Source: Ascidiella aspersa (Eukaryota). From it: a DNA stretch of 64,000 nucleotides. The DNA is taken from positions 7,502,001-7,566,000 of the forward strand of contig OZ004610.1 in the NCBI GenBank assembly GCA_963924565.1, in the 5' to 3' direction. A program made the translations under genes and the position numbers. The notes under the pieces are model-generated. The model worked only from the letters and a program-made list of their open reading frames with translations. It did no database searches and was not told the origin of the DNA. The stretch's first letter is position 1; every line of letters starts with the position of its first letter. This document shows, one piece after another, positions 1-64,000 of the stretch.

Positions 1-516
1 TCCCATAACCCCGACACAACTATGTTACGCTTCACAATAACATTCAGGTTTCCAAACCGAATTTACCATAAATCACTTAGCAGGCAAAAAAATGGCCGTT
101 TTAAAACTTAAGCTTATTACATTTATGCAGTTCCAGAGTTACTCAAACGCTTTTTTTTTAGTACCGTACCTTGCCCTGCATACAAGTTACCGCAATTTTT
201 TTTTACCGATTAGACCAGTGGTTCTCAAACTGGGGTCCGCGGTCCTTTTGGGGTCCGCGAGATAACTTTCTGGGACCTCGAAGCACCTAACAAAAAATCA
301 ACGCGGCGCTCCTGAAGAAGATAATTTTTTGTGCAATAAAAAATTTTCAGGCAACTTACTTTTCCAAGCCAAGCTCGTTAGCTGTTCATTCACTTTATTG
401 CACGCTTTGAGTTGAATTGTCTATTATGGCGTCATAGTCATGCGTTGTGCTAGTAAGAATTACGTTTTTACAGCTTGCTGCGCTGACACTGTAGGCGCCT
501 AGGCGGTACAGTATAC

Positions 517-1689
517 CAGAGGTTCCCAACGTGGGCAGTACCGCCCCCTTGTGGGCGTTGGCGAGTTACAAGGGGGCGTTTTGGGTCCGTTTCTAATTTG
601 GGGGGGAGCGCTGAATGCACTTAAGGGGTCGTTACATAAAACCACTTATAGGCTAAATTTTACAAAAAGTTCATATAAAAATAACTAGTAACAAACTGGA
701 CTGTAGGTAACTTTTAACCTTAAATGCAGTTTTCCGACCATTGTTACGTAATAAATGAAAAGTTGTTAGTTGTTGTTGCGTTTCACAGTTTTATACGCGG
801 CAAAATCTTTGTATATTTAAAGCAGGGGTCGCCAACTTACGGCCGCCACTTCTTTGACAACTATATAGACACGAGTCCATTTTAAATACTTTTTGACTAT
901 TTTAACTTAGTACGGGCAAAAATTTTTCGCGCTTCGCGCCAATGATCTTTCTACGTCCAGTTTGTTTACGTTTTGATGCTGTCTTTGGAATAGATTAGCG
1001 CTTTTTTACAGTTGCGGACAAACGGAAAACGTATTCAAAAATATTAGACATATATTGTTTAACATTTTTTGATTTTTTTCGGCAATGGAATGAATACTAG
1101 CACGAAATTTAAAAGAAATGTTGGTATACCCCCCAAAAATTGCGCTCGCTTTGCTCGCAAGGTGCGACAGGATTTAACAAACACCCGCTCGCAAGGTGCG
1201 CCAGAAGACCTTAACAAACACTGATTGACACTATCTATAAACACTAAGGTTATCGCGTTTCCTCAAACTAGCTTTATTACACTTTTAATTAGTAGTATGG
1301 ATGAAAAAAATCCGAGGTCCGCCTGATTCACAGTTGTTCTAACATTCCAATAACACAATTCTTAGCGGCCCACAGAGACCTTTCTGAGTCTGATTGGTGC
1401 CCCTGACAAGAAGTGGTTGCCGACCCCTAATTTAAAGTATTGGTGCAGAAAGTTGAATTTTTCCTGGTAATGACATAACCTGGTGAATTAATGTATCCAT
1501 AAATTCCTATAGTGAATGTATGTTAGACTACCTAAAATATGACTGACAGCTTATCGAAACGAAAGTGCAGACAATAAGTGTTAAGCAACGATTAATATAA
1601 TACTTTACTGTAAAGCAAGATGAGGGGGGCGATATGAAATATTATTGAGCCCAAGGGGGCACTAGTGTCAAAAAGGTTGGGAAACACTG
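517..1689. mobile_element. hAT-type MITE nested in the 216-1932 element
   Basis: TIRs CAGAGGTTCCCAAC / GTTGGGAAACACTG. Flanks cagtatac / gtgtatac (6 of 8 match). Confidence 0.75.
823..1429. mobile_element. hAT-type MITE, innermost element of the nest
   Basis: TIRs CAGGGGTCGCCAAC / GTTGCCGACCCCTA. Perfect 8-bp TSD ATTTAAAG at 815-822 and 1430-1437. Confidence 0.88.
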
Positions 1690-1739
1690 GTGTATACGGT
1701 CACGGTTTAAAACTGTTCGTGATTGCTTCACTCAAATAA

Positions 1740-1805
1740 AATGACTCATTAGAGGTTAACATTGCCGAGCTGATAGCAAAGAAGCAAGTGCACCCATCTC
1801 ATTGA
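1740..1805 (+). pseudogene. C-terminal remnant of a Buster/Charlie-family hAT transposase
   Basis: Reads NDSLEVNIAELIAKKQVHPSH-stop, matching the ..I..L...KQ.H.SH* terminus typical of Buster/ZBED5/FAM200-like transposases. It lies just inside the right TIR of the outer element. Confidence 0.7.
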
Positions 1806-3340
1806 TACCATTAGGATCAACGTGTTATTTTGTGTTTACAGTATTTGTGTATATTTTTAAGGGACCGTAAGCAATAAAAAAAATTCTGGGGGACCGTTGC
1901 GTCATATTTTACAAAAAGTTTGAGAACCACTGGATTAGACTGATATGTAAATACTGTTACGTACATTAATATTATTCTGTCACCTAAAAACAAACCAAAG
2001 TTCTTTAAAGGAAAACTTTCAGGGATGACGTCGCTTACGTCATAAAACATTTATTTCCAAAGCACCTGTTTTGAGTTAACTCGTGCACTAATGTGCAGCT
2101 GAAGACAAGTATAATTGCGCATAACGTTAAAAGAGTGTTATTTGGATTGGCAAAACTTTTAATATAAAGAATATTTGGTATATCAAGCACATTTTCGTAT
2201 ATTGCTCACAATAACGGCATTTATAATCGAATTTAACCGAAATTGCACTTTGTAGAGTTTTGATGTCACACGGTGCAACAAACCAGCTTCGTATGCATAG
2301 CGCCTTCAGGTATATTTCCTTAAAACGGGAAAATACAGTAAAACAGATGGAAGCAAATATTTTGTATTTGTATAGTGAAAGTTGGATCAGCACCTGCGCG
2401 CATCAAACGTTTTATATTTTAGCTCACACGATCAAACGCAGGGCTGAAACCCGTGAAGGTCAAATACTAATGCACAACTCAAGTGCGATGCTCGTTCTAA
2501 ATAGCTCGCCACATTGTGTTGAAGTACATTCGTCGCCGAAAGATATGATGTTAATATTGTTTATATTAGAACGTTATCACTTTTCTACTAAAATCTGTCT
2601 TGGCTAGTTTCTCACAAATATGAACTAAAAGGTTAAACATACAATTAATATTGACTTTAAGCTATGTTTGTTAGCGCACAACTTTTGGATGATGTCACTA
2701 TACAATAGAATTTTGGAGCTTAGATGTTAGAGGTTTTAGTTAGACGTAGTAAGAATAACAAAACCCATAAAGAAGTACGTTTCATTTTGTAAACGATTCG
2801 AACGACTCTTTATTCGTTTTCAACATTAAAAATGCTAGCTACTTCTGTATAGGCCGCGCCCACCCCACCTTAAGTACTTTTGTCTTGCTTCCCTAATTTT
2901 CTCGCCCATGTCCTAGTTTTACAAGTTGAGGGACCTTTCTTTAAAAGCCGACTTGTCAAAGTGATTCTCATAGTATGACACACGTCAAAGTTAGGTTACA
3001 TTGAACGCAATTAAAAAAATATTCGGCGTAAACCATTATTTGTCAAAATTAAAGGCAAATAAATGACAAGCCACTTCTTTATGCGTTATACCATTTCAAA
3101 TAACCGTGATACTTGTTAGGTTTTGTGTAGCTCTTAATAATATCGTATGCAAATTAAAACCGAGAAATATGTAAGGCTTTTTTATAACACTTTAGAGGAA
3201 ATATGTATTCTTTAAATCTAGGTTTGAGTAACAACCCAGTCTAGAACTGCCCAAATTTTAATAAGATTGAGCTTTAAAACGTCCAGTTTTTTGGCCTGCT
3301 GTGGGATCTATGGTAATTCACCTAAAATGTCATTGTGAAG

Positions 3341-3418
3341 CGGAACATCTGCGTTAGACTGTATAGGCAGGATTTGTGACGGATCGTGGCAAACCTATTA
3401 CTGCAAGAGCTTAGAAAG
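3341..3418 (+). CDS. Possible upstream exon of the LDLa-GPCR (GTSALDCIGRICDGSWQTYYCKSLER)
   Basis: Open frame with a CDG-containing Cys motif. Good donor AG|GTAATT at 3419 in phase 2, matching the phase-2 start of the 6820 exon (..SLER|FVCANAW). The acceptor is weak (gtgaag at 3340; alternatives at 3366/3370), so the start is uncertain. Confidence 0.45.
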
Positions 3419-3797
3419 GTAATTGCGCCGTACGTAATAGGAAAGGGGAACTGACATTGCAAATTATATTCTAGTTTTACTGTTCGAAAAAGTAATTTAA
3501 AAAAAAAATTAAAAAGTAATAGCGAGTTCGAGTGATGATGATAATTGCGCCAGCCCCAAAATGAAAAGAACCAAAGAACAGATGTTTTTCCTCCAAGTGG
3601 GGCAGATGTATTTTGTTCGCAAGAGATTAGTATGATCCATCATTGGATATTATTAAAGTCCTGTTTACGCACCTACAAAAATAGATAACCTGTGTTTCGT
3701 GCTATGTGGTTTCCTTAAAATACTTTTTTGAGCCAAAAGTTTACCTTTACGGTATTTTATAAATGCAATAGGTGGCCCCGGTGTATAAAGTTTTCGA

Positions 3798-4152
3798 CAG
3801 TGTTGTAATGACTTAAGACAATGACATGACTTGGGTGCACTTATGTCACTGTTTTCAAACGACTTGACGCGGCCTAATTCGTTTCGGTAAAACTATACTT
3901 GACTAGACTTAAGTCTTTTGAACAAATTACTTGCCTTGACTTAAATCATTGAGTCAAATGGTTTGGGTTGAAATTAAGTGTTTTAGACAAGTTTACCAAA
4001 TTTAATGGTTAAACGTTTAATTTTTTATGTCAATGACTTGATGTTGACTTGCTCTTATAACGACATGACTGAGACTTGACTTATTATTTTTAAATGCTTG
4101 ACTTCGACTTAAATAACTTAAGTCATTTAAAAATGACTTGTTTACAACAATG
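3798..4152 (-). mobile_element. MITE of the AAGTC-repeat family (CAGTGTTGTAA TIR)
   Basis: TIRs CAGTGTTGTAA / TTACAACAATG. Perfect 8-bp TSD GTTTTCGA at 3790-3797 and 4153-4160. Internal GACTT repeats. Confidence 0.85.
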
Positions 4153-5352
4153 GTTTTCGATGTACACTTTGCTAAGTGGATGAAGTAAAATTTTAGTAGT
4201 TTAACCCTTATGTTTCGATGATGACGTGTTGACTTGAGAAACTGATAAAATGACTGGCTATGTATTGCAAAACACTTTACCTTCGTGTGCTCATTTTTGC
4301 TTGGATTTTTGTTTCAAATTATTAGTGTATAACACCGTTTTCTTTCGGTAAAGCAGTCGTAAAAACCGGCCAGATATACAGGGTTCGCACCGGGGGTCCG
4401 TAAAACATGCCTTCTGGCGCCTAAAAATCGAATCGATGTCCTTTTGCCCGTAAAGTCGTCGATCAAAGGGTTCCGCTGCGCCGAGCGCTTACCAGCCGTT
4501 GTGTAATCCTACGCCGCTGACAAAATGCTGTCACTTTTAACCGAGCCTTGCTAGCGTGAGTGAATCTGTTTTTCGGCAGCGGTGACGACCTGACTCTGAA
4601 ATAACAGCCAGGTGCTGCACCTGCTGTTTTTCACAGCTCGATTGCATTTGACGTATAGGCTGAATTGTAAGCGCTTCAAAAATGTCGGTTCAATAACGAT
4701 TAGGCGCTCCTATATCGGAACAACGGTCTCCTGGCAGCTTATACACGACCGAAGGGTTAAAGCGGTACGAAAAACCACCGTTCGTTTGGCAAACGTAAAA
4801 TGATTTATGCGTGCGCTTCCGTGGAATTTGCGTGAAATAAACGTAAATGAAAATAAATGGCCCTTTTTGTTGTTGCTCAGAACCATACAAATCTGCGGCG
4901 ACGTGCCGAAAACCGAGCTAAATCTTCGCTATTTGGTCGTTGGTCGGAAAAGTGGGTAACAGGGTTGCTCAGTTAAGCTGGACTATTTCGGAACTGTCAA
5001 AATGGCTTTTGGCCTGGGTGCGATTTCAGTTTGATTGGGCTTTGGCAACAGCAAAAGCCTTTAAGTGTGAATGTTCTTAAAAAGCTCTTGTTATAGTTTT
5101 ACTCTCAAAAATGTTGGCGAATTGATCTTTCGTTATAAGCTGCATTTGCCTGTGCCCTAAACAAAATAAACAATGATGTATATGGGTTGTTCCACTTAAG
5201 CAGTCAAAAGAAAAAGAAAAAGTTGTCCTTAGGTTTAAAATAAATGGTTTAAGAGATGACGACCAGCAAGATTATGCTTACCTAACCGTTTGGGCTGCTT
5301 ATTGCTAGTTGGTTATTTAGCACACACCAGTCCCTTAATAAAACTAATACAT

Positions 5353-5652
5353 CAGGGGTTCTTAAACTTGGGTCCATGGACCCTTTGGGGGCCTTTGAAC
5401 TAGTTTAAGGGGGTACATAAAGACCTACTTGAAATATTCGAGTATATTTAGGAAGTAATTATTTTTTAAAGAAAACTGTTTGATTAAAAATAAAACGGTT
5501 TTGCACTGAATGTATTTTGACTCCATTTCAATTTCACGTTTTTGGACCGAAATCAGCAGTTTTATGAAATCTATTTGACTGTGACGTCATTTTATGATGT
5601 CATTTTTGACATTTTTGAGGGTTCCGCGGTAAAAAAAGTTGAAGAATCCCTG
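5353..5652. mobile_element. hAT-type MITE
   Basis: TIRs CAGGGGTTCTTAAAC / GTTGAAGAATCCCTG. Flanks taatacat / taataaat (7 of 8). Confidence 0.78.
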
Positions 5653-6819
5653 TAATAAATCAAGTATGTCAAAACCGTTATTACTCGCAAACCTAACGAA
5701 CGAATGGGATTCTGCTAGGTGAGAGTATGCAACGTCTTATTTACGACGTGTTCATTTTTGGGATGTTTTTTCATTGCACTTGGCACTCGACATAGATATT
5801 GCAATTTTGAAATATTTGTTTGAAAATACCAATTAAAAACACCCAGCTTAAAGCGCGCGGTTGGTCTTAGATGTTTAAAATGCAATAAATGCTAATTAGT
5901 AATATTGATTTTTTTTGACAAGCTGGGAATTCTATTCGGTGAACGAGCGAGTCATCAGTGTTGCAAACAATCCATTTTTAATTGTCCTAAGTACTAGTCA
6001 AGTCAGATAAAAAAGTGACTTAAGTCAAGTCATTGACCTAAATCATTACAGCACTTAGTCTCACTAATCTATTTATTATAAGCCTGAAACCTCCCAAAAG
6101 ATGAAAATGCAAACAACAAAAATACTTTTTATGAATTGCAAGATTTTCAGAATTTAAAGCACAGATATACTTAGAGTGTTTGTTTTATACTTTATCAAAA
6201 AACCAAGAATAGAAAGCGCCGATAATGTCTTTGCATACTTACAACGGTAGACTATATAACGAAGCGCACACATACCAGTAAGCAATCAAATCATTGGTGA
6301 CACCAGTTCCAAACAGGAGAGTTACAGAGTCGTTTTGTAAGGGAATAAAAGTTTTGAGGAAATCCAAGGTGTAACTTCTTCCCAATATTTTTTAATATGA
6401 TGACAATTATAAAATATTGCGATACAGTTTCAGGGGAACGTTTTCTAACAGCAATATGTTGGCTCTATTTTGTTTTGTTTAAAATTACTTCAAAAACATG
6501 AGTCAATATACTTTGTCCACTCAAAAGTAGTAAGTCATCTTTGACAGAACAATAAATAGTGACGTTTACCAGGGTTACTCTACAAAGCTTCTGCCGAATT
6601 TGGAAACAGTGTCGTTTTACGCGTTTCAAGCCTACTGTCAGCATTTTTCACCAAGATCGCGAATAGTTTTGACACTCCACACCCCTATACTGAAACGCCC
6701 AACTTCGTTTGCAAAATCAGGCACTCCTCTACGTCGACAGTGCCCTTAGTCTGCCCTGCCTGAAACGCATTGGCAAAAAACCTCAAACAGCAATATAAGT
6801 AACTGTATTCACCTTGCAG

Positions 6820-7059
6820 ATTTGTGTGCGCCAATGCGTGGCGATACGTGTTGGGCTCGACCAATCAGAGCCACTGGAAGGAACGACGCGTGCCCTACAG
6901 CGCCCAGGCCAGGCACCAGTTCCAGAGCCGGGACTTTCCCGGGCGCTGCGGCCTGCCCGACGCCTACGTTTGCGACGGCTTCAATCACTGCGGCGACCAT
7001 TCGGACGAGTGCAATGCGAACTGCGGTGACGCCAAGAAGTTCATCTGCGCCAACGGAAA
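6820..7059 (+). CDS. LDLa-GPCR exon A (LDLa module 1 and start of module 2)
   Basis: Acceptor ccttgcag|, donor AA|gtaggt (phase 2). Encodes FVCANAW...CGLPDAYVCDGFNHCGDHSDECNANCGDAKKFICANG. GC-rich codon usage. Confidence 0.9.
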
Positions 7060-10000
7060 GTAGGTTACCGCTTTATAGATTAATGGTCTGAGACACGCCG
7101 CTTGAATTTAGTAAAAATCAAATTTCTGTTCCTATGTGTTTTATCAACTTCGATCTTAAGACAATGGCAAATATTTAGCGTTGTTTTAATTATTTCTGTA
7201 TTATTAAAACCGGATTATTAAGGCGGCCAACCAGGTTGCGTTCGAGATGTTGGTCGTATAGCCTACGCTAGGCTAGGTTCATTGCTGTAATATAATATGA
7301 AGGCAGAACAGCACCCATGCAAAAGAGCACTAAACCTTAAGACTAAAAATGTAAAAAAATGTTAGAGATTGAATGCCTTATTCATCGAAGAGTTACACAA
7401 TATAGTCGCGGCCCTCGGGATAAATGTTTTCATTTAGCCCTGGGATCAATTTGAGTATGAGATCCCTGAAGTAAGTTGTCTATACGTTTTGTTCAAACGC
7501 AATGAATGAGCTATTTTTTGGCACGGTTTCAGTGGATTTTACGCTAACAGACCTTGGGCCACAAATTGTGGAACGCCAATTAGACTATTGAAAGGTTATG
7601 AGCTACTGTCCTAGTCCAACGTATAACAATAGCAAGTCATGTAAAGGCATTAATATAAATGCTTCAAAACTGATAAGATTTATTTTATTCGTAGTATTTC
7701 TTGTAAACCCATCAACAACGAGAAACCATTAGCAACCGCATTTTTCAATTCACAAAATATGAGGCGAAAAATCTCATTTTTAACCAAAATGTGCTGACTA
7801 TATATAAAACGCTTAAATTGAGGTCAAGTCAAATACCTATAGCACTTAGCCCTACAATTACTACATTCAAGGCAAAACAGCGCTTTTTCAGGCATAATTT
7901 GTAAATAGTGAAATGCACTATTTTTCCTTCTTCTAATACCTGAAACTTTGATGGTAGCGCAAAGGGCACATAAGAAAAAAAGCGAAAAAGCTAAATCTTA
8001 AAGCTGGCTGCCTAGGCGGGAAGAATAGAAGAAAAAATGAGGAAGGGCGCCAGTGTTTCTTGATCTGTCGATATTGGACGGATCGTATCGACGAACCGTC
8101 ACAATAATGGCCTCGTCGTCAGCCCGTGTGCGGTAGCGGGCGGTTTGGGTCGAGGGCCCACCAAGCCCATGCTCTGCCGGTTAAATAATAAATGTAGAAG
8201 CGCGAGTATTTATATATTCACGCCACGGCTTTTCTTCGTCTTATTGCGAGAAATGGGCGTCCTGGCCTTGATTGATTTACTGTAACACTGTCTCAACACA
8301 ACTCCATCTTTATAGCAAGTTAAATCGCATGTGTAAAAACCGGGAAGAAAGACAGCATCATATTTTCGAAATATTATTTAATAGTTTTTGTTGTATGTAT
8401 TATTTAATACTTTTTGTTGTATGTAATTAAGGGGAATACCATTGTAACTGTCGTAAGTGTTAAGATTAACAGTGAGCTTGCTAAACCGCATGTTTATGTA
8501 AGTACTTTATCGGATCCATTAGTTTTCAGTAAGTTTTATTATCTCTTTGCCACAATATTTCATTCTACAATCTAAAATATATGGCTAGCGCTAGAACGAG
8601 GTGTTTTACTTTATTTTTGATTTGATTTTTTAAACAAATTTGAGTAAAATGGTTTCTAATGGCCCCATTATTTCTGGTAAAAGTACCAAATTTAGTGCGC
8701 AACCATCAACAAAAAGGCTTTGTTTTGGTTTTCTGCTTATCACGGAGTGTATGGAGAACAAAGGGGTCTTAATATATACACAATACATATACCTCTTAAA
8801 AAAATGTGTCAGACAATTACAATATACGCTAAAAAAATATATATATTTATATATTTATGCCGTTTCAAAAATGTGTTTTCAGTAGTTTTACTCCAAGCGA
8901 TCGTAGCGATATAAGAACACAAAAATGTATTTCGAGAGTGATCTACCTATTTTTTATTTAACTGTTAAAATTAGTTTCTAATCAGGCAAAATAAATTTGT
9001 CAACATCAAAGAAAAACTGATATTTCAGTATTTTTTATTCAATTTCGAGAACTATTAGAAAATGCCCGCCGATGTAATTTTGCTAAAGTGGCTTTTAAAA
9101 TGAAATTAACGTCGAATGGAAAGGAGAAATCTCTTCGCACAGGGCAAACATGCAGTAAATTTAATTTATTTACTGACTAATACGAAACGGTCGCCGAAGT
9201 TCGAAAAACGATTCTACAGTTTAAACCTGAATGTAAGTTCCGCCCTACGTTTAAAATAATCCATTAGTGCGCTTGGTAAGAATTGTAGAAAACAACCTTA
9301 GCCTAATATAGTCAAAGCAAAACAGCTCGACGTCGAGGTCATAATAACGAATGGCGTGGATTTGACTAAACTCGCTTGGACAAAATGTCTGGCTTTATCC
9401 TGTAGTGTTTCAAATATTTTTACTATTAAATCAAAACGTTTGAACCGGGTTTATACTTTGGCTTATGGGCCTGACTATTGCAAAATACATTTTTATGAAA
9501 AAAAATGTTCCAACACGGTTGTCCATCGCCACGTGTCTATAAATTTCGGACAATGCCATTAAGGACTTGAAAACTCTACGCATTCCAGTAGCTTTCGGTG
9601 GAGAGGCACAGCATGCAGCACCTCAAATCAAACGCACAACCTCGGTAGTGGCGGGTCGGACGATTTTTCGCGTCACATTAAAATTCTGGGCCCTTTAATT
9701 CGCGGCCGGAGAGGCTTCGGGAAAAATCGATCGGGATTAAACACGTCAGAGACCAAAAAACGTCCAGCTCTCATCTTAAAACGATAGGTAGCCATCGGTT
9801 GTTGTTCTCCGGTTGTTGGTTCTGGCATTCTTGTGAACGTGACATTAGATGTATCGCCCCAGAGTTCGGTGCGCAGTGCAATGCAAGGTTGGATTGTTCA
9901 AAACCACCCTAAGAAAGACTATAAGCAATTTGGAGTCTTTATGTTATTGGGGTTCTCTCTTAACCTCACATGTCCCAATGGTCAATGGACATATTCAGCT

Positions 10001-11918
10001 ATTTTTTTACAAAACTATAGTCACTTGGAGAACGCTTTAGTTTGGCCTTTTCGATTGCAAGATGTTTGGTAGTTGTGCATCACGATTATTAACCTGACGA
10101 TAAAATGAATGTGGTAGCCATATGACTCGTTCTTCAACAAAACTCTTAGGTTTTGTTTGAAACTTTCACATGTTACCTTTATTTTGAACTGGCTTTAGTT
10201 GTTTCGCTACATTACATTAAATAAAATGAATGTACTGCAGCTAACACAAAGGGGCTCTCCCTATAAACCATACATTAGAGTTTGGATGTCCGAAAATATT
10301 GGATACCCGATGCGAGGTGGTAGTATCGGTACTCGTCCGATACCAGGGTGATATCGGTGTCGATCCAAAGCGACATTAATATATAAAAAAATTCGCATTC
10401 AAGATAATTTTATCCAAAAATAGTATGTTAACAACTAAAAGCAACTAAACTCTAAAGTAAACTTGGGCCTGATAAACTGCAAAAACAATTGCATTTGACT
10501 GTTTCAATTTCACCTAAAAGCCAGTTTGAGCATGCTACAACGTCATTGATATCGGATCGGGTGGTGGTGCTTTTTGTCCAAAATAACAGTTATAGGTTTC
10601 AGAGTAAAATATTGGATATCACTATTCTGGGAGTTTAATTTTTTTGTGAAGGTGCATTATTGGTTAGAACCTCCTTTGCCTAATTTAAAGTAAACTGACT
10701 TAGACATCGCAGTAGAACCTTTTTACTCCAGCCAGCAAAGTAAAATCGTTACTCCAGCCAGCAAAGTCTGTCCGTTGTAGTTTTAAAAGTCTGAAATAAC
10801 CGTAGTAGAAATGCTGTCCGGATACGGCCGATTCGCCGAACCGCGTCGCCCGCTACTAATTCGTGGGCTCCGCAAGAGATCAGAAAATTCCCGAGCGTGC
10901 CGATAAGTGCCTTTTGCGTGTTTGTTTCGAATCTCAAGGGGGAGGGGGTCATTAAAAATTTTCCCGACTGTGTTTTAAAAGGCTGCTTGTCGGGATGCTT
11001 AAAAAGCTATCTCGGCGGGTTAAAAGTTGTCACGAAAAAAGGTTGTGAAACGCGGAGAACTTTTTAACTCAGTTTCTCAACCTTGGATTTTCGCAATTTT
11101 CTCGAATGTGCCGCAGAACCAATTGCAATACTAACCATCTGAAATACTGAGGTCGGCGATCCATCTAATTCAAACGGCGTCACAATATGAGTGACAAGCC
11201 CTCGTTGAGAAATACTGCTTTTAAGTGCTATTCATCACTAAATACATCGCTGAGAAATTTTATGTTTAAAGCGCACTGTGCCTTACTTTATTTTTCGACA
11301 AGCTTTTCAGGCTGCATGTATATTGTCACCTAATTAATAATAATTAAATTTGTTAAATAATCAAGATTTATAAATTTATATAATATACAACCAATTTGCC
11401 TACAAAAAAATATATTTGAGCAGGGTAAAACCTTGGTTGAAGACCCATGAGCCTAAAATTTGTGTATTTTTTGTTCGCTAGAATTATAAAATTTTGAATG
11501 CCGTTATTGAATATCGACTGGCCGACATTGCACATCCAATATGGAGTGTTTTCGAGAATATGTTTTTACGAAAAAATCGATAGCAATTTAAAATGTACGG
11601 CATTTCTGTTTTTTCCTGTTTCGCTACCTGGTTGGTTGTAATGGAGAAAAATTCATTTGGATACGAACTTAACTGGTATGTTACTGTAACAACTTTTCCT
11701 TGTTTAGAATAAATATACTCTTAATAAAACAAATATTTAACTACTCTACTGCTTCAATAAGTCGTTTCAAAAACAACCGATTTTTTGGAATGAGAAACAC
11801 AATTTTTGTTTGTTTTTTTGTGTTGGCAGTATTTTGAATTGATTCATCGTAACGGCCGATCAATGGAATTTAAATCTCGGCAATTCCGTTAATCTTGAAG
11901 TATACGATTTTTCATTAC

Positions 11919-12411
11919 CAGTGTTGTAAACAAGTCATTTGAAATGACTTAAGTCCCAGTCAAGTCATTTGAAAAATAACTTAAGTCTAAGTCAAGTATT
12001 CTGCAAAAATAACAAGTCAAGTCCCAGTCCAAGTCATCGGTTGCCCAAGTCAAGTCCCAGTCCAAGTCATCGGTTGCCCAAGTCAAGTCCCAGTCAAGTC
12101 ATTATGAGAGCAAGTCAATTTCAAGTTATGTTATTGTCATAAAAGTAAACTGTTAAACTATTATAATCGATAAACTCATCCGATAAGGAGCAATATTTTA
12201 ACTAAAAAATATCACACAGGCTATATACAGCAATTTTATTGTTTAATGTGCAAAACCTGGGATATATTTTATTAAAAAACACTTAATTTAATCCCGAGAT
12301 GTTTAACAAAATGACTTAAGTCCAAGTCAAGTCATTTGTCCAAAAGACTTGAGTCAAGTCAAGTCACTTGTCCAAAAGATTTAAGTCAAGTCAAGTCATT
12401 TAAAAACAGTG
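11919..12411 (+). mobile_element. AAGTC-repeat family MITE, right end truncated
   Basis: Starts CAGTGTTGTAAACAAGTCATTT, with CAAGTC arrays at both ends and a 31-bp internal tandem duplication. Homologous to the copies at 3798 and 19229. Confidence 0.8.
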
Positions 12412-13304
12412 AATGCGAATTCGTCTTATACTGACATGTTGTAACTCAGTATACATCAGCACCTGATATTTTGGAACTCTCAATTTATATTTACGACGGT
12501 TAAATTAGCAAAATATCAGATATTGTTCGAACGCCCAAATGCTGTGTTGTTATTCGTCTGTAACAAGCTATAGTGTTGCATATAAAAATTCACCTAAAAT
12601 ATATGGAAACAAATATATTCACAGGAATAAAATAATACACCAAGTGGATTAAACCAGTGGTACGTTTTTCAAAAACTTTTCGAGTTATTTGCATGGAGGT
12701 CGCCTTTGCAATATTTTATTGACCCTTTTGCAAGAATGATATGAAAAGTTATTAGGTTATTTTTCAAATAGACATTTGTAGAATGATAAAAAACGATATT
12801 GGAAATTTTGTAAAAATGGGTGCGCTTGTTTTTACCAGCTCAGGGTGTTTAAGTTTTAAATACCTTAATAGTTTCTTTGGGAGTCTAGAAAGCATTAGGC
12901 TAATAAAGGTTTTAAATAACTGCAAAAACTATAGGTGACTTTTAAACAAATCGTTGTGTCGAATATGCCTAGTTCAAAACGGAAATTTTCGTTTGAACTC
13001 CTAGTACTAAATAACTCAAATTTCGAACAGGTTAGAAACAGCCGCTTTAAAACGAGAAACGACGATGCAGTGCAAATAAAAGGTCGGCCGACGGGTTCAG
13101 CGCTTCGCTCAATCGAGTTGGTATCCGCAGATTTCAATCGAACGAATGAATAAGTAATAAAGGGCGGGGGCTTAAAGCAAGGCAAATTAAGACGGCCAAA
13201 TCAACGACGCTCACAAAACAACCGCTATACGTACGGCAATATGTCCCAGCTTAAAAATCTATAAGAAACCGCGTTTTGAATGCGTGACGACTGGCTACCT
13301 AAAG

Positions 13305-13751
13305 CAGTGCTTCTTAAATTTTTTTAGTTTTGTTCACCCCTAGCATCTATCTCAGATTTCATTCACCCTTGTTTCATAATATGATAAAACTATTTCGTCT
13401 ATATATAATAGCACAAAATGACTTAGGTTGTTTCGATTTTTGTTAGATCAACTCAAGCTAAGTTTTACCATTGCAAATGTACAATTTCTCGAGTCCAGAA
13501 ACATAAAGCTACAAAATCACAAAACACAGTCACCAAATTTTTGTACGTATACACTCAGTGCAAACCAACTTCACCATTACAATAAGCAAAGAACACTAAA
13601 AAAGAGCAGTTCAGTAGTCGATTTACTGTAGAAAATTGTTTATGATGCTGCTGAACTTTCGTTCACCCTTATTCACCCATTGTAGTTGGTTCACCCCTGC
13701 AAAAGTTTTATTCACCCTGGGGTGAACCATTAACCTGGTTAAGAAACACTG
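13305..13751. mobile_element. hAT-type MITE with TTCACCC subterminal repeats
   Basis: TIRs CAGTGCTTCTTAA / TTAAGAAACACTG. Flanks acctaaag / acctaacg (7 of 8). Confidence 0.8.
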
Positions 13752-15642
13752 ACCTAACGCACTCAACAAAAAATACGCCTTAAAATGACATAAGAGCTTG
13801 TGCTGTTTTGTGCTTTAAAAGTCGTTGAGGCATTGTTTTTTAACTCATTTATCATTCCCCAAGGTGTGATTTGACAATCTGGATAAGAAAAGTTTAGCAA
13901 AAGTCCAAGATAACCTTTTTAATCGATGAAAAATAAAGAGTGGTGACCGCCTCATTTGTTAACTGTTTAGTTTTATTTTGATTGGAAATTTTGATTGTCA
14001 TTCGAGTGTTGCTGATTGATTAATTATTTGCAGGTAATCAAGTTGTCATTTTCGGAAAACGGGTAATTAATATGCAGTGAGTGCTTCTCACGGGTTATGA
14101 CACTCAAAAGGAATCTTAAGAGTTCTGCGAAACTTATGGTAATTTTGGACACTATATTTTTGGTGTAACAGTGGGGCATACATGCAATCATGCGTGAGTG
14201 GTTTCACAGTATTACTGGTGATATCAAGGTATACCTGTTGCCTGGCCGCGTATTATTGGCGATTAACAAGTTACGCCGCGAATACTGTTGTGATTTTCTC
14301 AGTGTGCCGCGAGGCCAAATATTGAGAACCACTGCTTTAGACTTAGAGGGTTCAAATTGCCTAACTCGTATTGGATCGTTTAAGCTTAAGGTGTACCTGA
14401 CATGACACTGTTACGGGTATTTTCGAAAAATGTGTTTTCAGCATGACAAAGGACACCGAGCGATCAACAGGAAACGGTTTCATGTTTAACGAGCTATTGT
14501 GCTGTTTTCTTTTACGATGACGGGCTCCTGCGGGCGCCACCGCTCCGTATGGCGTTATTTCTTTGTGGACGAAAGATACGGGTTATTTTTAGCGTAAAAG
14601 TGACGATACGCGAAATTCTTAGACGCCCGCGTCCCTGGCACTGCGGGGTCTTTAATTTGCCGGCGATTTTTTCTAATGTGAGTTGTATACACTGCCCTTC
14701 AAAAAATTGCCGTGGTGCCTATAGAAGAGTCGCACTAAAGGACCTGCAATGTTTGCTTCAAGATATATAGCATAACGATTTAGACAAAAAATGTTCTGTG
14801 TATTAAACACTATGAGTTATTCTAACGAGGTGGTCTTCAGGCAATTTCTTTTTTTCGACGTTTCGACTTCCTATACAGGAAGTCTTTTCATTAGGGAATG
14901 AAACGTTGTACCGCACGCAAACTTCCAACAATACGAAACGAAACAACGGATAAAACAATTAAAAACTCGTATAAGAGCATCTTGTTAGTGTTATGCCTTG
15001 CAATAACCGCTTAAATAGGAGTTGTTCTTCGTTTTATTGCTTAGTCAAACGAATTTGTTTAAATTTTAAAATTGTGAAGCACAGCATAACCGATATCTGA
15101 ATGGACCTTGTTATTTTTACACTTGGATTGCGAAAGAATACAAATCAAAAATACGAATACTTTTAGTTTTAAACATTTTGTTGTTATACTTAATCCTTCA
15201 CATAAGCGTTGTTTCTGAAAATTTATGTTAAGTATGAGGGTTATAAACAGAATTTCTTCAGCATTGCTCCGTTCCCCAGTCCTAAAAACACAACATTTTT
15301 TTCGGTCTTCGCGCGTAAAAACGATAACGCAAGCCCAAGAAGAAATCGTTTCACCGCGAGCACGAATATTGCAGGCCACGGCGGAGAAAGGCAGCAGCCA
15401 CCTTAAGGACATGATTGTGGCCTGAAAAGGCGGCAATACCCTTGCCAAATTGGCGTGCGAAAGTAGAAGACCGGTCGTATCTCTCTTGCAAGTCTGCACG
15501 CGAATTTGCACGCGAGGCCTTTACGAAGCGGCGGTTCTCATTCGTAGCTAAACCGCAAACGACGCTTGTTGCGTCGAAACGATTCCGCAGTTTCCTGAAA
15601 TACGTTTGGACCTTCGGTGTGCGACATCGCAAAGCAATAAAC

Positions 15643-15780
15643 GCGAAATGCGGCGAAATGCGGCGAAATGTGGCGAAATGCGGCGAAATGCGGCGAAATG
15701 CGGCGAAATGTGGCGAAATGCGGCGAAATGCGGCGAAATGCGGCGAAACGTGGCGAAATGCGGCTAAACGCGGCGAAATG
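15643..15780 (+). repeat. 10-bp minisatellite (CGGCGAAATG), about 14 copies, with a 40-bp higher-order period
   Basis: Read directly. The TGGCGAAATG variant recurs at 15671, 15711 and 15751. Confidence 0.95.
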
Positions 15781-16305
15781 CCCACACTTATGGCCTATAA
15801 CGAAATGCGGGCCTGCTGAAAACACCGAGAGTTGAATTGTGCAATTCGTTTAGCAAAGTAACCGCGTTGCCTGTATTTAACGCAACTTAACTACAAAGCA
15901 GTGCACCAAAAGGATATGTTTTTTTTTTCTAACACTCAAACGTTAAGATATATGGACTACGACCCTGGTAAAGTATTTCGTAAAAATTATCAGTCGATAA
16001 TTTGTTTTCAAATTTCCGGCCACAGTTGTTTTAAATGACGTTTAGGAATTTTACATTGGTTACCTTGACGACACTTGTTTGCCTGTTCATTGTATGCTAA
16101 ACAAGCAAACAAAGTTACACTCATAATCACTGTTATCGGATTTTTACCCAAATTCTTAAAAGAAAAAATCACATGGGTGCGCTCTGAAAGTGTGCTTTTG
16201 CAAGTGTTAACTTCTACAGAAGGCGAATGGGACCCAGTAAACGGCTTACCAATTACTCCCATCTAGAATAAAACCTCCTTGTGTTGTATAGTAAATGGCC
16301 TGTGT

Positions 16306-16914
16306 CACCCCATCCGTCAGAAATCAGTGCAGTTCTAACCAAAAAGGTCTACGACAATCAGTGCATTCAAAGGATCAAAAAGTCCGACTTTTAGACTTTG
16401 AGGTCTTGGACAATGCACTAATTTGCATTAACAAATGTGCATAAGAAGATTAAGTTTAACAATACTTGACCCAACCAAACCCAAACGCTAACCAGCGCCC
16501 TAACCCAAATAATGTGCGATAATTTAATAATTATAACGCTTCAGGCCCCAATACCTCAATTTGTGACGTAATAATCTTAAATACAATGGACGAGAAACCA
16601 TCCGAGTTTGGGCTTTTTTCCCCAGCATTTAAAGAATTATTAAAATAACGCACATTATTTGGGTTAGGATTCGGGTTAGCGTTAGGGTTTAGGTGGGTCA
16701 AGTGTTATTAATCCTATCTCATGTTTTTTGTTATCTTTTCTGAACTTTTAATGAATATATTTAATTTATCTTCGTCGGAAATTTACCTAAAGGTCCAAAT
16801 CAGTGCATTGCCAGGACCTCAAGGTCTAAAAGTCTAGACTTTTCTGCCATTGGATGCCCTGATTGTCGTAGACCTTTTTGCTTAGAAATGCACTGATTTC
16901 TAACGGATCGGGTG
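16306..16914. mobile_element. Foldback-type non-autonomous DNA transposon with about 120-bp TIRs and a 7-bp TSD
   Basis: Left end CACCCCATCCGTCAGAAATCAGTGCA; right end reverse complement CACCCGATCCGTTAGAAATCAGTGCA. Inner inverted repeat (CTAACC-rich, about 16460-16545 vs about 16620-16710). CCTGTGT is duplicated at 16299-16305 and 16915-16921. Confidence 0.85.
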
Positions 16915-17785
16915 CCTGTGTTGTATAGTAAATGGCCTGTGTTGTACAGTAAAGGGCTTGTGTTGTACAGCAACGGGCCTGGGTTGTACAGTGCAGAGCT
17001 TGCGTTGTAGGTAAAGGGCCTGTGTTGTATGTAAAGGGCCTGTGTTGTACAGTAAAGGATTGTGTTGTACAGCAAAGGGCCTGGGCTGTACAGTGCAGAG
17101 CTTATGTTGTACGTTAAGGGCCTGTATTGTACAGTAAAGGATTGTGTTGTACAGCAACGGGCCTGGGTTGTACAGTGCAGAGCTTGTGTTGTCAGTAAAG
17201 GGCTTGTGTTGTATAGTAAATGGCCTGTGTTGTACAGTAAAGGATTGTGTTGTACAGCAAAGGGCCTGGGCTGTACAGTGCAGAGCTTATGTTGTACGTA
17301 AAGGGCCTGTGTTGTACAGTAAAGGATTGTGTTGTACAGCAAAGGGCCTGGGCTGTACAGTGCAGAGCTTATGTTGTACGTTAAGGGCCTGTATTGTACA
17401 GTAAAGGATTGTGTTGTACAGCAACGGGCCTGGGTTGTACAGTGCAGAGCTTGTGTTGTACGTAAAGGGCTTGTGTTGTATAGTAAATGGCCTGTGTTGT
17501 ACAGTAAAGGATTGTGTTGTACAGCAAAGGGCCTGGGCTGTACAGTGCAGAGCTTATGTTGTACGTAAAGGGCCTGTGTTGTACAGTAAAGGATTGTGTT
17601 GTACAGCAAAGGGCCTGGGCTGTACAGTGCAGAGCTTATGTTGTACGTAAAGGGCCTGTGTTGTACGTAAAGGGCCTGTGTTGTACAGTAAAGGATTGTG
17701 TTGTACAGCAAAGGGCCTGGGTTGTACAGTGCAGAGCTTATGTTGTACATAAAGGGCTTGTGTTGTACAGTAAAATGCCTGTACG
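16915..17785 (+). repeat. Minisatellite with a 20-21 bp unit (TGTGTTGTACAGTAAAGGGCC variants) and about 82-bp and 267-bp higher-order repeats
   Basis: Read directly. Near-identical ORF translations are offset by 267 nt (17062 vs 17329). The first unit is stranded at 16280-16305, left of the foldback element. Confidence 0.95.
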
Positions 17786-19228
17786 TGGCCAAGTCTATTG
17801 AATTACGTGCGTAACTTGGCCTCGACTGTGAATTCCAGCGCTTCTTCGACCGAGGTGACGCAAATTGGAGTCGTTAATTGCGCGGTGGAGGGGGCTTATT
17901 TTTTAGGACCAAGTCGGACCTTTGGGTGAAGGGGGTGGGGGTGGGGGCGTGATTCGATTGGTTCTGACCTCCCAGGCGACGCGACAAGAAGCCTTAAATA
18001 ATTCATCCCCGCCCACGACACACCCCTGGGCCTCGCCCTCGGTCACTTGTTGATTTTTTATTGTTTCTTCTCGCCGTTGTTAGCGGCACTTTAAAGCTGT
18101 TTAGCGTTAGCGCGTCTTGGCTCCGCAATCGATTCGGTCTCCTAGAGCGAGTTTATGCGGCTCCCAGGGTCGCTTAACGAAGCCTTTTGTCGAATCGAAG
18201 GGGAGAATTAGGAGGGGGAGGGGCGAGATTTAAACTACCGGCGAAACAATTGGCGCATTTTGATTGCTCGCTCGATCGAGCGGAGTAAAAAAACGTAATG
18301 GGACGGACGGCGAATTTCGACGGAGAAATTGCTGGCGGTTTAAAATAGTTTTTTTCATTATGTCAGTTGAAAATAGGGTCCACATGAAAACCGGCCGAAA
18401 AATTGCTTTAACTGAAAGTAGTAAAGCAAAAGTCTGCAGTATGATAATAAGAATAAAGAGAGGTGTTTCATAATAACCTCAGTCCTTATTGTGTTTATAC
18501 TATATACACTTATTTTTGACATTAACAAAAAGAAAACATTGAATGCGGCCAAATAATGTGACCGACCTGATTATCAAGAACGGTTCAAACGTTTAAAGCA
18601 TAGTGGGCCATTTTGACGAGGTCGATACAATAAAATTAGAAACAAGACCAATGCACTTAAGCCAGTTAAGAACTAATTTGTTTGCAAGCACGCTCAGATT
18701 TTACAAATCTGTTTTTACTAGCATAAGGCTGTACTAAAAATATTTGAAAACGTGAGTGGAAAATCAAATAAATGTTAACTGAATTTTCGCCCTAAACTTA
18801 GATATCGTAGTAAAGTGCGACGACCTGCAAAACAAATTATCCTTTAACTGTCAAGTGCATTATTTTTTCATTCACTTGTTGTAGCCTATTGACAATTTGT
18901 CAACAGCCTACCGGTCAGTGGCTCGACCTTGACTATGATGTGGCCTAAAACTGCGTCACGGAACGTCATCAGGGATGCCTCGTACGTCATAATGCAAACA
19001 AAAAATTTAGTTTAGCTCTATTAACGAAAAATATATATGCTCGCTGTCCCCAAAGACTCCTCCCTGTGTTCCGTTAAAAAATTCATCGCTCCGGTAAGTA
19101 AATTATTATCGTTTCACTCCTGCGGTCAGCATACCATTCGCACGAAAAGATTTTGCCCCCGACAATTTTCCGTCTAACAATTAACTATTTTTTCAACCGT
19201 GCAACCCTGGCGTTTTTGGTGGGCTTTT

Positions 19229-19625
19229 CAGTGTTGTAAACAAGTCATTTTGATGACTTACGTCCCATTCAAGTCATAATTAGAGCAAGTCAATTTCAAG
19301 TCAAACCATTGTCATAAAAATTAAACGTTGAGGTATTAAATTAAATTGATAAACTATTACGATTATGATCTTTACACAGCTAAAAAATAACACAAAACGC
19401 AATATATAGAAAGCAAATGATTTTATTTAGAAAACTTAAGATAAATAACCCAATTTCTTATTGAAAAATGCTCAATAAAAACACTTTAATTCAATACAAG
19501 TTACTTGTCCGAACGACTTAAGTCAAGTCATTTGTCCGAATAGCTGAAGTCAAGTCAAGTCATTTTCTCCAAAAGACTTTACTCAAGAATTAAAAAACAG
19601 TAGGTGCACTGTGATTACAACACTG
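19229..19625 (+). mobile_element. AAGTC-repeat family MITE, full length
   Basis: TIRs CAGTGTTGTAA / TTACAACACTG. Flank ggctttt is duplicated on both sides. Confidence 0.85.
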
Positions 19626-20839
19626 GGCTTTTCACCTTACAGTAACATACCACCACTCACACTTGGGCGCAAAAGTATCTTTAATCGCTCGCGACACTTT
19701 ATCAGCAGTTAGATTAGCGCTATCGCGAAAACGATAAAGCGGATTGCCTCCGGGGTGGTCAATATTTGCCGACCCCCCACCTCCCCCCACCCCCTGGATC
19801 TGGATAGCGCACGAAAATCGATCGTTGTGTTTGCCTTCCCGTGCCAATTGGCGTTTTGGGCGGCGTGCTGGGTGCGACGTGCCACCGCTACCGTATACGC
19901 GACAGGAGCACGTATTAAACATATACTATCAACTTTTGAAAGGATATATATATAGGTATAATTATATATACAGATGTATACCTTGCAGATGCCGCGTTAG
20001 CCGAATTGAACAGATAAAATGAGGGTCTGTTTCGATAATTTTTATTTTTTGTCTTTCTTTATATGTCTATTCCCACCGTTTAATTGTGGCTTCAAAATCG
20101 GTCACGATACAATACAATGTGGTTTTGTTTTCTGCGGTGGATTTTTGCTGAAATTTACAACTTAATCGAATTAGGTTTGTGTCGTGATGTTATTGCCTTC
20201 TTGGGTTTTTGGGCCGTCGCCATTTGTTTTTATAACACTAGTTTTAAACACATTTATAGCAAACTTTAAGCCTTCTTACAACATTTCACGTTAAATTTGA
20301 TGAGTTTTATGTCGTCATGCATATTTGCTTTTCTAGTATTTGGTTAAATGCCTTTAAGGGGGATTAATTAATAACAATGCTTACATCCCTGTATATATTT
20401 ATACTATAAGACATGGAGAAATAATCTGCAAGCTTAAATACCAGAAAAACCTCTTACACTCAAATAATTAACAAATGGTTAACATTGGTCTTTACGAAGG
20501 CCTGATGCATTTGTAGCCCTCCGCAAATGCGATATTTCCCCCCGGCCATAGAACTTACCCGGGACCCCTTAAGGCCCCACACACATTTCGAGCCGTATAT
20601 GCAGTAAATTGTCTAGCAATCACAGCCGGCTCTGACAGACACAGAAAGGCTTCAAAATAAAGCCAACTCCCTTTTTCATTTCGCCTTCGTGTCAATGTCA
20701 TAGCGCCCATAAATCCGCCGCTTTTGCTGGGCAACTAAATCTCTCCAGTGGGCGAGACTTAGAACGCAGAGTGTGATTTTGCCCTTTAAATAGTGCGTAA
20801 ACCTGCCAAGTTAAACCTTTAACGTGTGGTTATTTTCAG

Positions 20840-20940
20840 TTGCATCTCCTCTTCGAACAAGTGCGATTTTCACGATGACTGCGGAGACGGTAGCGACGAG
20901 TGTCTTGACGAATGCACCAAGTCCTTTGTCTGTGGTGAAG
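20840..20940 (+). CDS. LDLa-GPCR exon B
   Basis: Acceptor tattttcag|, donor G|gtgggt. AA+T gives Asn and completes FICANGNCISSSNKCDFHDDCGDGSDEC across a 13.8-kb intron. Absent from the ORF track. Confidence 0.92.
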
Positions 20941-23900
20941 GTGGGTGCTTGACCATGCCAGCCACTTGACTAAAAAAGCCAATGTTATTCAAAGCTAAAA
21001 TGAACGCCTAAAACGTTTGGCCAGTTTCAAAAGTCGATTCAGTGTTTTGAAACGGTTATGAAGGACTATTCTGAAAATGATATCCATCGGATTATAAGGA
21101 TGACAATCCGATATTAAATTGACATGGGAATTTGGATAATGATTTACGATCCAACGCAGTGATTTTCTACTTTAAAAATGAAATTATCAAAAAGTGGGAG
21201 GTTAATAACTGAAGGCAACTATCTTTCTAAGATCAAAACAAATTTTAGTCCAATAACCTGAAAAATATATTTGAACGTTCCAATTTTATCATATTTTACT
21301 TCTTTGAGTCTAGTAATGTCATAAATATAAACTGTTGCCACCAGACATAATTTTAATAATATTTTAAAAAACAGATCCTCTGTTAATTTTAATTGTTTTT
21401 ACCAGAGGAACTGTTTTTAATTATTAAAATACTTTTGTTGTTGTTTTAAATGTTTGTTTTATGTGCTGCATTTTTAGCATGTTGACAATTAAATGGGTGG
21501 TATATGCGTGGTTTTGCTTGGTATAAGCCAGTAATGGGCTAGATTTACCTAATGTGCTGATTTTCCTTTAAAGTTTTTTTAATGACTATAAACCATTTTA
21601 ATTTATTGTAAACAAAGCTGATTATATATTTGTGAGGTTGTCAAAAAGTCTAAAAAGAAAAAATCTGAAAACTAAATTAGCTGAAGGGGTAGGTTAGAGA
21701 AAGGTTTAAGAACCATCGGTCGATATTAGAACCCCTAACCTTGCGGATAAATGTATTTACATTAGGAGTAAATTCGGTCGGAGACAAGTATACAGACTTG
21801 CAAATGGTTCCACCCTAATGGTCTTTTTAATTAGGTGACGCGAACGAAATAGTTTTTTTTAATGGCAACCGTATAGTTAGGCTGTTTACTGTTTTCGAGG
21901 CATGTTGTTACCATTGTGTTTTAATACGTAAATTTGGAAAGAAACTAATGAAGTAAATAGTGAAAAAGCCGCGCTTAAAAGGATTTTTTGTACTAAATTG
22001 GATGTAAAAGGTTTAAGTTGCAAACCTCAAATCGAAAAAAATGACAATTTTGAACTTGTTTCAAGATTACTTTATGTAGTTTTGCACAGTTAGTCATCCT
22101 TCTGTACGGTGCCGTTCATTCAACCTTTAGTTGGCTATTCGCGTGTTCACACCACGGGACGAAATTACTGTTATTCACGAACATTATCTGTTTGTTTAAA
22201 AAAAAGCGAAACACAAAAAAGAAAAAAACACGAACAATTATCTCTATTTATCTAAATAATTGCTTTGTCAAAATAAATGATTAGATGTCAGGCAATTTGG
22301 GCGCCCGCCCGCGCAAGTCGGTTTACACAGGCTCTGCAACATTCGCCATCGATTACCGCGCTTATTTGTCACCCACACATTAGCTGCGCCTTCCATCGCG
22401 CACAATCTTGAGCAAACAATCGAAAACTATTTGCGCTTAGCCATACGTCATTGCTGCGTGACGTATTTCTGTCTCGAAATTCGAATAAACTTAAGGTGAT
22501 TAGGCTTGTGCTTTGTCCTTATTTTTGCCGCTGCGGTATTAAGTTATCTGTTCGTTATGAATTTGACGTAGTTTTTTCAAACACTGTGTTGTTTTGCTTT
22601 ATTTTATGGCCTAATGGCTGTTAATTTCTTAATTTGGGTAAATACCACATAACGCCATTGGCATGATTTTAAACCAAAATATGTTTTCTCATTTGAACAC
22701 GTACAGTTATACATTCGGTTATTATTGTATATTTTTGTTTCAAAAAATTCAATTTTCAAGTTAGAGAACGACGCATTTGATTTTGTTCTATAAGGTAGAA
22801 AATTAGTCCCGCTTATATCAAACAAAAAACAATACAACCACTTGATATTGGGGATCGGAACCGATTCTAACTTTCAACCACCCATAATCTATAGTTCTTC
22901 TAAAAATTTAGCTTAATGCACTTAAATGAAAATAGCGATTCCATGCAGTGTCTTGGCACTATACAATATTTTGATTATTTGCTTTCAAAGACAGTCGTAG
23001 TAAAATTGAGGGGAAAGTTTAAAAATCGCTGGTCCAAGCATTTGTAAGACAATTTTACGTTAAATAGCTCATTGCTGGTACATGTTGTCCGGTGAATGAC
23101 CATAAACCTTGTTTGATATGCTTGAGCAATAATGCCGGTTAAACAGTTGACTTACACGCCCCTTAATCAAAATACAAGATTTAAGAAAAAACATTGGCTT
23201 GCTTATAGACAAAATCTATTTCGGATTTCAAACTGTGATATAGCATTTTAATCCGTAAATTTTGAGTTTTCTGCAAAAAATATCACTTATGTTCCGCATT
23301 AGCTATCCAGCGCTATTTCCTAGAATGGCGAAACATTTAACGCATTAGTCAGAATTGTATGTTAGTTCAGTAGCCTACAACCCAGCGAACCTTAAATCGA
23401 TATGGCGGTTTTACTTAGCAAGCCTCCTGATTAATGGAGTCCAACTTTCGCTGCGATAAGGACTCAGAATGTTATTCAAATGCGGTGTTTAGAATCGGTT
23501 TAACCTGCTCAGACAGAAAAATCATAGATTTTTACTTTAATTTGTTAACTCCGAATGTAAAGTGAGTCAATATATTTGGTTAATTGAAAAAAACAAGCAA
23601 AGCAAAAAAGTAATCCACCCTGATAGTTACCCGTGTCACGTTCGAAACACGAATTTTGCTCGAAATGTTTGGGTACCGGATGGTAGGGTGTAGGGGGTAG
23701 GGGGTAGCAGTCGTCCACTACAAGACCACGCGTCACATGCATCACACTTTGGGGTGACGGGAGCGCCCGACCGCAGAAAGCAAACACCCGCTGCTGACGC
23801 GTATAAATTACCCCCTCCCCCTAAAATAGCCCCTTCATAACACCTAGGTTTTTCGTGTTATTCTGTTGTGATTTTTAAACCCGATGTTACATGGCCACTT

Positions 23901-24903
23901 GAAAAGTGTCGGGTTCCATTTTCGGACGTATTTTTTCTAATGATTTTTTTTTAAATAAACCCTTTGTGCACCGCAAAGCAATTGGTCGCAAGCTGGGAGG
24001 CAATGAAATATGCAGGCTATCGAGAAATTCGAAACTGCCATTGTGTGTGTGCGATGAAAATTTTATGCAACGTTCGCCGCTTAAGCGTAAAACGGCATTT
24101 CGATTCCTGGCAGCGTTTTGCTTGCGGTCATGGCTAATATTACGCTGTTTTAAAAGTAATGCAAATCAGATGGACATCGGTTTTGGGTGATCAATTATTG
24201 ACAAACTGGGTAAGGTTTCGAAACCAATCCCATCAGATTAACGCATTGTTCTAGAAACAAGTGAAAATGATTGAGTCTCTTACGAATTAAGAGAGTGGTG
24301 ATGGCTTAGTTTGTAGCGAAATATACTTCTTTTAAATGACTGAAACTCATTAATGATTGACTTTGACCAAGGCAGGAAAGTCTAAAGAATATTTACGTCT
24401 ATACAGTTACGACATTCCAAATACTTCCCACTCAAAAATGCTATACGCTTGAAACTGGAGGCTTTTCAACAATCACATGTGCACAAAATGTCGACTTATT
24501 GCTACAGATGCGTAATGACTGTATTCAATGACTTGAGTATAAGATCCATATAGCTTGACATAAGTAAAGTCGTTTGAAAAGATGGAATGACATGGACTGA
24601 AGTTATTTATTAGAAATACTCTTCTTTAAATTGAACAACGAGGCCTGACATAGATTTGTTAAACAAAAGTGGTCAAAAACCAACCTGCGTTTTCAAAACA
24701 GTATAGACAAACTGTCAAAAGTAAAACTAGGCCTGCGCAACAAAACATTTCTACGTTTTAATTTTATTAATAAAAGCCTGGTATCAGCCCAAAATACCGT
24801 GTATCGGTACCGGGCCACAAAGTATTCGACATCCTCAGCAATGAACGTAAACATAAAAAAACACCCCTAAATCGTATCACACCGTTCTTCGTCTTTGTTA
24901 CAG

Positions 24904-24926
24904 GCAGCTGTACCTCTTTCAACATC
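24904..24926 (+). other. Duplicated acceptor plus 23-nt candidate micro-exon (copy of the start of exon C) with a GTAAGT donor
   Basis: 24861-24924 aligns with 25161-25225 (atcgtatcacac..ttcttcgtctt.gttacag|GCAGCTG). A consensus donor follows at 24927. Confidence 0.55.
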
Positions 24927-25204
24927 GTAAGTTACAGTATAGGTTAACAACCGGAAGTAAAAAAAAGTCTTAACCCTGAAGTAAATTTTGGCCTAAAAAC
25001 CCGGAACAAAAGCTTTCGAATTCAGTTTAGCCTATTTTTCGTTTTGGAGAATATAGCAATGGCGGTATTTGGCGTCAAATCAGATCGCGATACTTTTTGT
25101 CCAAAATATTGGGCATCGGTTTTGGGATAAAATATCAAGTATAGGACATCCGTAATATAGACACCCTAAATATCGTATCACACACTTCTTCGTCTTCGTT
25201 ACAG

Positions 25205-25355
25205 GCAGCTGCATCCCTTTTAACAAGTTTTGCGACGGGGTGGTCGACTGTCCGGACGGTAGCGACGAACTGCAGAAGACCAACAACGACAGCGCCACGG
25301 TTTCTTGCTCAAACAAACACAACTTCCACGACAACCAGTGCGTCTTGCCGGCAAG
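25205..25355 (+). CDS. LDLa-GPCR exon C
   Basis: Acceptor ttcgttacag|, donor AG|gtgggg; phase 1 in, phase 2 out. Encodes GSCIPFNKFCDGVVDCPDGSDELQKTNNDSATVSCSNKHNFHDNQCVLPAR. Confidence 0.92.
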
Positions 25356-25996
25356 GTGGGGAACAAACGTACAGTTGATGTTTTGATTAATTTAAAACTA
25401 GGGCTGTCGAGTAGGAGCCGGACTAGGGCTCGACCAGACTTTGGGACAACTAGATGATTCTTAGTTGGTCCCGGTATTTCGAACCTCACTGCAGGCTGTA
25501 GTTGTTTTTCTAGCCTGCCTTGCTTGAATTGAACAAATAATTTTATTACTGATTGATTGATTGCTTTGGTTAGTCTGTCGAAAGTTCTGGTAAAGGTGTT
25601 AAATCCTATTTTATATTCCAAATTAAATTTTGAATGAGACCCGATTGTGTATTGCGATCTTATCGGATGTCATTTGACGTTATTACTATGCCAAGCAATG
25701 AAATTGATGAACTTTAAAACAGATATTATTTTCCAAGTTATCGGGAAAATTTCCTATGTGTTAAGAAGTTTAGTTACCTTTAACCCAACGTTTGTTTTGT
25801 TTGTTTTTTATACCACTTCTCATTAAGTAACGACTCCGATTCAATATCATCGGACATCCCCTAAATTTGATGAGACTGCTTCTTGACAACAAAATACCTT
25901 AAAAATACACTTCTCAGCATTTTCAACTTTGCGAAAATCCGAAAACGGCTTGTGCGCCTCAGAAAAAAAAACGAAATATAACACTCGTTTTTCCAG

Positions 25997-26274
25997 GTAC
26001 CACTGCGACGGTTCGGAGCAGTGCCTGAACCGGCAGGACGAGTGCGTAGCTGGCTGCAAGTACTCGTTCTTCTGCGCGGACGGCAGCTGCCTGATCGACA
26101 CTAAGAAGTGCGACGGGCGAGCCGACTGCGCAGACATGAGCGATGAATGCGGCGGCGGCGGCGGCTGCCAGCAGGTCTTCCGATGTAACGACGGTTCCTG
26201 TCTCTCGATCGACCGCTTTTGCGACGGCGTCGAACACTGCCCGAACGGCGAGGACGAAATTGTCGAGTTTGAAG
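25997..26274 (+). CDS. LDLa-GPCR exon D
   Basis: Acceptor ttttccag|, donor G|gtatgt. Encodes YHCDGSEQCLNRQDEC...CDGRADCADMSDEC...CDGVEHCPNGEDE. Confidence 0.93.
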
Positions 26275-26537
26275 GTATGTGCGTGTTTTACGCAAGGTGT
26301 CTTGAAATGACTAAAGTCCCGGATTATTTACGAAATACGTTGCAAGATAATCGCTAAAGGTGTACTTATGATGCGTAAGCCGCAATCGTTGGTCAAAATG
26401 CAGCTTCAGAAGGGCTAGATCTCAGTTGTTAACACACATGATATGGTACTGTGGATCCCCTTCAATATGAAGTTGCTTGTACCAACAGATTGAGCAAGCA
26501 TTGGCGTGTGGTTGTTTCTCGACTCGCTCCTATCTGA

Positions 26538-26740
26538 GCCTGTGTAGCTCAGTTGTTAGCGCGACGTTCCCGATATGACCGGAGGTCGTGAGTTCGAACC
26601 TCACTGCATGCTAGTGCTTTTTCAAGCCTTCCCTGCTTGTATCATAGATCAACGGATTCGGTGAATCTGCAATGGCTTTCGGTGTATTCATACAAGAGTT
26701 GGCATGTTTTGAACGCCTCGATTAATGCTTTGTTTAATTT
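26538..26740 (+). mobile_element. tRNA-derived SINE-like element
   Basis: Pol III A-box TAGCTCAGTTGTT and B-box GTTCGAACC with a T-arm (gtgagttcgaacctcac), but no canonical anticodon arm. A related degraded copy including the body sequence lies at about 25470-25570. The 3' end is approximate. Confidence 0.65.
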
Positions 26741-27463
26741 CAATATTATTGGTGCTAATCGCTCTGTTCATCATGTTGAAATTGTATAAAAAGGTTTGTC
26801 GACATTTTATTCGAGCTTAAGGCCTCCTCCATGAACTTTTACCCACGACTGGATTCATTTTTCTAGCTTTGTCTTGCTTATGTGACAATCCTATACCCAC
26901 ATAAGTGGTGAAGTATCATAGTTATTCACGTATAGATAAACACCCACCGTAATATTCAACATGAGCTGTCATCATTGCGTTACACAATGAACCAAGCTCA
27001 CGTCATGAAATTTACCCGCCGTATGATCCTACATGTGCAAAACGTCATGATTATGTTTAGTCATAACTATAAGCTATAGCGTCGTGATTTTTTATAGTAT
27101 GATCTTAAACAAGCGAATACGATATCATATTTTGCCTACTGTAAGATCTCACAATAGCGAAACATTATACACGTCATGAACCGAAGTGACGCCACATCAC
27201 TTGTCGTAGTTGTCAGGTAAGTTCCATAAGATTATCATTTATAGTGTGTTCAAGTCTCACATGATTGTCAACCAGCATATTTGCAATGCGAACAGGTTAT
27301 TATTAAATAAAACTACATAAAGTTGCGCGGTCCGAGAATCTCTATAGAGACAGACAGTTTGAGAAACACTGCATTGGAATTCACTGCTTTAAATCCAACC
27401 GCTCACATACTTACCGACCCATACAACGAAAACGCCCAAGCAATTTGTGTTTATCTCCCACAG

Positions 27464-27713
27464 CCGGCCACCATTATTGTCCGAACCGCTACAACTGGAT
27501 CAAGAACAAGAAGATGCAGGGAGGAGACTCTTCCTCCTCCTCCTCTCACTCTCGCTCCTGTCGGCTCCCGGCTTCCCTGATGTGCGACGGCGTCGAGCAT
27601 TGTGACAACCGGACCGACGAGTGCCAGCCCGGCTGCGTGCACTCCTTCTTCTGTGACCAAGGTCAAACATGCGTGGCAAGGTCAGGCCTCTGCGACGGAC
27701 AGCCCACGTGCGC
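27464..27713 (+). CDS. LDLa-GPCR exon E
   Basis: Acceptor ctcccacag|, donor GC|gtaagt. Encodes AGHHYCPNRY...CRLPASLMCDGVEHCDNRTDEC...CDGQPTCA. Confidence 0.92.
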
Positions 27714-28049
27714 GTAAGTCGTTGTAGAAAATAAAATATTGTGAAAAATAAACTAAGGCAGATAACTAAGGTAACTAAGGTTTCTAAATCTGAAACATTT
27801 GATGACTTAAAAAACATTTTCTTTGTACGCTTTAATTTTTAATAATGGAATTTAGTGTGTTTTTAGATATCGATATCGGAATAAAAATATCGGACATCAG
27901 AAGTGCAATGTTGCTATGACTTGACTTATATTTGCAAAATACTTGACTTAGGCTTGGATGACTAGTTTACAACCCTATCTATACTATAGTTTACTCAACT
28001 GTTACCTAGCAAAGAAGATAATGCAATAAAAACGACACTCTAATTGCAG

Positions 28050-28164
28050 GGATCTGACGGACGAGCCACAGCTGGCGGTGGCCTCTCTCAACCACGCCAA
28101 GGGTTTCAAGTGTGCAGTGTCGCTTGCCATACCAAACCACACCAAAGAGTGCCTGATACCCCAG
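28050..28164 (+). CDS. LDLa-GPCR exon F
   Basis: Acceptor ctaattgcag|, donor CAG|gttggt (phase 0). Completes CDGQPTCADLTDE, then GFKCAVSLAIPNHTKECLIPQ. Confidence 0.88.
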
Positions 28165-28476
28165 GTTGGTGTTATTCGTTTAGAGAAAAGCCAACTGAAT
28201 AGCGAAACGACCTGGGTTCATGCTGACCTATCGAAAAGGTTCATAGGATTTTCGAAACACGCCAATGAGCAGAGATAGTGTTTGAACTTGAAACGAATTT
28301 GTTCAATAGGGCCAAGTTTAGCTGTTATAAAAATGTCCGCTTTTAGCATTTTGCGTAACCCTATGCTGGAATGGGCCTTTTTACACGTTCCAGCTAGAGT
28401 TAGCCTATCTCAAAGAGCATGATTAGACAGAAGGGACGCGGACGTTAACAGGCCATCTACCCTATATCTATAATTC

Positions 28477-28939
28477 CAGGGGCGGCATAACAATTTTTTC
28501 AGAGATGGCGTCACAAAGTAACGTCACATAGTTACGTCATACCGTGGCGTCACAAGATTATACGTCCAAATGTGACGTTAGAAAGTTACATCTAAACGTG
28601 ACGTAATAAAAAGTAACCTTAGAAACATCACACAGTTCGTTTATTTGGTTATAGTTTTTAAATGGAGAGGTTACTTCCAATACAAAAGCTACAACGATGT
28701 AATCGATTCGCGCGAAACGCAAAACACCTTTATATCGTTTAAGTTGCCCAAGTTTAATTTTGATGTTGCGATAGGACGTACGACACAGGCTAAAACAATT
28801 TATTAAATTCGGCTAAGACGGCAACATGATGAGAAATTCCATTTAAGCAACATAAGGAGAATTTAATTTACTTATTTAAAATAGTCAAAACATTCAGTTT
28901 GGTAGGCATGGCCACGTGCCCCCTCTTAATCCGCCCTTG
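28477..28939. mobile_element. Degraded hAT-like MITE (CAGGGGCGG...ATCCGCCCTTG)
   Basis: Imperfect TIRs and internal ACGTCAC/GCGTCAC motifs. No TSD recognised. Confidence 0.45.
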
Positions 28940-30620
28940 TCATCTGATCTGATTTTTAAACCGCGAAGGGAAAGTGTTTACTGCAAAAAACTGTACGCTG
29001 TTGGCCGCCATGTTTCAAGGGCTGCTAGGCAACTATTTGCGCTGTGTTTTTACGAGTGAGCTATTGATTGACGCAAATGAGCTATTGATTGACTTAAAAT
29101 TGATTTGCTCAAATTGTATTGTCGTTTAACGCGCCTTACTGAAAAGACGAAAAACAATAATGGAAAATATACCAGCAGGCACTGTTTTAGATTGGCGCTA
29201 ATGATAATCTTATTGAGCGGTAGTTTTACCAGTATTGGAATTATTTGAGCAACGGTACAAAATATGACCGTTGTCCAGCGACTATAGAGTAGTGCGGCGT
29301 TTTACAAACCCTCAGGCCCATCAGGGGGGTACGTAGCAGTCTTCAAGGTGCCATAAACATGTCTTGGTTTACTATTAGCCTGTAAACTTTTTTTTGGTTT
29401 TGTTATGTCTTTAGAGACCTCTCTATGATGTTATTTAAAGCATTGTTCGAATTCGTGAGAAAAAGTTATTTTTACGACTGACTTTACTCTTCACTGGGTA
29501 TTAAGTCTTTCCAAAATGACTTGTTAACAACACTGCAAAATAAAGACAAGGCGTCTTTGTGATTTAACCACCCATGTTCTGGTTACTTTTAGTAATAGTA
29601 GTAAAGAACACCAAACTATATGCTTATCGGTATCACTAGCTACCATTACCATTAATACATAAAAAAAATGCAACAACAGTTACCTTTGTTCGCTCCTAGT
29701 AGAAAATTCCAAGAAACAGAATTTCTTTAGTTCCAGTAGAGCAGCTTTGGGTTTTACACTTTCACATGGCGCATTGCTGAACTGTAAAGCGCAGCTAAAC
29801 GAATTCGTCGGTGGACTGCGTTCGAGTTTTGTACGCTGATTAGATTTATCAAAAAGCATTTGCTTGCGGCTAAAGGCGGTAAAACTAAACTGAAATTAGG
29901 TTTGACTGTATTATAGGTTAATGAAAAATTCTTGAGCAGTTCTATCACAAAGTTTTTATACCACTTCGACTATATGTATTGCTACAAGTAGACCGACCAG
30001 TATAATTCAGACCGTTGGGTCTGCAAGTTCATTTGATATTGATCGTTTGCAATATACATTGCATTAAAAGTGTAAGCACTACGTTAAGACCACTTAAATC
30101 GTTATGGATGTTCAGGATAACTCAATAAGGGTCAGATAACAAACAAAGCTTAGGACTGCATCTATAAATAGACAAATTTATAAATCTGTAACTTTGTTGT
30201 ACGCTATGTGAGTAGATAGAAATCACCCTTCTGGTGTAAATGAAGGTAAAAAATGCCGTTTCGGCAGCAGATACAGCTGTACTCATCAAGGTTAATCAAT
30301 AGTTTTGTTGGTTTATTATTGTTTATCTGCTCAGCAATGCAGACTAACTTATGTTATTGCATCCAAAAGTTGGTAAATCCTTTTTAATTAAACTTCAGTA
30401 ATTGGGCAGTTGAACTGGTCTCACGTCTCCAGGGTGTTTTAAAGGTAAAAATAATTTCCTTTTCAATCGCTAATCTGTAAAAAAACTTTACAAATGGATG
30501 TTAAACCAGTACAGGACAAAATAAAATATCACCAACAAAAATTCGTTAAAAATGAAAAGCTCAAATCGTTTCCCTGACAAACACAGTGTATTGTTTTTAA
30601 ACTTGTTAACTGTACAATAG

Positions 30621-30742
30621 GAGCTGCTGATGGGCGACCCTAGGGTGGACTGTGACGATGTGAATGACACCTGCATGGCTTTAAACGGGAAAGAGTCCAA
30701 CTGTGAGCAATGCTTAACCAGCAACACGACCATCACCAAGAG
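30621..30742 (+). CDS. LDLa-GPCR exon G
   Basis: Acceptor caatag|, donor AG|gtaact; phase 0 in, phase 2 out. Encodes ELLMGDPRVDCDDVNDTCMALNGKESNCEQCLTSNTTITKS and joins exon F to exon H in frame. Confidence 0.85.
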
Positions 30743-31577
30743 GTAACTAATATCAGCTGGTTTTACAGCGGTTCAAAGTGTTTTAATCGTTTTAATGGTA
30801 TTTAACCTCTTTTTATGAATAAAAAATTGGAAAAAATGTGCATTTAAAAAAACATTTATCCCAAAATTAGCCTTAAGCAAAAAAACGCATCTTGTTTGCA
30901 TTTTCAGTTAAGGTAAATAAAACGTAGTAAGAAATACGTCGGTCAATTCGATTTTATAACCGATATGCTGGCAACCTGGCAGGCTGGCATGTTATGGATC
31001 TGATTTAAAACCATCAAGGTTACAGCGGGAAGGTGTTTTTGATCAAATTCATGTTATTTTCATTCTATTTTACATATGTTGCCTAAACAAGATAAAACAT
31101 ATAGAAGGGTTGCTTGTTGCTCGTTACATTGACTATCTGAAATGATGAAATCACCTAATACCCAAAAATGATGTAAACAGTTTGGTATAAAGTCCTTTAG
31201 AATTTAGATATATTTAAAACACAGCACGAATAACTGAAAGCACGTGGTATAGTATATGGGTTGGTTTTGAAGGTAAACATGCTACTTTGCAACGTTAAAA
31301 TGATTTATTTGGTTTCTCTTTTGGGTCGGTTTAAACTTTGAAAGGTTAAGTTGTGTAACAGCCAATTGATTAAATTGGTATAACTTTTGGTTTGGTATTT
31401 AGGTAAGTAAATCTAATCAAAGATACTATATTTATCATTAATTTAACTAGCGCAAATTTGTACTGAATAAATTGGTGTCACGTTAGTTGGTTTTGAAGAG
31501 CAAAATTTTGCGGTGTTAAAAAGCGCTTTTGAAATGACTGACAGTCCCGCCTTAGTTACCTTTTCGTTTATTTTCAG

Positions 31578-33762
31578 TCAAATCTGCGACGGCGTGTTCG
31601 ACTGCCCGGACCTTTCCGACGAGTGCTTCTGCTACGACGTGGCGCCATCGGCCATCTGCCGGCGCACCTGTTTCTCGCAACGTACCGAGCGCTGTCCGTG
31701 CGCGGTCGGCCAGGTCCCGTGCATACTCGAGACCGCCAACGCGACTGATTCATCGGCGGGAAATCGTGCCCGAAACGCCGCTGAGCAAATACAGTGCGTA
31801 GAGGTCGGGCGCTTCTGCGACGGGACGAGCGACTGCTTGAACGGCGCCGACGAAAGATTTTGCAGCGGCGGCAAAGCGGCCTCGTGCGGCGCCGGCGGCA
31901 ACTGTCACGATGACGTCACTGCCACGTCAATGATGACGTGCTCGCGCAACCGCGACACGCCTTACCTGCCCAAGTACGCGCGCGCCTGCGACGGAAAGCC
32001 GGAGTGCTTTACAATGGAGGACGAGTGCGAGGTGTGCGAGCGGCCCTTGGAGCACTGCGCCAGCCGATCGGTGGACAACATCTTCACCTGTAGCGCGGGA
32101 ACCTTACCCGGAATCCTGGTCTGCGACGGCTTCAGCAACTGTCCGGACAACAGCGACGAGCTGAACTGCCGCGATCGCTTCGTGTGCGGCGGCGGCGAGC
32201 GCTACAGCGTCGAGACGGCGCGACGCTGCGATTTCAAGGAGGACTGCGCCAACGGGACAGACGAGCGAGGTTGCGTTAACACCCATTTCTACTGCGAAGG
32301 CGGCGAACCTCCATTTGTCAACGTGCGGCGAATGTTCGACGGCAAGCAGGACTGTGACGACGGCAGCGACGAGTGCCCGACTGGGGTCTTTAACAGCTCG
32401 GTGTTCTCATCAAAAGAATACCTCATTAAGAACCACTTTCTCAAGGGCATGGTCTGGGTCATGGGCCTACTGGCGGTCGGTGGCAACGTAGCGGTTATGG
32501 TCAACACCGTTCGAAATCTTCTTAACTCGGAACGCCGCAAGTTAACCAAGGTGGCGGTAATCTACAACTGCTTGGTGCTGAATCTGTGCTGCGCCGATTT
32601 CCTAATGGGCGCCTTCCTAATCGTGCTTGGACTCAAGGACGCCCTGTCAAGCGGCAACTACTGCCACGAGGACCATTTCTGGCGTTCAGGGGCTCTCTGT
32701 TCAACGCTGGGGGTCTTGGCCGTTCTTTCAAGCGAGGTTTCGCTGATGACGCTAGCCATCTTGTCAACTTACCGAGCGTACTGCGTAATGCGACCGGTAC
32801 AGAGCCGCGTGCTTAACGTTACCACCACTATGCTGTTCGCGGCTTGCACTTGGCTAGCAGCCGGGGTTATCGCATTTTTACCGTTGTCAGGCGCTTTGCG
32901 TGACTACTTCATTTCTCACGCTTGGGTCACGCATAACCCCTACTTCAAGACAGACGTGATCGACAAGCCCGACTTTGCCGATTTCCACGTCACGCTACGC
33001 AACTACGTCAACGTGACGTCACCGCTCGAGGTTACGTCACACGCGTGCGAGCGCGCGCAAGGCGGCGCCTCGTGGCACTGCGCCGGGCCGACGTTGGCCC
33101 AGTTCGATCCGGAATTTGGCGTGGTCGGCTACTTCGGCTACTACAGCAAGCACGCCACTTGCCTGCCCAAGCTGTTCGTATCACGCGGCGACGTTGCCTG
33201 GCAGTTCTCGATCGCCGTGACGCTGCTCAACTTCCTGCTGTGCCTCTACATCGTGCTGGCCTACTGCGTCATCTGCCGCCCGCGCCAAATCAACAAGACT
33301 GCCTTCTCGAGCCAGAGCACGCGCAACATGCAGAAGAAGATCGCAGTGTTGGTGGCGTCGGACTGCGCCTGCTGGCTGCCAATATGCACCATAGCGTTCC
33401 TGTGGTTCGCTGAGGTACAAGTGTCCAGCATTGTGTACGCCATCACAGCCGTGGTGCTGCTTCCCATCAACAGCGCGCTCAACCCGCTCTTCTACTCGAA
33501 CGCGTTGCACAATCTAGGCCTAGAGCTGCTCGGTTTCGCGCGCAAAATAAATCTCAGCGGACTCTGTTTCTTTGCCGGGGGTGGCGGCAGCGGGGCCGGG
33601 GGGGAGGGGCGCGGGTCGGGCGGCGCCGGTCGGGGCGTGGACCCGGGCGGGAACCTGCTCGAGGCCACCGATTTCGAATTGCATGCGGTATCAAGGTCGG
33701 AGTCCCGACTTGTGACCGAGCACACGTTCGTCGAAGGGCCGCTGAACGAGTCGATCATTTAA
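31578..33762 (+). CDS. LDLa-GPCR terminal exon H: about 6 LDLa modules plus the complete RXFP/GRL101-like class A 7TM domain and a Gly-rich tail
   Basis: Acceptor ttattttcag| inside the 749-aa ORF. LDLa CDG..C.D.SDE motifs; hinge FSSKEYLI; TM1 GN; TM2 NLCCADFLMG; TM3 C..G.LAVLSSEVS; TM6 DCACWLP; TM7 LPINSALNPLFY; stop TAA at 33760-33762. Confidence 0.95.
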
Positions 33763-33793
33763 CGTTGCACCAAAGTCCGTGTAAAGTGAATTA

Positions 33794-34143
33794 TAGGGTC
33801 GCCCGATACCTGGTGTATTACTCCAAAACCGAATCCCGTTATTTGGAAAAAAAAAGTACCGCCGTCCGACCGATACAAAATGACTCTGCAACTATCGGTA
33901 AAAACAAACAAAAGCGTTCAAATTAAAGGTCCAACTGTCTAATTTTTTTTTATGTTTTTATGAAGACTTTTGATTTTTTGTTAAAAAGTCCTTTTATCTT
34001 CGAATTTCAAATTATTTTTCAACAGAAAACGATGTACGCTAGTTTACATAACAATGAAGGATTGACGCTGATAAAATTCGAATATCGGAAGAATATCGAT
34101 ATCATTCGCTATCGGTTCCGATTCGATATTACCGGACATCCCT
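33794..34143. mobile_element. MITE of the GATATCGG/CGGACATCCCT family, in the presumed GPCR 3' UTR
   Basis: Ends AGGGTCGCCCGATA.. / ..CCGGACATCCCT, with CCGATA/TATCGG motifs. Related fragments at about 10280, 24800, 25140, 25850, 27870, 48220 and 60200. Confidence 0.5.
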
Positions 34144-35904
34144 TATATCCAGCGGTTATTACAGCATACTCATGGTGAAAAGCTGTTTCTTTTTTAACCG
34201 CACTATTATACTGGTGCAAAGTTGGCTGTATAGGTCCTTTGTTATTAGAACCAAAATCGCACCCCTTTTGAACTGTTTCAATATTTTTAAGGGATGGCTG
34301 CTTAATGTTTCAAAGCGATTAGTGGTTGTTTCTAGGATAAACCATGACAAAACATTCAAAGAAAATCGGTTTAAAGTTCGTTACAAAGACTGGTCACTAA
34401 GGAATGATTTGACAAAAAGTTAGACTGCGCTGTTTTAAAGTACATCCGCAGTTCAAAACTATCATCCCACCGGCTGCCTTTTTCTGCGTCGGTTTTTGGG
34501 AGCATCCGTGACTGTAGCGTGTTCTTTGATGTACGACTTTGGTGATGTTGTTATGTGCCTGTCGCTGTCGTGATCGCTTGTTCGCCTCGAAGTTAGAGCG
34601 AGGTGATTTTTTAAGTTTACTAAAAATTCCACTCTTAACATAAGTTCCCTTTGAAACCTGATCAATCGATTAACCCAGGTTTTCTTTCGTTCTAGTCCAG
34701 TGACTGTTAAACAAGTTACCTTACTGTCCCCTTTTGACTTAGGTATTTAATAGATAACCCATTAAAGTTTTTTTTCTTGTCAGTTTGGAATTTTGGATAG
34801 GCATTGTTTGTAAATATAGGTTAGACATTTAATCCTGAAAAGTATTCTAGTAAACATTACAGGGGAGTTAAAAGATTTCAAAGCAGTTCTTATTTACCTT
34901 GCGATTGCACACAAAAATTGTAGTTATACACGCTTGAAATTTCGACTGATTTTTGTGAATGCTGTCATGCGTGATCCTGTCAAACTGCACTGTATTTAAG
35001 TATGTTGCAAAATATTTTTTCCAACGATTTTTGCACATCATTGCAATTCGCAGCACCGCAAATGGGTTGTCCTGTTTCTCAACCTTTTTTTCGCTGCGAC
35101 ACAAATGTTAGGCGTAAGCAAACGAGCGAAGCTTTGGCGACGGTTTTTCTAAACTGATTTTTTTGTATGCGAACTCAATATAAGACAAATAGTAGATTTC
35201 GAACTTAATTATTATACGCCATGTCTTTGCATTTTTACGCCGCTTTTCTACGTTTTAGAGATATTTAAACCAATCCCACCAAAATCTAACCATACTGTAA
35301 ACTACCGCCACTCGGGAGGCCCAGCCAAATTGAACGGCGTCTCAATTTGGTCCATAGGTTGAGAAACACTGCCCTAAACCGTTCCAAGCGTTCTTGACAT
35401 TATAAGGCAGCTCGGCATGGTTCAGTTCTTCAGTTGTGTTTATCTTCTTCAAACATTTTTCTTCATTTTGACTGCTCGCAGTGTTGTTTTGTCATATGCC
35501 CCCCGCTACTGTGATTCGTCGACTTACCAACAAGCTGTCATCGTTGTACGAGATATGCATTCGATTTTATTATTTTTCCGCCAGGCATTTGCATGAGTTT
35601 TTTCACGCACTCAGTTGTCGGAAACCGGCTATCAAAACTTTAAGTTAACAAATTCAAAAACAATGGTTCACGCTATAAATCTTGTTATAGCGCCGTGACC
35701 CAAACCCCTCCCTTCCCCCTAAATCAAAGGTTTGGGAAAACGCCTTAACTGGGAGTCTCTAAGGTGATACAAGTTAGGAAAATGCATCGGAGCAGAAATT
35801 CTATGTACAATGTAAAAATATCAATTTAGAGAAAAATTATGCAGATTAAGTAAAACTATCTTTAAAATTGCACCATTATTCGGTCCGCACGTTAGGTGGA
35901 CATC

Positions 35905-35910
35905 TTTATT
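35905..35910 (-). terminator. Candidate polyadenylation signal AATAAA for the minus-strand gene
   Basis: First minus-strand AATAAA (plus-strand tttatt) that I found downstream of the stop codon at 36732. Confidence 0.35.
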
Positions 35911-36731
35911 CATGCTAAGGGCAGAGAAAACATATGTGAGGTTATGACAGGTATAAGGTATATTATAGTGTTAAAAAGAACTTGGTATACCAGGCAACAA
36001 TATCAAAAGTTCTCAATGTTAAATATGGGTTTGCAAAAGTAAAAATAAAAATAATTTGTATTAACCGATCGACATAAAACATTCAAACAAAAGTTAAGGT
36101 AGACCTAATAAAGGTAGCTTCGTATAAAGATATAATGACAAATTTGTTGATTTGTAGATTTCTTTAAAACAGATTTGTGTCAAATGTTAGATAATGTACC
36201 CATTTTACTGGGAACTAAGCTTGTAAAACTTCCGATTAAATTATTTAACATTGGTTGTGAAAAATGACTGAAGTAGCTCTTCTAATTTTTGTTATAAATA
36301 AGGTGTTGCTAAGTTCCATTGTCAGGTAATTTGACTAAACGTCAAGTCAAAATGAGCCATTGTCAGTCCAAAAATCTAAAAAAAACAACGAACAACAAAC
36401 TTTTCCTCCGAGCAACCGACTAGGGATGTAAACCAGTCAATAACTTTTACAGGTAGTGCTTAACCAAACAAAATTAATCGTTTCCTAACGTTCTAAATCA
36501 GCGAACGCTAAATTTTTGAGCTACCTTTTGTATAAAAAATACAAAAATTTACATGCACATACTTTCAAACTAGTTAGAAGAAAAGTAAGTATTTCAGCTT
36601 TAGATAGTAGAAAAATGCGGTTCATAAGGCAAAACGATTTAAAGAACGATTGACGAAGCAAGCGCTTGATTCAAAATGTTGGTAAACCATCTTTAAAGCA
36701 AGTTAAACACGCTTCAAGTCAGCCAATTGGG

Positions 36732-36848
36732 TTAAAACTTGGTTTCGTCTTCAAATCGATATTGGTTCGACTGTGTTTGGTCGTCCTCGTACGGTGTAAT
36801 GCCGTTGTTAATCCGCTCCTCGTCTTCAGGGCTAAGTTCGGCCGACTG
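36732..36848 (-). CDS. Orphan type I membrane glycoprotein, last coding exon (QSAELSPEDEERINNGITPYEDDQTQSNQYRFEDETKF*)
   Basis: Acceptor cccttttttcag| with a NAGNAG alternative 3 nt downstream; phase 0. Acidic tail ending T-K-F then TAA. Confidence 0.82.
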   Translation of the reverse strand, partial: QSAELSPEDEERINNGITPYEDDQTQSNQYRFEDETKF

Positions 36849-36887
36849 CTGAAAAAAGGGTGCAATTCAGTCTGTAGTGGTGGCTGG

Positions 36888-37169
36888 TAGTGCCGGATTA
36901 ACCATTAGGCTACTAAGGCTATAGCCTTAGGCTTGAGACCTTGACAAAATCGGCCCTTAGTTTTTTTAAGGGTAAATTTTTTTTAAGGCTGATGGTGATA
37001 TAGATCCGGTATCAGTACAGTGCAGTTTTTGCTTAAAAACGAATGACTAAGTCGAGTCAATGTGTGCCTGGTGTGTGAGTAGAAAAATAAATCGTTTCAT
37101 TCATGCTGTCAAATTAGGCCCTCCTCTAGTAATCAGCCTTAGGACTACAGTACCCTTAATCCGACCCTG
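36888..37169. mobile_element. hAT (Tip100-like TIR) MITE
   Basis: TIRs TAGTGCCGGATTAA / TTAATCCGACCCTG. Perfect 8-bp TSD GTGGCTGG at 36880-36887 and 37170-37177. Confidence 0.85.
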
Positions 37170-40100
37170 GTGGCTGGGAATGTTCAGCATATATGGACCA
37201 CAGCCGAAACTCTGTATCAAACGGTAATTGTTAGATTCTAGGGCGGTATCGGAACCGATCTGTTACCCAATTAGTTGTGCATTGCAGCCACGGTTTGAAT
37301 CTGAAACCCAGCACTTTCTACCTTGAAGAGAAAATTTCAGAATTTTTTTTTAAATTATACCTTACCGCTGAACAACAAAAGTATGCTAATACGGCTAAAT
37401 TGCCTTGTACGGTCAATAATTGAGCTAAATCCAGCAACATTTTAAGTTTTCAAATAAGATATATTTCACTTTATGCACTTATACTATTTATCGTACTTAA
37501 TACAGTTTCTCCACCGCGTAGCGATTGCCAGTTTGCCTGCGAGAGCAAACATACGATTTAGCCCCACCTTGCGGTCAGGCTCTTCATAGATTACAGTGCC
37601 GCACGGTGGCAGTGGTAAGCTTGAGGAGCTGTAATGCAGAGTGGGGTTGTCCAGTCCCAACACAGGACTCAGTCCAGCTTTCTTCTCCAGGTGGTCATTG
37701 CCGGTTAAACAACAATTCTGTGAAATTAATATACATGGGTTTGGGCAACAAACCAAATAGACGTTTTAATTTTGCTTAAAATAAATATATACGTTGGAGG
37801 AAACCAGTTTTCAAGATTGAACATTCTAGAACAAATTCACACCATAAAGCATCCCGAACTCTATTGAAAGGCTAATTGGCATGTTGTAGCATTTTTTGTT
37901 TTCTCTTTGTGAGCATAGTTATGGAAACCTGGTTAAAAGTAGTTGCAGTATAATATTAAAATACTAAACCGAACATGAAAATAGTAATTTAAACCCTATG
38001 GTGTTGATAATATTAGAAAAAAGTGTGTAACCTGTGGTTTACCCCCAAATGTTCATGTGTGTAAATCAAAATAAGTGTATACTGTATATTTGTTTCTTTA
38101 ATAAGCTTGCGGGCCGAATAACGGAACACATTTCAGTGGTTCCCAACCTTTCAAATGTCGTGGGGCTCTAAGCCCCCTCCCCCTCGCTAACTATTAAAAA
38201 CACGATTTACAACAGTCAGAAAAGAGGTCAATAAAGTCATAATATAAAAACAAATCATACAAGTTTAACTGGCTAATAAGTAAAATAAGATAAGTTTGCG
38301 GCTACCTGGAAACTGCACTTGTTCCTTCTAGGAAACGCCTTTATCACATTTTCACTCGACCTTTTTGGCTTTGAGATTCAAGAGAAAGTTTCTTAGCTTG
38401 TAAAAACCGAATGGTTTAGCGTTTACGTATAGCCACCGTTTCAAAATTTAGTGGAATATACATTGGACCTTTGTTACGCATACTTAAAATTGTTCGTGAA
38501 ATTTAGAAAAAAATACAAGAGCGGTGACCTCATAGAAGCTTTTACGGCGCCGGTATCGTAATGGAACGGGCCGCCGGTTGATTAGGAAAAGGTCACTTGA
38601 TTATGGCGGCCGCCAACGACAAAAACGTTTTAATGCAGTAGGGGCAACCGCAAGCCAACCGGCTCAACCCTTTGTGAGTTCATAACAAAACCATTGTAAG
38701 GTCACATTAGAGGGGGTGACCGAATAATGTTGATTGTGTAGTTCCAGAAATAAGGAAAAGACTTTTGAAATTGCAAACCAGTAACCAAACCTGCTTTAAC
38801 TTGGCTGGAGGCAGTGTCAGCTTTTTTTAAAGGTTTGGTTTGGGTGACCGCTAAGTTTCATTTAAATACCAAAAAGTTGCAAGTCCAAAATTTGGGAAAC
38901 CGCTGGAGAAATTGGGATATTTGAGGTTATTAGTTTTCATGTTTGAACAAAGTTATTCTATTGCTATTTATTTAAATGGAATTGAGTCTTTTTAGTATGC
39001 GTATTGCAAATATATTTTTTTTAACAAAAATCGATTTGTGTATACGTTAGGGGCAAAGAGTAAAATATTCGAATAATAAAATAAAAAAAAACATATTTTG
39101 ATGTTCCAAGTTGTTTTGATATTAAAAACAGACTAGTCAACATATTACAATTTTTAAATAAGCGTATAGCACCTTCAAAAGGGCTTACAATTTTCGCTAC
39201 CAAAGCTACATAAAACGTTTTTCACGTACGAATTTACTGTCGATTTTCCATATCCTTATAGCCTCCGGTATAATCGAGTAATTCAAGACAGGTTTCAAAT
39301 AAAATAAGACCTTTTTAAACTGCGCGAAGGTTATATAGTTTTATCTAAACAATTCATTTCCGATTCTTTGGCAGCAGTCAGCACCCCTATAAGGAAACCT
39401 TAGATGAAAATAGTATTTTCGCATATAATCTAAAAGTCAAAAACAAGTGTACAATGCAAGTTTTGCGAACGCAAAGCTCCTCTTTTACACACACCTTTGT
39501 ATTTGTTTTATCCTGGCCTAAACTAGTAGACCAGTTGACAGGCGGTTGGCTCTGACACGCGAAAAGGCAGTTAAACAAAACGAATATTGACAGGGCGGCG
39601 ACTGTTTAATGTAAGCTTGCCAGACGTAACTCAACGGAAACGAGTATCAGCCTCTAATGCACGGATCCCCATTAAGCAATCGGGAAATTCGTATGTTGAG
39701 CATGAAAACTCAATTCGCAGTCGCTGTAGACCCGCCCACACAAAAACAGGCCCGAAAAGAGTCCGTCAAATTAAGGCTAAATTGTACAGGAAAGCCGTCG
39801 CTAAGCCGAAACGTTAGAAGCGATTGGGTTTGTTCGAAAGTTGAAACGCAAACGGCGGAAATTCGGCGATGCTCAATTTCCAGCAAAGGCATTGCCGATG
39901 CCCGGCGCGCAACTGGTAAGGCCCCGGAAGGGGAACTAATCCCGATCGAACGGCTTTCCTATGATACAGTCGCTCAATTGCCCTCGTGATATGGCGACCC
40001 CCAGTTCGAAATGACGTGGCGATTTTGGGATGTGGGAAAATTTTTAAAACATTTTACGCGTTTTTTCTACTGTAGCTGTTTACCACCTGGGTTAAAAGTT

Positions 40101-40437
40101 AAACAAAACCGTGTCAAATTTACCCTGATTTTGCTGACTGTTTAATGCATATTCTTTTCAGCATGTGCCTACGCAACACCCAAATTTCGGCTTTTATACT
40201 TTTGCTGAACGGTGTTTTGCTTATCCGATTTTCTATTAGGCTCAACCTAGGTTTTTACTCACATCAAGAAAGATCTAAAAGCCTTAAGGTGCAAGAAACT
40301 TTATAAGGACCCCTAATTTGTAACGGAATTGAAAGGAGAAGAAAGAATGCTCAGAAGGAGAAGAAAGAATGCTCAAAAAAACTAGACAACAGGCGAGAGG
40401 TAATCGCCAACCCTTATGTATAATTCATGTTTCGCAC

Positions 40438-40560
40438 CTTTCTTTTTTTGCCGAGGCACGTGAGCACAATCAAACCGGTCAGCAGCACCACGCCCAACAG
40501 CAACAGAACAATCCAAAGCGGCAGAAGCTTGGTGAAGGTGCTGGTTCTCTCGTTTGAAAC
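40438..40560 (-). CDS. Orphan type I membrane glycoprotein, transmembrane exon (VSNERTSTFTKLLPLWIVLLLLGVVLLTGLIVLTCLGKKRK)
   Basis: Acceptor ctttcggtcttccag|, donor AAG|gtgcga; 123 nt, phase 0-0. About 24 hydrophobic residues followed by a KKRK stop-transfer cluster. Confidence 0.87.
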
Positions 40561-40788
40561 CTGGAAGACCGAAAGGGTTTCTTTTTTATTTCATTGTAAT
40601 TGCAAAAAATTTAAAAACCTGTCGTACAGCCTTTACTAATTATAATTCGTTTGTGATTTAGTAAAAATTTTAATGCTGTGTCAAACGTAATACGAATGGA
40701 AAGATGTTTAAAAAGGGTCGTGCTCCTTATATCTGATATGAAACGTGCAAACAACATAAATATTGCATAAGCTGTCTACAATTCTTAC

Positions 40789-40841
40789 CCGGAATTCTTC
40801 AACGCAGCGCCGCATCAACCCGTCGACTTTATCGCAATTTC
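40789..40841 (-). CDS. Orphan type I membrane glycoprotein, stalk exon (GNCDKVDGLMRRCVEEFR)
   Basis: Acceptor tttttctatcag|, donor CGG|gtaaga. 53 nt, phase 1 in and phase 0 out, exactly what is needed to bridge the flanking exons. Confidence 0.82.
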
Positions 40842-43800
40842 CTGATAGAAAAACATGTCTTTAATTAACGCAAAAGAAACGATCGATATCGTTCTTTTGG
40901 AAATTCAGATAATAGGTAAGACAAGCAAACCTACAACCGACAACTTTGAGAGGTTGGTTTTCTAGGCAAAATAGGAGAGAACACAAAACTTAACCATACT
41001 AGGCATTATGGCATTAAAGCCATGATAATAATGTCGGAAAGTATAAAATGCTAGAAATGATACACGTATATGAGCACGCAATTTTTCAAATGTGGGCCTC
41101 TCAATTTGCTTACTTTGCTACTTATCATCGATTCGAAATGCACGCCGCGATGTGGGTATAACAAAGCTTCAAGCCATTAGGGCCGTATACAAAGGCTAAC
41201 AGAGCGAAATTGAAACCGCCCAAATGTCCATTTAACGATGTTAGTGCCATTAACCAGAAAAGCAAACAGGGCCGGGGACCGAATACAGCCGATATCGATT
41301 TTTCCCCGCCCGTCGGAGCCGCGCTTTCCTGCTGTTCAGCCTTTATCCCGGCATCGATCGATATTATACTGCTTTTGAATGATGCACAAGCTTGTGACGT
41401 CATAATCAAGTTAATATCGAGTCGCTCCGGCGAGGTCTGCTGGCTAGATAAGGCTACCGTCGCCGCCACGCAGCTAAAACGCGCGGGGGCTCTTTAAGGC
41501 AACATAAAGGGGAAACCAAACCTAATGGTACACGGCTGCTGAGCGTATGCGAGTCTGTAAGGCAAATAAGCTAAACGGTGTAATTTTCTTGTCAGAGTGT
41601 TTTTACGCGATCGTTCCTGTTGTACTGGAAGCAAATTTGATGGGAAAGAACTACAAAGATCAGGAAATTGATTTTCGTTTGATATGCCGTAAAGAGCAGA
41701 ATGATTTTAAAACCATTACAACAATATTATGACCCCAAATCAGAAATACTTAAAAGACCGCCCTAAAGAAATAAATGAAAAACATCGCGAATAAAATGCC
41801 ACATATCTGTACGTGTTTCACTTGAGCCTTGCGCAGAAGCTATTGTATAGAGTAGACGGTAAAATCCCAAACCCCTGGAGAAACAACGAAAGCTTGCGTT
41901 GATCTTCGAAAACTACCTTCGCAACTCGAGATACAGGAGGACGACACCAAGCCCAATTAAATCAAGTGACATCACTTTGCACAGAACAGGCATTCATTGT
42001 ACGTTGATGGCGCATTTTTAAGCTGTGTTCAGATTTAAGCAAAAGTGTAGTTTCGGGTTCAACAGTTAATGGGCGCAATTGAAAAAAATACTTTAAGGAC
42101 TGCGTGTCAATAAAATTGAGACGCCTGTCGCATTTTAAAAGTGCCTTTTTTAAATCAATTTGGCGCGCCAAACAGAAAACAAGTCAATTTCAAGTGTAGC
42201 GACTTGAAAAACACGCACATTTGAAAAACATAGAATGTCTAAAATTTGTTAAGGCTTAGTTTGGAATTTTTATGATGTAAAGGTCGCGTGAACTCAAACA
42301 CACATGTAAGACAGTTTGCCCTTCTCTGAAAGGCACAGTTGTACAGAACGCACTTCAGTTTATACAGAATAAAAAGAGGTTTAAGACGTTTTCTGTGACG
42401 GCGCCGCCAATAAACGGAAAGAGTAAAAGGGAGGATTCGCCAAAACCCACTGATTGTGTAAACAGGATTTTTTAGCAAATAATTTAGAGTGTGTTTTTGT
42501 CCTGTTAAGGAAATGCACTCAATAACCATTATCGTAGCCTGGTATATTTAGTGTTAATGTTAACAAATCTTTAGAAAGCTTATGTACGGTAAGTATAGTT
42601 AGTATGAGTAGTTAAGTACGAAATATCACATTATTTGTTATAGTATTTTTTTGCATTTTCGCTGCATTAAAGGGGTGCTCAAGCATTTTAAGGAAACATA
42701 TGGGGTCCGCAAGGGGGAAAAGTTTAAAAACCACTGACCGAGACCAAGCTGATACCAAGTCTAGCGTTTCGCTTTAAGATTCCAAAACTACTTCTACTCA
42801 TTCAGAATTCATGCAATTACATCACAGACGCATTGGAAAACAAGCAGCTGTTAGCTTGCTCAAAAGTCACCGGGCCATATCCGAAGAAAAATAGGAAAAA
42901 ACGCCTTTAAACACGTACGCAAATCGCGAAGTAAACAAAACAAAACACAACCAAGCAAAAAAACGCGTCGAGCCGGGGCAATTTACTCACTACCACTTAC
43001 CGGGTCTCAGGTCAAGCTGTTGAGGGTAGCGCGCGAAATTGCGGCTTTTCTGCGATGCCCCGGGGGCCATGTGTGCAGGGAGCAATTTTCGCGCGTCGCG
43101 TAATTGCTCCCCGCAGCCGCTTGCGCAAATAAACCAAAAAAAAAAAATTGGCGTCCGGATTCGGGTGGAACCTGATTGGACCGGAGGACGGCCGTCCCGA
43201 CCATAAAATTTGTTATTTTATTCAACGATGCGAACGTGAACATCAATCTTCGTATGTAGGCCTTTTTTGGCTAATTTAGGACTCGTTTCAAGGTAAAAGA
43301 AATGCCTAGGGTCAAACAAAAGTAGGTAGCATATTTTGAACGTTTCGAATAATTCTTTATCTATTTTTAACATTATTAGGCGCCACCTATACGTCTTCAA
43401 CTACTACCTCCATCTACTGTAACCCATGAACGTCGTTGCTTCCAGGCACTGTTAAAAATACGAAATATAATAAAACAATTGACGAGCTTTTGCAAAACCG
43501 AGCTATTAAGTATGCAACCTTTGACTTCTGACAACACAACAGGCATTTTTAAGGCGCTGTGTTATTCTTTTAAAATAGGGCGTCTTTGAAGAGTAACCTA
43601 TATTAAACTTGAAGTCCTTGAATTCACTGGGTTAAAACTGAGCGAAATATCATTTATAACGTCTTGGAGTACCCGCTAGAATTGTGAGTTTATTTGACTT
43701 TAATGCAGGTGGAAAAGATAACTTTAAATGTGCATTCCTCTTCCTTTAGACCAATTTGGGCACCGCTAAAATAGCTTTATTGTTGCTCCATTTACCCAAG

Positions 43801-46048
43801 TACAGACATGGTATATTATAGGGTAACTGATAAGTTTTGTTTTTAGTAAACGCATGAAGATCGCAAAAGGTAATGCAGCTAAATATGAAGAAAACGGAGG
43901 AAATTTAATTCACATGACAACAGGTCGCATATAATTCGTACATATTTCTCACGATTTTAGAGTGCCTGTCATACTAAGTTCCTTCGGTGCGTTAATTCAT
44001 TTCAAGATTATGAACATGTGTAAATCATGTTGCACATACAGAAAAGCCTAAATGAGATTTTTTCCACCGCTGAGAGATATTTTCCTTGTTAGACAGCCAT
44101 CGCGTCTTATTATGCGAAGGTTAACAGAATGTCATATGCATACAAGACATTTACTTATAGAAACAGACATTTACGTCATGTTAAGAGTAAATTATTCATC
44201 GCGTGGTCTTTAAACAGCAACACACGGCTTTAAAATGTCAAAAGAGCGTGGAAGGTTTAGAACCATCTTTGTTGAAATATGTTTTTGTTCAAAATCGGAG
44301 AATCGGATGACACTGTAAAACGACAAATTATATTATATTATATTACTGAATTTTGTCGCACAACAGTGTCACCTGATTTTAAGGTTTAAAATATTTTTTT
44401 TCGAAGACAAGTGAAAATCAACACCTTGCAAAACCATTCGTCCACCAATGCAAGCTCAAACAGGGGCCTGATTTCTAATTTTTGTCATGAAACTCATGTC
44501 CGCCACACCTTATAGGATAAGCAGCACACAATCGGATACCCAGTAAAATCCTCGAAATGTAAGCAAATCCCTGAAGCAGTGCTTTAATACAAAGACCTTT
44601 AAAATGCAAGGAGCTTTTAAATGCTGTCATGGGTGCCTTTCGAGGGGGGACTTTAAGTCAGCACGCGAAAGGCAATTACAGTCGCGTGACCTTCGAAAAG
44701 GCAAAGTCGCCCAGAGATCACAAAGAGAAAGCGCTTGGTTGCAATCAGAGGTCGCACGAAGGGTTTCAAGCTGCTCTGCGCGCATTACGACTGCGTTTAG
44801 CCATCCATCAAGATTGCGCAACTTTTCAAAACGTCGATCGCGCTTCGGTGTCGGCGGCGGGCGTCGAATCGATCAAATCCTGCGGGCTGCCTGATGCTGA
44901 TGCACTTTGTCTTTTCGCTGACGTAATGCTGATAAGGTTATAGGGGCGACGCCACTGTCGCTGCTATACTTTCCAACGCGCGTTTCTTAAAATGCTTTTG
45001 GAACATCTCTGGATTTTAAATAAAATTGTTCACCTGAAAAGAGGTATAATATATATGCCAATGTTTCGACCACCCCACTCTGGTAATCTTCAACACGGCA
45101 ATGACCTTGCAACTCTGCTCGAGTTATATAGATGTAGTCTAACATTCAATAGAAATCTTTGTCGAACGAACAACTTTATCGGCCACTAAATTTCCACACT
45201 ACCCTAAGGGTTGGGCAGTTGATTGTCGAAATTCCTCTTGGGGCGTTGGGGGTATTTCCCGAAACTAGCAGCTACACCCATGCAGGCGTACATCGAAACT
45301 CTGTTCGCAACGCAAGCCCCTCAGAGCGCGTTCGCAAAAACAAGACACTTCCTCATTTGTCAACAAAAGCGACCTGAATTAGACGCATGCAGAAAGGCAG
45401 CGGTAAAGGGGTGGGGTGAAACCAGGGGGGGCGTTGCATGACAGGGTGACCGCTGATGATGCAGCATCTACTGTTGTTTATATACGTCGGAGGCCAATTC
45501 GAGGCTGCGAATAGAACATGGGGAAGCAGTTGCTCAAATTGCGCACGCTTTGTGTAAACAAACATTACGTAAACAGAGGCCCGGAACATTGTTTGACACA
45601 GCAAGGGAACTGATTTTTTTGTCCGGGGCTTGCGCAAGACCTGCGAAAAACGACGACAACAACATGACGTCATGCAGTTTGCCCCACCCTATCCGATTTT
45701 GATCCCATAACAGTCAACTGATAAAGCACAATATTCAGTTCAGGGACATGGTTTTGCTTATGAACTGAAGATATAAAATGTCTATTAGGTAGTGTTTTAT
45801 AATGTGAAAATGCAGCCGGTCTCGTTAAGGTTTTAAAATATTGTTGGTTTTATCATTTTTGGACACATTTTCTTTTGTTTAATCATTGGAAAATTGCATA
45901 CAAATTTTGTTAACCAAGTATTTCATGTAATTTAAATTATCAGTAAAGTTCCCTTGAACGTGAAAAGTGTTTATACCTAATGTTTAGAAACCCCTTCTTG
46001 ACAAAAAACTTCATAATTTTAATGAGGACCCAAAAACTCAATGATTAC

Positions 46049-46193
46049 CTGTGGCACAAATGTCAGCTTTGTAAGTTGACCGGCCAGGTCCGCATTCGAC
46101 ACTAGAATTTATTTGTGAAATCCGTATGGAGACCGCTGCGACGCATTCCGTACAGTTCACGTTCCTCCAATCTTTTTTCGAGCATGCCTTAAC
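46049..46193 (-). CDS. Orphan type I membrane glycoprotein, Cys-rich exon (VKACSKKDWRNVNCTECVAAVSIRISQINSSVECGPGRSTYKADICAT)
   Basis: Acceptor ttatatcttccag|, donor G|gtaatc. Only one frame is open (phase 0 in, phase 1 out). 5 Cys. Confidence 0.78.
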
Positions 46194-46436
46194 CTGGAAG
46201 ATATAAATTAATATATACGATAAAAGCACAGCGACGACTAGTTCGTTTCAAAGTTGTTAAAACGACTAGGCTAGTATATGAGATCGGTATGGCAAACAAC
46301 ATTCAGTTGCAAATTTTATGCGTTAGAGTAGACATTTTACCTACGCGTTGTTTAATCAATGGTAGTTGAAGACAAAAAATGCACTTTTGCAGCCCAGTGT
46401 TTACTGTGTACTTTTTGAAATCACTAGTGATTGTAA

Positions 46437-46618
46437 CAGAGCTTCTTAACTGGTGCGCCACAAGCTAAAAATATATTATAATATATAAAACATAGATATT
46501 TTTACTATTCGTTTCGTTTTAGCTTATTAATTCCACAGTACTTTCGCTCGCCAGGTGCGCCGCCACGTTTTAAAATGCCTCTGGTGCGCCCTGAAGTCGA
46601 AAAGTTTAAAAAACACTG
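46437..46618. mobile_element. Degraded hAT-type MITE with GGTGCGCC subterminal motifs
   Basis: Ends CAGAGCTTCTTAAC.. / ..GTTTAAAAAACACTG and three GGTGCGCC motifs. No clear TSD. Confidence 0.5.
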
Positions 46619-48479
46619 ACTATACTAATGCATGATTGTTAAAAAGTATGTCTGAAACTTAGCGCAGGTGGCAGTTTCAACTCTTTAGACTAGCTTATTT
46701 TCATTCGCACAACGGTCAGAGTCAGGCGGGCCAAAAAGACAACTTACACAGAGCAGAGGTGTATTTAAACGCTTAAAAGTTCAGTCAGAATGACGAAACG
46801 GGCCTAAGGTAAACGGCTTGTATTCACAGGCGCAGCAGCGACCGGCATACTTTCGCTTTCTAGGGGCAAAAAAGGGGGGAGGCGGGTCTTTGATGTTTCC
46901 GACAGGGTAACTCGTGCGTGACGCATTCCAGCTTTTCACTCTACAGTGGAAGGCGACGAAGCGAAACGAGCTAGTGCCCAGTGAAGCGTAACCAAGGGGC
47001 CGCCTAATGGTCGTGCGGTTCAACCCGGATCTAAACAGGCTTTTCTCGTTGGGATTCATTCCAGTCATTCCGCGCGCTGTTAGGGTTCACTGTAATGACA
47101 CAAAACACCACATTGGGGAGTTTCGGCCGGACTTACCATGTCGTGTAATCTAATGGAACTTTAGGATGAGGTATTTTATAACACCTTTTTGTTTATATGA
47201 CTTTATTCAAAAGTGTTCTAATGCTTAAATTTATATACTGTAATTCCCCTTATGCTTTTGGTTGCCTGCAGAATTTTTTTTTACATTTTTCGGTTTCTAT
47301 AACATGTTTGCTTGAAACAAATGTGGGTTAAAGAGTTTCCAGGTAACAAAACCTTAGGTATACCAAAAAATAAAATAGCAAAAAGAACTAATATTGGTCC
47401 ACGACATCAGTAAAATAAGTACAGTTTTGTCGTGCATAGTAAGTGGAGTAAATAGGTTTGCAACTAGATGGGGAAAACTATAGCGGGTTTGACCTAAATG
47501 GAAGAACTGTATGACCAAAAGGTAAATTTGAGTGAGACACGGGTCAAAATCTCTAAACACACCTAAAAACACAAACATTTCCGATTCAGCTAGAAAGGTC
47601 CGGCGAACCACAAAGAAAAAACCTCAAACAGCTGTTTGAAGGGACACCTGCAGAGCAAATAAACGACAAACGGCGATGGGGCGGCCATTAGCGTCAAAAA
47701 TAATGTGGAGACTCCGTTTATTTGCCTGTTTCGTGTTTGCCGTGCGTGTCTTAAGGACAAAAGGCCGTGGCCGTTTCCGCCCGTCGAAGAGATAAGGCCA
47801 GGCTCGACTGTTTGGACAGGGCGTACCAAGAGCGTCACGGCCGCCCGGTTCTTCCCCTTACCCCATTCTTGGGACTTTTTCCCAAATGTCAGTTAAAAGG
47901 TTAAAGGGGTCCGCGATGGCTTTGAAAATTAACAGATGTATTTAAGTAAAATTTTTTTGGGGTTTAAATATTTTTTTGTTTAAAAGCAAATCTTTAAATT
48001 TTAATTCGACCATGATTTTGCATTTAATATTTGCTAGCAATTGTAAATGTACTGTTTGACAATAGTAATGACGTCATTAGTTGGATGTTATTACGATACA
48101 AATACGCGATGTATAAAGCAACGAGTATGGCCGTCCGATTCGATACCACCAATAGATTTGACCACAGTAATGACGTTATTCGAAATCACTTTGAGCGTAC
48201 GTGCTTTTCCCCGAAGAATATTGGGTATCGGAACTAAAGCTACCAGGTAGCGGATATCCCCATAGTCTGTAGACCACTATTTGCTATACGATACGATTTA
48301 AATCTCTAAAATAGCAACTTTGAGTGATGAGGTTTAGACGAAGCAAAATCCTTCGCTCCAAGCCACAGAATGCTCGGTATGTTTTTGAGAGCGAAACAAT
48401 GGCGCCCTTGTTGCTAAAATGTGCCTTCAAATGTAAGCACAACGTAAATGGCAGTCGCCGTCATCGGGCATCTGCGCAC

Positions 48480-48509
48480 TGACGTCACAAAAGGTCATGC
48501 GTGACGTCA
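48480..48509. promoter_or_regulatory. Pair of perfect CRE palindromes (TGACGTCA)
   Basis: TGACGTCA at 48480 and 48502 in a CpG-rich intronic patch. Function is inferred only. Confidence 0.35.
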
Positions 48510-49245
48510 GGATTCGGGAAATTCCCCGACGCTAAAGCTGAGTGGATTTCGCTGAGCGAGGATCTAAAGCAGCGCCGTGTGCGATGTGCGCTTAAGTGGT
48601 TGGGAATTCAAACAGACAAATCACGAAGTGGTAGGGTCAAGCTGTTCCAGTGGTTACGTCATAGCCTTGTTTTCTTGCGAGATTGTAAAGGGGAATTTGG
48701 CGCCTTAGTTCGTCTATCAAACAAGCCTGACCATGTGATGATTTATAGTGTTTCTGTGTTCGGGTTCATTTAACTTGGGTGACTCAATTCACGAGGGACG
48801 ACAACATTTTACTTTTTAGGCGTTAGGTAAAGACGTACGTGTACCTAATTCACTGTTTGTCAAATTACTTCACTTGAATATTTGCGTAAATTAAATCAAG
48901 TTGCTTAATTGAGTACTGAAAATATTTTCTTACCGCAATTAATGTAATAAATGTACACTATGCTGTTTACTTTGTTCAAGTTTCAAGGAACGCATTCTCC
49001 AATTTTTTCAATTTAAGGAATATTTTTGGATGTCAATGCTGTTTATGTAAACTGGCAAAGACTTGGACTGGCACTTGACTGCGATTTATTGAAAATAACT
49101 TAAGTTGGACTTTCATTTTTGCAAATGTCTTGACTCGTATTTCGATCACTTTTAAATAACCTTGTTTGAAACACTGACTAAAGTCCCACTAATCAGTTTA
49201 ATTTCTGGAAGCTGTCTTGAGTTACAACTATTAATTTACACTTAC

Positions 49246-49350
49246 AGTGGCAAGAAACGCCTGGCTCTCGCAAAATCTCGTCCCTCCATTGACGCTCGAA
49301 CAGTTTTGATCCCACTTTGCGTGGCTGGAATTCGTGGAAAAGGCAGTCAC
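49246..49350 (-). CDS. Orphan type I membrane glycoprotein, first identified exon (VTAFSTNSSHAKWDQNCSSVNGGTRFCESQAFLAT)
   Basis: Minus-strand acceptor tttatttgttgaaatacag| and donor ACT|gtaagtg. 105 nt, phase 0-0, two N-glycosylation sequons, in frame with the next exon. Confidence 0.7.
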
Positions 49351-50678
49351 CTGTATTTCAACAAATAAAATTTACAGCTTATTGTTATGAACTGTAGGCT
49401 CTTACATGTAAAATCGTGATGAATCAAGCTTAAAACACGTTTGCTGACTACAACCGTTTTGTGCGATTTAAACACATTGTTGCGAGCTATGTCAGCTATG
49501 ATCGTGGTTAACCAGGATTCCGTATTAAACGTTGGTGATTTAGTTCAATCGTTTAAGTCATTCCTCTATTTATAACAGTTATATTTCAGGATCAATGCGT
49601 TCAAACGTGTATAAGGTATAAATAAAACACGCTATTAGAGCCGCCAGTATGTTGTGGCAAAGCAAACCTTTTTTTGGGCATAGGCATGCTGCCTGTCACG
49701 CATTGACTATAGGCGCGCTTCTAGAGTCTGAACGATAATACTGGTATCCATGTTTTGCTGTTCGAAATCTATTTTGGGATCAGACCACCTGCTTTGCTGA
49801 GAAGCGCGACTCAATATTAAAGGGAGTGGAATAATGCATACATTGCGCCATTTAATCGTTTATGCCAGTCTGTGTTTACGTTTGGTTGCTTAAACTTTAC
49901 GCTGCCCAAGCCTCGTACTTCTAGTTTAATTTGTCGAGCGGATCTAACTCCTTTTTCAGCACAAGTTATTTTCAACAATCTCGTGCTTAGAGACAAGCTG
50001 TAGCTCAATGCTTGCTGCACTTGGCGTAATCTGTGGGTGTCGTATTCTGATTATCCTAATGTCCAATAAACGTCTTGCTTAAGAAAGAGAGTTGAAGTCA
50101 TTTTTTCTACTCCAGGTTGTGTCACAAAATATTTTTTGTTGATAGTCGGATTTTTTTTTTTATTATAAATCGGAAAATCCCGTTGTAGTTTGGAACACAC
50201 GGATTTTCCTAGAAATTTCAATAAAAAGAATAAAGTGATAATATAAGGTAAGATCGACATTTCAGTTGGTACTGCTGGCAATGTGAAACGACATTTTTTT
50301 TACTTTGACCAGATGAAGCACACTGGCGCGAAAGCTTGTCAAGATTTTAATGCAATTTTTCATTATACATTGCTACTTGATTTCTTTAGCTAGTTGTCAC
50401 GCAGAAATGAAAAAATCTGAAAATTATTCGGCTGTTTGCACATTGCGGGATGGGAGTTGGGTTGTTAAATCGTCGAAACATCGTTGCGACTGAAGCATGC
50501 TTTATCTCGCCGCAAACTAGTTCAGTCCGACAGCGCTTAACAACCAAACAATCAAGTCGACAAAAGCATCCAAAAGTTGAAATATGAGCGTGGTGGCTTT
50601 CAAACTCGGTTTAATATGAAAGTTTCCGCATTCGGATCACAAATCTGTCGCACAACAGAAAGTGAAACGGGAGAGGTT

Positions 50679-50680
<2 letters not shown>

Positions 50681-50728
<48 letters not shown>
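50681..50728 (+). repeat. (AG)24 microsatellite
   Basis: Read directly. Confidence 0.98.
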
Positions 50729-50731
<3 letters not shown>

Positions 50732-50774
50732 GAAGAGAGAACTGCAGAACCAGGGTAAACTTCGGACATCGGAG

Positions 50775-50885
50775 CATAATGGTTGGAGGTTGTAGTAAGA
50801 CATAATAAGAATATAAAAGCCCATTCTTGAGCAGGTAGCATTTTGAACGTTTCAAATATCTCCTTATTCATTTTCAACATTTGAT
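50775..50885 (+). repeat. Dispersed repeat fragment (GCATAATGG..GGAGGTT..GTAGCATTTTGAACGTTTC)
   Basis: Homologous segments at about 52480-52590 and about 43320-43375. Confidence 0.7.
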
Positions 50886-53800
50886 TTTATTTTGCACAAT
50901 ACACGTTTTTTTTAGTAATTTCAATAAAAATATCAAAGCCATAATAATCTATGATGTTATTTAAATTTTCAACATTTGATGTACTTCTGTATGCGCATTG
51001 ATATTCTTACCAGTAAACTTCACCCGTCGTTCCGTACATCCTACACGAAGAGAGATTGACAGATAAGGCATCGGTGTAAGTAAATATTTGCACGGGCAAC
51101 GCTTTGGTCGGCGGGCGCGCCGTCGGACTTGTTCCGACAGGGCGAGATGCGACGCCGGGCTATTTGCCCACATTCTCTCGCACACAAGAAGACACGTACA
51201 ATTGTACATCTACACGTACGTCGTAGGCTACATACATAAACACAAGCGCGACCATCGTCCGAGCGAAAATCGCTTTCTGAAAAGGCAACTTCCGTCCAGG
51301 AAGAGATTTAAGTAAGTGCAGTCACCTCTGAATTTAATTACTTGGGTCATTGGGTCCAAATAGCTGACCCAACTTGGATAAGCGATTTTGGCTAAAAATA
51401 TATGTGTTTTGGTAAAGTCAACTACTGAAAATAAGTTCGCTAAACAAAGTTCAAAGTTCGCTAAACATTGTTTAAAATAAGAAGCGATAATAACGTTGAT
51501 TTTGATCGTTGTTTAACGCACTTTTATTTCCTTTTTTGTGCCGTTTTAATTTGCGTGTTGTTTGTTGTGGTGTTGTTACATTCCCTGACGATGGCATCCT
51601 GGATAGATAGGTTAAACAAAACCAGTATTCAATTTACAACCAAAAATCTTTCGGGACCGCACTGCCAGTAAATTCATTTGAAGATCACTTTTCTTATGGC
51701 GACCTTTCAACGTTAAAGTCGGTCTTGTAGTCAACAATTAAATTAGGTTGCGCTGAAATTTTGCGGTTTCTAAGGCGAGTAAGGATGATACAAAAAAATT
51801 AGGGCCTTTCGAGTTTAGGAGGAGAGGCATTTAAGCGCAATAGCTATTGCCCAGTTTAGATGACTAATTCAAAGAACGACTGAATTCTTCTTTACCCCTA
51901 TTATTGCCCAACCGCGAGGGATATAATATGCACATCTTCTGATGTCTTACTATCCAACAAGAATGTTACACTTATTACTATCATGTTTTCACCCACAAGC
52001 AAGTTTACACAACGTTTGGAATTGCTTTCGTCCATCATATCTGGACCACCAAAATAGGGCGAATCTTCCCTTTGAGGGTTGTGATATCAATGGCTAAGGC
52101 AAATTACAACGAGGCCGGCAGACAAACAGACAACCTAGCGAACTTCCCGAAGTAAAACAAGACGCGGTCAATTTACGAGCGGGGCCCGAGGCAATCGCTT
52201 TGATATCGCGCATTTGGATCACAGATCCAAAGAGATCGTATCTCTTTGCTAGACGCTCAGGCTGCGCCAAAAAACGTATTGTTTTCGGTCCCGCCGCTCG
52301 CCGTTTTCTTTGCAGTTCAACGATTGGAAACCGTGGTGGTTTATGTACTGAAAAGCAAAAATCAAACCAAAATAGTAGATATACGGGTTAAGTGGGGGGA
52401 CGATCGTTTTCTGACTGGTCGTGCATTAACCCATTTGGTCCGGTCCAGTTTCTTTTTGTGTTTTCTTTTTACCCTATGGAGCATAATGGTGGAGGTTTTA
52501 GTTGGGCCTAATAAGAATATCAAAGCTCATACAGAAATATGTAGCATTTTGATCGTTTCGAATAACGTTTTATTTATTTTCAACATCGATGTTCCATATG
52601 GGCTTTGATATTCTTACTACGTCCAACGGTATGGAATGTGCAATATTCGACAACACAAGTCCGTTTAGGTAAACTGGTGGTATTGGCATTCCAGTAGCGG
52701 TTTTAAGGGTTAACGTTTTGCTTCAAGGGCTTTTTTAAAGTGACCAAGTACAGACTGACCGACGCTGACCATCGCTTACCGTAACATGGCCGTTGCACAA
52801 AGTAAGTTTTTCATCTCCGCTTTCGTTGAACGACTTGACCTCGACCCATGGAGAACCTCTCGTCGGGGGTAACGACACACTTAGCTTTAAATCGCTATCG
52901 TAGACCTAAAAAAACAAGATTTGCCCGGTGAGGTATTAACCCAACACCATGTGTTCTCGCGCAAAAACGCGTCAGGAAAAAGGTTAAAATTAATTTGCAT
53001 TTTTAATACTGTTTTTTGTCGAACGCTTAAATGTGCGTATACGCATCTGCTTGGCCTGTACACCTATAAAAGAAACACCGTCACGCTTAAGGGCGTTAGC
53101 CCAGTAACAAAATGCACTATTTAAATCTGCAAAACGTTAAAATATGAGCAATCCATCAAACCTGCGAAGGGCGCCAAGAAGGGAAAAAAGGCGTGAGCTA
53201 AAATACGCACCAGAGAGCGAGTCGTTATCTCGGGAAAGAAAAACAGACAAGAAATTCTTGGCGCTTTTCGAACACTTTACGTCGTCAATTTTCGGAGCAT
53301 TGAACTTACGCACAAACAAAGTGACTTAGAAATAATTAGCCCTGCGACCCCACTCCCCGCGTTCACTATAGGTCATGCCAAAAATTCGGGCTGGTTGACC
53401 TGTTTGAACAATTTGAAGTATACTTAATACAGATTATACGCCAAATTTCCAATTAATTTTACGTGTGCCTAATATAAACTGGTAGCTAATTCTGTGAACA
53501 ACAATGAAAAGTGAGATGTTAGCCTTTTTTTAGTTGGGCAATTGTTTTCCAAATCGAAAAGTACCTCAAAAACGTAAAAAAATATCTAAAACAACTTTAT
53601 GTTTTAATAACTTTTTTAATGTTTTAATAACTTTTTTAACCTTGGAGGTTCTTTTGGATTTATTTACATGAATTAAACACAACTAACAGTTTAAAAAAAA
53701 GGCGTTTCGAGCTAAAATGATTAATGTTAAAAAGCACCGGTAACTTTACTTTATCTGTTTAAAGACTAATGCGTTTGTAAAAGAGTAATGGAAAATTAAG

Positions 53801-54165
53801 TTTGGCCTTCATGTAGTTTGCGAACAAATCTATTACACCACTTTCTTTAAACAACACCATCTCCAGAGAAACTCAACAACAATGCAGAGGCTGACTGGGG
53901 TAATACCTGTAGTTTTAACTATACCTAGGATTGTAGGCAATACTTCGGCCCCCTGCGCGAATTCTTGCGATTTATTTTCTTGTTGGGCGTTTTTACCTTC
54001 TAAGCTGAGATTTAAACGGACCCAGACTTAAACGGCTGATAACATCCTTCTTGAGTGACCCACCTTTCCAAACTAGAGTTCTGCACTTTCACTTTCGCGA
54101 TCTTGAAACGTCGATGATGCCCGCCGAAATCTCTGACACCATGTCAATCCGCTGCGGTGCATCCG

Positions 54166-54185
54166 TGACGTCACTGATGACGTCA
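54166..54185. promoter_or_regulatory. Tandem perfect CRE palindromes (TGACGTCA-ctga-TGACGTCA)
   Basis: Read directly at 54166 and 54178 in a CpG-rich patch. Function is inferred only. Confidence 0.35.
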
Positions 54186-57100
54186 GTCGCGCACACGGTC
54201 AGAAGTGGATCGTCATGGTGCCAAAAGCCTCGGAGCAGACTGAAAGTTTCGGCTATTGTTGTTGTTTTTTTGAAAAAAAAAACGACCTCCTTGCAACCTA
54301 TTTGGCTTCCTGCTAATCTCCCATTTTTTCTCATCTTTCTGAAATTCTGCTTTGTAATTCTTTTAAATCTTACACCGACAATTTCGTTTTCTCACTTAAA
54401 ACTTTTTCGAAAAGATATGCCTGTGGTCTTTCTAAAGTTCTAAAATCACAGCAAAATTTGGGCTACAAAGGTGAGCTGAACACATGCAGTATTGAGGAAA
54501 AAGCTATTTTACTGCAAAACTGGAGACATGGCCCCCACCTTATGGTCCTCATCCAAAATACTAAAACTAACTGTCGCCATTCCAGCTTAAAACAAGCACA
54601 TAAAAGTATAAGCCCAACCGAACACATGTCTTCGTGCACTGATCCCAGCTTAAACATTGCCTCAATGAAAAGCGCACAGACCCGAACTGCCCTTTTATAG
54701 TGAGTTATATCATCGCAAAAGTAAAACTGGCAGCCTCATGCTTGAATTAGCAGGGCGTCCGCCGCCATAAGTCAGCATATGCCGTAAATAACCTTTGCGT
54801 ACCGAAACTAAGTTAGGCTTTGATGGCCAGGCAGGCGGGCGAGCCAAAATAGGTCCACAACCAGCTGAAGCGTGTTTCACTTCAGCGCCAATTAAGCACC
54901 TCGCGCTTTCACGAGTCAATGAAGGAAAGAATTCCTTGCCGCTACTTTCTGTTAGCTAAGCGTTTATCGACGGACGTTGCCATAATAGAGTTAACTATCC
55001 AAAATGAAAGCCGTTTACGGTTCCGTTGGTTTTATGTCGTCGTCAACGTCATTTCAGTACAACTTTCACTGCATGGCGTGTTTAATATCGCGGTTTCGCA
55101 ATTCATGATTTTGGTTGAGTAATAAACTCCGACAACCAACACTTTCGCTACACACGTGGTTCATATGTTTAAGCACATAGCTGTGTTGTACACCAGTCAA
55201 TTTTTAAACGACTTAAGTCCCAGTTAAGCTTCAATATTACATGAAAACGCAACGAATAGCAAGCAAATTGTTTTATGTACTTCAGGGTTGGGGTAAAATC
55301 AAGATCGTGTCGGTGTTGTTTTCATGATTTAAACTCCAATCTCTTAAACTTAAGATTTGTGATGTGAGAATTTTGTAGGCTGGAAGACGAATGCATCCAA
55401 GATTATCTCGTTTAAACCAAGCCTTAACGGTAATCAACCGACAAACGCACATCATAGCTCGACAACGGAGCAAAAAAGCAAAATCTAAATCCACCCTTTG
55501 CCTTACAAACGAAATCGCTTGGCGTGGACAAAATGCGAATTTTCCCGAAAGCACTCGAAGCTTCTCGAAAAGCAATCGAGCGCCATTGGGCGGTACTCTG
55601 TTGACGGCAGGTGCAGGGCTAAATGCCGGCACAAACAATCGTCTATCAGCAATATTCAAAGACGAGGGCCCTTGACAGGCGTCGGGACACACATGGGGGG
55701 CAAACACCAACTGCCTATTGCGAAAATAAACGACTAAACCGACGCGGTAAATTGTCGCGGTTAAAAATCGGTTGCCCGCATATAGTCGGTACTTCTTGAT
55801 TTTCTGTATGGCCGTTGTCGTGTTTTTTCGACTCTCCTCGAGCGAGATTACGTTTGGCAACGGATTGATGTGTGAACAGAATTGCGGCCTTTTAAATCGG
55901 TCGGTTGGTCAGCGCAGTTCGGTGATTCAATATTTTCCAATTTAACGATTTTTACTTTTAAGCGTGGCTGATTAGGCCAGTTGATAGGGTGTCGCGGCAC
56001 CTATAGTGGTGCCATTTTTATTAATGGCGAATTTAGAGAAAATATCTTTGGAATCTTTTAGAATTTGATTTTCGTTCCATTGGTAGACCTTAAGCGTTAC
56101 ATTTTAAAAACTTAATTACCCGTCGCCATTAACCCGATCAGTTGCAATTTGCAAAACACTAAAATAGAAAAAACACAGTACGATAATTACTCAAACGTTT
56201 AAAAGGTCAGTTTAAACTACCGACTGTACACAAGCAGTCAAAGGGTTTATGTCATTAACACCTAGTGGCAAAGATGTGCACAGATTAAAACTAACCACTT
56301 TAAAAGACGACACACGTGACACAGTTTGACAGCAGTTGGGTTAACCCAAACCGATCAGCAACGAACGCTTCCCGCTGTATCACAACCAACAAAACGTCGC
56401 GTGTCAAATCAGGCCAAAAACTAAAAGTCTAAAACGACCAGGAAAGCTCAAACCGTGGCTCTAAACTCGACTGACAGTTCTCTGGCAGTGCGCCAGCAAA
56501 ATAGACCCCGTCAAATCACGATTGACTCACGCCGCTGTGAAAAAAGGGCGCGCTTGAAAGATAAGTGTGCCGCTGTATGCTCATTGCGTCACGTCTCGCG
56601 TGCTACCGAAAAAGAAAGAAGTGGCGAAAAAAACAAAAGTTCGCCTTTTCGTGTGGTGCAATGCAGGAGAGGTTGGGCAAGCACGTGATCGAGCCTTGCA
56701 TAAGCGTGGCTCCATTTCGCTGTTTCCTCGTATCAGAGGGGGCGCGGTTTCGAAGCGAAAATAGTGACGTAATCGTTTTCTCGCGTTTGCGAAACGCTGA
56801 CGACGGGCACGCGTTCGAAAATGACAGAACGAACATGGAAGCGTGACTCGTTCTTTCTCTGTGGCACAGCGATCTTAAAAGACCCATTTTATCTTAACAC
56901 GCGCACACTTGACGTTAATTGTTTTACTTGGTTTGTTGTGTCTTGTAAGTAGTTCTCAGCTAAAATGCGTCAATTTATTTAACTCGTTTAGTCCTGTAAA
57001 TCCGATTGCATCCATAATTTGTGGACGCCAAAAATATTCATGCCGAAGTCTTACACCGAAATTTTGAAATATATGTTTCAAAAATGGCAATTGTGTTTTG

Positions 57101-60100
57101 TTAATGCAATGGCTAGTGCGTATTTCAAACCAAATGACGTCACTGGTGGGGTGTAATGTCAGCATTCCACGCCACATGTCGATGCAATCAGGCTGTAAGC
57201 CAAAATGTTTGGAAACCTCGCCCATTTCCCGTGATTTCGCCAAACATTTTGTAATGTCTATAATCAAATAGCCACAGCTTTACACTTGCTGCACTAGCAA
57301 CATTTCTGTCCAGTTACATCCATCCCTTTTTTTTTATCAGCCCTTTTCTTAGAACGAGTGGAGGTCTATCGGTTTAAGTTCTCGATTTAATCGGTTTCGC
57401 AATACGGGTGACGACATTCTAAAAACTAAAACCTTGTTACCGTGTGTTACATCTATCAATATGACACGCACATGACTAGAAAACTTACCACACAGAGGAG
57501 AGTAGACATTTAAATGCCAACTAAGGTATCAGATTACAAGTCGCGCATATTTCAACGCCTTCGTAGTGATATCATTTCGTTGCGCCACTGTAGAGCGAAT
57601 TTCGAAGCTTTGCGGGTGGCGAAAGACGTATTTTGCGCTAGCTACAGGGTTGCACCATTTGCTTCTAACTTTAATACAAAAACAAGGCGATACACAACTT
57701 GCTGTACAGTTGTTTGATAAAGAAAGTTTGAACGTTCGAGTCATTAATTGGCGTTGCAACGCTGGGTTACTTATGCTTTTTGAGTTGTCAATTCACAAAG
57801 TTAAGTAAAGCTTGCCCGGCTAAACGATGCTGAAAAGGGCCTTGTTTTCCAGCCGGGAAACCTGTTACCTAAAGTTCGTGCATTGACGACCCGCCTTTAC
57901 CTAGGAAATCGCACAACACAAAGCTTTAAGTTAATTACGTATTTTAAAACAATTCCCTGTAAAGTCAGAACTTGGTTTGTGTCAAACTTAATGCTTTGAC
58001 AGGCAGCACGTATACACGACGCGAAATAGAGATTTCTTTCTTGCGGATGTTTAGATTATCCTTGCACAATTACCAAACCTAACCAAAGGGGAAGCACCCA
58101 GCTGAAAGTTTCACCGTTGTAATATAAAGATATCGATCAGAAACCTTTACACATTACTTAAAGCAATATAACATAGCTAGTAATCAGACTTTTGTAAAAA
58201 AAATATGACTGCAAGATTGATTAACATTCAGTATTACCGGTATACGCAGTTACAGAAAGCCACTTGCTTAGACTACAACTTGCGTAAGTAAGCCCAACCT
58301 TCTTGCTACTAATCAAAATTCTGAAATGCCTTGGCGATTAACAACAAAACGTTCACAAAAGACCGGCTTAACGGACTCTTTACGAATGCTCCGCAGCACA
58401 TTAAGACTGCTCAAGCAGTGCTGTTCACGGATCAAGAAAAATCGCTCTACTAAACTGGATTCATTGAAATTTCGAGATCAAAAGGCCCGGGTGTATTTTG
58501 ATTGAGAAATAGCATCTCTATGTGGAACAGGACTCAAGTTTTTCTCGTCTGCTAAATTACCTAGTTTTGGTGGGCGCTTGTCCCGACAAGCCTTGTACAA
58601 TGAGGCGACCAAACCGAAAAGCATTTTTATCGCACAAAAAGAAACCCGGCCCTTGGAACCAAATCAAATAATCTTAAGTGGGCGCAGCCGGCCCCGGGCG
58701 CAATAACACAGGCTCCACGGGACGCCATGCTGACGGAGCCGGGGCGTTTGCCCAACGACCAATATGCGGGCAGCTGTTCAACGGCCTGGAGCGAACTGAC
58801 AATAGAGACCAATTTCTGGTATACGCGTGGGCATGTCGGTACCGGTTTTTCTAGGGCACATTAAAAAACGCGCAAATCCCCGCTGCCCAGCGCGAGTCAT
58901 GGCAACGCAGATATAACTAGGATAGAAGTTTCCTAATCCTAAGAGAGCAGCACTAGTAAAATCTCAAACGCGCGAGCCTAGTATAGCACATTTTATTGCT
59001 GATGGTATATTTAGCGTTCAACATGAGAAATATTTAAATTCGCGCGGCTGCAAAACTAAAACCGAAGGCACTACAAATGCGCAAACTATGTGTTTAAAAT
59101 TTGGCAAGACATAACAGCGTACTTGCTTACTAAAATGCGATAAAAGCCAAAGATTTCCAAACCATTTTAACTTTTCACGGCCCTTAGGTTTGTCAGTTAT
59201 ACCATATTGTTTCTTATTGTACGCAGACTGTGATCTTGTTAGTTAGTAAATTGCGAATCGAAAGTCTCACAAAGCACAAGTTGCACAGACGCTACACGCT
59301 TTATGAAGCTAATGCAGCAGTCTACTTGGGATCTCAAGTTCGGGTGGGGAGCACTGCACTAATCCACAGTTTCGCCTTCCCGCTAAACCTTTAAACTTTG
59401 CCACAAAATTTGCCCGGTGCTACTAAGGTGGTATGGCTGTCGATTCGATACCAAATTCTCATGAGGATTTCAGCCATGACGCTGCAATTCTACCTTAAAT
59501 AGGTAAAGTTTATCAAAAATGTTAACAGCTGAAGGTAACAACCTCCTAACGCTAAATCACACTGCGGCCTTATAACTTAAAAAAAGAATTTTCGAAACGC
59601 TCTTTGTCATACGCCGAACCTCACCCGTAGCCCTGGATCTCCTAGGTAAAACTAGCAGCAGCTTTAGCGTCAACCGCGCACCTGTCGCGTCAAGCCTCGA
59701 GCTTCAGTGCTTCGTCGGCCAGGCCAGAATAGAGTGGCGTGCGGCTGCGGCGCGTCGCTTATCTACGGTCGCTGGTGGCGTGTTGACGAAGAGCCTTCCT
59801 GTCGCGCAGAGCGTCTGTCGAACTAACGACTTCCCCCGCCCCTAGCCCTAGCCCTGCTCGCGAGCCAACGACAGCAGCGCTGACAGCGGTTTTCGCTGCA
59901 AGCCAACATGCCTATAAGCCAGCAAAAAAAACGTTGTGACTGCCGCCTTTCGTTGTTGTTAGCCGCGAGGAAAAGCAACGACTGACTGATTTGTTGCTGA
60001 TTTGGGAGGATTCGTGTTTTATGCCAATACCGATTCACGATATTTAGGGAAAAACGTATTGCCGATCCAATAACGATTTTAACCTCGTATGGTAAATAAT

Positions 60101-63100
60101 CAAAACATCGAGACGAGCAAAATAATGTTTTCCGGGATGTCGGGGACAAATGCTTAAGCGCTTGGAAACTTGGTTACCTTTAACATTATTACCCCTTGCT
60201 ATCTGGTATCGACTTTGATCCGATAATTAGGACATACCTACTGCTGATGCTGTCATTGGCATTCGCGTTTGGCCCAAAATATACTTGATTAAACCGCGCG
60301 GCTCAAAATGGTCGTTAAAATAAGTCGTTTCGATTGCGTTTTTTGAACAATAAAGCTAGATTCTTGTATAACATAAACTAATGATAGTTTGAACCTTAAG
60401 CATTTATGGGTTACAGTAAATTAAAAAAAAATAAAGGGCAAGTGAATGACGAACGATTTCGATTTTGTTAGAACCTTTTATGGTTAACAAAAGGGAGGTT
60501 ATTTTAAATATTACTATGGTGAGTTTTCAGAGAAATATCCACCAGTTTTCCACCTAGTTTTAAAGCCCTGCCCAATGTTGAAGAGTGTTTTAGGCAAACG
60601 CACCCCTTTTCGTAAAACGCGCGCAATTCTTGTCAACGATAAGCCGACGTACAGTCAACGATTTTCCTAAAGGCCAAACTTTATCAAAAAACGTGACCAT
60701 ACACTAGTCATTTAATATCACCGAACGCAATACGATAAGCAGAAAATATAAAGTTCTGATTCTCTTACGTGGCAAATAGGCCAGGGTGTGCCTATAACTG
60801 GATGTGGGGGTGTCGGGCCCGCCCTGTAGCGTGCACTGGCGCAAGGGCACAAAGAAAGCGCCCGGGATGCGGCCTCTGCTTTTCTCCGTAATTCAGCACT
60901 CTTCCGTTGCATTTTGTCACTGATGGGTTCGACGTCGCTTCATTGCCTTTCGAGGCACGCCGCCCGAGCTATTCCGGCCTTTTGGGCCCCTTTTAACTTT
61001 AACCAGCCCCGCGTTGTCGGACGGTGCGCTTCGATCGACCACACTTTTGAAATAGGGTTAGCGTCCAGGCAACATATCAATAAATAAAAAATCGCTCTTC
61101 TTGTGTAAACGAAGTATAAACCAATTCGGTTTTTATTGACACTTTTGAAATGTTCAGATTCACGAGACGCGTTGGTAGCCCTATTGGATTACTTTACATT
61201 TCGGTCACTGCTCGTTGAAATTGACAAAGCTTTTCAAAACTTTTTCCAAATCATCTGGTGCGAATTGGTGCCATCGTGTTTTTTAAATGAAACATGGCCT
61301 TTCTGGCGCATAACATTTTATAATTTGGCATGGAATTTTAGCAGAACAAAGTTAGTTGCAATTTCAGTCATGTTAAAACTATATATCGATTGGATGTAAA
61401 ATAGTCGTTCTCAAAAATTCCCACGTTGTAGACCACTTATGCTACCTTAAATTAATGTTGAAAACAGCAACAATTGAATTCAGTTCGGTACTCATACCAA
61501 CTATATTTACTGAATACAAGCTGTCAAAAGATTGCAAAATATTCTACCGAGCCCAGACTAATGTAATTTATCAGGTAAAACATAATATATGTTGTGTGAA
61601 CCTCTTTAATCCTTCCCACGGCCCCGATTCGAAAACCATTGTGTAGAAATTATGTTTTCCTTACAAAATCAGGCAGCGCCGTAACCAAGAATTTGCTGGC
61701 CCTAATGGAAAGCGATTGCGGCTTACCTTAACGTGCATCTGTAAAACAGCTCGAATTGTCAGCAACAACCAGCATAGAGGCGGGGTATTTCTCCGGTGTA
61801 AAGCCACCAAGATGTGCCAACAACGTATACACGCCAGTCGTAGACGGCGGCATCTGCCCACCGAGCCTGTAGCTGCTTCTCAACGGCAACGAAAGCTACA
61901 TAGGCCAGACGCGGTGCCGGTTTCGGAGATGGGGGCAGACAATGAACGACGGTGGTAAGGACAGCCTTTTAACAGCGCGTCTCGCATTCTGGCGCAAAAA
62001 TCCATAGCATCCATCTTTGTGGCAGATGCTATTCGGGTACACAGTACGTGCGGTTTTACAGGGAAATGTCATTTTGTCGGTTCGTCCTGCCGTTAAAAAA
62101 ATCACGGGTAGTAACGGGGTTGACAAAAAATCAGAACAATTGGCATTTTTTGCATATGTGTTTTTACTAACGCTTATTGGTAACAGGTTGTCCTGCATCC
62201 CCGCACAAAACTTTTGTTTTTACTTTCAAATCGACGAATCATAATATTCAAAAGCCAATTTAGAAAAAAACGTGAACAATTTAGGCCTGTCAAAAGTTCG
62301 TGATTGCTGCAATTGAAAATGAAAGATCAGTTTGCTTTCGCTATCAATTATAGCATAATGAAAAACCGAAGTTAGGATAATTTCGTCAGTTGTCGGAATT
62401 CCAATTTGGTAAACTATATTTTAAATCGAAAACGTTTTTGTGTCCAGCTAAGCGTTTAATTTAAGGATTATATAATTGGTTGAGTGTTTAATAGAGAGGT
62501 TTCCTGAGTTCTTAGATCCTACGCCAATAATTGTTTGCAACTAAGAAAGCCAGATATTGCTGCGCGCCCAAAAAACATACGGGATGGGTTTTCTAAATCT
62601 GCAAAACTATTAGCTCAATTCATACGAAGCCTGGCTAAGGAGCATACGTTTCATTTCAGGTGATAAAATCCGCTTTACAATACACCCCACTTGCCCCACG
62701 CTACTAACCCCTGCTCACCCTATGCCAAGTTTTGAGCACGCGCCCTGTAGTCGGTAAGGAAGGTGACCAATAAAATGTAAATTAGGTTTAGGACATCCTA
62801 TGCTTCACATTTCCCTAAAAACATCCTATGCTTCGCATTTCCCTAAAGGAGGATATGAAGCCACGGGTCAGGTCCCTCACTTAAATTGCTGAACGTTAAA
62901 AGGTACCAGCGACCGTCACTCGAATAATATTCCGTCGTAGAACAATTGTTAGCCAAGCTGGCGCTGTTGCTCCTTAAGCACAATTTTTCCTTTCCTCCGT
63001 GCCGTGTTCGCATCTCAAGTAAAACAAATAATCATTGGCCGTTGAAACAACTCAATGCCAGAGTTTAAAAATATTATGTCAAACACTGATCAGGGTTTAG

Positions 63101-64000
63101 ACAAAAGCGCCTAATTTTTTTACAGGCTGTCTGAAATTTTGCGAAGCGATATATCTCTAACAGGTTTATTTTTGTTATGAGCACTGTTATTCAGATGAGC
63201 TAGCTCGCGATAACTTCATACCGCGTCGGTGTATGACGTAACCATTTAACGTAATTTTCTGAGAGGTGCGACATTGGCCAAAACTTAAAACGAGTTGATG
63301 CCGAAACCTTGGACGGCGCATCACTTCATCGCGTCACGTGCCATTTTTTCGGATCAAAAGATCAAAAAGGATTAAAGGCAAGGGCCGCGTGACCACATTG
63401 ACAAGGATGTCCGGGAGAGAGCTTTACAAGCAACCAGGGCGGCTCTGTCCATAAATCTCCTGTATTTTGTTTGCCAAGAACCCTAAGGACTGAACGCACA
63501 GAAATGTTAAAAAGTGAACAGAACTTTCGAAACATACCTTTCATTCTGTACATGTCGCTTCGGGGCGGTTTCGCACACTAAGCACAAATGCTGCTTGTTC
63601 AAAAAATGCAAGGCATCATTTTCACCAGTGCCGAAGCCGAAGCATTTCACAAATCCTAGGCTCACAAGTTCGCGACTGAGCTTCGCGTTTTTATTACTCC
63701 GCGCTTTTTTTTTTGCACACGCGGTCGTTCATTCACAGAAAACGCCAATAAAAGGCGCCTTAAAACGCCAGTGCACCAATTCGCCGGGCTTTCAAGTTAA
63801 AAGGAGGAAAGAGCGCGGCGCCGTGGCCAGATTACCGTTTTTATGGCTTTTTAAAATTCCTAGCTTTGCGTTGCACAAGCACAGCCAGCTAAAATATTTT
63901 GTTACTTTTTCGGTACAACTGCGCACCACCATGACAGCAGCATGTTTTTACCCAACTTCTACTAGATCGGAACACACAAATAAATTAATAAAAATAAATA

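What the first reader, a model, noticed from the sequence alone, without database searches (positions are those of the whole stretch)
6820..33762. Relaxin-receptor-like GPCR with about 15 LDLa modules and no leucine-rich repeats
Seen: eight exons splice with consistent phases into about 1146 aa. About 15 LDLa-like modules run straight into the hinge (CPTGVFNSSVFSSKEYLI) and the 7TM domain. Established: RXFP1/2 have one LDLa plus LRRs, and GRL101 has many LDLa plus LRRs; the LRRs form the main hormone-binding site in RXFPs. LRR-less LDLa-GPCRs have been noted as an ascidian expansion and, to my knowledge, are orphans. Inference: this receptor must bind ligand through Ca2+-dependent LDLa modules, so it may be a lipoprotein, protein-cargo or pattern sensor wired directly to G proteins.
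Basis: partly seen in the sequence, partly recalled or inferred. Interest (0 to 1): 0.75.

Follow-up and report, generated by a model that had tools for sequence, protein, structure and literature searches.

The report
Sea-squirt LDLa-array receptor without LRRs
This is an intact sea-squirt gene for a relaxin-receptor-like G-protein-coupled receptor whose outer part is a chain of about 17 LDL-receptor-type modules instead of leucine-rich repeats; the receptor type was described in Ciona in 2008 and still has no known ligand.

Summary
Eight + strand exons (6820-33762) have GT-AG borders and compatible phases and sum to 1146 codons. The last exon alone encodes six LDLa-type modules, a hinge and a 7tm_1 domain. 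No LRR was found in any exon or intron.

The model is 5'-truncated by the window edge. Two more LDLa exons lie 2-9.4 kb upstream, giving about 17 modules; the signal-peptide exon was not found.

The 7TM is closest to RXFP1 (E 1.3e-24). The gene is the apparently single-copy ortholog of a Phallusia protein (60%) and Ciona LOC100175554, in an 8-member orthogroup (100/99) apart from this genome's intronless paralogs.

The class is in print: Ciona "LDLRR-GPCRs", including the lipoprotein-ligand idea (Kamesh 2008). This scan had already met the family on other DNA of this genome.

Added here:
- a family signature of a ~70-residue ECL2 insert, a non-acidic 3.49 and a highly conserved juxtamembrane half-LDLa module;
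- a PDZ-ligand-like C-terminus;
- the same signature in a Mnemiopsis family.

RNA support is thin: 7 reads, no junction. The ligand is unknown.

The parts
6820..7059 (+). Exon A: variant 4-Cys module (His at the second cage position) plus the first half of a canonical LDLa. Starts at an acceptor, so it is not the first exon.
   Evidence: tblastn P0001 residues 122-204, 58% identity, E 5.5e-25; AG acceptor and GT donor; Pfam Ldl_recept_a 17.8 bits, below the cut-off because the module is split. Two more exons lie upstream of the window: L014 585-769 and 7794-7954.
20840..20940 (+). Exon B: second half of one LDLa module and first half of the next
   Evidence: P0001 residues 202-235, 62%, E 3.3e-6; splice sites; Pfam LDLa 23.1 bits
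25205..25355 (+). Exon C: second half of an LDLa module plus the start of the second variant module
   Evidence: P0001 residues 235-281, 65%, E 8.7e-13; splice sites; Pfam LDLa 31.2 bits
25997..26274 (+). Exon D: end of the variant module plus two canonical LDLa modules
   Evidence: P0001 residues 284-374, 64%, E 8.5e-28; Pfam LDLa 50.6 bits, 2 stretches
27464..27713 (+). Exon E: third variant module plus most of an LDLa module
   Evidence: P0001 residues 377-451, 52%, E 2.8e-21; Pfam LDLa 23.1 bits; similar to exon A, 41% over 37 aa, E 5e-8; RNA reads in bin 27460-27659
28050..28164 (+). Exon F: end of that LDLa module plus a Cys-containing linker; no Pfam hit
   Evidence: P0001 residues 451-488, 50%, E 2.4e-5; phase-0 donor; no family at E<=1
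30621..30742 (+). Exon G: irregular Cys-rich piece; no Pfam hit
   Evidence: Matches Ciona P0002 residues about 156-197, 42%, E 8.4e-6 in a 3.5-kb sub-search; splice sites; a little RNA depth in bin 30660-30859
31578..33762 (+). Exon H (terminal): six LDLa-type modules, hinge, 7TM, C-tail and stop in one open frame
   Evidence: ORF 31513-33762; P0001 residues 525-1230, 59%, E 0; Pfam LDLa 65 bits (5 stretches) and 7tm_1 50.1 bits; GC 0.564 at 32001-34000 against 0.35-0.46 elsewhere; RNA reads in 3 bins
32281..32376 (+). Juxtamembrane half-LDLa module (H6; 3 Cys, full acidic motif): the best-conserved extracellular element of the family
   Evidence: 75% identity to P0001 and to P0002 and a mean of 65% to distant tunicate paralogs. 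The other modules score 19-45% and the TM core 34-35%. Also recognisable in 16 of 16 ctenophore-type proteins.
32377..32454 (+).
   Evidence: Alignments A1 and A2
32455..33543 (+). 7TM bundle plus helix 8. D2.50, R3.50, CWLP and NPLFY are kept; 3.49-3.51 reads Y-R-A at 32770-32778.
   Evidence: Seven hydrophobic cores and the motif table; RXFP1 7tmw_R E 1.3e-24
32884..33135 (+). ECL2 insert of about 70-80 residues, absent from RXFP/GRL101-type receptors
   Evidence: The W4.50-to-Cys45.50 spacing is 102 residues here, 88-103 in 30 of 30 LRR-less tunicate rows and 23-27 in 9 of 9 LRR-bearing rows. Query residues 160-239 are unaligned to RXFP1.
33748..33759 (+). C-terminal -E-S-I-I, which fits the class I PDZ-ligand pattern
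   Evidence: 7 of 8 orthogroup members end in S/T-x-I/V/L. The pattern itself is recalled general knowledge.

Best explanation
Shown. This is an intact, multi-exon ascidian gene for a rhodopsin-class GPCR of the LGR type C (RXFP/GRL101) lineage. It has no leucine-rich repeats and carries about 17 LDLa-type modules directly on the 7TM. It is therefore a member of the 'LDLRR-GPCR' class described in Ciona in 2008. Within that class it is the apparently single-copy, intron-bearing ortholog of a Phallusia mammillata protein and of Ciona LOC100175554. That sets it apart from the many intronless paralogs of this genome.

Inferred mechanism (about 40% as a whole). The distal array is built as a threefold repeat of 'variant module + two canonical LDLa'. 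It captures an unknown extracellular protein ligand, probably partly through the Ca2+-caged acidic pockets that 9 of 17 modules retain. The nearly invariant juxtamembrane half-LDLa module and the hinge then act on the enlarged ECL2 and the helical bundle, much as the single LDLa module of RXFP1/2 is needed for activation. The bundle keeps R3.50, CWxP and NPxxY, so it should couple to G proteins. The loss of the acidic 3.49 residue suggests an altered resting state. The -ESII end suggests anchoring by a PDZ scaffold.
For: Gene structure and 1146 codons; upstream exons. LDLa plus 7tm_1 sit in one exon. No LRR was found: 0 of 10 exons at E<=1. For 10 LRR-bearing relatives run by tblastn on the window, every hit at E<=1 falls on LDLa exons or exon H, except one stray minus-strand hit at E 0.39. 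0 of the first 30 homologs carry an LRR Pfam family, and P0001, P0002, P0008 and P0009 carry none.

Lineage: RXFP1 is the best PDB match, E 1.3e-24. In the careful tree the LRR-bearing versus LRR-less split is 100/100, the orthogroup of 8 is 100/99 and window+Phallusia is 100/97. Only one locus in the genome reaches 62% identity to P0001; the rest are 33-38%.

Last intron: four ORF-type predictions from other assemblies (P0004-P0007) begin homology at P0001 residues 522-531, the exon H start. The Ciona model P0002 runs colinearly across P0001 residues 330-1230.

Signatures: ECL2 spacing and 3.49; H6 conservation and C-termini; super-repeat, unit 1 against unit 2 of P0001 at 43% over 97 aa, E 1e-21, and exon A against exon E.

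Prior literature: the class and the ligand idea are in Kamesh 2008. The need of the RXFP1/2 LDLa module for activation is stated in the abstracts of PMC4837482 and PMC3822782, as shown in the listing.

Transcription: the 7 RNA reads all lie with the first mate on the - strand, as expected for a + strand RNA in a typical stranded library.
Against: - No ligand, signalling or localisation data exist.
- RNA support is 7 reads from about 6% of one run, with no junction listed, and about 2 of the reads lie in the G/H intron.
- The start codon and signal peptide were not found.
- 8 of 17 modules depart from the canonical acidic cage.
- The tethered-activator role of H6 rests on conservation and on analogy with RXFP1 alone.
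- The ECL2 insert itself is poorly conserved: 18% identity to distant paralogs.
- Single-copy status rests on a search that scored 38 of 520 first-look candidates.
Confidence: 0.8

Rival explanations
1. One reading: a lipoprotein, protein-cargo or pattern sensor. The LDLa array binds lipoproteins or large protein complexes in a Ca2+-dependent way, as in LDLR/LRP, and passes the signal straight to G proteins.
For: There are many LDLa modules, 9 of 17 with the full acidic cage. Kamesh 2008 proposes exactly this and reports that most Ciona LDLRR-GPCR ESTs come from blood and haemocytes. It is compatible with the best explanation as a special case.
Against: There is no binding data. This gene is conserved and apparently single-copy, with module-for-module colinearity to Phallusia. 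That fits one defined endogenous partner better than broad pattern sensing. Half the modules are non-canonical.
Confidence: 0.25
2. A functional relaxin / insulin-like peptide receptor. The tunicate counterpart of RXFP binds Ciona-type INS-L peptides through the LDLa modules instead of LRRs.
For: The 7TM is closest to RXFP1. In this genome no locus showed LRR and RXFP-like 7TM matches side by side among the 85 listed matches.
Against: The LRR domain that binds relaxin with high affinity (PMC4837482 abstract, listing) is absent. Kamesh 2008 argues these receptors are functionally unrelated to relaxin receptors and reports one LRR-bearing candidate in Ciona. The 7TM split from LRR-bearing receptors is deep (100/100, long branch). 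The negative is weak: the search works exon by exon and scored 54 of 473 candidates.
Confidence: 0.07
3. A ligand-independent or mechanically gated receptor. The non-acidic 3.49 makes it constitutively active, and the long LDLa chain serves as an adhesive or tension-bearing tether, as in adhesion GPCRs.
For: The acidic 3.49 is lost in 30 of 30 LRR-less tunicate rows. The ectodomain is very long and modular. The PDZ-type end suggests a fixed position in the cell.
Against: There is no GAIN/GPS or other cleavage domain in Pfam. R3.50 and the other switches are kept. The claim that 3.49 changes raise basal activity is general knowledge, not a test on this receptor.
Confidence: 0.08
4. Artefact of modelling: the LDLa exons A-G belong to a separate LRP-like gene, or the gene is a decaying pseudogene.
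For: No RNA junction was seen. No start codon was found. A 40-bp copy of exon C's acceptor lies in the preceding intron.
Against: Exon H alone already joins six LDLa-type modules to the 7TM. All exons are open with matching phases. Every exon is 50-65% identical to one Phallusia protein, in the same order. The Ciona model spans the same joins. RNA reads fall on exons E, G and H in one orientation.
Confidence: 0.03

Closest known systems
Ciona LDLRR-GPCRs (Kamesh, Aradhyam & Manoj 2008, PMC2396169)
   Same: N-terminal LDL-A repeats, no LRRs, TM region similar to INSL3/relaxin receptors, tunicate, orphan. The Ciona ortholog LOC100175554 is 48% identical over exon H.
   Different: The paper reports 1-10 repeats per receptor; this gene has about 17. 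This member is multi-exon, apparently single-copy and conserved across species. The ECL2 insert, the 3.49 change, intron status and the PDZ-type end are not mentioned in the paper's main text: 0 occurrences of ECL2, DRY, intronless and PDZ.
RXFP1/RXFP2 (LGR7/8, type C LGRs)
   Same: Best solved-structure match for the 7TM (7TMW, E 1.3e-24). An LDLa module sits in the ectodomain. The pre-TM1 hinge and the ECL2 'YY..C.P' motif align.
   Different: One LDLa plus about 10 LRRs, against about 17 LDLa-type modules and no LRR. The ECL2 spacing is 23-27 against 102 residues. Position 3.49 is acidic in the LRR-bearing receptors and Tyr here.
GRL101 and GRL101-like receptors (molluscs, arthropods, cnidarians)
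   Same: Many LDLa modules on an RXFP-like 7TM. These are among the nearest hits after the tunicate rows and one ctenophore-labelled protein (E 1e-27 to 1e-21).
   Different: They keep LRRs between the LDLa array and the 7TM (Pfam). They form a separate clan (100/100), with a short ECL2 and an acidic 3.49.
Intronless LDLa-GPCR paralogs of the same genome
   Same: Same architecture and family signature. At least 37 further loci, in tandem clusters. Earlier notes of this scan put the number at 126-133.
   Different: 33-38% identity to P0001. Each lies in a single open frame of 889-1815 aa. They form their own clade (100/100). The window gene has at least 9 introns and clear orthologs in other species.
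Mnemiopsis leidyi LDLa+7tm_1 family (e.g. KAL5269382.1)
   Same: No LRR Pfam family in any of the 98 rows, which include two tunicate proteins. In 16 of 16 sampled ctenophore-type proteins the ECL2 spacing is 88-96, position 3.49 is non-acidic, and a juxtamembrane LDLa-type module and a similar hinge are present.
   Different: Only 26% identical to exon H. Few LDLa modules (proteins mostly 690-830 aa). W4.50 is replaced. Homology versus convergence has not been settled, because no rooted tree was made.
LDLR/LRP endocytic receptors
   Same: Tandem LDLa modules with an acidic Ca2+ cage. The Phallusia ortholog is auto-named 'LRP1-like'.
   Different: Those are single-pass receptors with EGF/beta-propeller domains and NPxY tails. 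Here the array ends in a 7TM GPCR, and no EGF or Ldl_recept_b domain is present.

Membership tests
Rhodopsin-class GPCR (Pfam 7tm_1) | 7tm_1 profile match above the curated cut-off | tested here: met
   50.1 bits against a cut-off of 30.5, E 3.5e-13, in two stretches split by the ECL2 insert
Rhodopsin-class GPCR (Pfam 7tm_1) | Microswitches D2.50, R3.50, CWxP, NPxxY and the TM3-ECL2 cysteine pair | tested here: met
   D, R, CWLP and NPLFY are present. C374 and C528 are invariant in alignment A1.
Rhodopsin-class GPCR (Pfam 7tm_1) | Acidic residue at 3.49 (D/E-R-Y) | tested here: not met
   Y-R-A here. Non-acidic in 30 of 30 LRR-less tunicate rows, D/E in 9 of 9 LRR-bearing rows.
LGR type C (RXFP1/2, GRL101) | 7TM closest to the relaxin-receptor branch | tested here: met
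   RXFP1 E 1.3e-24, then LHCGR 3.5e-17, FSHR 2.7e-12, TSHR 1.6e-11, LGR4 8e-8 and beta2AR 1e-6. No tree rooted with type A/B LGRs was made.
LGR type C (RXFP1/2, GRL101) | Leucine-rich-repeat ectodomain between the LDLa module(s) and the 7TM | tested here: not met
   No LRR family at E<=1 in 10 exons. No LRR portion of 10 LRR-bearing relatives hits the window. The last LDLa-type module abuts the hinge within one exon.
LGR type C (RXFP1/2, GRL101) | At least one LDLa module in the ectodomain | tested here: met
   Ldl_recept_a in 7 of 10 exons
LDLRR-GPCR (Kamesh 2008) | LDL-A repeats at the N-terminus, no LRR, relaxin/INSL3-receptor-like TM region | tested here: met
   Definition taken from passages and section 14 of PMC2396169.
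LDLRR-GPCR (Kamesh 2008) | Groups with the tunicate LRR-less receptors rather than with LRR-bearing ones | tested here: met
   The 37 | 14 split has support 100/100. The Ciona intestinalis and C. savignyi proteins fall on the same side.
LDLa module (PF00057) | Six cysteines and the acidic Ca2+ cage (D..D....D-E) | tested here: inconclusive
   9 of 17 modules have Asp at the second cage position. The others have E (1), N (1), H (3), Q (1), T (1) or are irregular (1). H6 has 3 Cys. These were read by eye. The cage positions are recalled from the LDLR literature. Ca2+ binding itself cannot be tested here.
Class I PDZ ligand | C-terminal S/T-x-hydrophobic | tested here: met
   -E-S-I-I. 7 of 8 orthogroup members fit. 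The motif definition is recalled. Binding is not testable here.

The most novel reading that the evidence does not exclude
The LRR-less LDLa-GPCRs are not an ascidian invention. They are one old metazoan receptor subfamily, shared with ctenophores and lost elsewhere. It is defined by three features: a ~70-residue ECL2 domain, a non-acidic 3.49 and an invariant juxtamembrane LDLa-type module that works as a built-in activator in place of the LRR/hinge apparatus. Within the subfamily, the window gene is the slow-evolving, intron-bearing member with a fixed endogenous ligand. The intronless copies form a fast-turning recognition repertoire.
Probability: 0.3. Interest if true: 0.65.

Novelty: new member of a known kind. 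Interest (0 to 1): 0.38.

Why it matters
The receptor class has been an orphan since 2008. It is the only known case of an LDL-receptor-type ligand-binding array wired directly to a G-protein-coupled bundle.

This gene is the best-behaved member for de-orphanisation. It is apparently single-copy, conserved module for module between ascidian genera, and intact.

The family-wide signature found here gives concrete mutagenesis targets: the ECL2 insert, the lost acidic 3.49 and the near-invariant juxtamembrane module. It also suggests how a type C LGR can work without LRRs, which bears on the still-debated role of the LDLa module and ECL2 in RXFP1 activation.

If the ctenophore family is truly homologous, the history of LGR-type receptors at the base of animals needs revising.

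As a finding in itself, however, it is an ordinary new member of a published family.

Tried and rejected
RNA junctions. One RNA run of the same species label (X4) and three runs of unrecorded kind were laid on 27460-33459. X4 gave 7 reads and no listed joint. X1 and X2 covered exons and introns evenly, so they are genomic DNA. Junction confirmation failed.

Instead I compared where the predicted proteins of relatives begin.

I used alignments instead.

Signal-peptide exon. P0001 residues 1-21 found nothing credible in the 20 kb upstream or in window 1-6900. The open frame of exon -2 has no in-frame ATG before its acceptor.

LRR exons hidden in introns. None was found by tblastn. That method is weak for short degenerate repeats. 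No profile scan of the intron translations was made.

A canonical LRR-bearing RXFP in this genome. One search listed 85 matches. The LRR-part hits and the 7TM hits lie at different loci. This is a weak negative.

Organism of the unnamed relatives. One search gave no names.

Self-BLAST of the P0001 ectodomain printed nothing. It was replaced by segment-against-segment BLAST.

Slips:
- One search took ORFs from one strand only. Redone.
- One search used a wrong frame and crashed. Redone.
One search finished the careful one.

Rows dropped from the trees:
- P0056 and P0059 for short cover. L002's longest open frame did not pass the cover filter either; the script printed no drop line for it.
- For one search, also seven long-branch rows (P0035, P0030, P0058, P0015, P0028, P0026, P0053) and ten near-identical Pocillopora rows.

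Rejected readings: pseudogene or two-gene artefact, and relaxin receptor proper (see rivals).

Supplements of PMC2396169 (domain diagrams, EST table, sequences) were closed. They may show whether the Ciona ortholog was among the 14 listed receptors and where it is expressed.

Full report
WHAT IS THERE.

The window has no N. On the + strand a 749-codon ORF (31513-33762) holds Cys-rich modules followed by a hydrophobic region. Pfam finds Ldl_recept_a (E 2.8e-18) and 7tm_1 (E 3.7e-13) in that one ORF.

A word search with the exon H product returned 59 proteins. The best are Phallusia mammillata (P0001, 1230 aa, 60% identity) and Ciona intestinalis LOC100175554 (P0002, 48%), so the window is ascidian. 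None of the first 30 rows carries an LRR Pfam family. Among the remaining 29 rows, 17 do; these are GRL101-like and relaxin-receptor-like proteins of other phyla.

GENE MODEL.

tblastn of P0001 on the window gives colinear matches for P0001 residues 122-1230. A sub-search with the Ciona protein found the one missing piece.

The splice scan fixes eight exons:
- A 6820-7059
- B 20840-20940
- C 25205-25355
- D 25997-26274
- E 27464-27713
- F 28050-28164
- G 30621-30742
- H 31578-33762

All have AG/GT borders and matching phases. I checked phases from exon lengths only.

The window is G000:C4:7502001-7566000. In the 10 kb before it (L014), P0001 residues 22-63 and 62-116 match at 57% and 62% (E 3.5e-13 and 1.7e-18). 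The exons are L014 585-769 and 7794-7954. The second ends in the phase that exon A requires. The gene therefore has at least 10 coding exons over at least 43 kb. A signal-peptide exon was not found.

MODULES.

Exon-wise Pfam finds LDLa in 7 of 10 exons, nothing in exon -2, F or G, and no LRR family at E<=1 anywhere.

At the second Ca2+-cage position:
- 9 of 17 have Asp;
- the others have E, N, H (three times), Q or T, and one is irregular.

The His/Gln forms are the same in Phallusia (alignments).

The array is a threefold repeat of 'variant module + two canonical LDLa'. In P0001, unit 1 against unit 2 gives 43% over 97 aa (E 1e-21), and unit 2 against unit 3 gives E 2.6e-15. In the window, exon A against exon E gives E 5e-8.

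Introns fall inside modules, in phases 0, 1 and 2. They are not at the module borders typical of exon shuffling.

NO LRRs.

The last module, the hinge and TM1 are contiguous in one exon, so nothing can lie between them. Ten LRR-bearing relatives run by tblastn on the window hit only LDLa exons and exon H, plus one stray minus-strand hit at E 0.39 from a TM segment. P0001, P0002, P0008 and P0009 have LDLa and 7tm_1 only, while P0048 and P0049 show LRR_8 and related families.

WHICH 7TM.

Against PDB sequences, RXFP1 (7TMW) is best at E 1.3e-24. It is followed by LHCGR 3.5e-17, FSHR, TSHR, LGR4 8e-8 and beta2AR 1e-6.

In the careful tree of 51 7TM regions:
- LRR-bearing (14 rows) and LRR-less tunicate (37 rows) sequences separate at 100/100;
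- the window gene pairs with Phallusia (100/97) inside an orthogroup of 8 (100/99) that includes Ciona;
- ten intronless paralogs of the same genome form their own clade (100/100).

The base of the tunicate clan is unresolved (69/80 and 48/0), so I cannot say the window lineage is the founder. The quick 68-row tree agreed.

GENOME CONTEXT.

A search of the whole genome with P0001 gives one locus at 62% identity, this gene. It also gives at least 37 other loci at 33-38%, each in a single open frame of 889-1815 aa and several in tandem clusters. Only 38 of 520 first-look candidates were scored.

Earlier notes of this scan describe the same expansion on other DNA and estimate 126-133 copies. I confirmed only the lower bound.

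Four ORF-type predictions of orthogroup members from other assemblies start their homology at P0001 residues 522-531, the start of exon H. The Ciona model is colinear over P0001 residues 330-1230. Both facts fit a conserved last intron and the proposed joins.

FAMILY SIGNATURE.

In alignment A1 (39 rows):
- The spacing from W4.50 to the ECL2 cysteine is 88-103 residues in 30 of 30 LRR-less tunicate rows (102 here). It is 23-27 in 9 of 9 LRR-bearing rows.
- Position 3.49 is Y/L/C/F/T/H in 30 of 30 LRR-less rows, against D/E in 9 of 9 LRR-bearing rows.
- D2.50, R3.50, CWxP and NPxxY are kept.

The RXFP1 alignment leaves query residues 160-239 unmatched.

The juxtamembrane half-LDLa module is the best-conserved extracellular part. 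It is 65% identical to distant paralogs, against 19-45% for the other modules, 34-35% for the TM core and 18% for the ECL2 insert.

Seven of 8 orthogroup members end in S/T-x-I/V/L, here -ESII.

The main text of the 2008 paper contains none of the words ECL2, DRY, intronless or PDZ. A first-reader note on another paralog had noticed a long ECL2.

EXPRESSION.

One RNA-seq run of the same species label was available. With about 6% of it read, 7 reads lay on 27460-33459. All had the first mate on the - strand. They fell in bins covering exon E, exon G plus part of the G/H intron, and exon H. No joint was listed for the RNA run. X1 and X2 cover introns evenly and are genomic. This shows weak + strand transcription at most.

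LITERATURE.

Kamesh et al. 2008 (PMC2396169; passages, section 14 read whole):
- name the LDLRR-GPCRs: 14 confirmed members in the text and 15 in the paper's table, each with 1-10 LDL-A repeats, no LRR and TM regions like the INSL3/relaxin receptors;
- report ESTs mostly from blood and haemocytes.

The term LDLRR-GPCR occurs in that paper alone among the 35 papers returned. Two further searches and one review gave no ligand. For the RXFP1/2 papers I saw only the abstracts in the listing.

CTENOPHORE SIDE-FINDING.

One hit, Mnemiopsis P0035, has LDLa and 7tm_1 but no LRR. A search with it returned 98 proteins at E<=1e-8:
- 7 named Mnemiopsis proteins on contigs of 11.7-21.5 Mb;
- 88 unnamed proteins;
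- then two tunicate proteins, P0001 (2.3e-30) and P0011, and one MetaClust protein without an organism name (P0170).

No LRR family appears in any row.

In 16 of 16 sampled proteins the ECL2 spacing is 88-96, position 3.49 is T or I, and a juxtamembrane LDLa-type module and a similar hinge are present.

I found no mention of this in the passages or listings, nor in this scan's notes. Without type A/B outgroups I cannot separate common descent from convergence.

VERDICT.

The class is already known, and this is a new member: the conserved, intron-bearing ortholog. The ligand and the mechanism remain inference.

Noticed in passing
Proteins P0035 and P0076-P0169; not in the window: Mnemiopsis leidyi (7 named proteins on chromosome-scale contigs) and 88 unnamed relatives form a family of LDLa+7tm_1 receptors without LRRs. 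They share the tunicate signature: long ECL2, non-acidic 3.49, a juxtamembrane LDLa-type module and a similar hinge. After their own family, their next hits are tunicate proteins. I found no paper describing this.
   Followed up: partly
G000 loci L002-L012 and others listed (e.g. C8:5.24-5.35 Mb, C2:38.3-39.2 Mb, C5:3.3-4.1 Mb): At least 37 further LDLa-array+7TM loci lie in this genome. Each sits in one open frame of 889-1815 aa, a few with one stop, and many are in tandem clusters. Only 38 of 520 first-look candidates were scored. Earlier notes of this scan put the family at 126-133 copies.
   Followed up: partly
G000:C6:7.61-7.75 Mb and C9:15.57-15.62 Mb (L015, L018): Clusters of RXFP-like 7TM matches lie in open frames of only 434-501 aa. 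They appear to be family members with little or no ectodomain, like the 'Unclassified LGR-like' group of Kamesh 2008.
   Followed up: no
window 24871-24910 versus 25172-25211: A 40-bp copy (92.5% identical) of exon C's acceptor and first bases lies about 300 bp upstream in the intron, followed after about 23 nt by GTAAGT. It is a possible cryptic or poison mini-exon. Another first-reader note (s1-805383) already flags it. There are no reads to test it.
   Followed up: partly
window 16914-17782 and 15643-15781: The A/B intron holds a minisatellite (periods 82/185/267, about 870 bp, 83-90% matches) that creates long spurious ORFs on both strands. It also holds a 10-mer repeated 14 times.
   Followed up: no
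window 28460-28860 and 29460-29660: The DNA-contig depth jumps from about 40-95 to 260-3160 in these intron bins, with many small joints and loose ends. These are high-copy repeats in the F/G intron.
   Followed up: no
L014 1079-1105 and 1421-1462 (about 8.9 and 8.6 kb before the window start): Two short copies of the 3' end of exon -2 (matches to P0001 residues 55-63 and 55-68) lie in the intron just downstream of that exon.
   Followed up: no
window 36732-49350, - strand: Another first-reader note (s1-805308) proposes a minus-strand gene for a Cys-rich single-pass glycoprotein here. I saw only that no ORF of 130 aa or more lies in 34000-54000.
   Followed up: no
window 32001-34000: The GC fraction is 0.564 over the terminal exon against 0.35-0.46 in the rest of the window. 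This is a strong exon/intron composition contrast.
   Followed up: no

Follow-up and report, generated by a model that had tools for sequence, protein, structure and literature searches.

The minus strand of the analysed window, 64,000 nucleotides of the Ascidiella aspersa genome (contig OZ004610.1, positions 7,502,001 to 7,566,000), carries a real, transcribed, spliced, single-copy gene. In our estimate, there is about an even chance (probability roughly 0.5) that the product is a type I cell-surface glycoprotein without an assignable family, with a tail that is likely anchored via PDZ domains and actin and likely recruits SH2 proteins. The features of the gene model, from the 5' end, are given below in window coordinates or, beyond the window, in those of the gene's own contig, C4.

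C4:7572959-7573069, beyond the window end: candidate exon W, phase 1-1, weak (rank 29 of 77), with a hydrophobic start and no in-frame ATG
C4:7572375-7572445, beyond the window end: candidate exon Y, phase 1-0, 23 aa, strong splice sites (rank 4 of 77)
52780..52905, minus strand: candidate exon Z, 42 aa, phase 0-0 (rank 9 of 77)
49246..49350, minus strand: exon A, phase 0-0, 35 aa, 2 Cys, 2 sequons
46049..46193, minus strand: exon B, phase 0-1, 5 Cys, 2 sequons
40789..40841, minus strand: exon C, phase 1-0, 2 Cys, membrane-proximal
40438..40560, minus strand: exon D, phase 0-0, with the stalk, transmembrane helix, juxtamembrane Cys and KKRK
37568..37717, minus strand: exon X, absent from the first model, phase 0-0, 150 nt, 50 aa
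36732..36848, minus strand: exon E, the last coding exon, phase 0, ending in the stop codon, with a tandem acceptor at 36848 or 36845
35566..36731, minus strand: likely 3' UTR, with AATAAA at 35910 and 35571

The initial annotation had proposed a hidden minus-strand gene for a Cys-rich single-pass glycoprotein, and both the exon chain and the spliced reads between exons D and X bear this out. Exons A to E all have AG/GT ends and, joined in phase, yield 180 aa without a stop codon, as originally described; the direct join of the transmembrane exon to the last exon does not hold because exon X intervenes. A scripted join of the five exons reproduced the 9 ectodomain Cys (all in exons A to C) and the sequons NSS, NCS, NCT and NSS, as well as the transmembrane helix (hydrophobic core of 19 residues, mean hydropathy 3.03), the juxtamembrane Cys before KKRK and, in the acidic tail encoded by exon E, YEDD, YRFE and the C-terminal ETKF followed by the stop. 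Exon X, which encodes a membrane-adjacent Cys-Cys, DNPTL and IYEEP, is present in the list of frames of at least 80 aa, and none of exons A to E is; it lengthens the tail, counted from KKRK, from 42 to 92 aa.

Candidate exon Z, whose phase fits that of exon A, supplies a tenth ectodomain Cys, which brings the Cys to an even number, and a fifth sequon (NES). The spacing over the ten Cys is 21, 9, 11, 9, 2, 16, 11, 4, 9, with C-x4-C near the end. At least one coding exon, and probably three or more exons further upstream, are missing from the 180-aa model; the gene has at least 7, perhaps 10, coding exons. Scans for an initial exon turned up no convincing candidate with an ATG, and neither a start codon nor a complete signal peptide was found. 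A further candidate at 43171-43001 (phase 1-1), which has the top scan score and would fit the intron between exons B and C, was provisionally set aside: it includes a stretch of poly-T, RNA depth is zero in the bin that ends at 43039, and a repeat fills the following bin.

RNA reads demonstrate that the gene is transcribed from the minus strand. In the 6% of RNA run X3 that was read, with junctions listed from 3 reads, the junction 37717|40438 between exons D and X, GT-AG on the minus strand, is covered by 5 reads with 3 starts in one orientation, which implies the 150-nt phase 0-0 exon between the transmembrane exon and the last exon, and with it the 92-aa tail. This is the only one of the 5 core junctions that reached the threshold in this portion of the run; the other four, including the joint of exons X and E, fall below 3 reads, and no junction skipping from exon D to exon E was listed at the same threshold. 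About 5 reads lie in exon D (at 40465), 3 in exon C (at 40830) and about 3 in exon X. Bin depth is 0.45, in one orientation, at exon B; 0.09, and zero in another pass, at exon A; zero at exon Z (bin 52764-53427); and 0.28-0.45, in one orientation, across the 3' UTR. Depth on the orientation opposite to the spliced reads is zero in the single-copy bins 37728-38391, 39720-40383, 40384-41047 and 45696-46359 and, likewise matching the spliced reads, in 47688-48351, 49016-49679 and 53000-53663.

A heuristic exon scan over 36-72 kb (score at least 10) produced 8 candidates on the minus strand, 7 of which chain in phase, compared with 3 on the plus strand and a mean of 1.35 (maximum 5) in 20 block shuffles; this is not an independent test because the weights were adjusted after the exons were known. 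Exons B and X match only themselves in the genome, and exon Z has one additional match (E 0.16). Five of the 40 differences examined, out of 289, are exonic, and 4 of these 5 change a residue, which does not suggest strong constraint; none introduces a stop or a frameshift into an exon. The residue-changing differences, the low RNA depth with intronic reads and the lack of a homologue might be taken to mean that the exons belong to a pseudogene in decay or are frames that arose by chance in a non-coding transcript. Such an origin is very improbable given the seven candidates that chain in phase without a stop in a coherent order of ectodomain, transmembrane helix and tail, the spliced junction exactly at the predicted sites, and the exons intact among the differences seen.

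No direct homology had been recognised at the outset, and the subsequent sequence and profile searches, performed mostly exon by exon, were equally blank, including those in a protein collection that covers Phallusia, Clavelina and Ciona. A word-based protein search returned 3 candidates for exon X, none of which scored, and none for exon B. A full HMMER search with exon X over 1.84 billion representatives gave a single match, a repetitive singleton that was judged spurious, and the one locus from a metagenome scan was rejected because the match runs out of frame across a gene of bacterial appearance. In the ESM Atlas, exon X retrieved only small C-terminal-domain clusters with low recognition, and exon B had no usable match; folded alone, exon B reached a pLDDT of 52 and a pTM of 0.29, single-exon values that say little about the fold. 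The failure to assign a family is of low power because the queries were short single exons; indeed, exons of the same genome that resemble three-finger domains likewise lack a Pfam match.

Searches of PDB sequences with exons X, B, Z and E yielded no matches, and exon A retrieved 9 IL-2 receptor alpha chains (E 0.08-2.2). The best of these alignments covers 24 residues of the sushi domain of IL-2 receptor alpha (CD25; E 0.08), a likeness that is not significant among 5 PDB searches, and exons Z and B have no sushi match.

The ectodomain could also be a diverged three-finger fold, in which case the protein would be a kinase-less TGF-beta/BMP pseudo-receptor acting like BAMBI. The ten Cys, the C-x4-C near the end and the spacing resemble those of type II receptor ectodomains; like BAMBI and the TGF-beta receptors, the protein has a Cys-rich region of about 100 aa and one transmembrane helix and, like BAMBI, it has no kinase. 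BAMBI is reported to be absent from Ciona (PMC2657120 Table 1), which would leave a BAMBI-like role vacant. However, unlike in these receptors, the Cys box lacks an adjacent CC and reads CD rather than CN, and the tail is of the PDZ type. PF01064 and PF06211 have 36 and 2 matches, respectively, in the genome but none at this locus, and a profile of 9 tunicate three-finger domains (two training rows incomplete) scored -3.5 bits, a value reached by 260 of 500 shuffles that kept the Cys in place. Pairwise comparison with three-finger domains was significant in 0 of 10 cases, at low power, with controls detected in 0 of 4 between-subfamily and 3 of 3 within-subfamily pairs. Taken together, we regard the BAMBI-like interpretation as improbable.

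Returning to an orphan surface glycoprotein, the basic KKRK after the helix suggests that the N-terminus lies outside. From general knowledge of such proteins, the compact membrane-proximal domain would be held by five disulfides and carry five N-glycans, and the juxtamembrane Cys and the Cys-Cys might be palmitoylated. Rather than repelling cells by a mucin brush, the ectodomain would engage a ligand in the matrix or on an adjacent cell. In the tail, KKRK may bind ERM proteins; ETKF, which has the S/T-x-hydrophobic form of a predicted class I PDZ ligand, as originally pointed out, may bind NHERF, which would in turn bind ERM and actin and place the protein at an apical or microvillar surface; and IYEEP, a putative YxxP site, would, when phosphorylated, attract Crk/Nck-type SH2 adaptors. 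We infer all these binding steps from short motifs. An NHERF-like gene is present at C3:29.04 Mb, with an EBP50_C match (25.9 bits, cut-off 25) and a PDZ piece; only part of this PDZ domain lies within one exon. Podocalyxin is a kidney and blood-vessel protein linked to the actin skeleton. The binding of its DTHL end to an NHERF PDZ domain, and of its juxtamembrane region to ezrin, is described in part of PMC8227556, and CD34 binds CrkL (PMC10220851 Table 3).

The same tail could instead direct traffic rather than actin anchoring. It contains NPTL-H-Y, readable as a degenerate NPxY, and E-x-E-T-K-F, which could bind a sorting-nexin PDZ domain; SNX27 prefers acidic residues at -3 and -5. Yet none of the four tail tyrosines belongs to a canonical NPxY or YxxL/F, and the literature search found no link between SNX27 and podocalyxin. 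A recycling or endocytic cargo receptor is, in our judgement, unlikely, and this role would not exclude PDZ/actin anchoring.

The most specific comparison is with the CD34 family, which was proposed before exon X was known. It is possible, if doubtful, that the gene is an ascidian orthologue of CD34, podocalyxin and endoglycan that diverged past detection, its mucin lost or never present. DNPTL of exon X is also a 5-mer in the canine podocalyxin tail (PMC4862332), a match noted by eye, without an alignment score. It starts, again by eye, 23 residues past KKRK here and 18 past QRK in podocalyxin, and an acidic run followed by a T-x-hydrophobic end is common to both tails. The computed chance of any common 5-mer is about 0.002-0.007, which is too low because DNP-type motifs are common in membrane-protein tails. 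The six-frame translation of the neighbourhood, 448,000 residues, contains DNPTL two times. The overall layout agrees with that of the family as well: type I, one transmembrane helix, a Cys-rich proximal domain with N-glycosylation sequons, a short stalk, a basic juxtamembrane stretch and an acidic tail ending in T-x-hydrophobic. ETKF differs in letters from DTHL/DTEL, the C-termini of the family (PMC2193439, PMC10220851), but is of the same PDZ class.

Several features weigh against this descent. In the CD34 family, the N-terminus bears a mucin domain, rich in S/T/P and 120-350 aa long (PMC10220851 Table 2). Here, the upstream Ser/Thr-rich mucin region that the initial annotation had set as one part of the test of the analogy was not found: no mucin exon was detected between exon A and the next gene, and no S/T/P mucin frame occurs between 49351 and 135000 of the minus strand (extended window coordinates), a provisional result, the 5' end being unmapped by RNA. 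The next gene, at about 88-90 kb, is on the other strand, and its T/P-rich exon was detected by the mucin scan. The 10 Cys compare with one to three Cys pairs (2-6 Cys) in the globular domain of the family (PMC10220851), PF06365 has no candidate in the genome and matches neither the five exons nor Z, Y and W, searched as single exons, and, unlike in the family, the tail contains IYEEP and is split over three exons. Intron gain in ascidians weakens the comparison of exon counts. From 40841 to 36732, the final four exons here take up about 4 kb; in the human family genes, the final four of the eight exons fit into less than 3 kb (PMC2193439 Fig. 1 legend). Among the literature searched, mostly non-subscription journals without supplements, we found no report of a tunicate family member. 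No published source was found for an endoglycan motif similar to a stretch of exon B, and it does not count as evidence here.

Gene order points both ways. Among the genes that we take to be neighbours of the human CD34-family genes (plexins, muskelin and MCM2), all 3 plexin loci and muskelin are on C4, 35 Mb of the 309-Mb genome, but MCM2 is on C7, and the nearest plexin is 1.8 Mb away, with no presumed neighbour closer. Separately, the neighbour at about -58 kb is Zic by Pfam, not Snail, and the local gene order runs Zic, HCF, an LDLa GPCR, the present gene, GH9. The CD34/podocalyxin proposal has gained DNPTL as one independent point and lost ground on the mucin exon, the Cys number and PF06365. 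On our best reading, the tail would work like that of podocalyxin, but the protein would not be a sialomucin.

As an orphan PDZ-anchored surface glycoprotein, the protein helps annotation and is of modest interest. It is possible, though not likely, that it represents the CD34/podocalyxin lineage in an invertebrate for the first time, in a form without mucin, with the DNPTL tail and the NHERF/ERM anchor predating vertebrates and the anti-adhesive sialomucin brush either added later or lost in ascidians. Descent from a CD34/podocalyxin gene would date the family before the tunicate-vertebrate split and would mean that its old function, that is, the tail and the actin anchor, is separable from the mucin. 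An ascidian could then serve to test how a classic marker of blood stem cells and endothelium arose, and its blood progenitors and epithelia would offer a genetically defined CD34-family gene for study.

The minus-strand locus is a real, under-annotated gene for an orphan surface glycoprotein. The five exons (A–E) of the initial annotation were borne out in position, AG/GT ends and phases, and joined they encode 180 aa with 9 Cys, four N-glycosylation sequons, a transmembrane (TM) helix, KKRK and a terminal ETKF. This layout stands; the exon list, however, had left out exon X, to which spliced RNA reads lead from exon D. Three upstream candidates (Z, Y and W) come from an exon scan; Y and W lie beyond the window, in coordinates that extend its numbering.

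71069-70959, minus: candidate exon W (weak)
70445-70375, minus: candidate exon Y
52905-52780, minus: candidate exon Z
49350-49246, minus: exon A
46193-46049, minus: exon B
40841-40789, minus: exon C
40560-40438, minus: exon D (TM)
37717-37568, minus: exon X, phase 0-0, 50 aa
36848-36732, minus: exon E (stop)

The D–X junction (5 reads with 3 starts, joining 40438 to 37717, GT-AG on the minus strand) comes from RNA run X3, about 6% of which was read; at the threshold of at least 3 reads it is the sole junction of the gene, the remaining junctions and any D–E skip falling below. RNA orientation matches the spliced reads in seven single-copy bins between 37.7 and 53.7 kb, several of them intronic, and depth is zero in 13 of 30 bins; because of these same-orientation reads, the transcription unit likely extends beyond 53 kb. 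That the exons are a pseudogene or chance frames is scarcely credible. Short, very high-copy repeats (about 38820-38913, 43333-43360, 50771-50950 and 52500-52620; summed contig depth 7,000–65,000 versus about 50–100 for single copy) carry RNA reads in both orientations. Elsewhere, tandem repeats at 16800-17873 and 15351-15849 yield long spurious frames, and GC skew is strong (0.37) at 17–18 kb.

The heuristic exon scan of 36–72 kb, its weights tuned with the exons already known, gave eight minus-strand candidates scoring at least 10, of which C, Y, D, X, B, Z and A (seven in all) link up in phase. The plus strand yielded three, and 20 shuffles averaged 1.35. The predicted protein is stop-free at each length: 230 aa with X, 272 aa with Z added (ectodomain with 10 Cys and five sequons) and 332 aa with W and Y added; scans of the upstream region found no start codon. 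A further, top-scoring exon candidate at 43171-43001 (minus, phase 1-1, 171 nt long) could be placed in frame within the B–C intron; it contains a poly-T run, and clear RNA support for it was not found in run X3.

No relatives turned up in sequence searches by word or by a full HMMER pass, in PDB, Pfam or the ESM Atlas, or in a metagenome scan (results blank or spurious); power was low because the queries were short single exons (23–50 aa, once a 92-aa frame around X); the protein collection includes tunicate proteins. Within the genome (308.6 Mb, 75 contigs; window at G000:C4:7502001-7566000), exons B and X match only themselves, and Z has one extra match (E 0.16). Among 40 of the 289 differences seen in two DNA runs, 5 are exonic and 4 of these alter a residue, three just ahead of DNPTL, consistent with fast evolution rather than strong constraint.

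The initial annotation had likened the protein to the CD34/podocalyxin sialomucins, an analogy that is good for the tail, whereas descent is unproven and, in our judgement, doubtful. DNPTL, carried by the overlooked exon X, is also printed in the canine podocalyxin tail (PMC4862332, Methods). Its distance from the basic cluster is similar (23 residues here versus 18 in podocalyxin, counted by eye). The chance of any common 5-mer was computed as about 0.002–0.007, but the true chance is higher, as many tails carry motifs of the DNPTL type. Contig C4 (11% of the genome) holds muskelin and every one of the three plexin loci, but not MCM2; in the human genome these genes adjoin CD34-family genes, a neighbourhood for which our literature search found no paper naming all the members. 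The family is defined by a mucin of 120–350 aa and by 1–3 Cys pairs (PMC10220851, Table 2), and by eight exons and a DTHL/DTEL end (PMC2193439, Fig. 1 legend, Methods). We do not file the protein there because a scan of 49–135 kb (extended coordinates) turned up no mucin frame, although it did pick up a T/P-rich exon of the neighbouring GH9 gene; because its ectodomain, with Z counted, has 10 Cys; and because the family profile PF06365 matched neither single exons nor the genome. Among the papers listed by our literature search, none reported a tunicate CD34/podocalyxin; an annotation could still sit in supplementary data, for example in single-cell gene tables from ascidians.

A three-finger pseudo-receptor is improbable. 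The ectodomain Cys spacing recalls that type and BAMBI is reported absent from Ciona (PMC2657120, Table 1), but three-finger profiles gave no match at the locus, a home-made profile scored the ectodomain like its own shuffles, and pairwise tests passed in 0 of 10 cases, with between-subfamily controls at 0 of 4. Most spurious genome matches to PF01064 came from a tandem tRNA-Val array (L022/L023, C3 about 10.49–10.69 Mb), whose genes differ in anticodon and stand about 200 nt apart; two stretches of 3.1 kb hold 14 and 15 of them. A TGF-beta type II receptor exon of the genome is 87% identical to that of Phallusia mammillata, 79% to Clavelina and 76% to Ciona; type I ectodomain exons occur as two near-identical copies about 18 kb apart (L019/L020, C9 16.79 and 16.81 Mb). 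Another gene (L048:2473-7639 and L049:1671-2192, plus; C7 about 21.22–21.23 Mb) has Thr-rich linkers, a hydrophobic end and three Cys-rich repeats resembling three-finger (Ly6/uPAR) domains; it faces a gene of the TGF-beta type II receptor kind head to head, and two of its frames gave no Pfam match.

A plus-strand LDLa-repeat GPCR gene (6750-33762) lies tail to tail with the orphan gene; in its last frame, 31471-33762, Pfam recognises both LDLa and 7tm_1. It is multi-exon, with many LDLa repeats leading into a rhodopsin-type 7TM within a single 763-aa frame, where Pfam found no leucine-rich repeats; it resembles RXFP/GRL101-type receptors without them. Beyond it, downstream of the orphan gene, lie two synteny anchors; the nearest gene on the 5' side encodes a GH9 enzyme, with exons from about 88–90 kb (all called by Pfam).

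L017:1200-2195, minus: Zic-type zinc-finger gene
L015:8771-9220, minus: host cell factor gene (HCF-type Kelch, Kelch_HCF)
L004-L005, about 88-103 kb extended, plus: GH9 glycoside hydrolase gene

Ahead of the GH9 exons are exons for a Cys-rich, thyroglobulin-like module (judged by eye) and a T/P-rich linker; immediately after the gene comes a retroelement (L006:423-3600, minus) whose frames encode an integrase core and zinc-binding domains. The host is an ascidian, as indicated by a GH6 match in the genome together with the type II receptor identities given above.

Along the protein, the ectodomain and TM helix are followed by the basic stretch, with Cys and Cys-Cys beside the membrane, then DNPTL, IYEEP, an acidic end and ETKF. 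Our preferred reading (probability about 0.5) is a surface glycoprotein whose tail would anchor it via NHERF and ERM proteins to actin and would recruit SH2 adaptors; a role as traffic receptor is unlikely. From general knowledge, the ectodomain would be disulfide-bonded and N-glycosylated and the membrane-adjacent Cys palmitoylated; ETKF would bind NHERF, and through it ERM proteins and actin, KKRK may contact ERM proteins directly, and pY-EEP could engage Crk/Nck-type SH2 domains. A gene with PDZ and EBP50_C domains is present at C3:29.04 Mb. Podocalyxin uses NHERF and ezrin links (PMC8227556), and CD34 binds CrkL (PMC10220851, Table 3). Without a mucin, the outer part would serve to bind a ligand or to adhere, not to repel as a brush does. 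The tail of the orphan protein would work as podocalyxin's does, without being filed as a member of the CD34 family.
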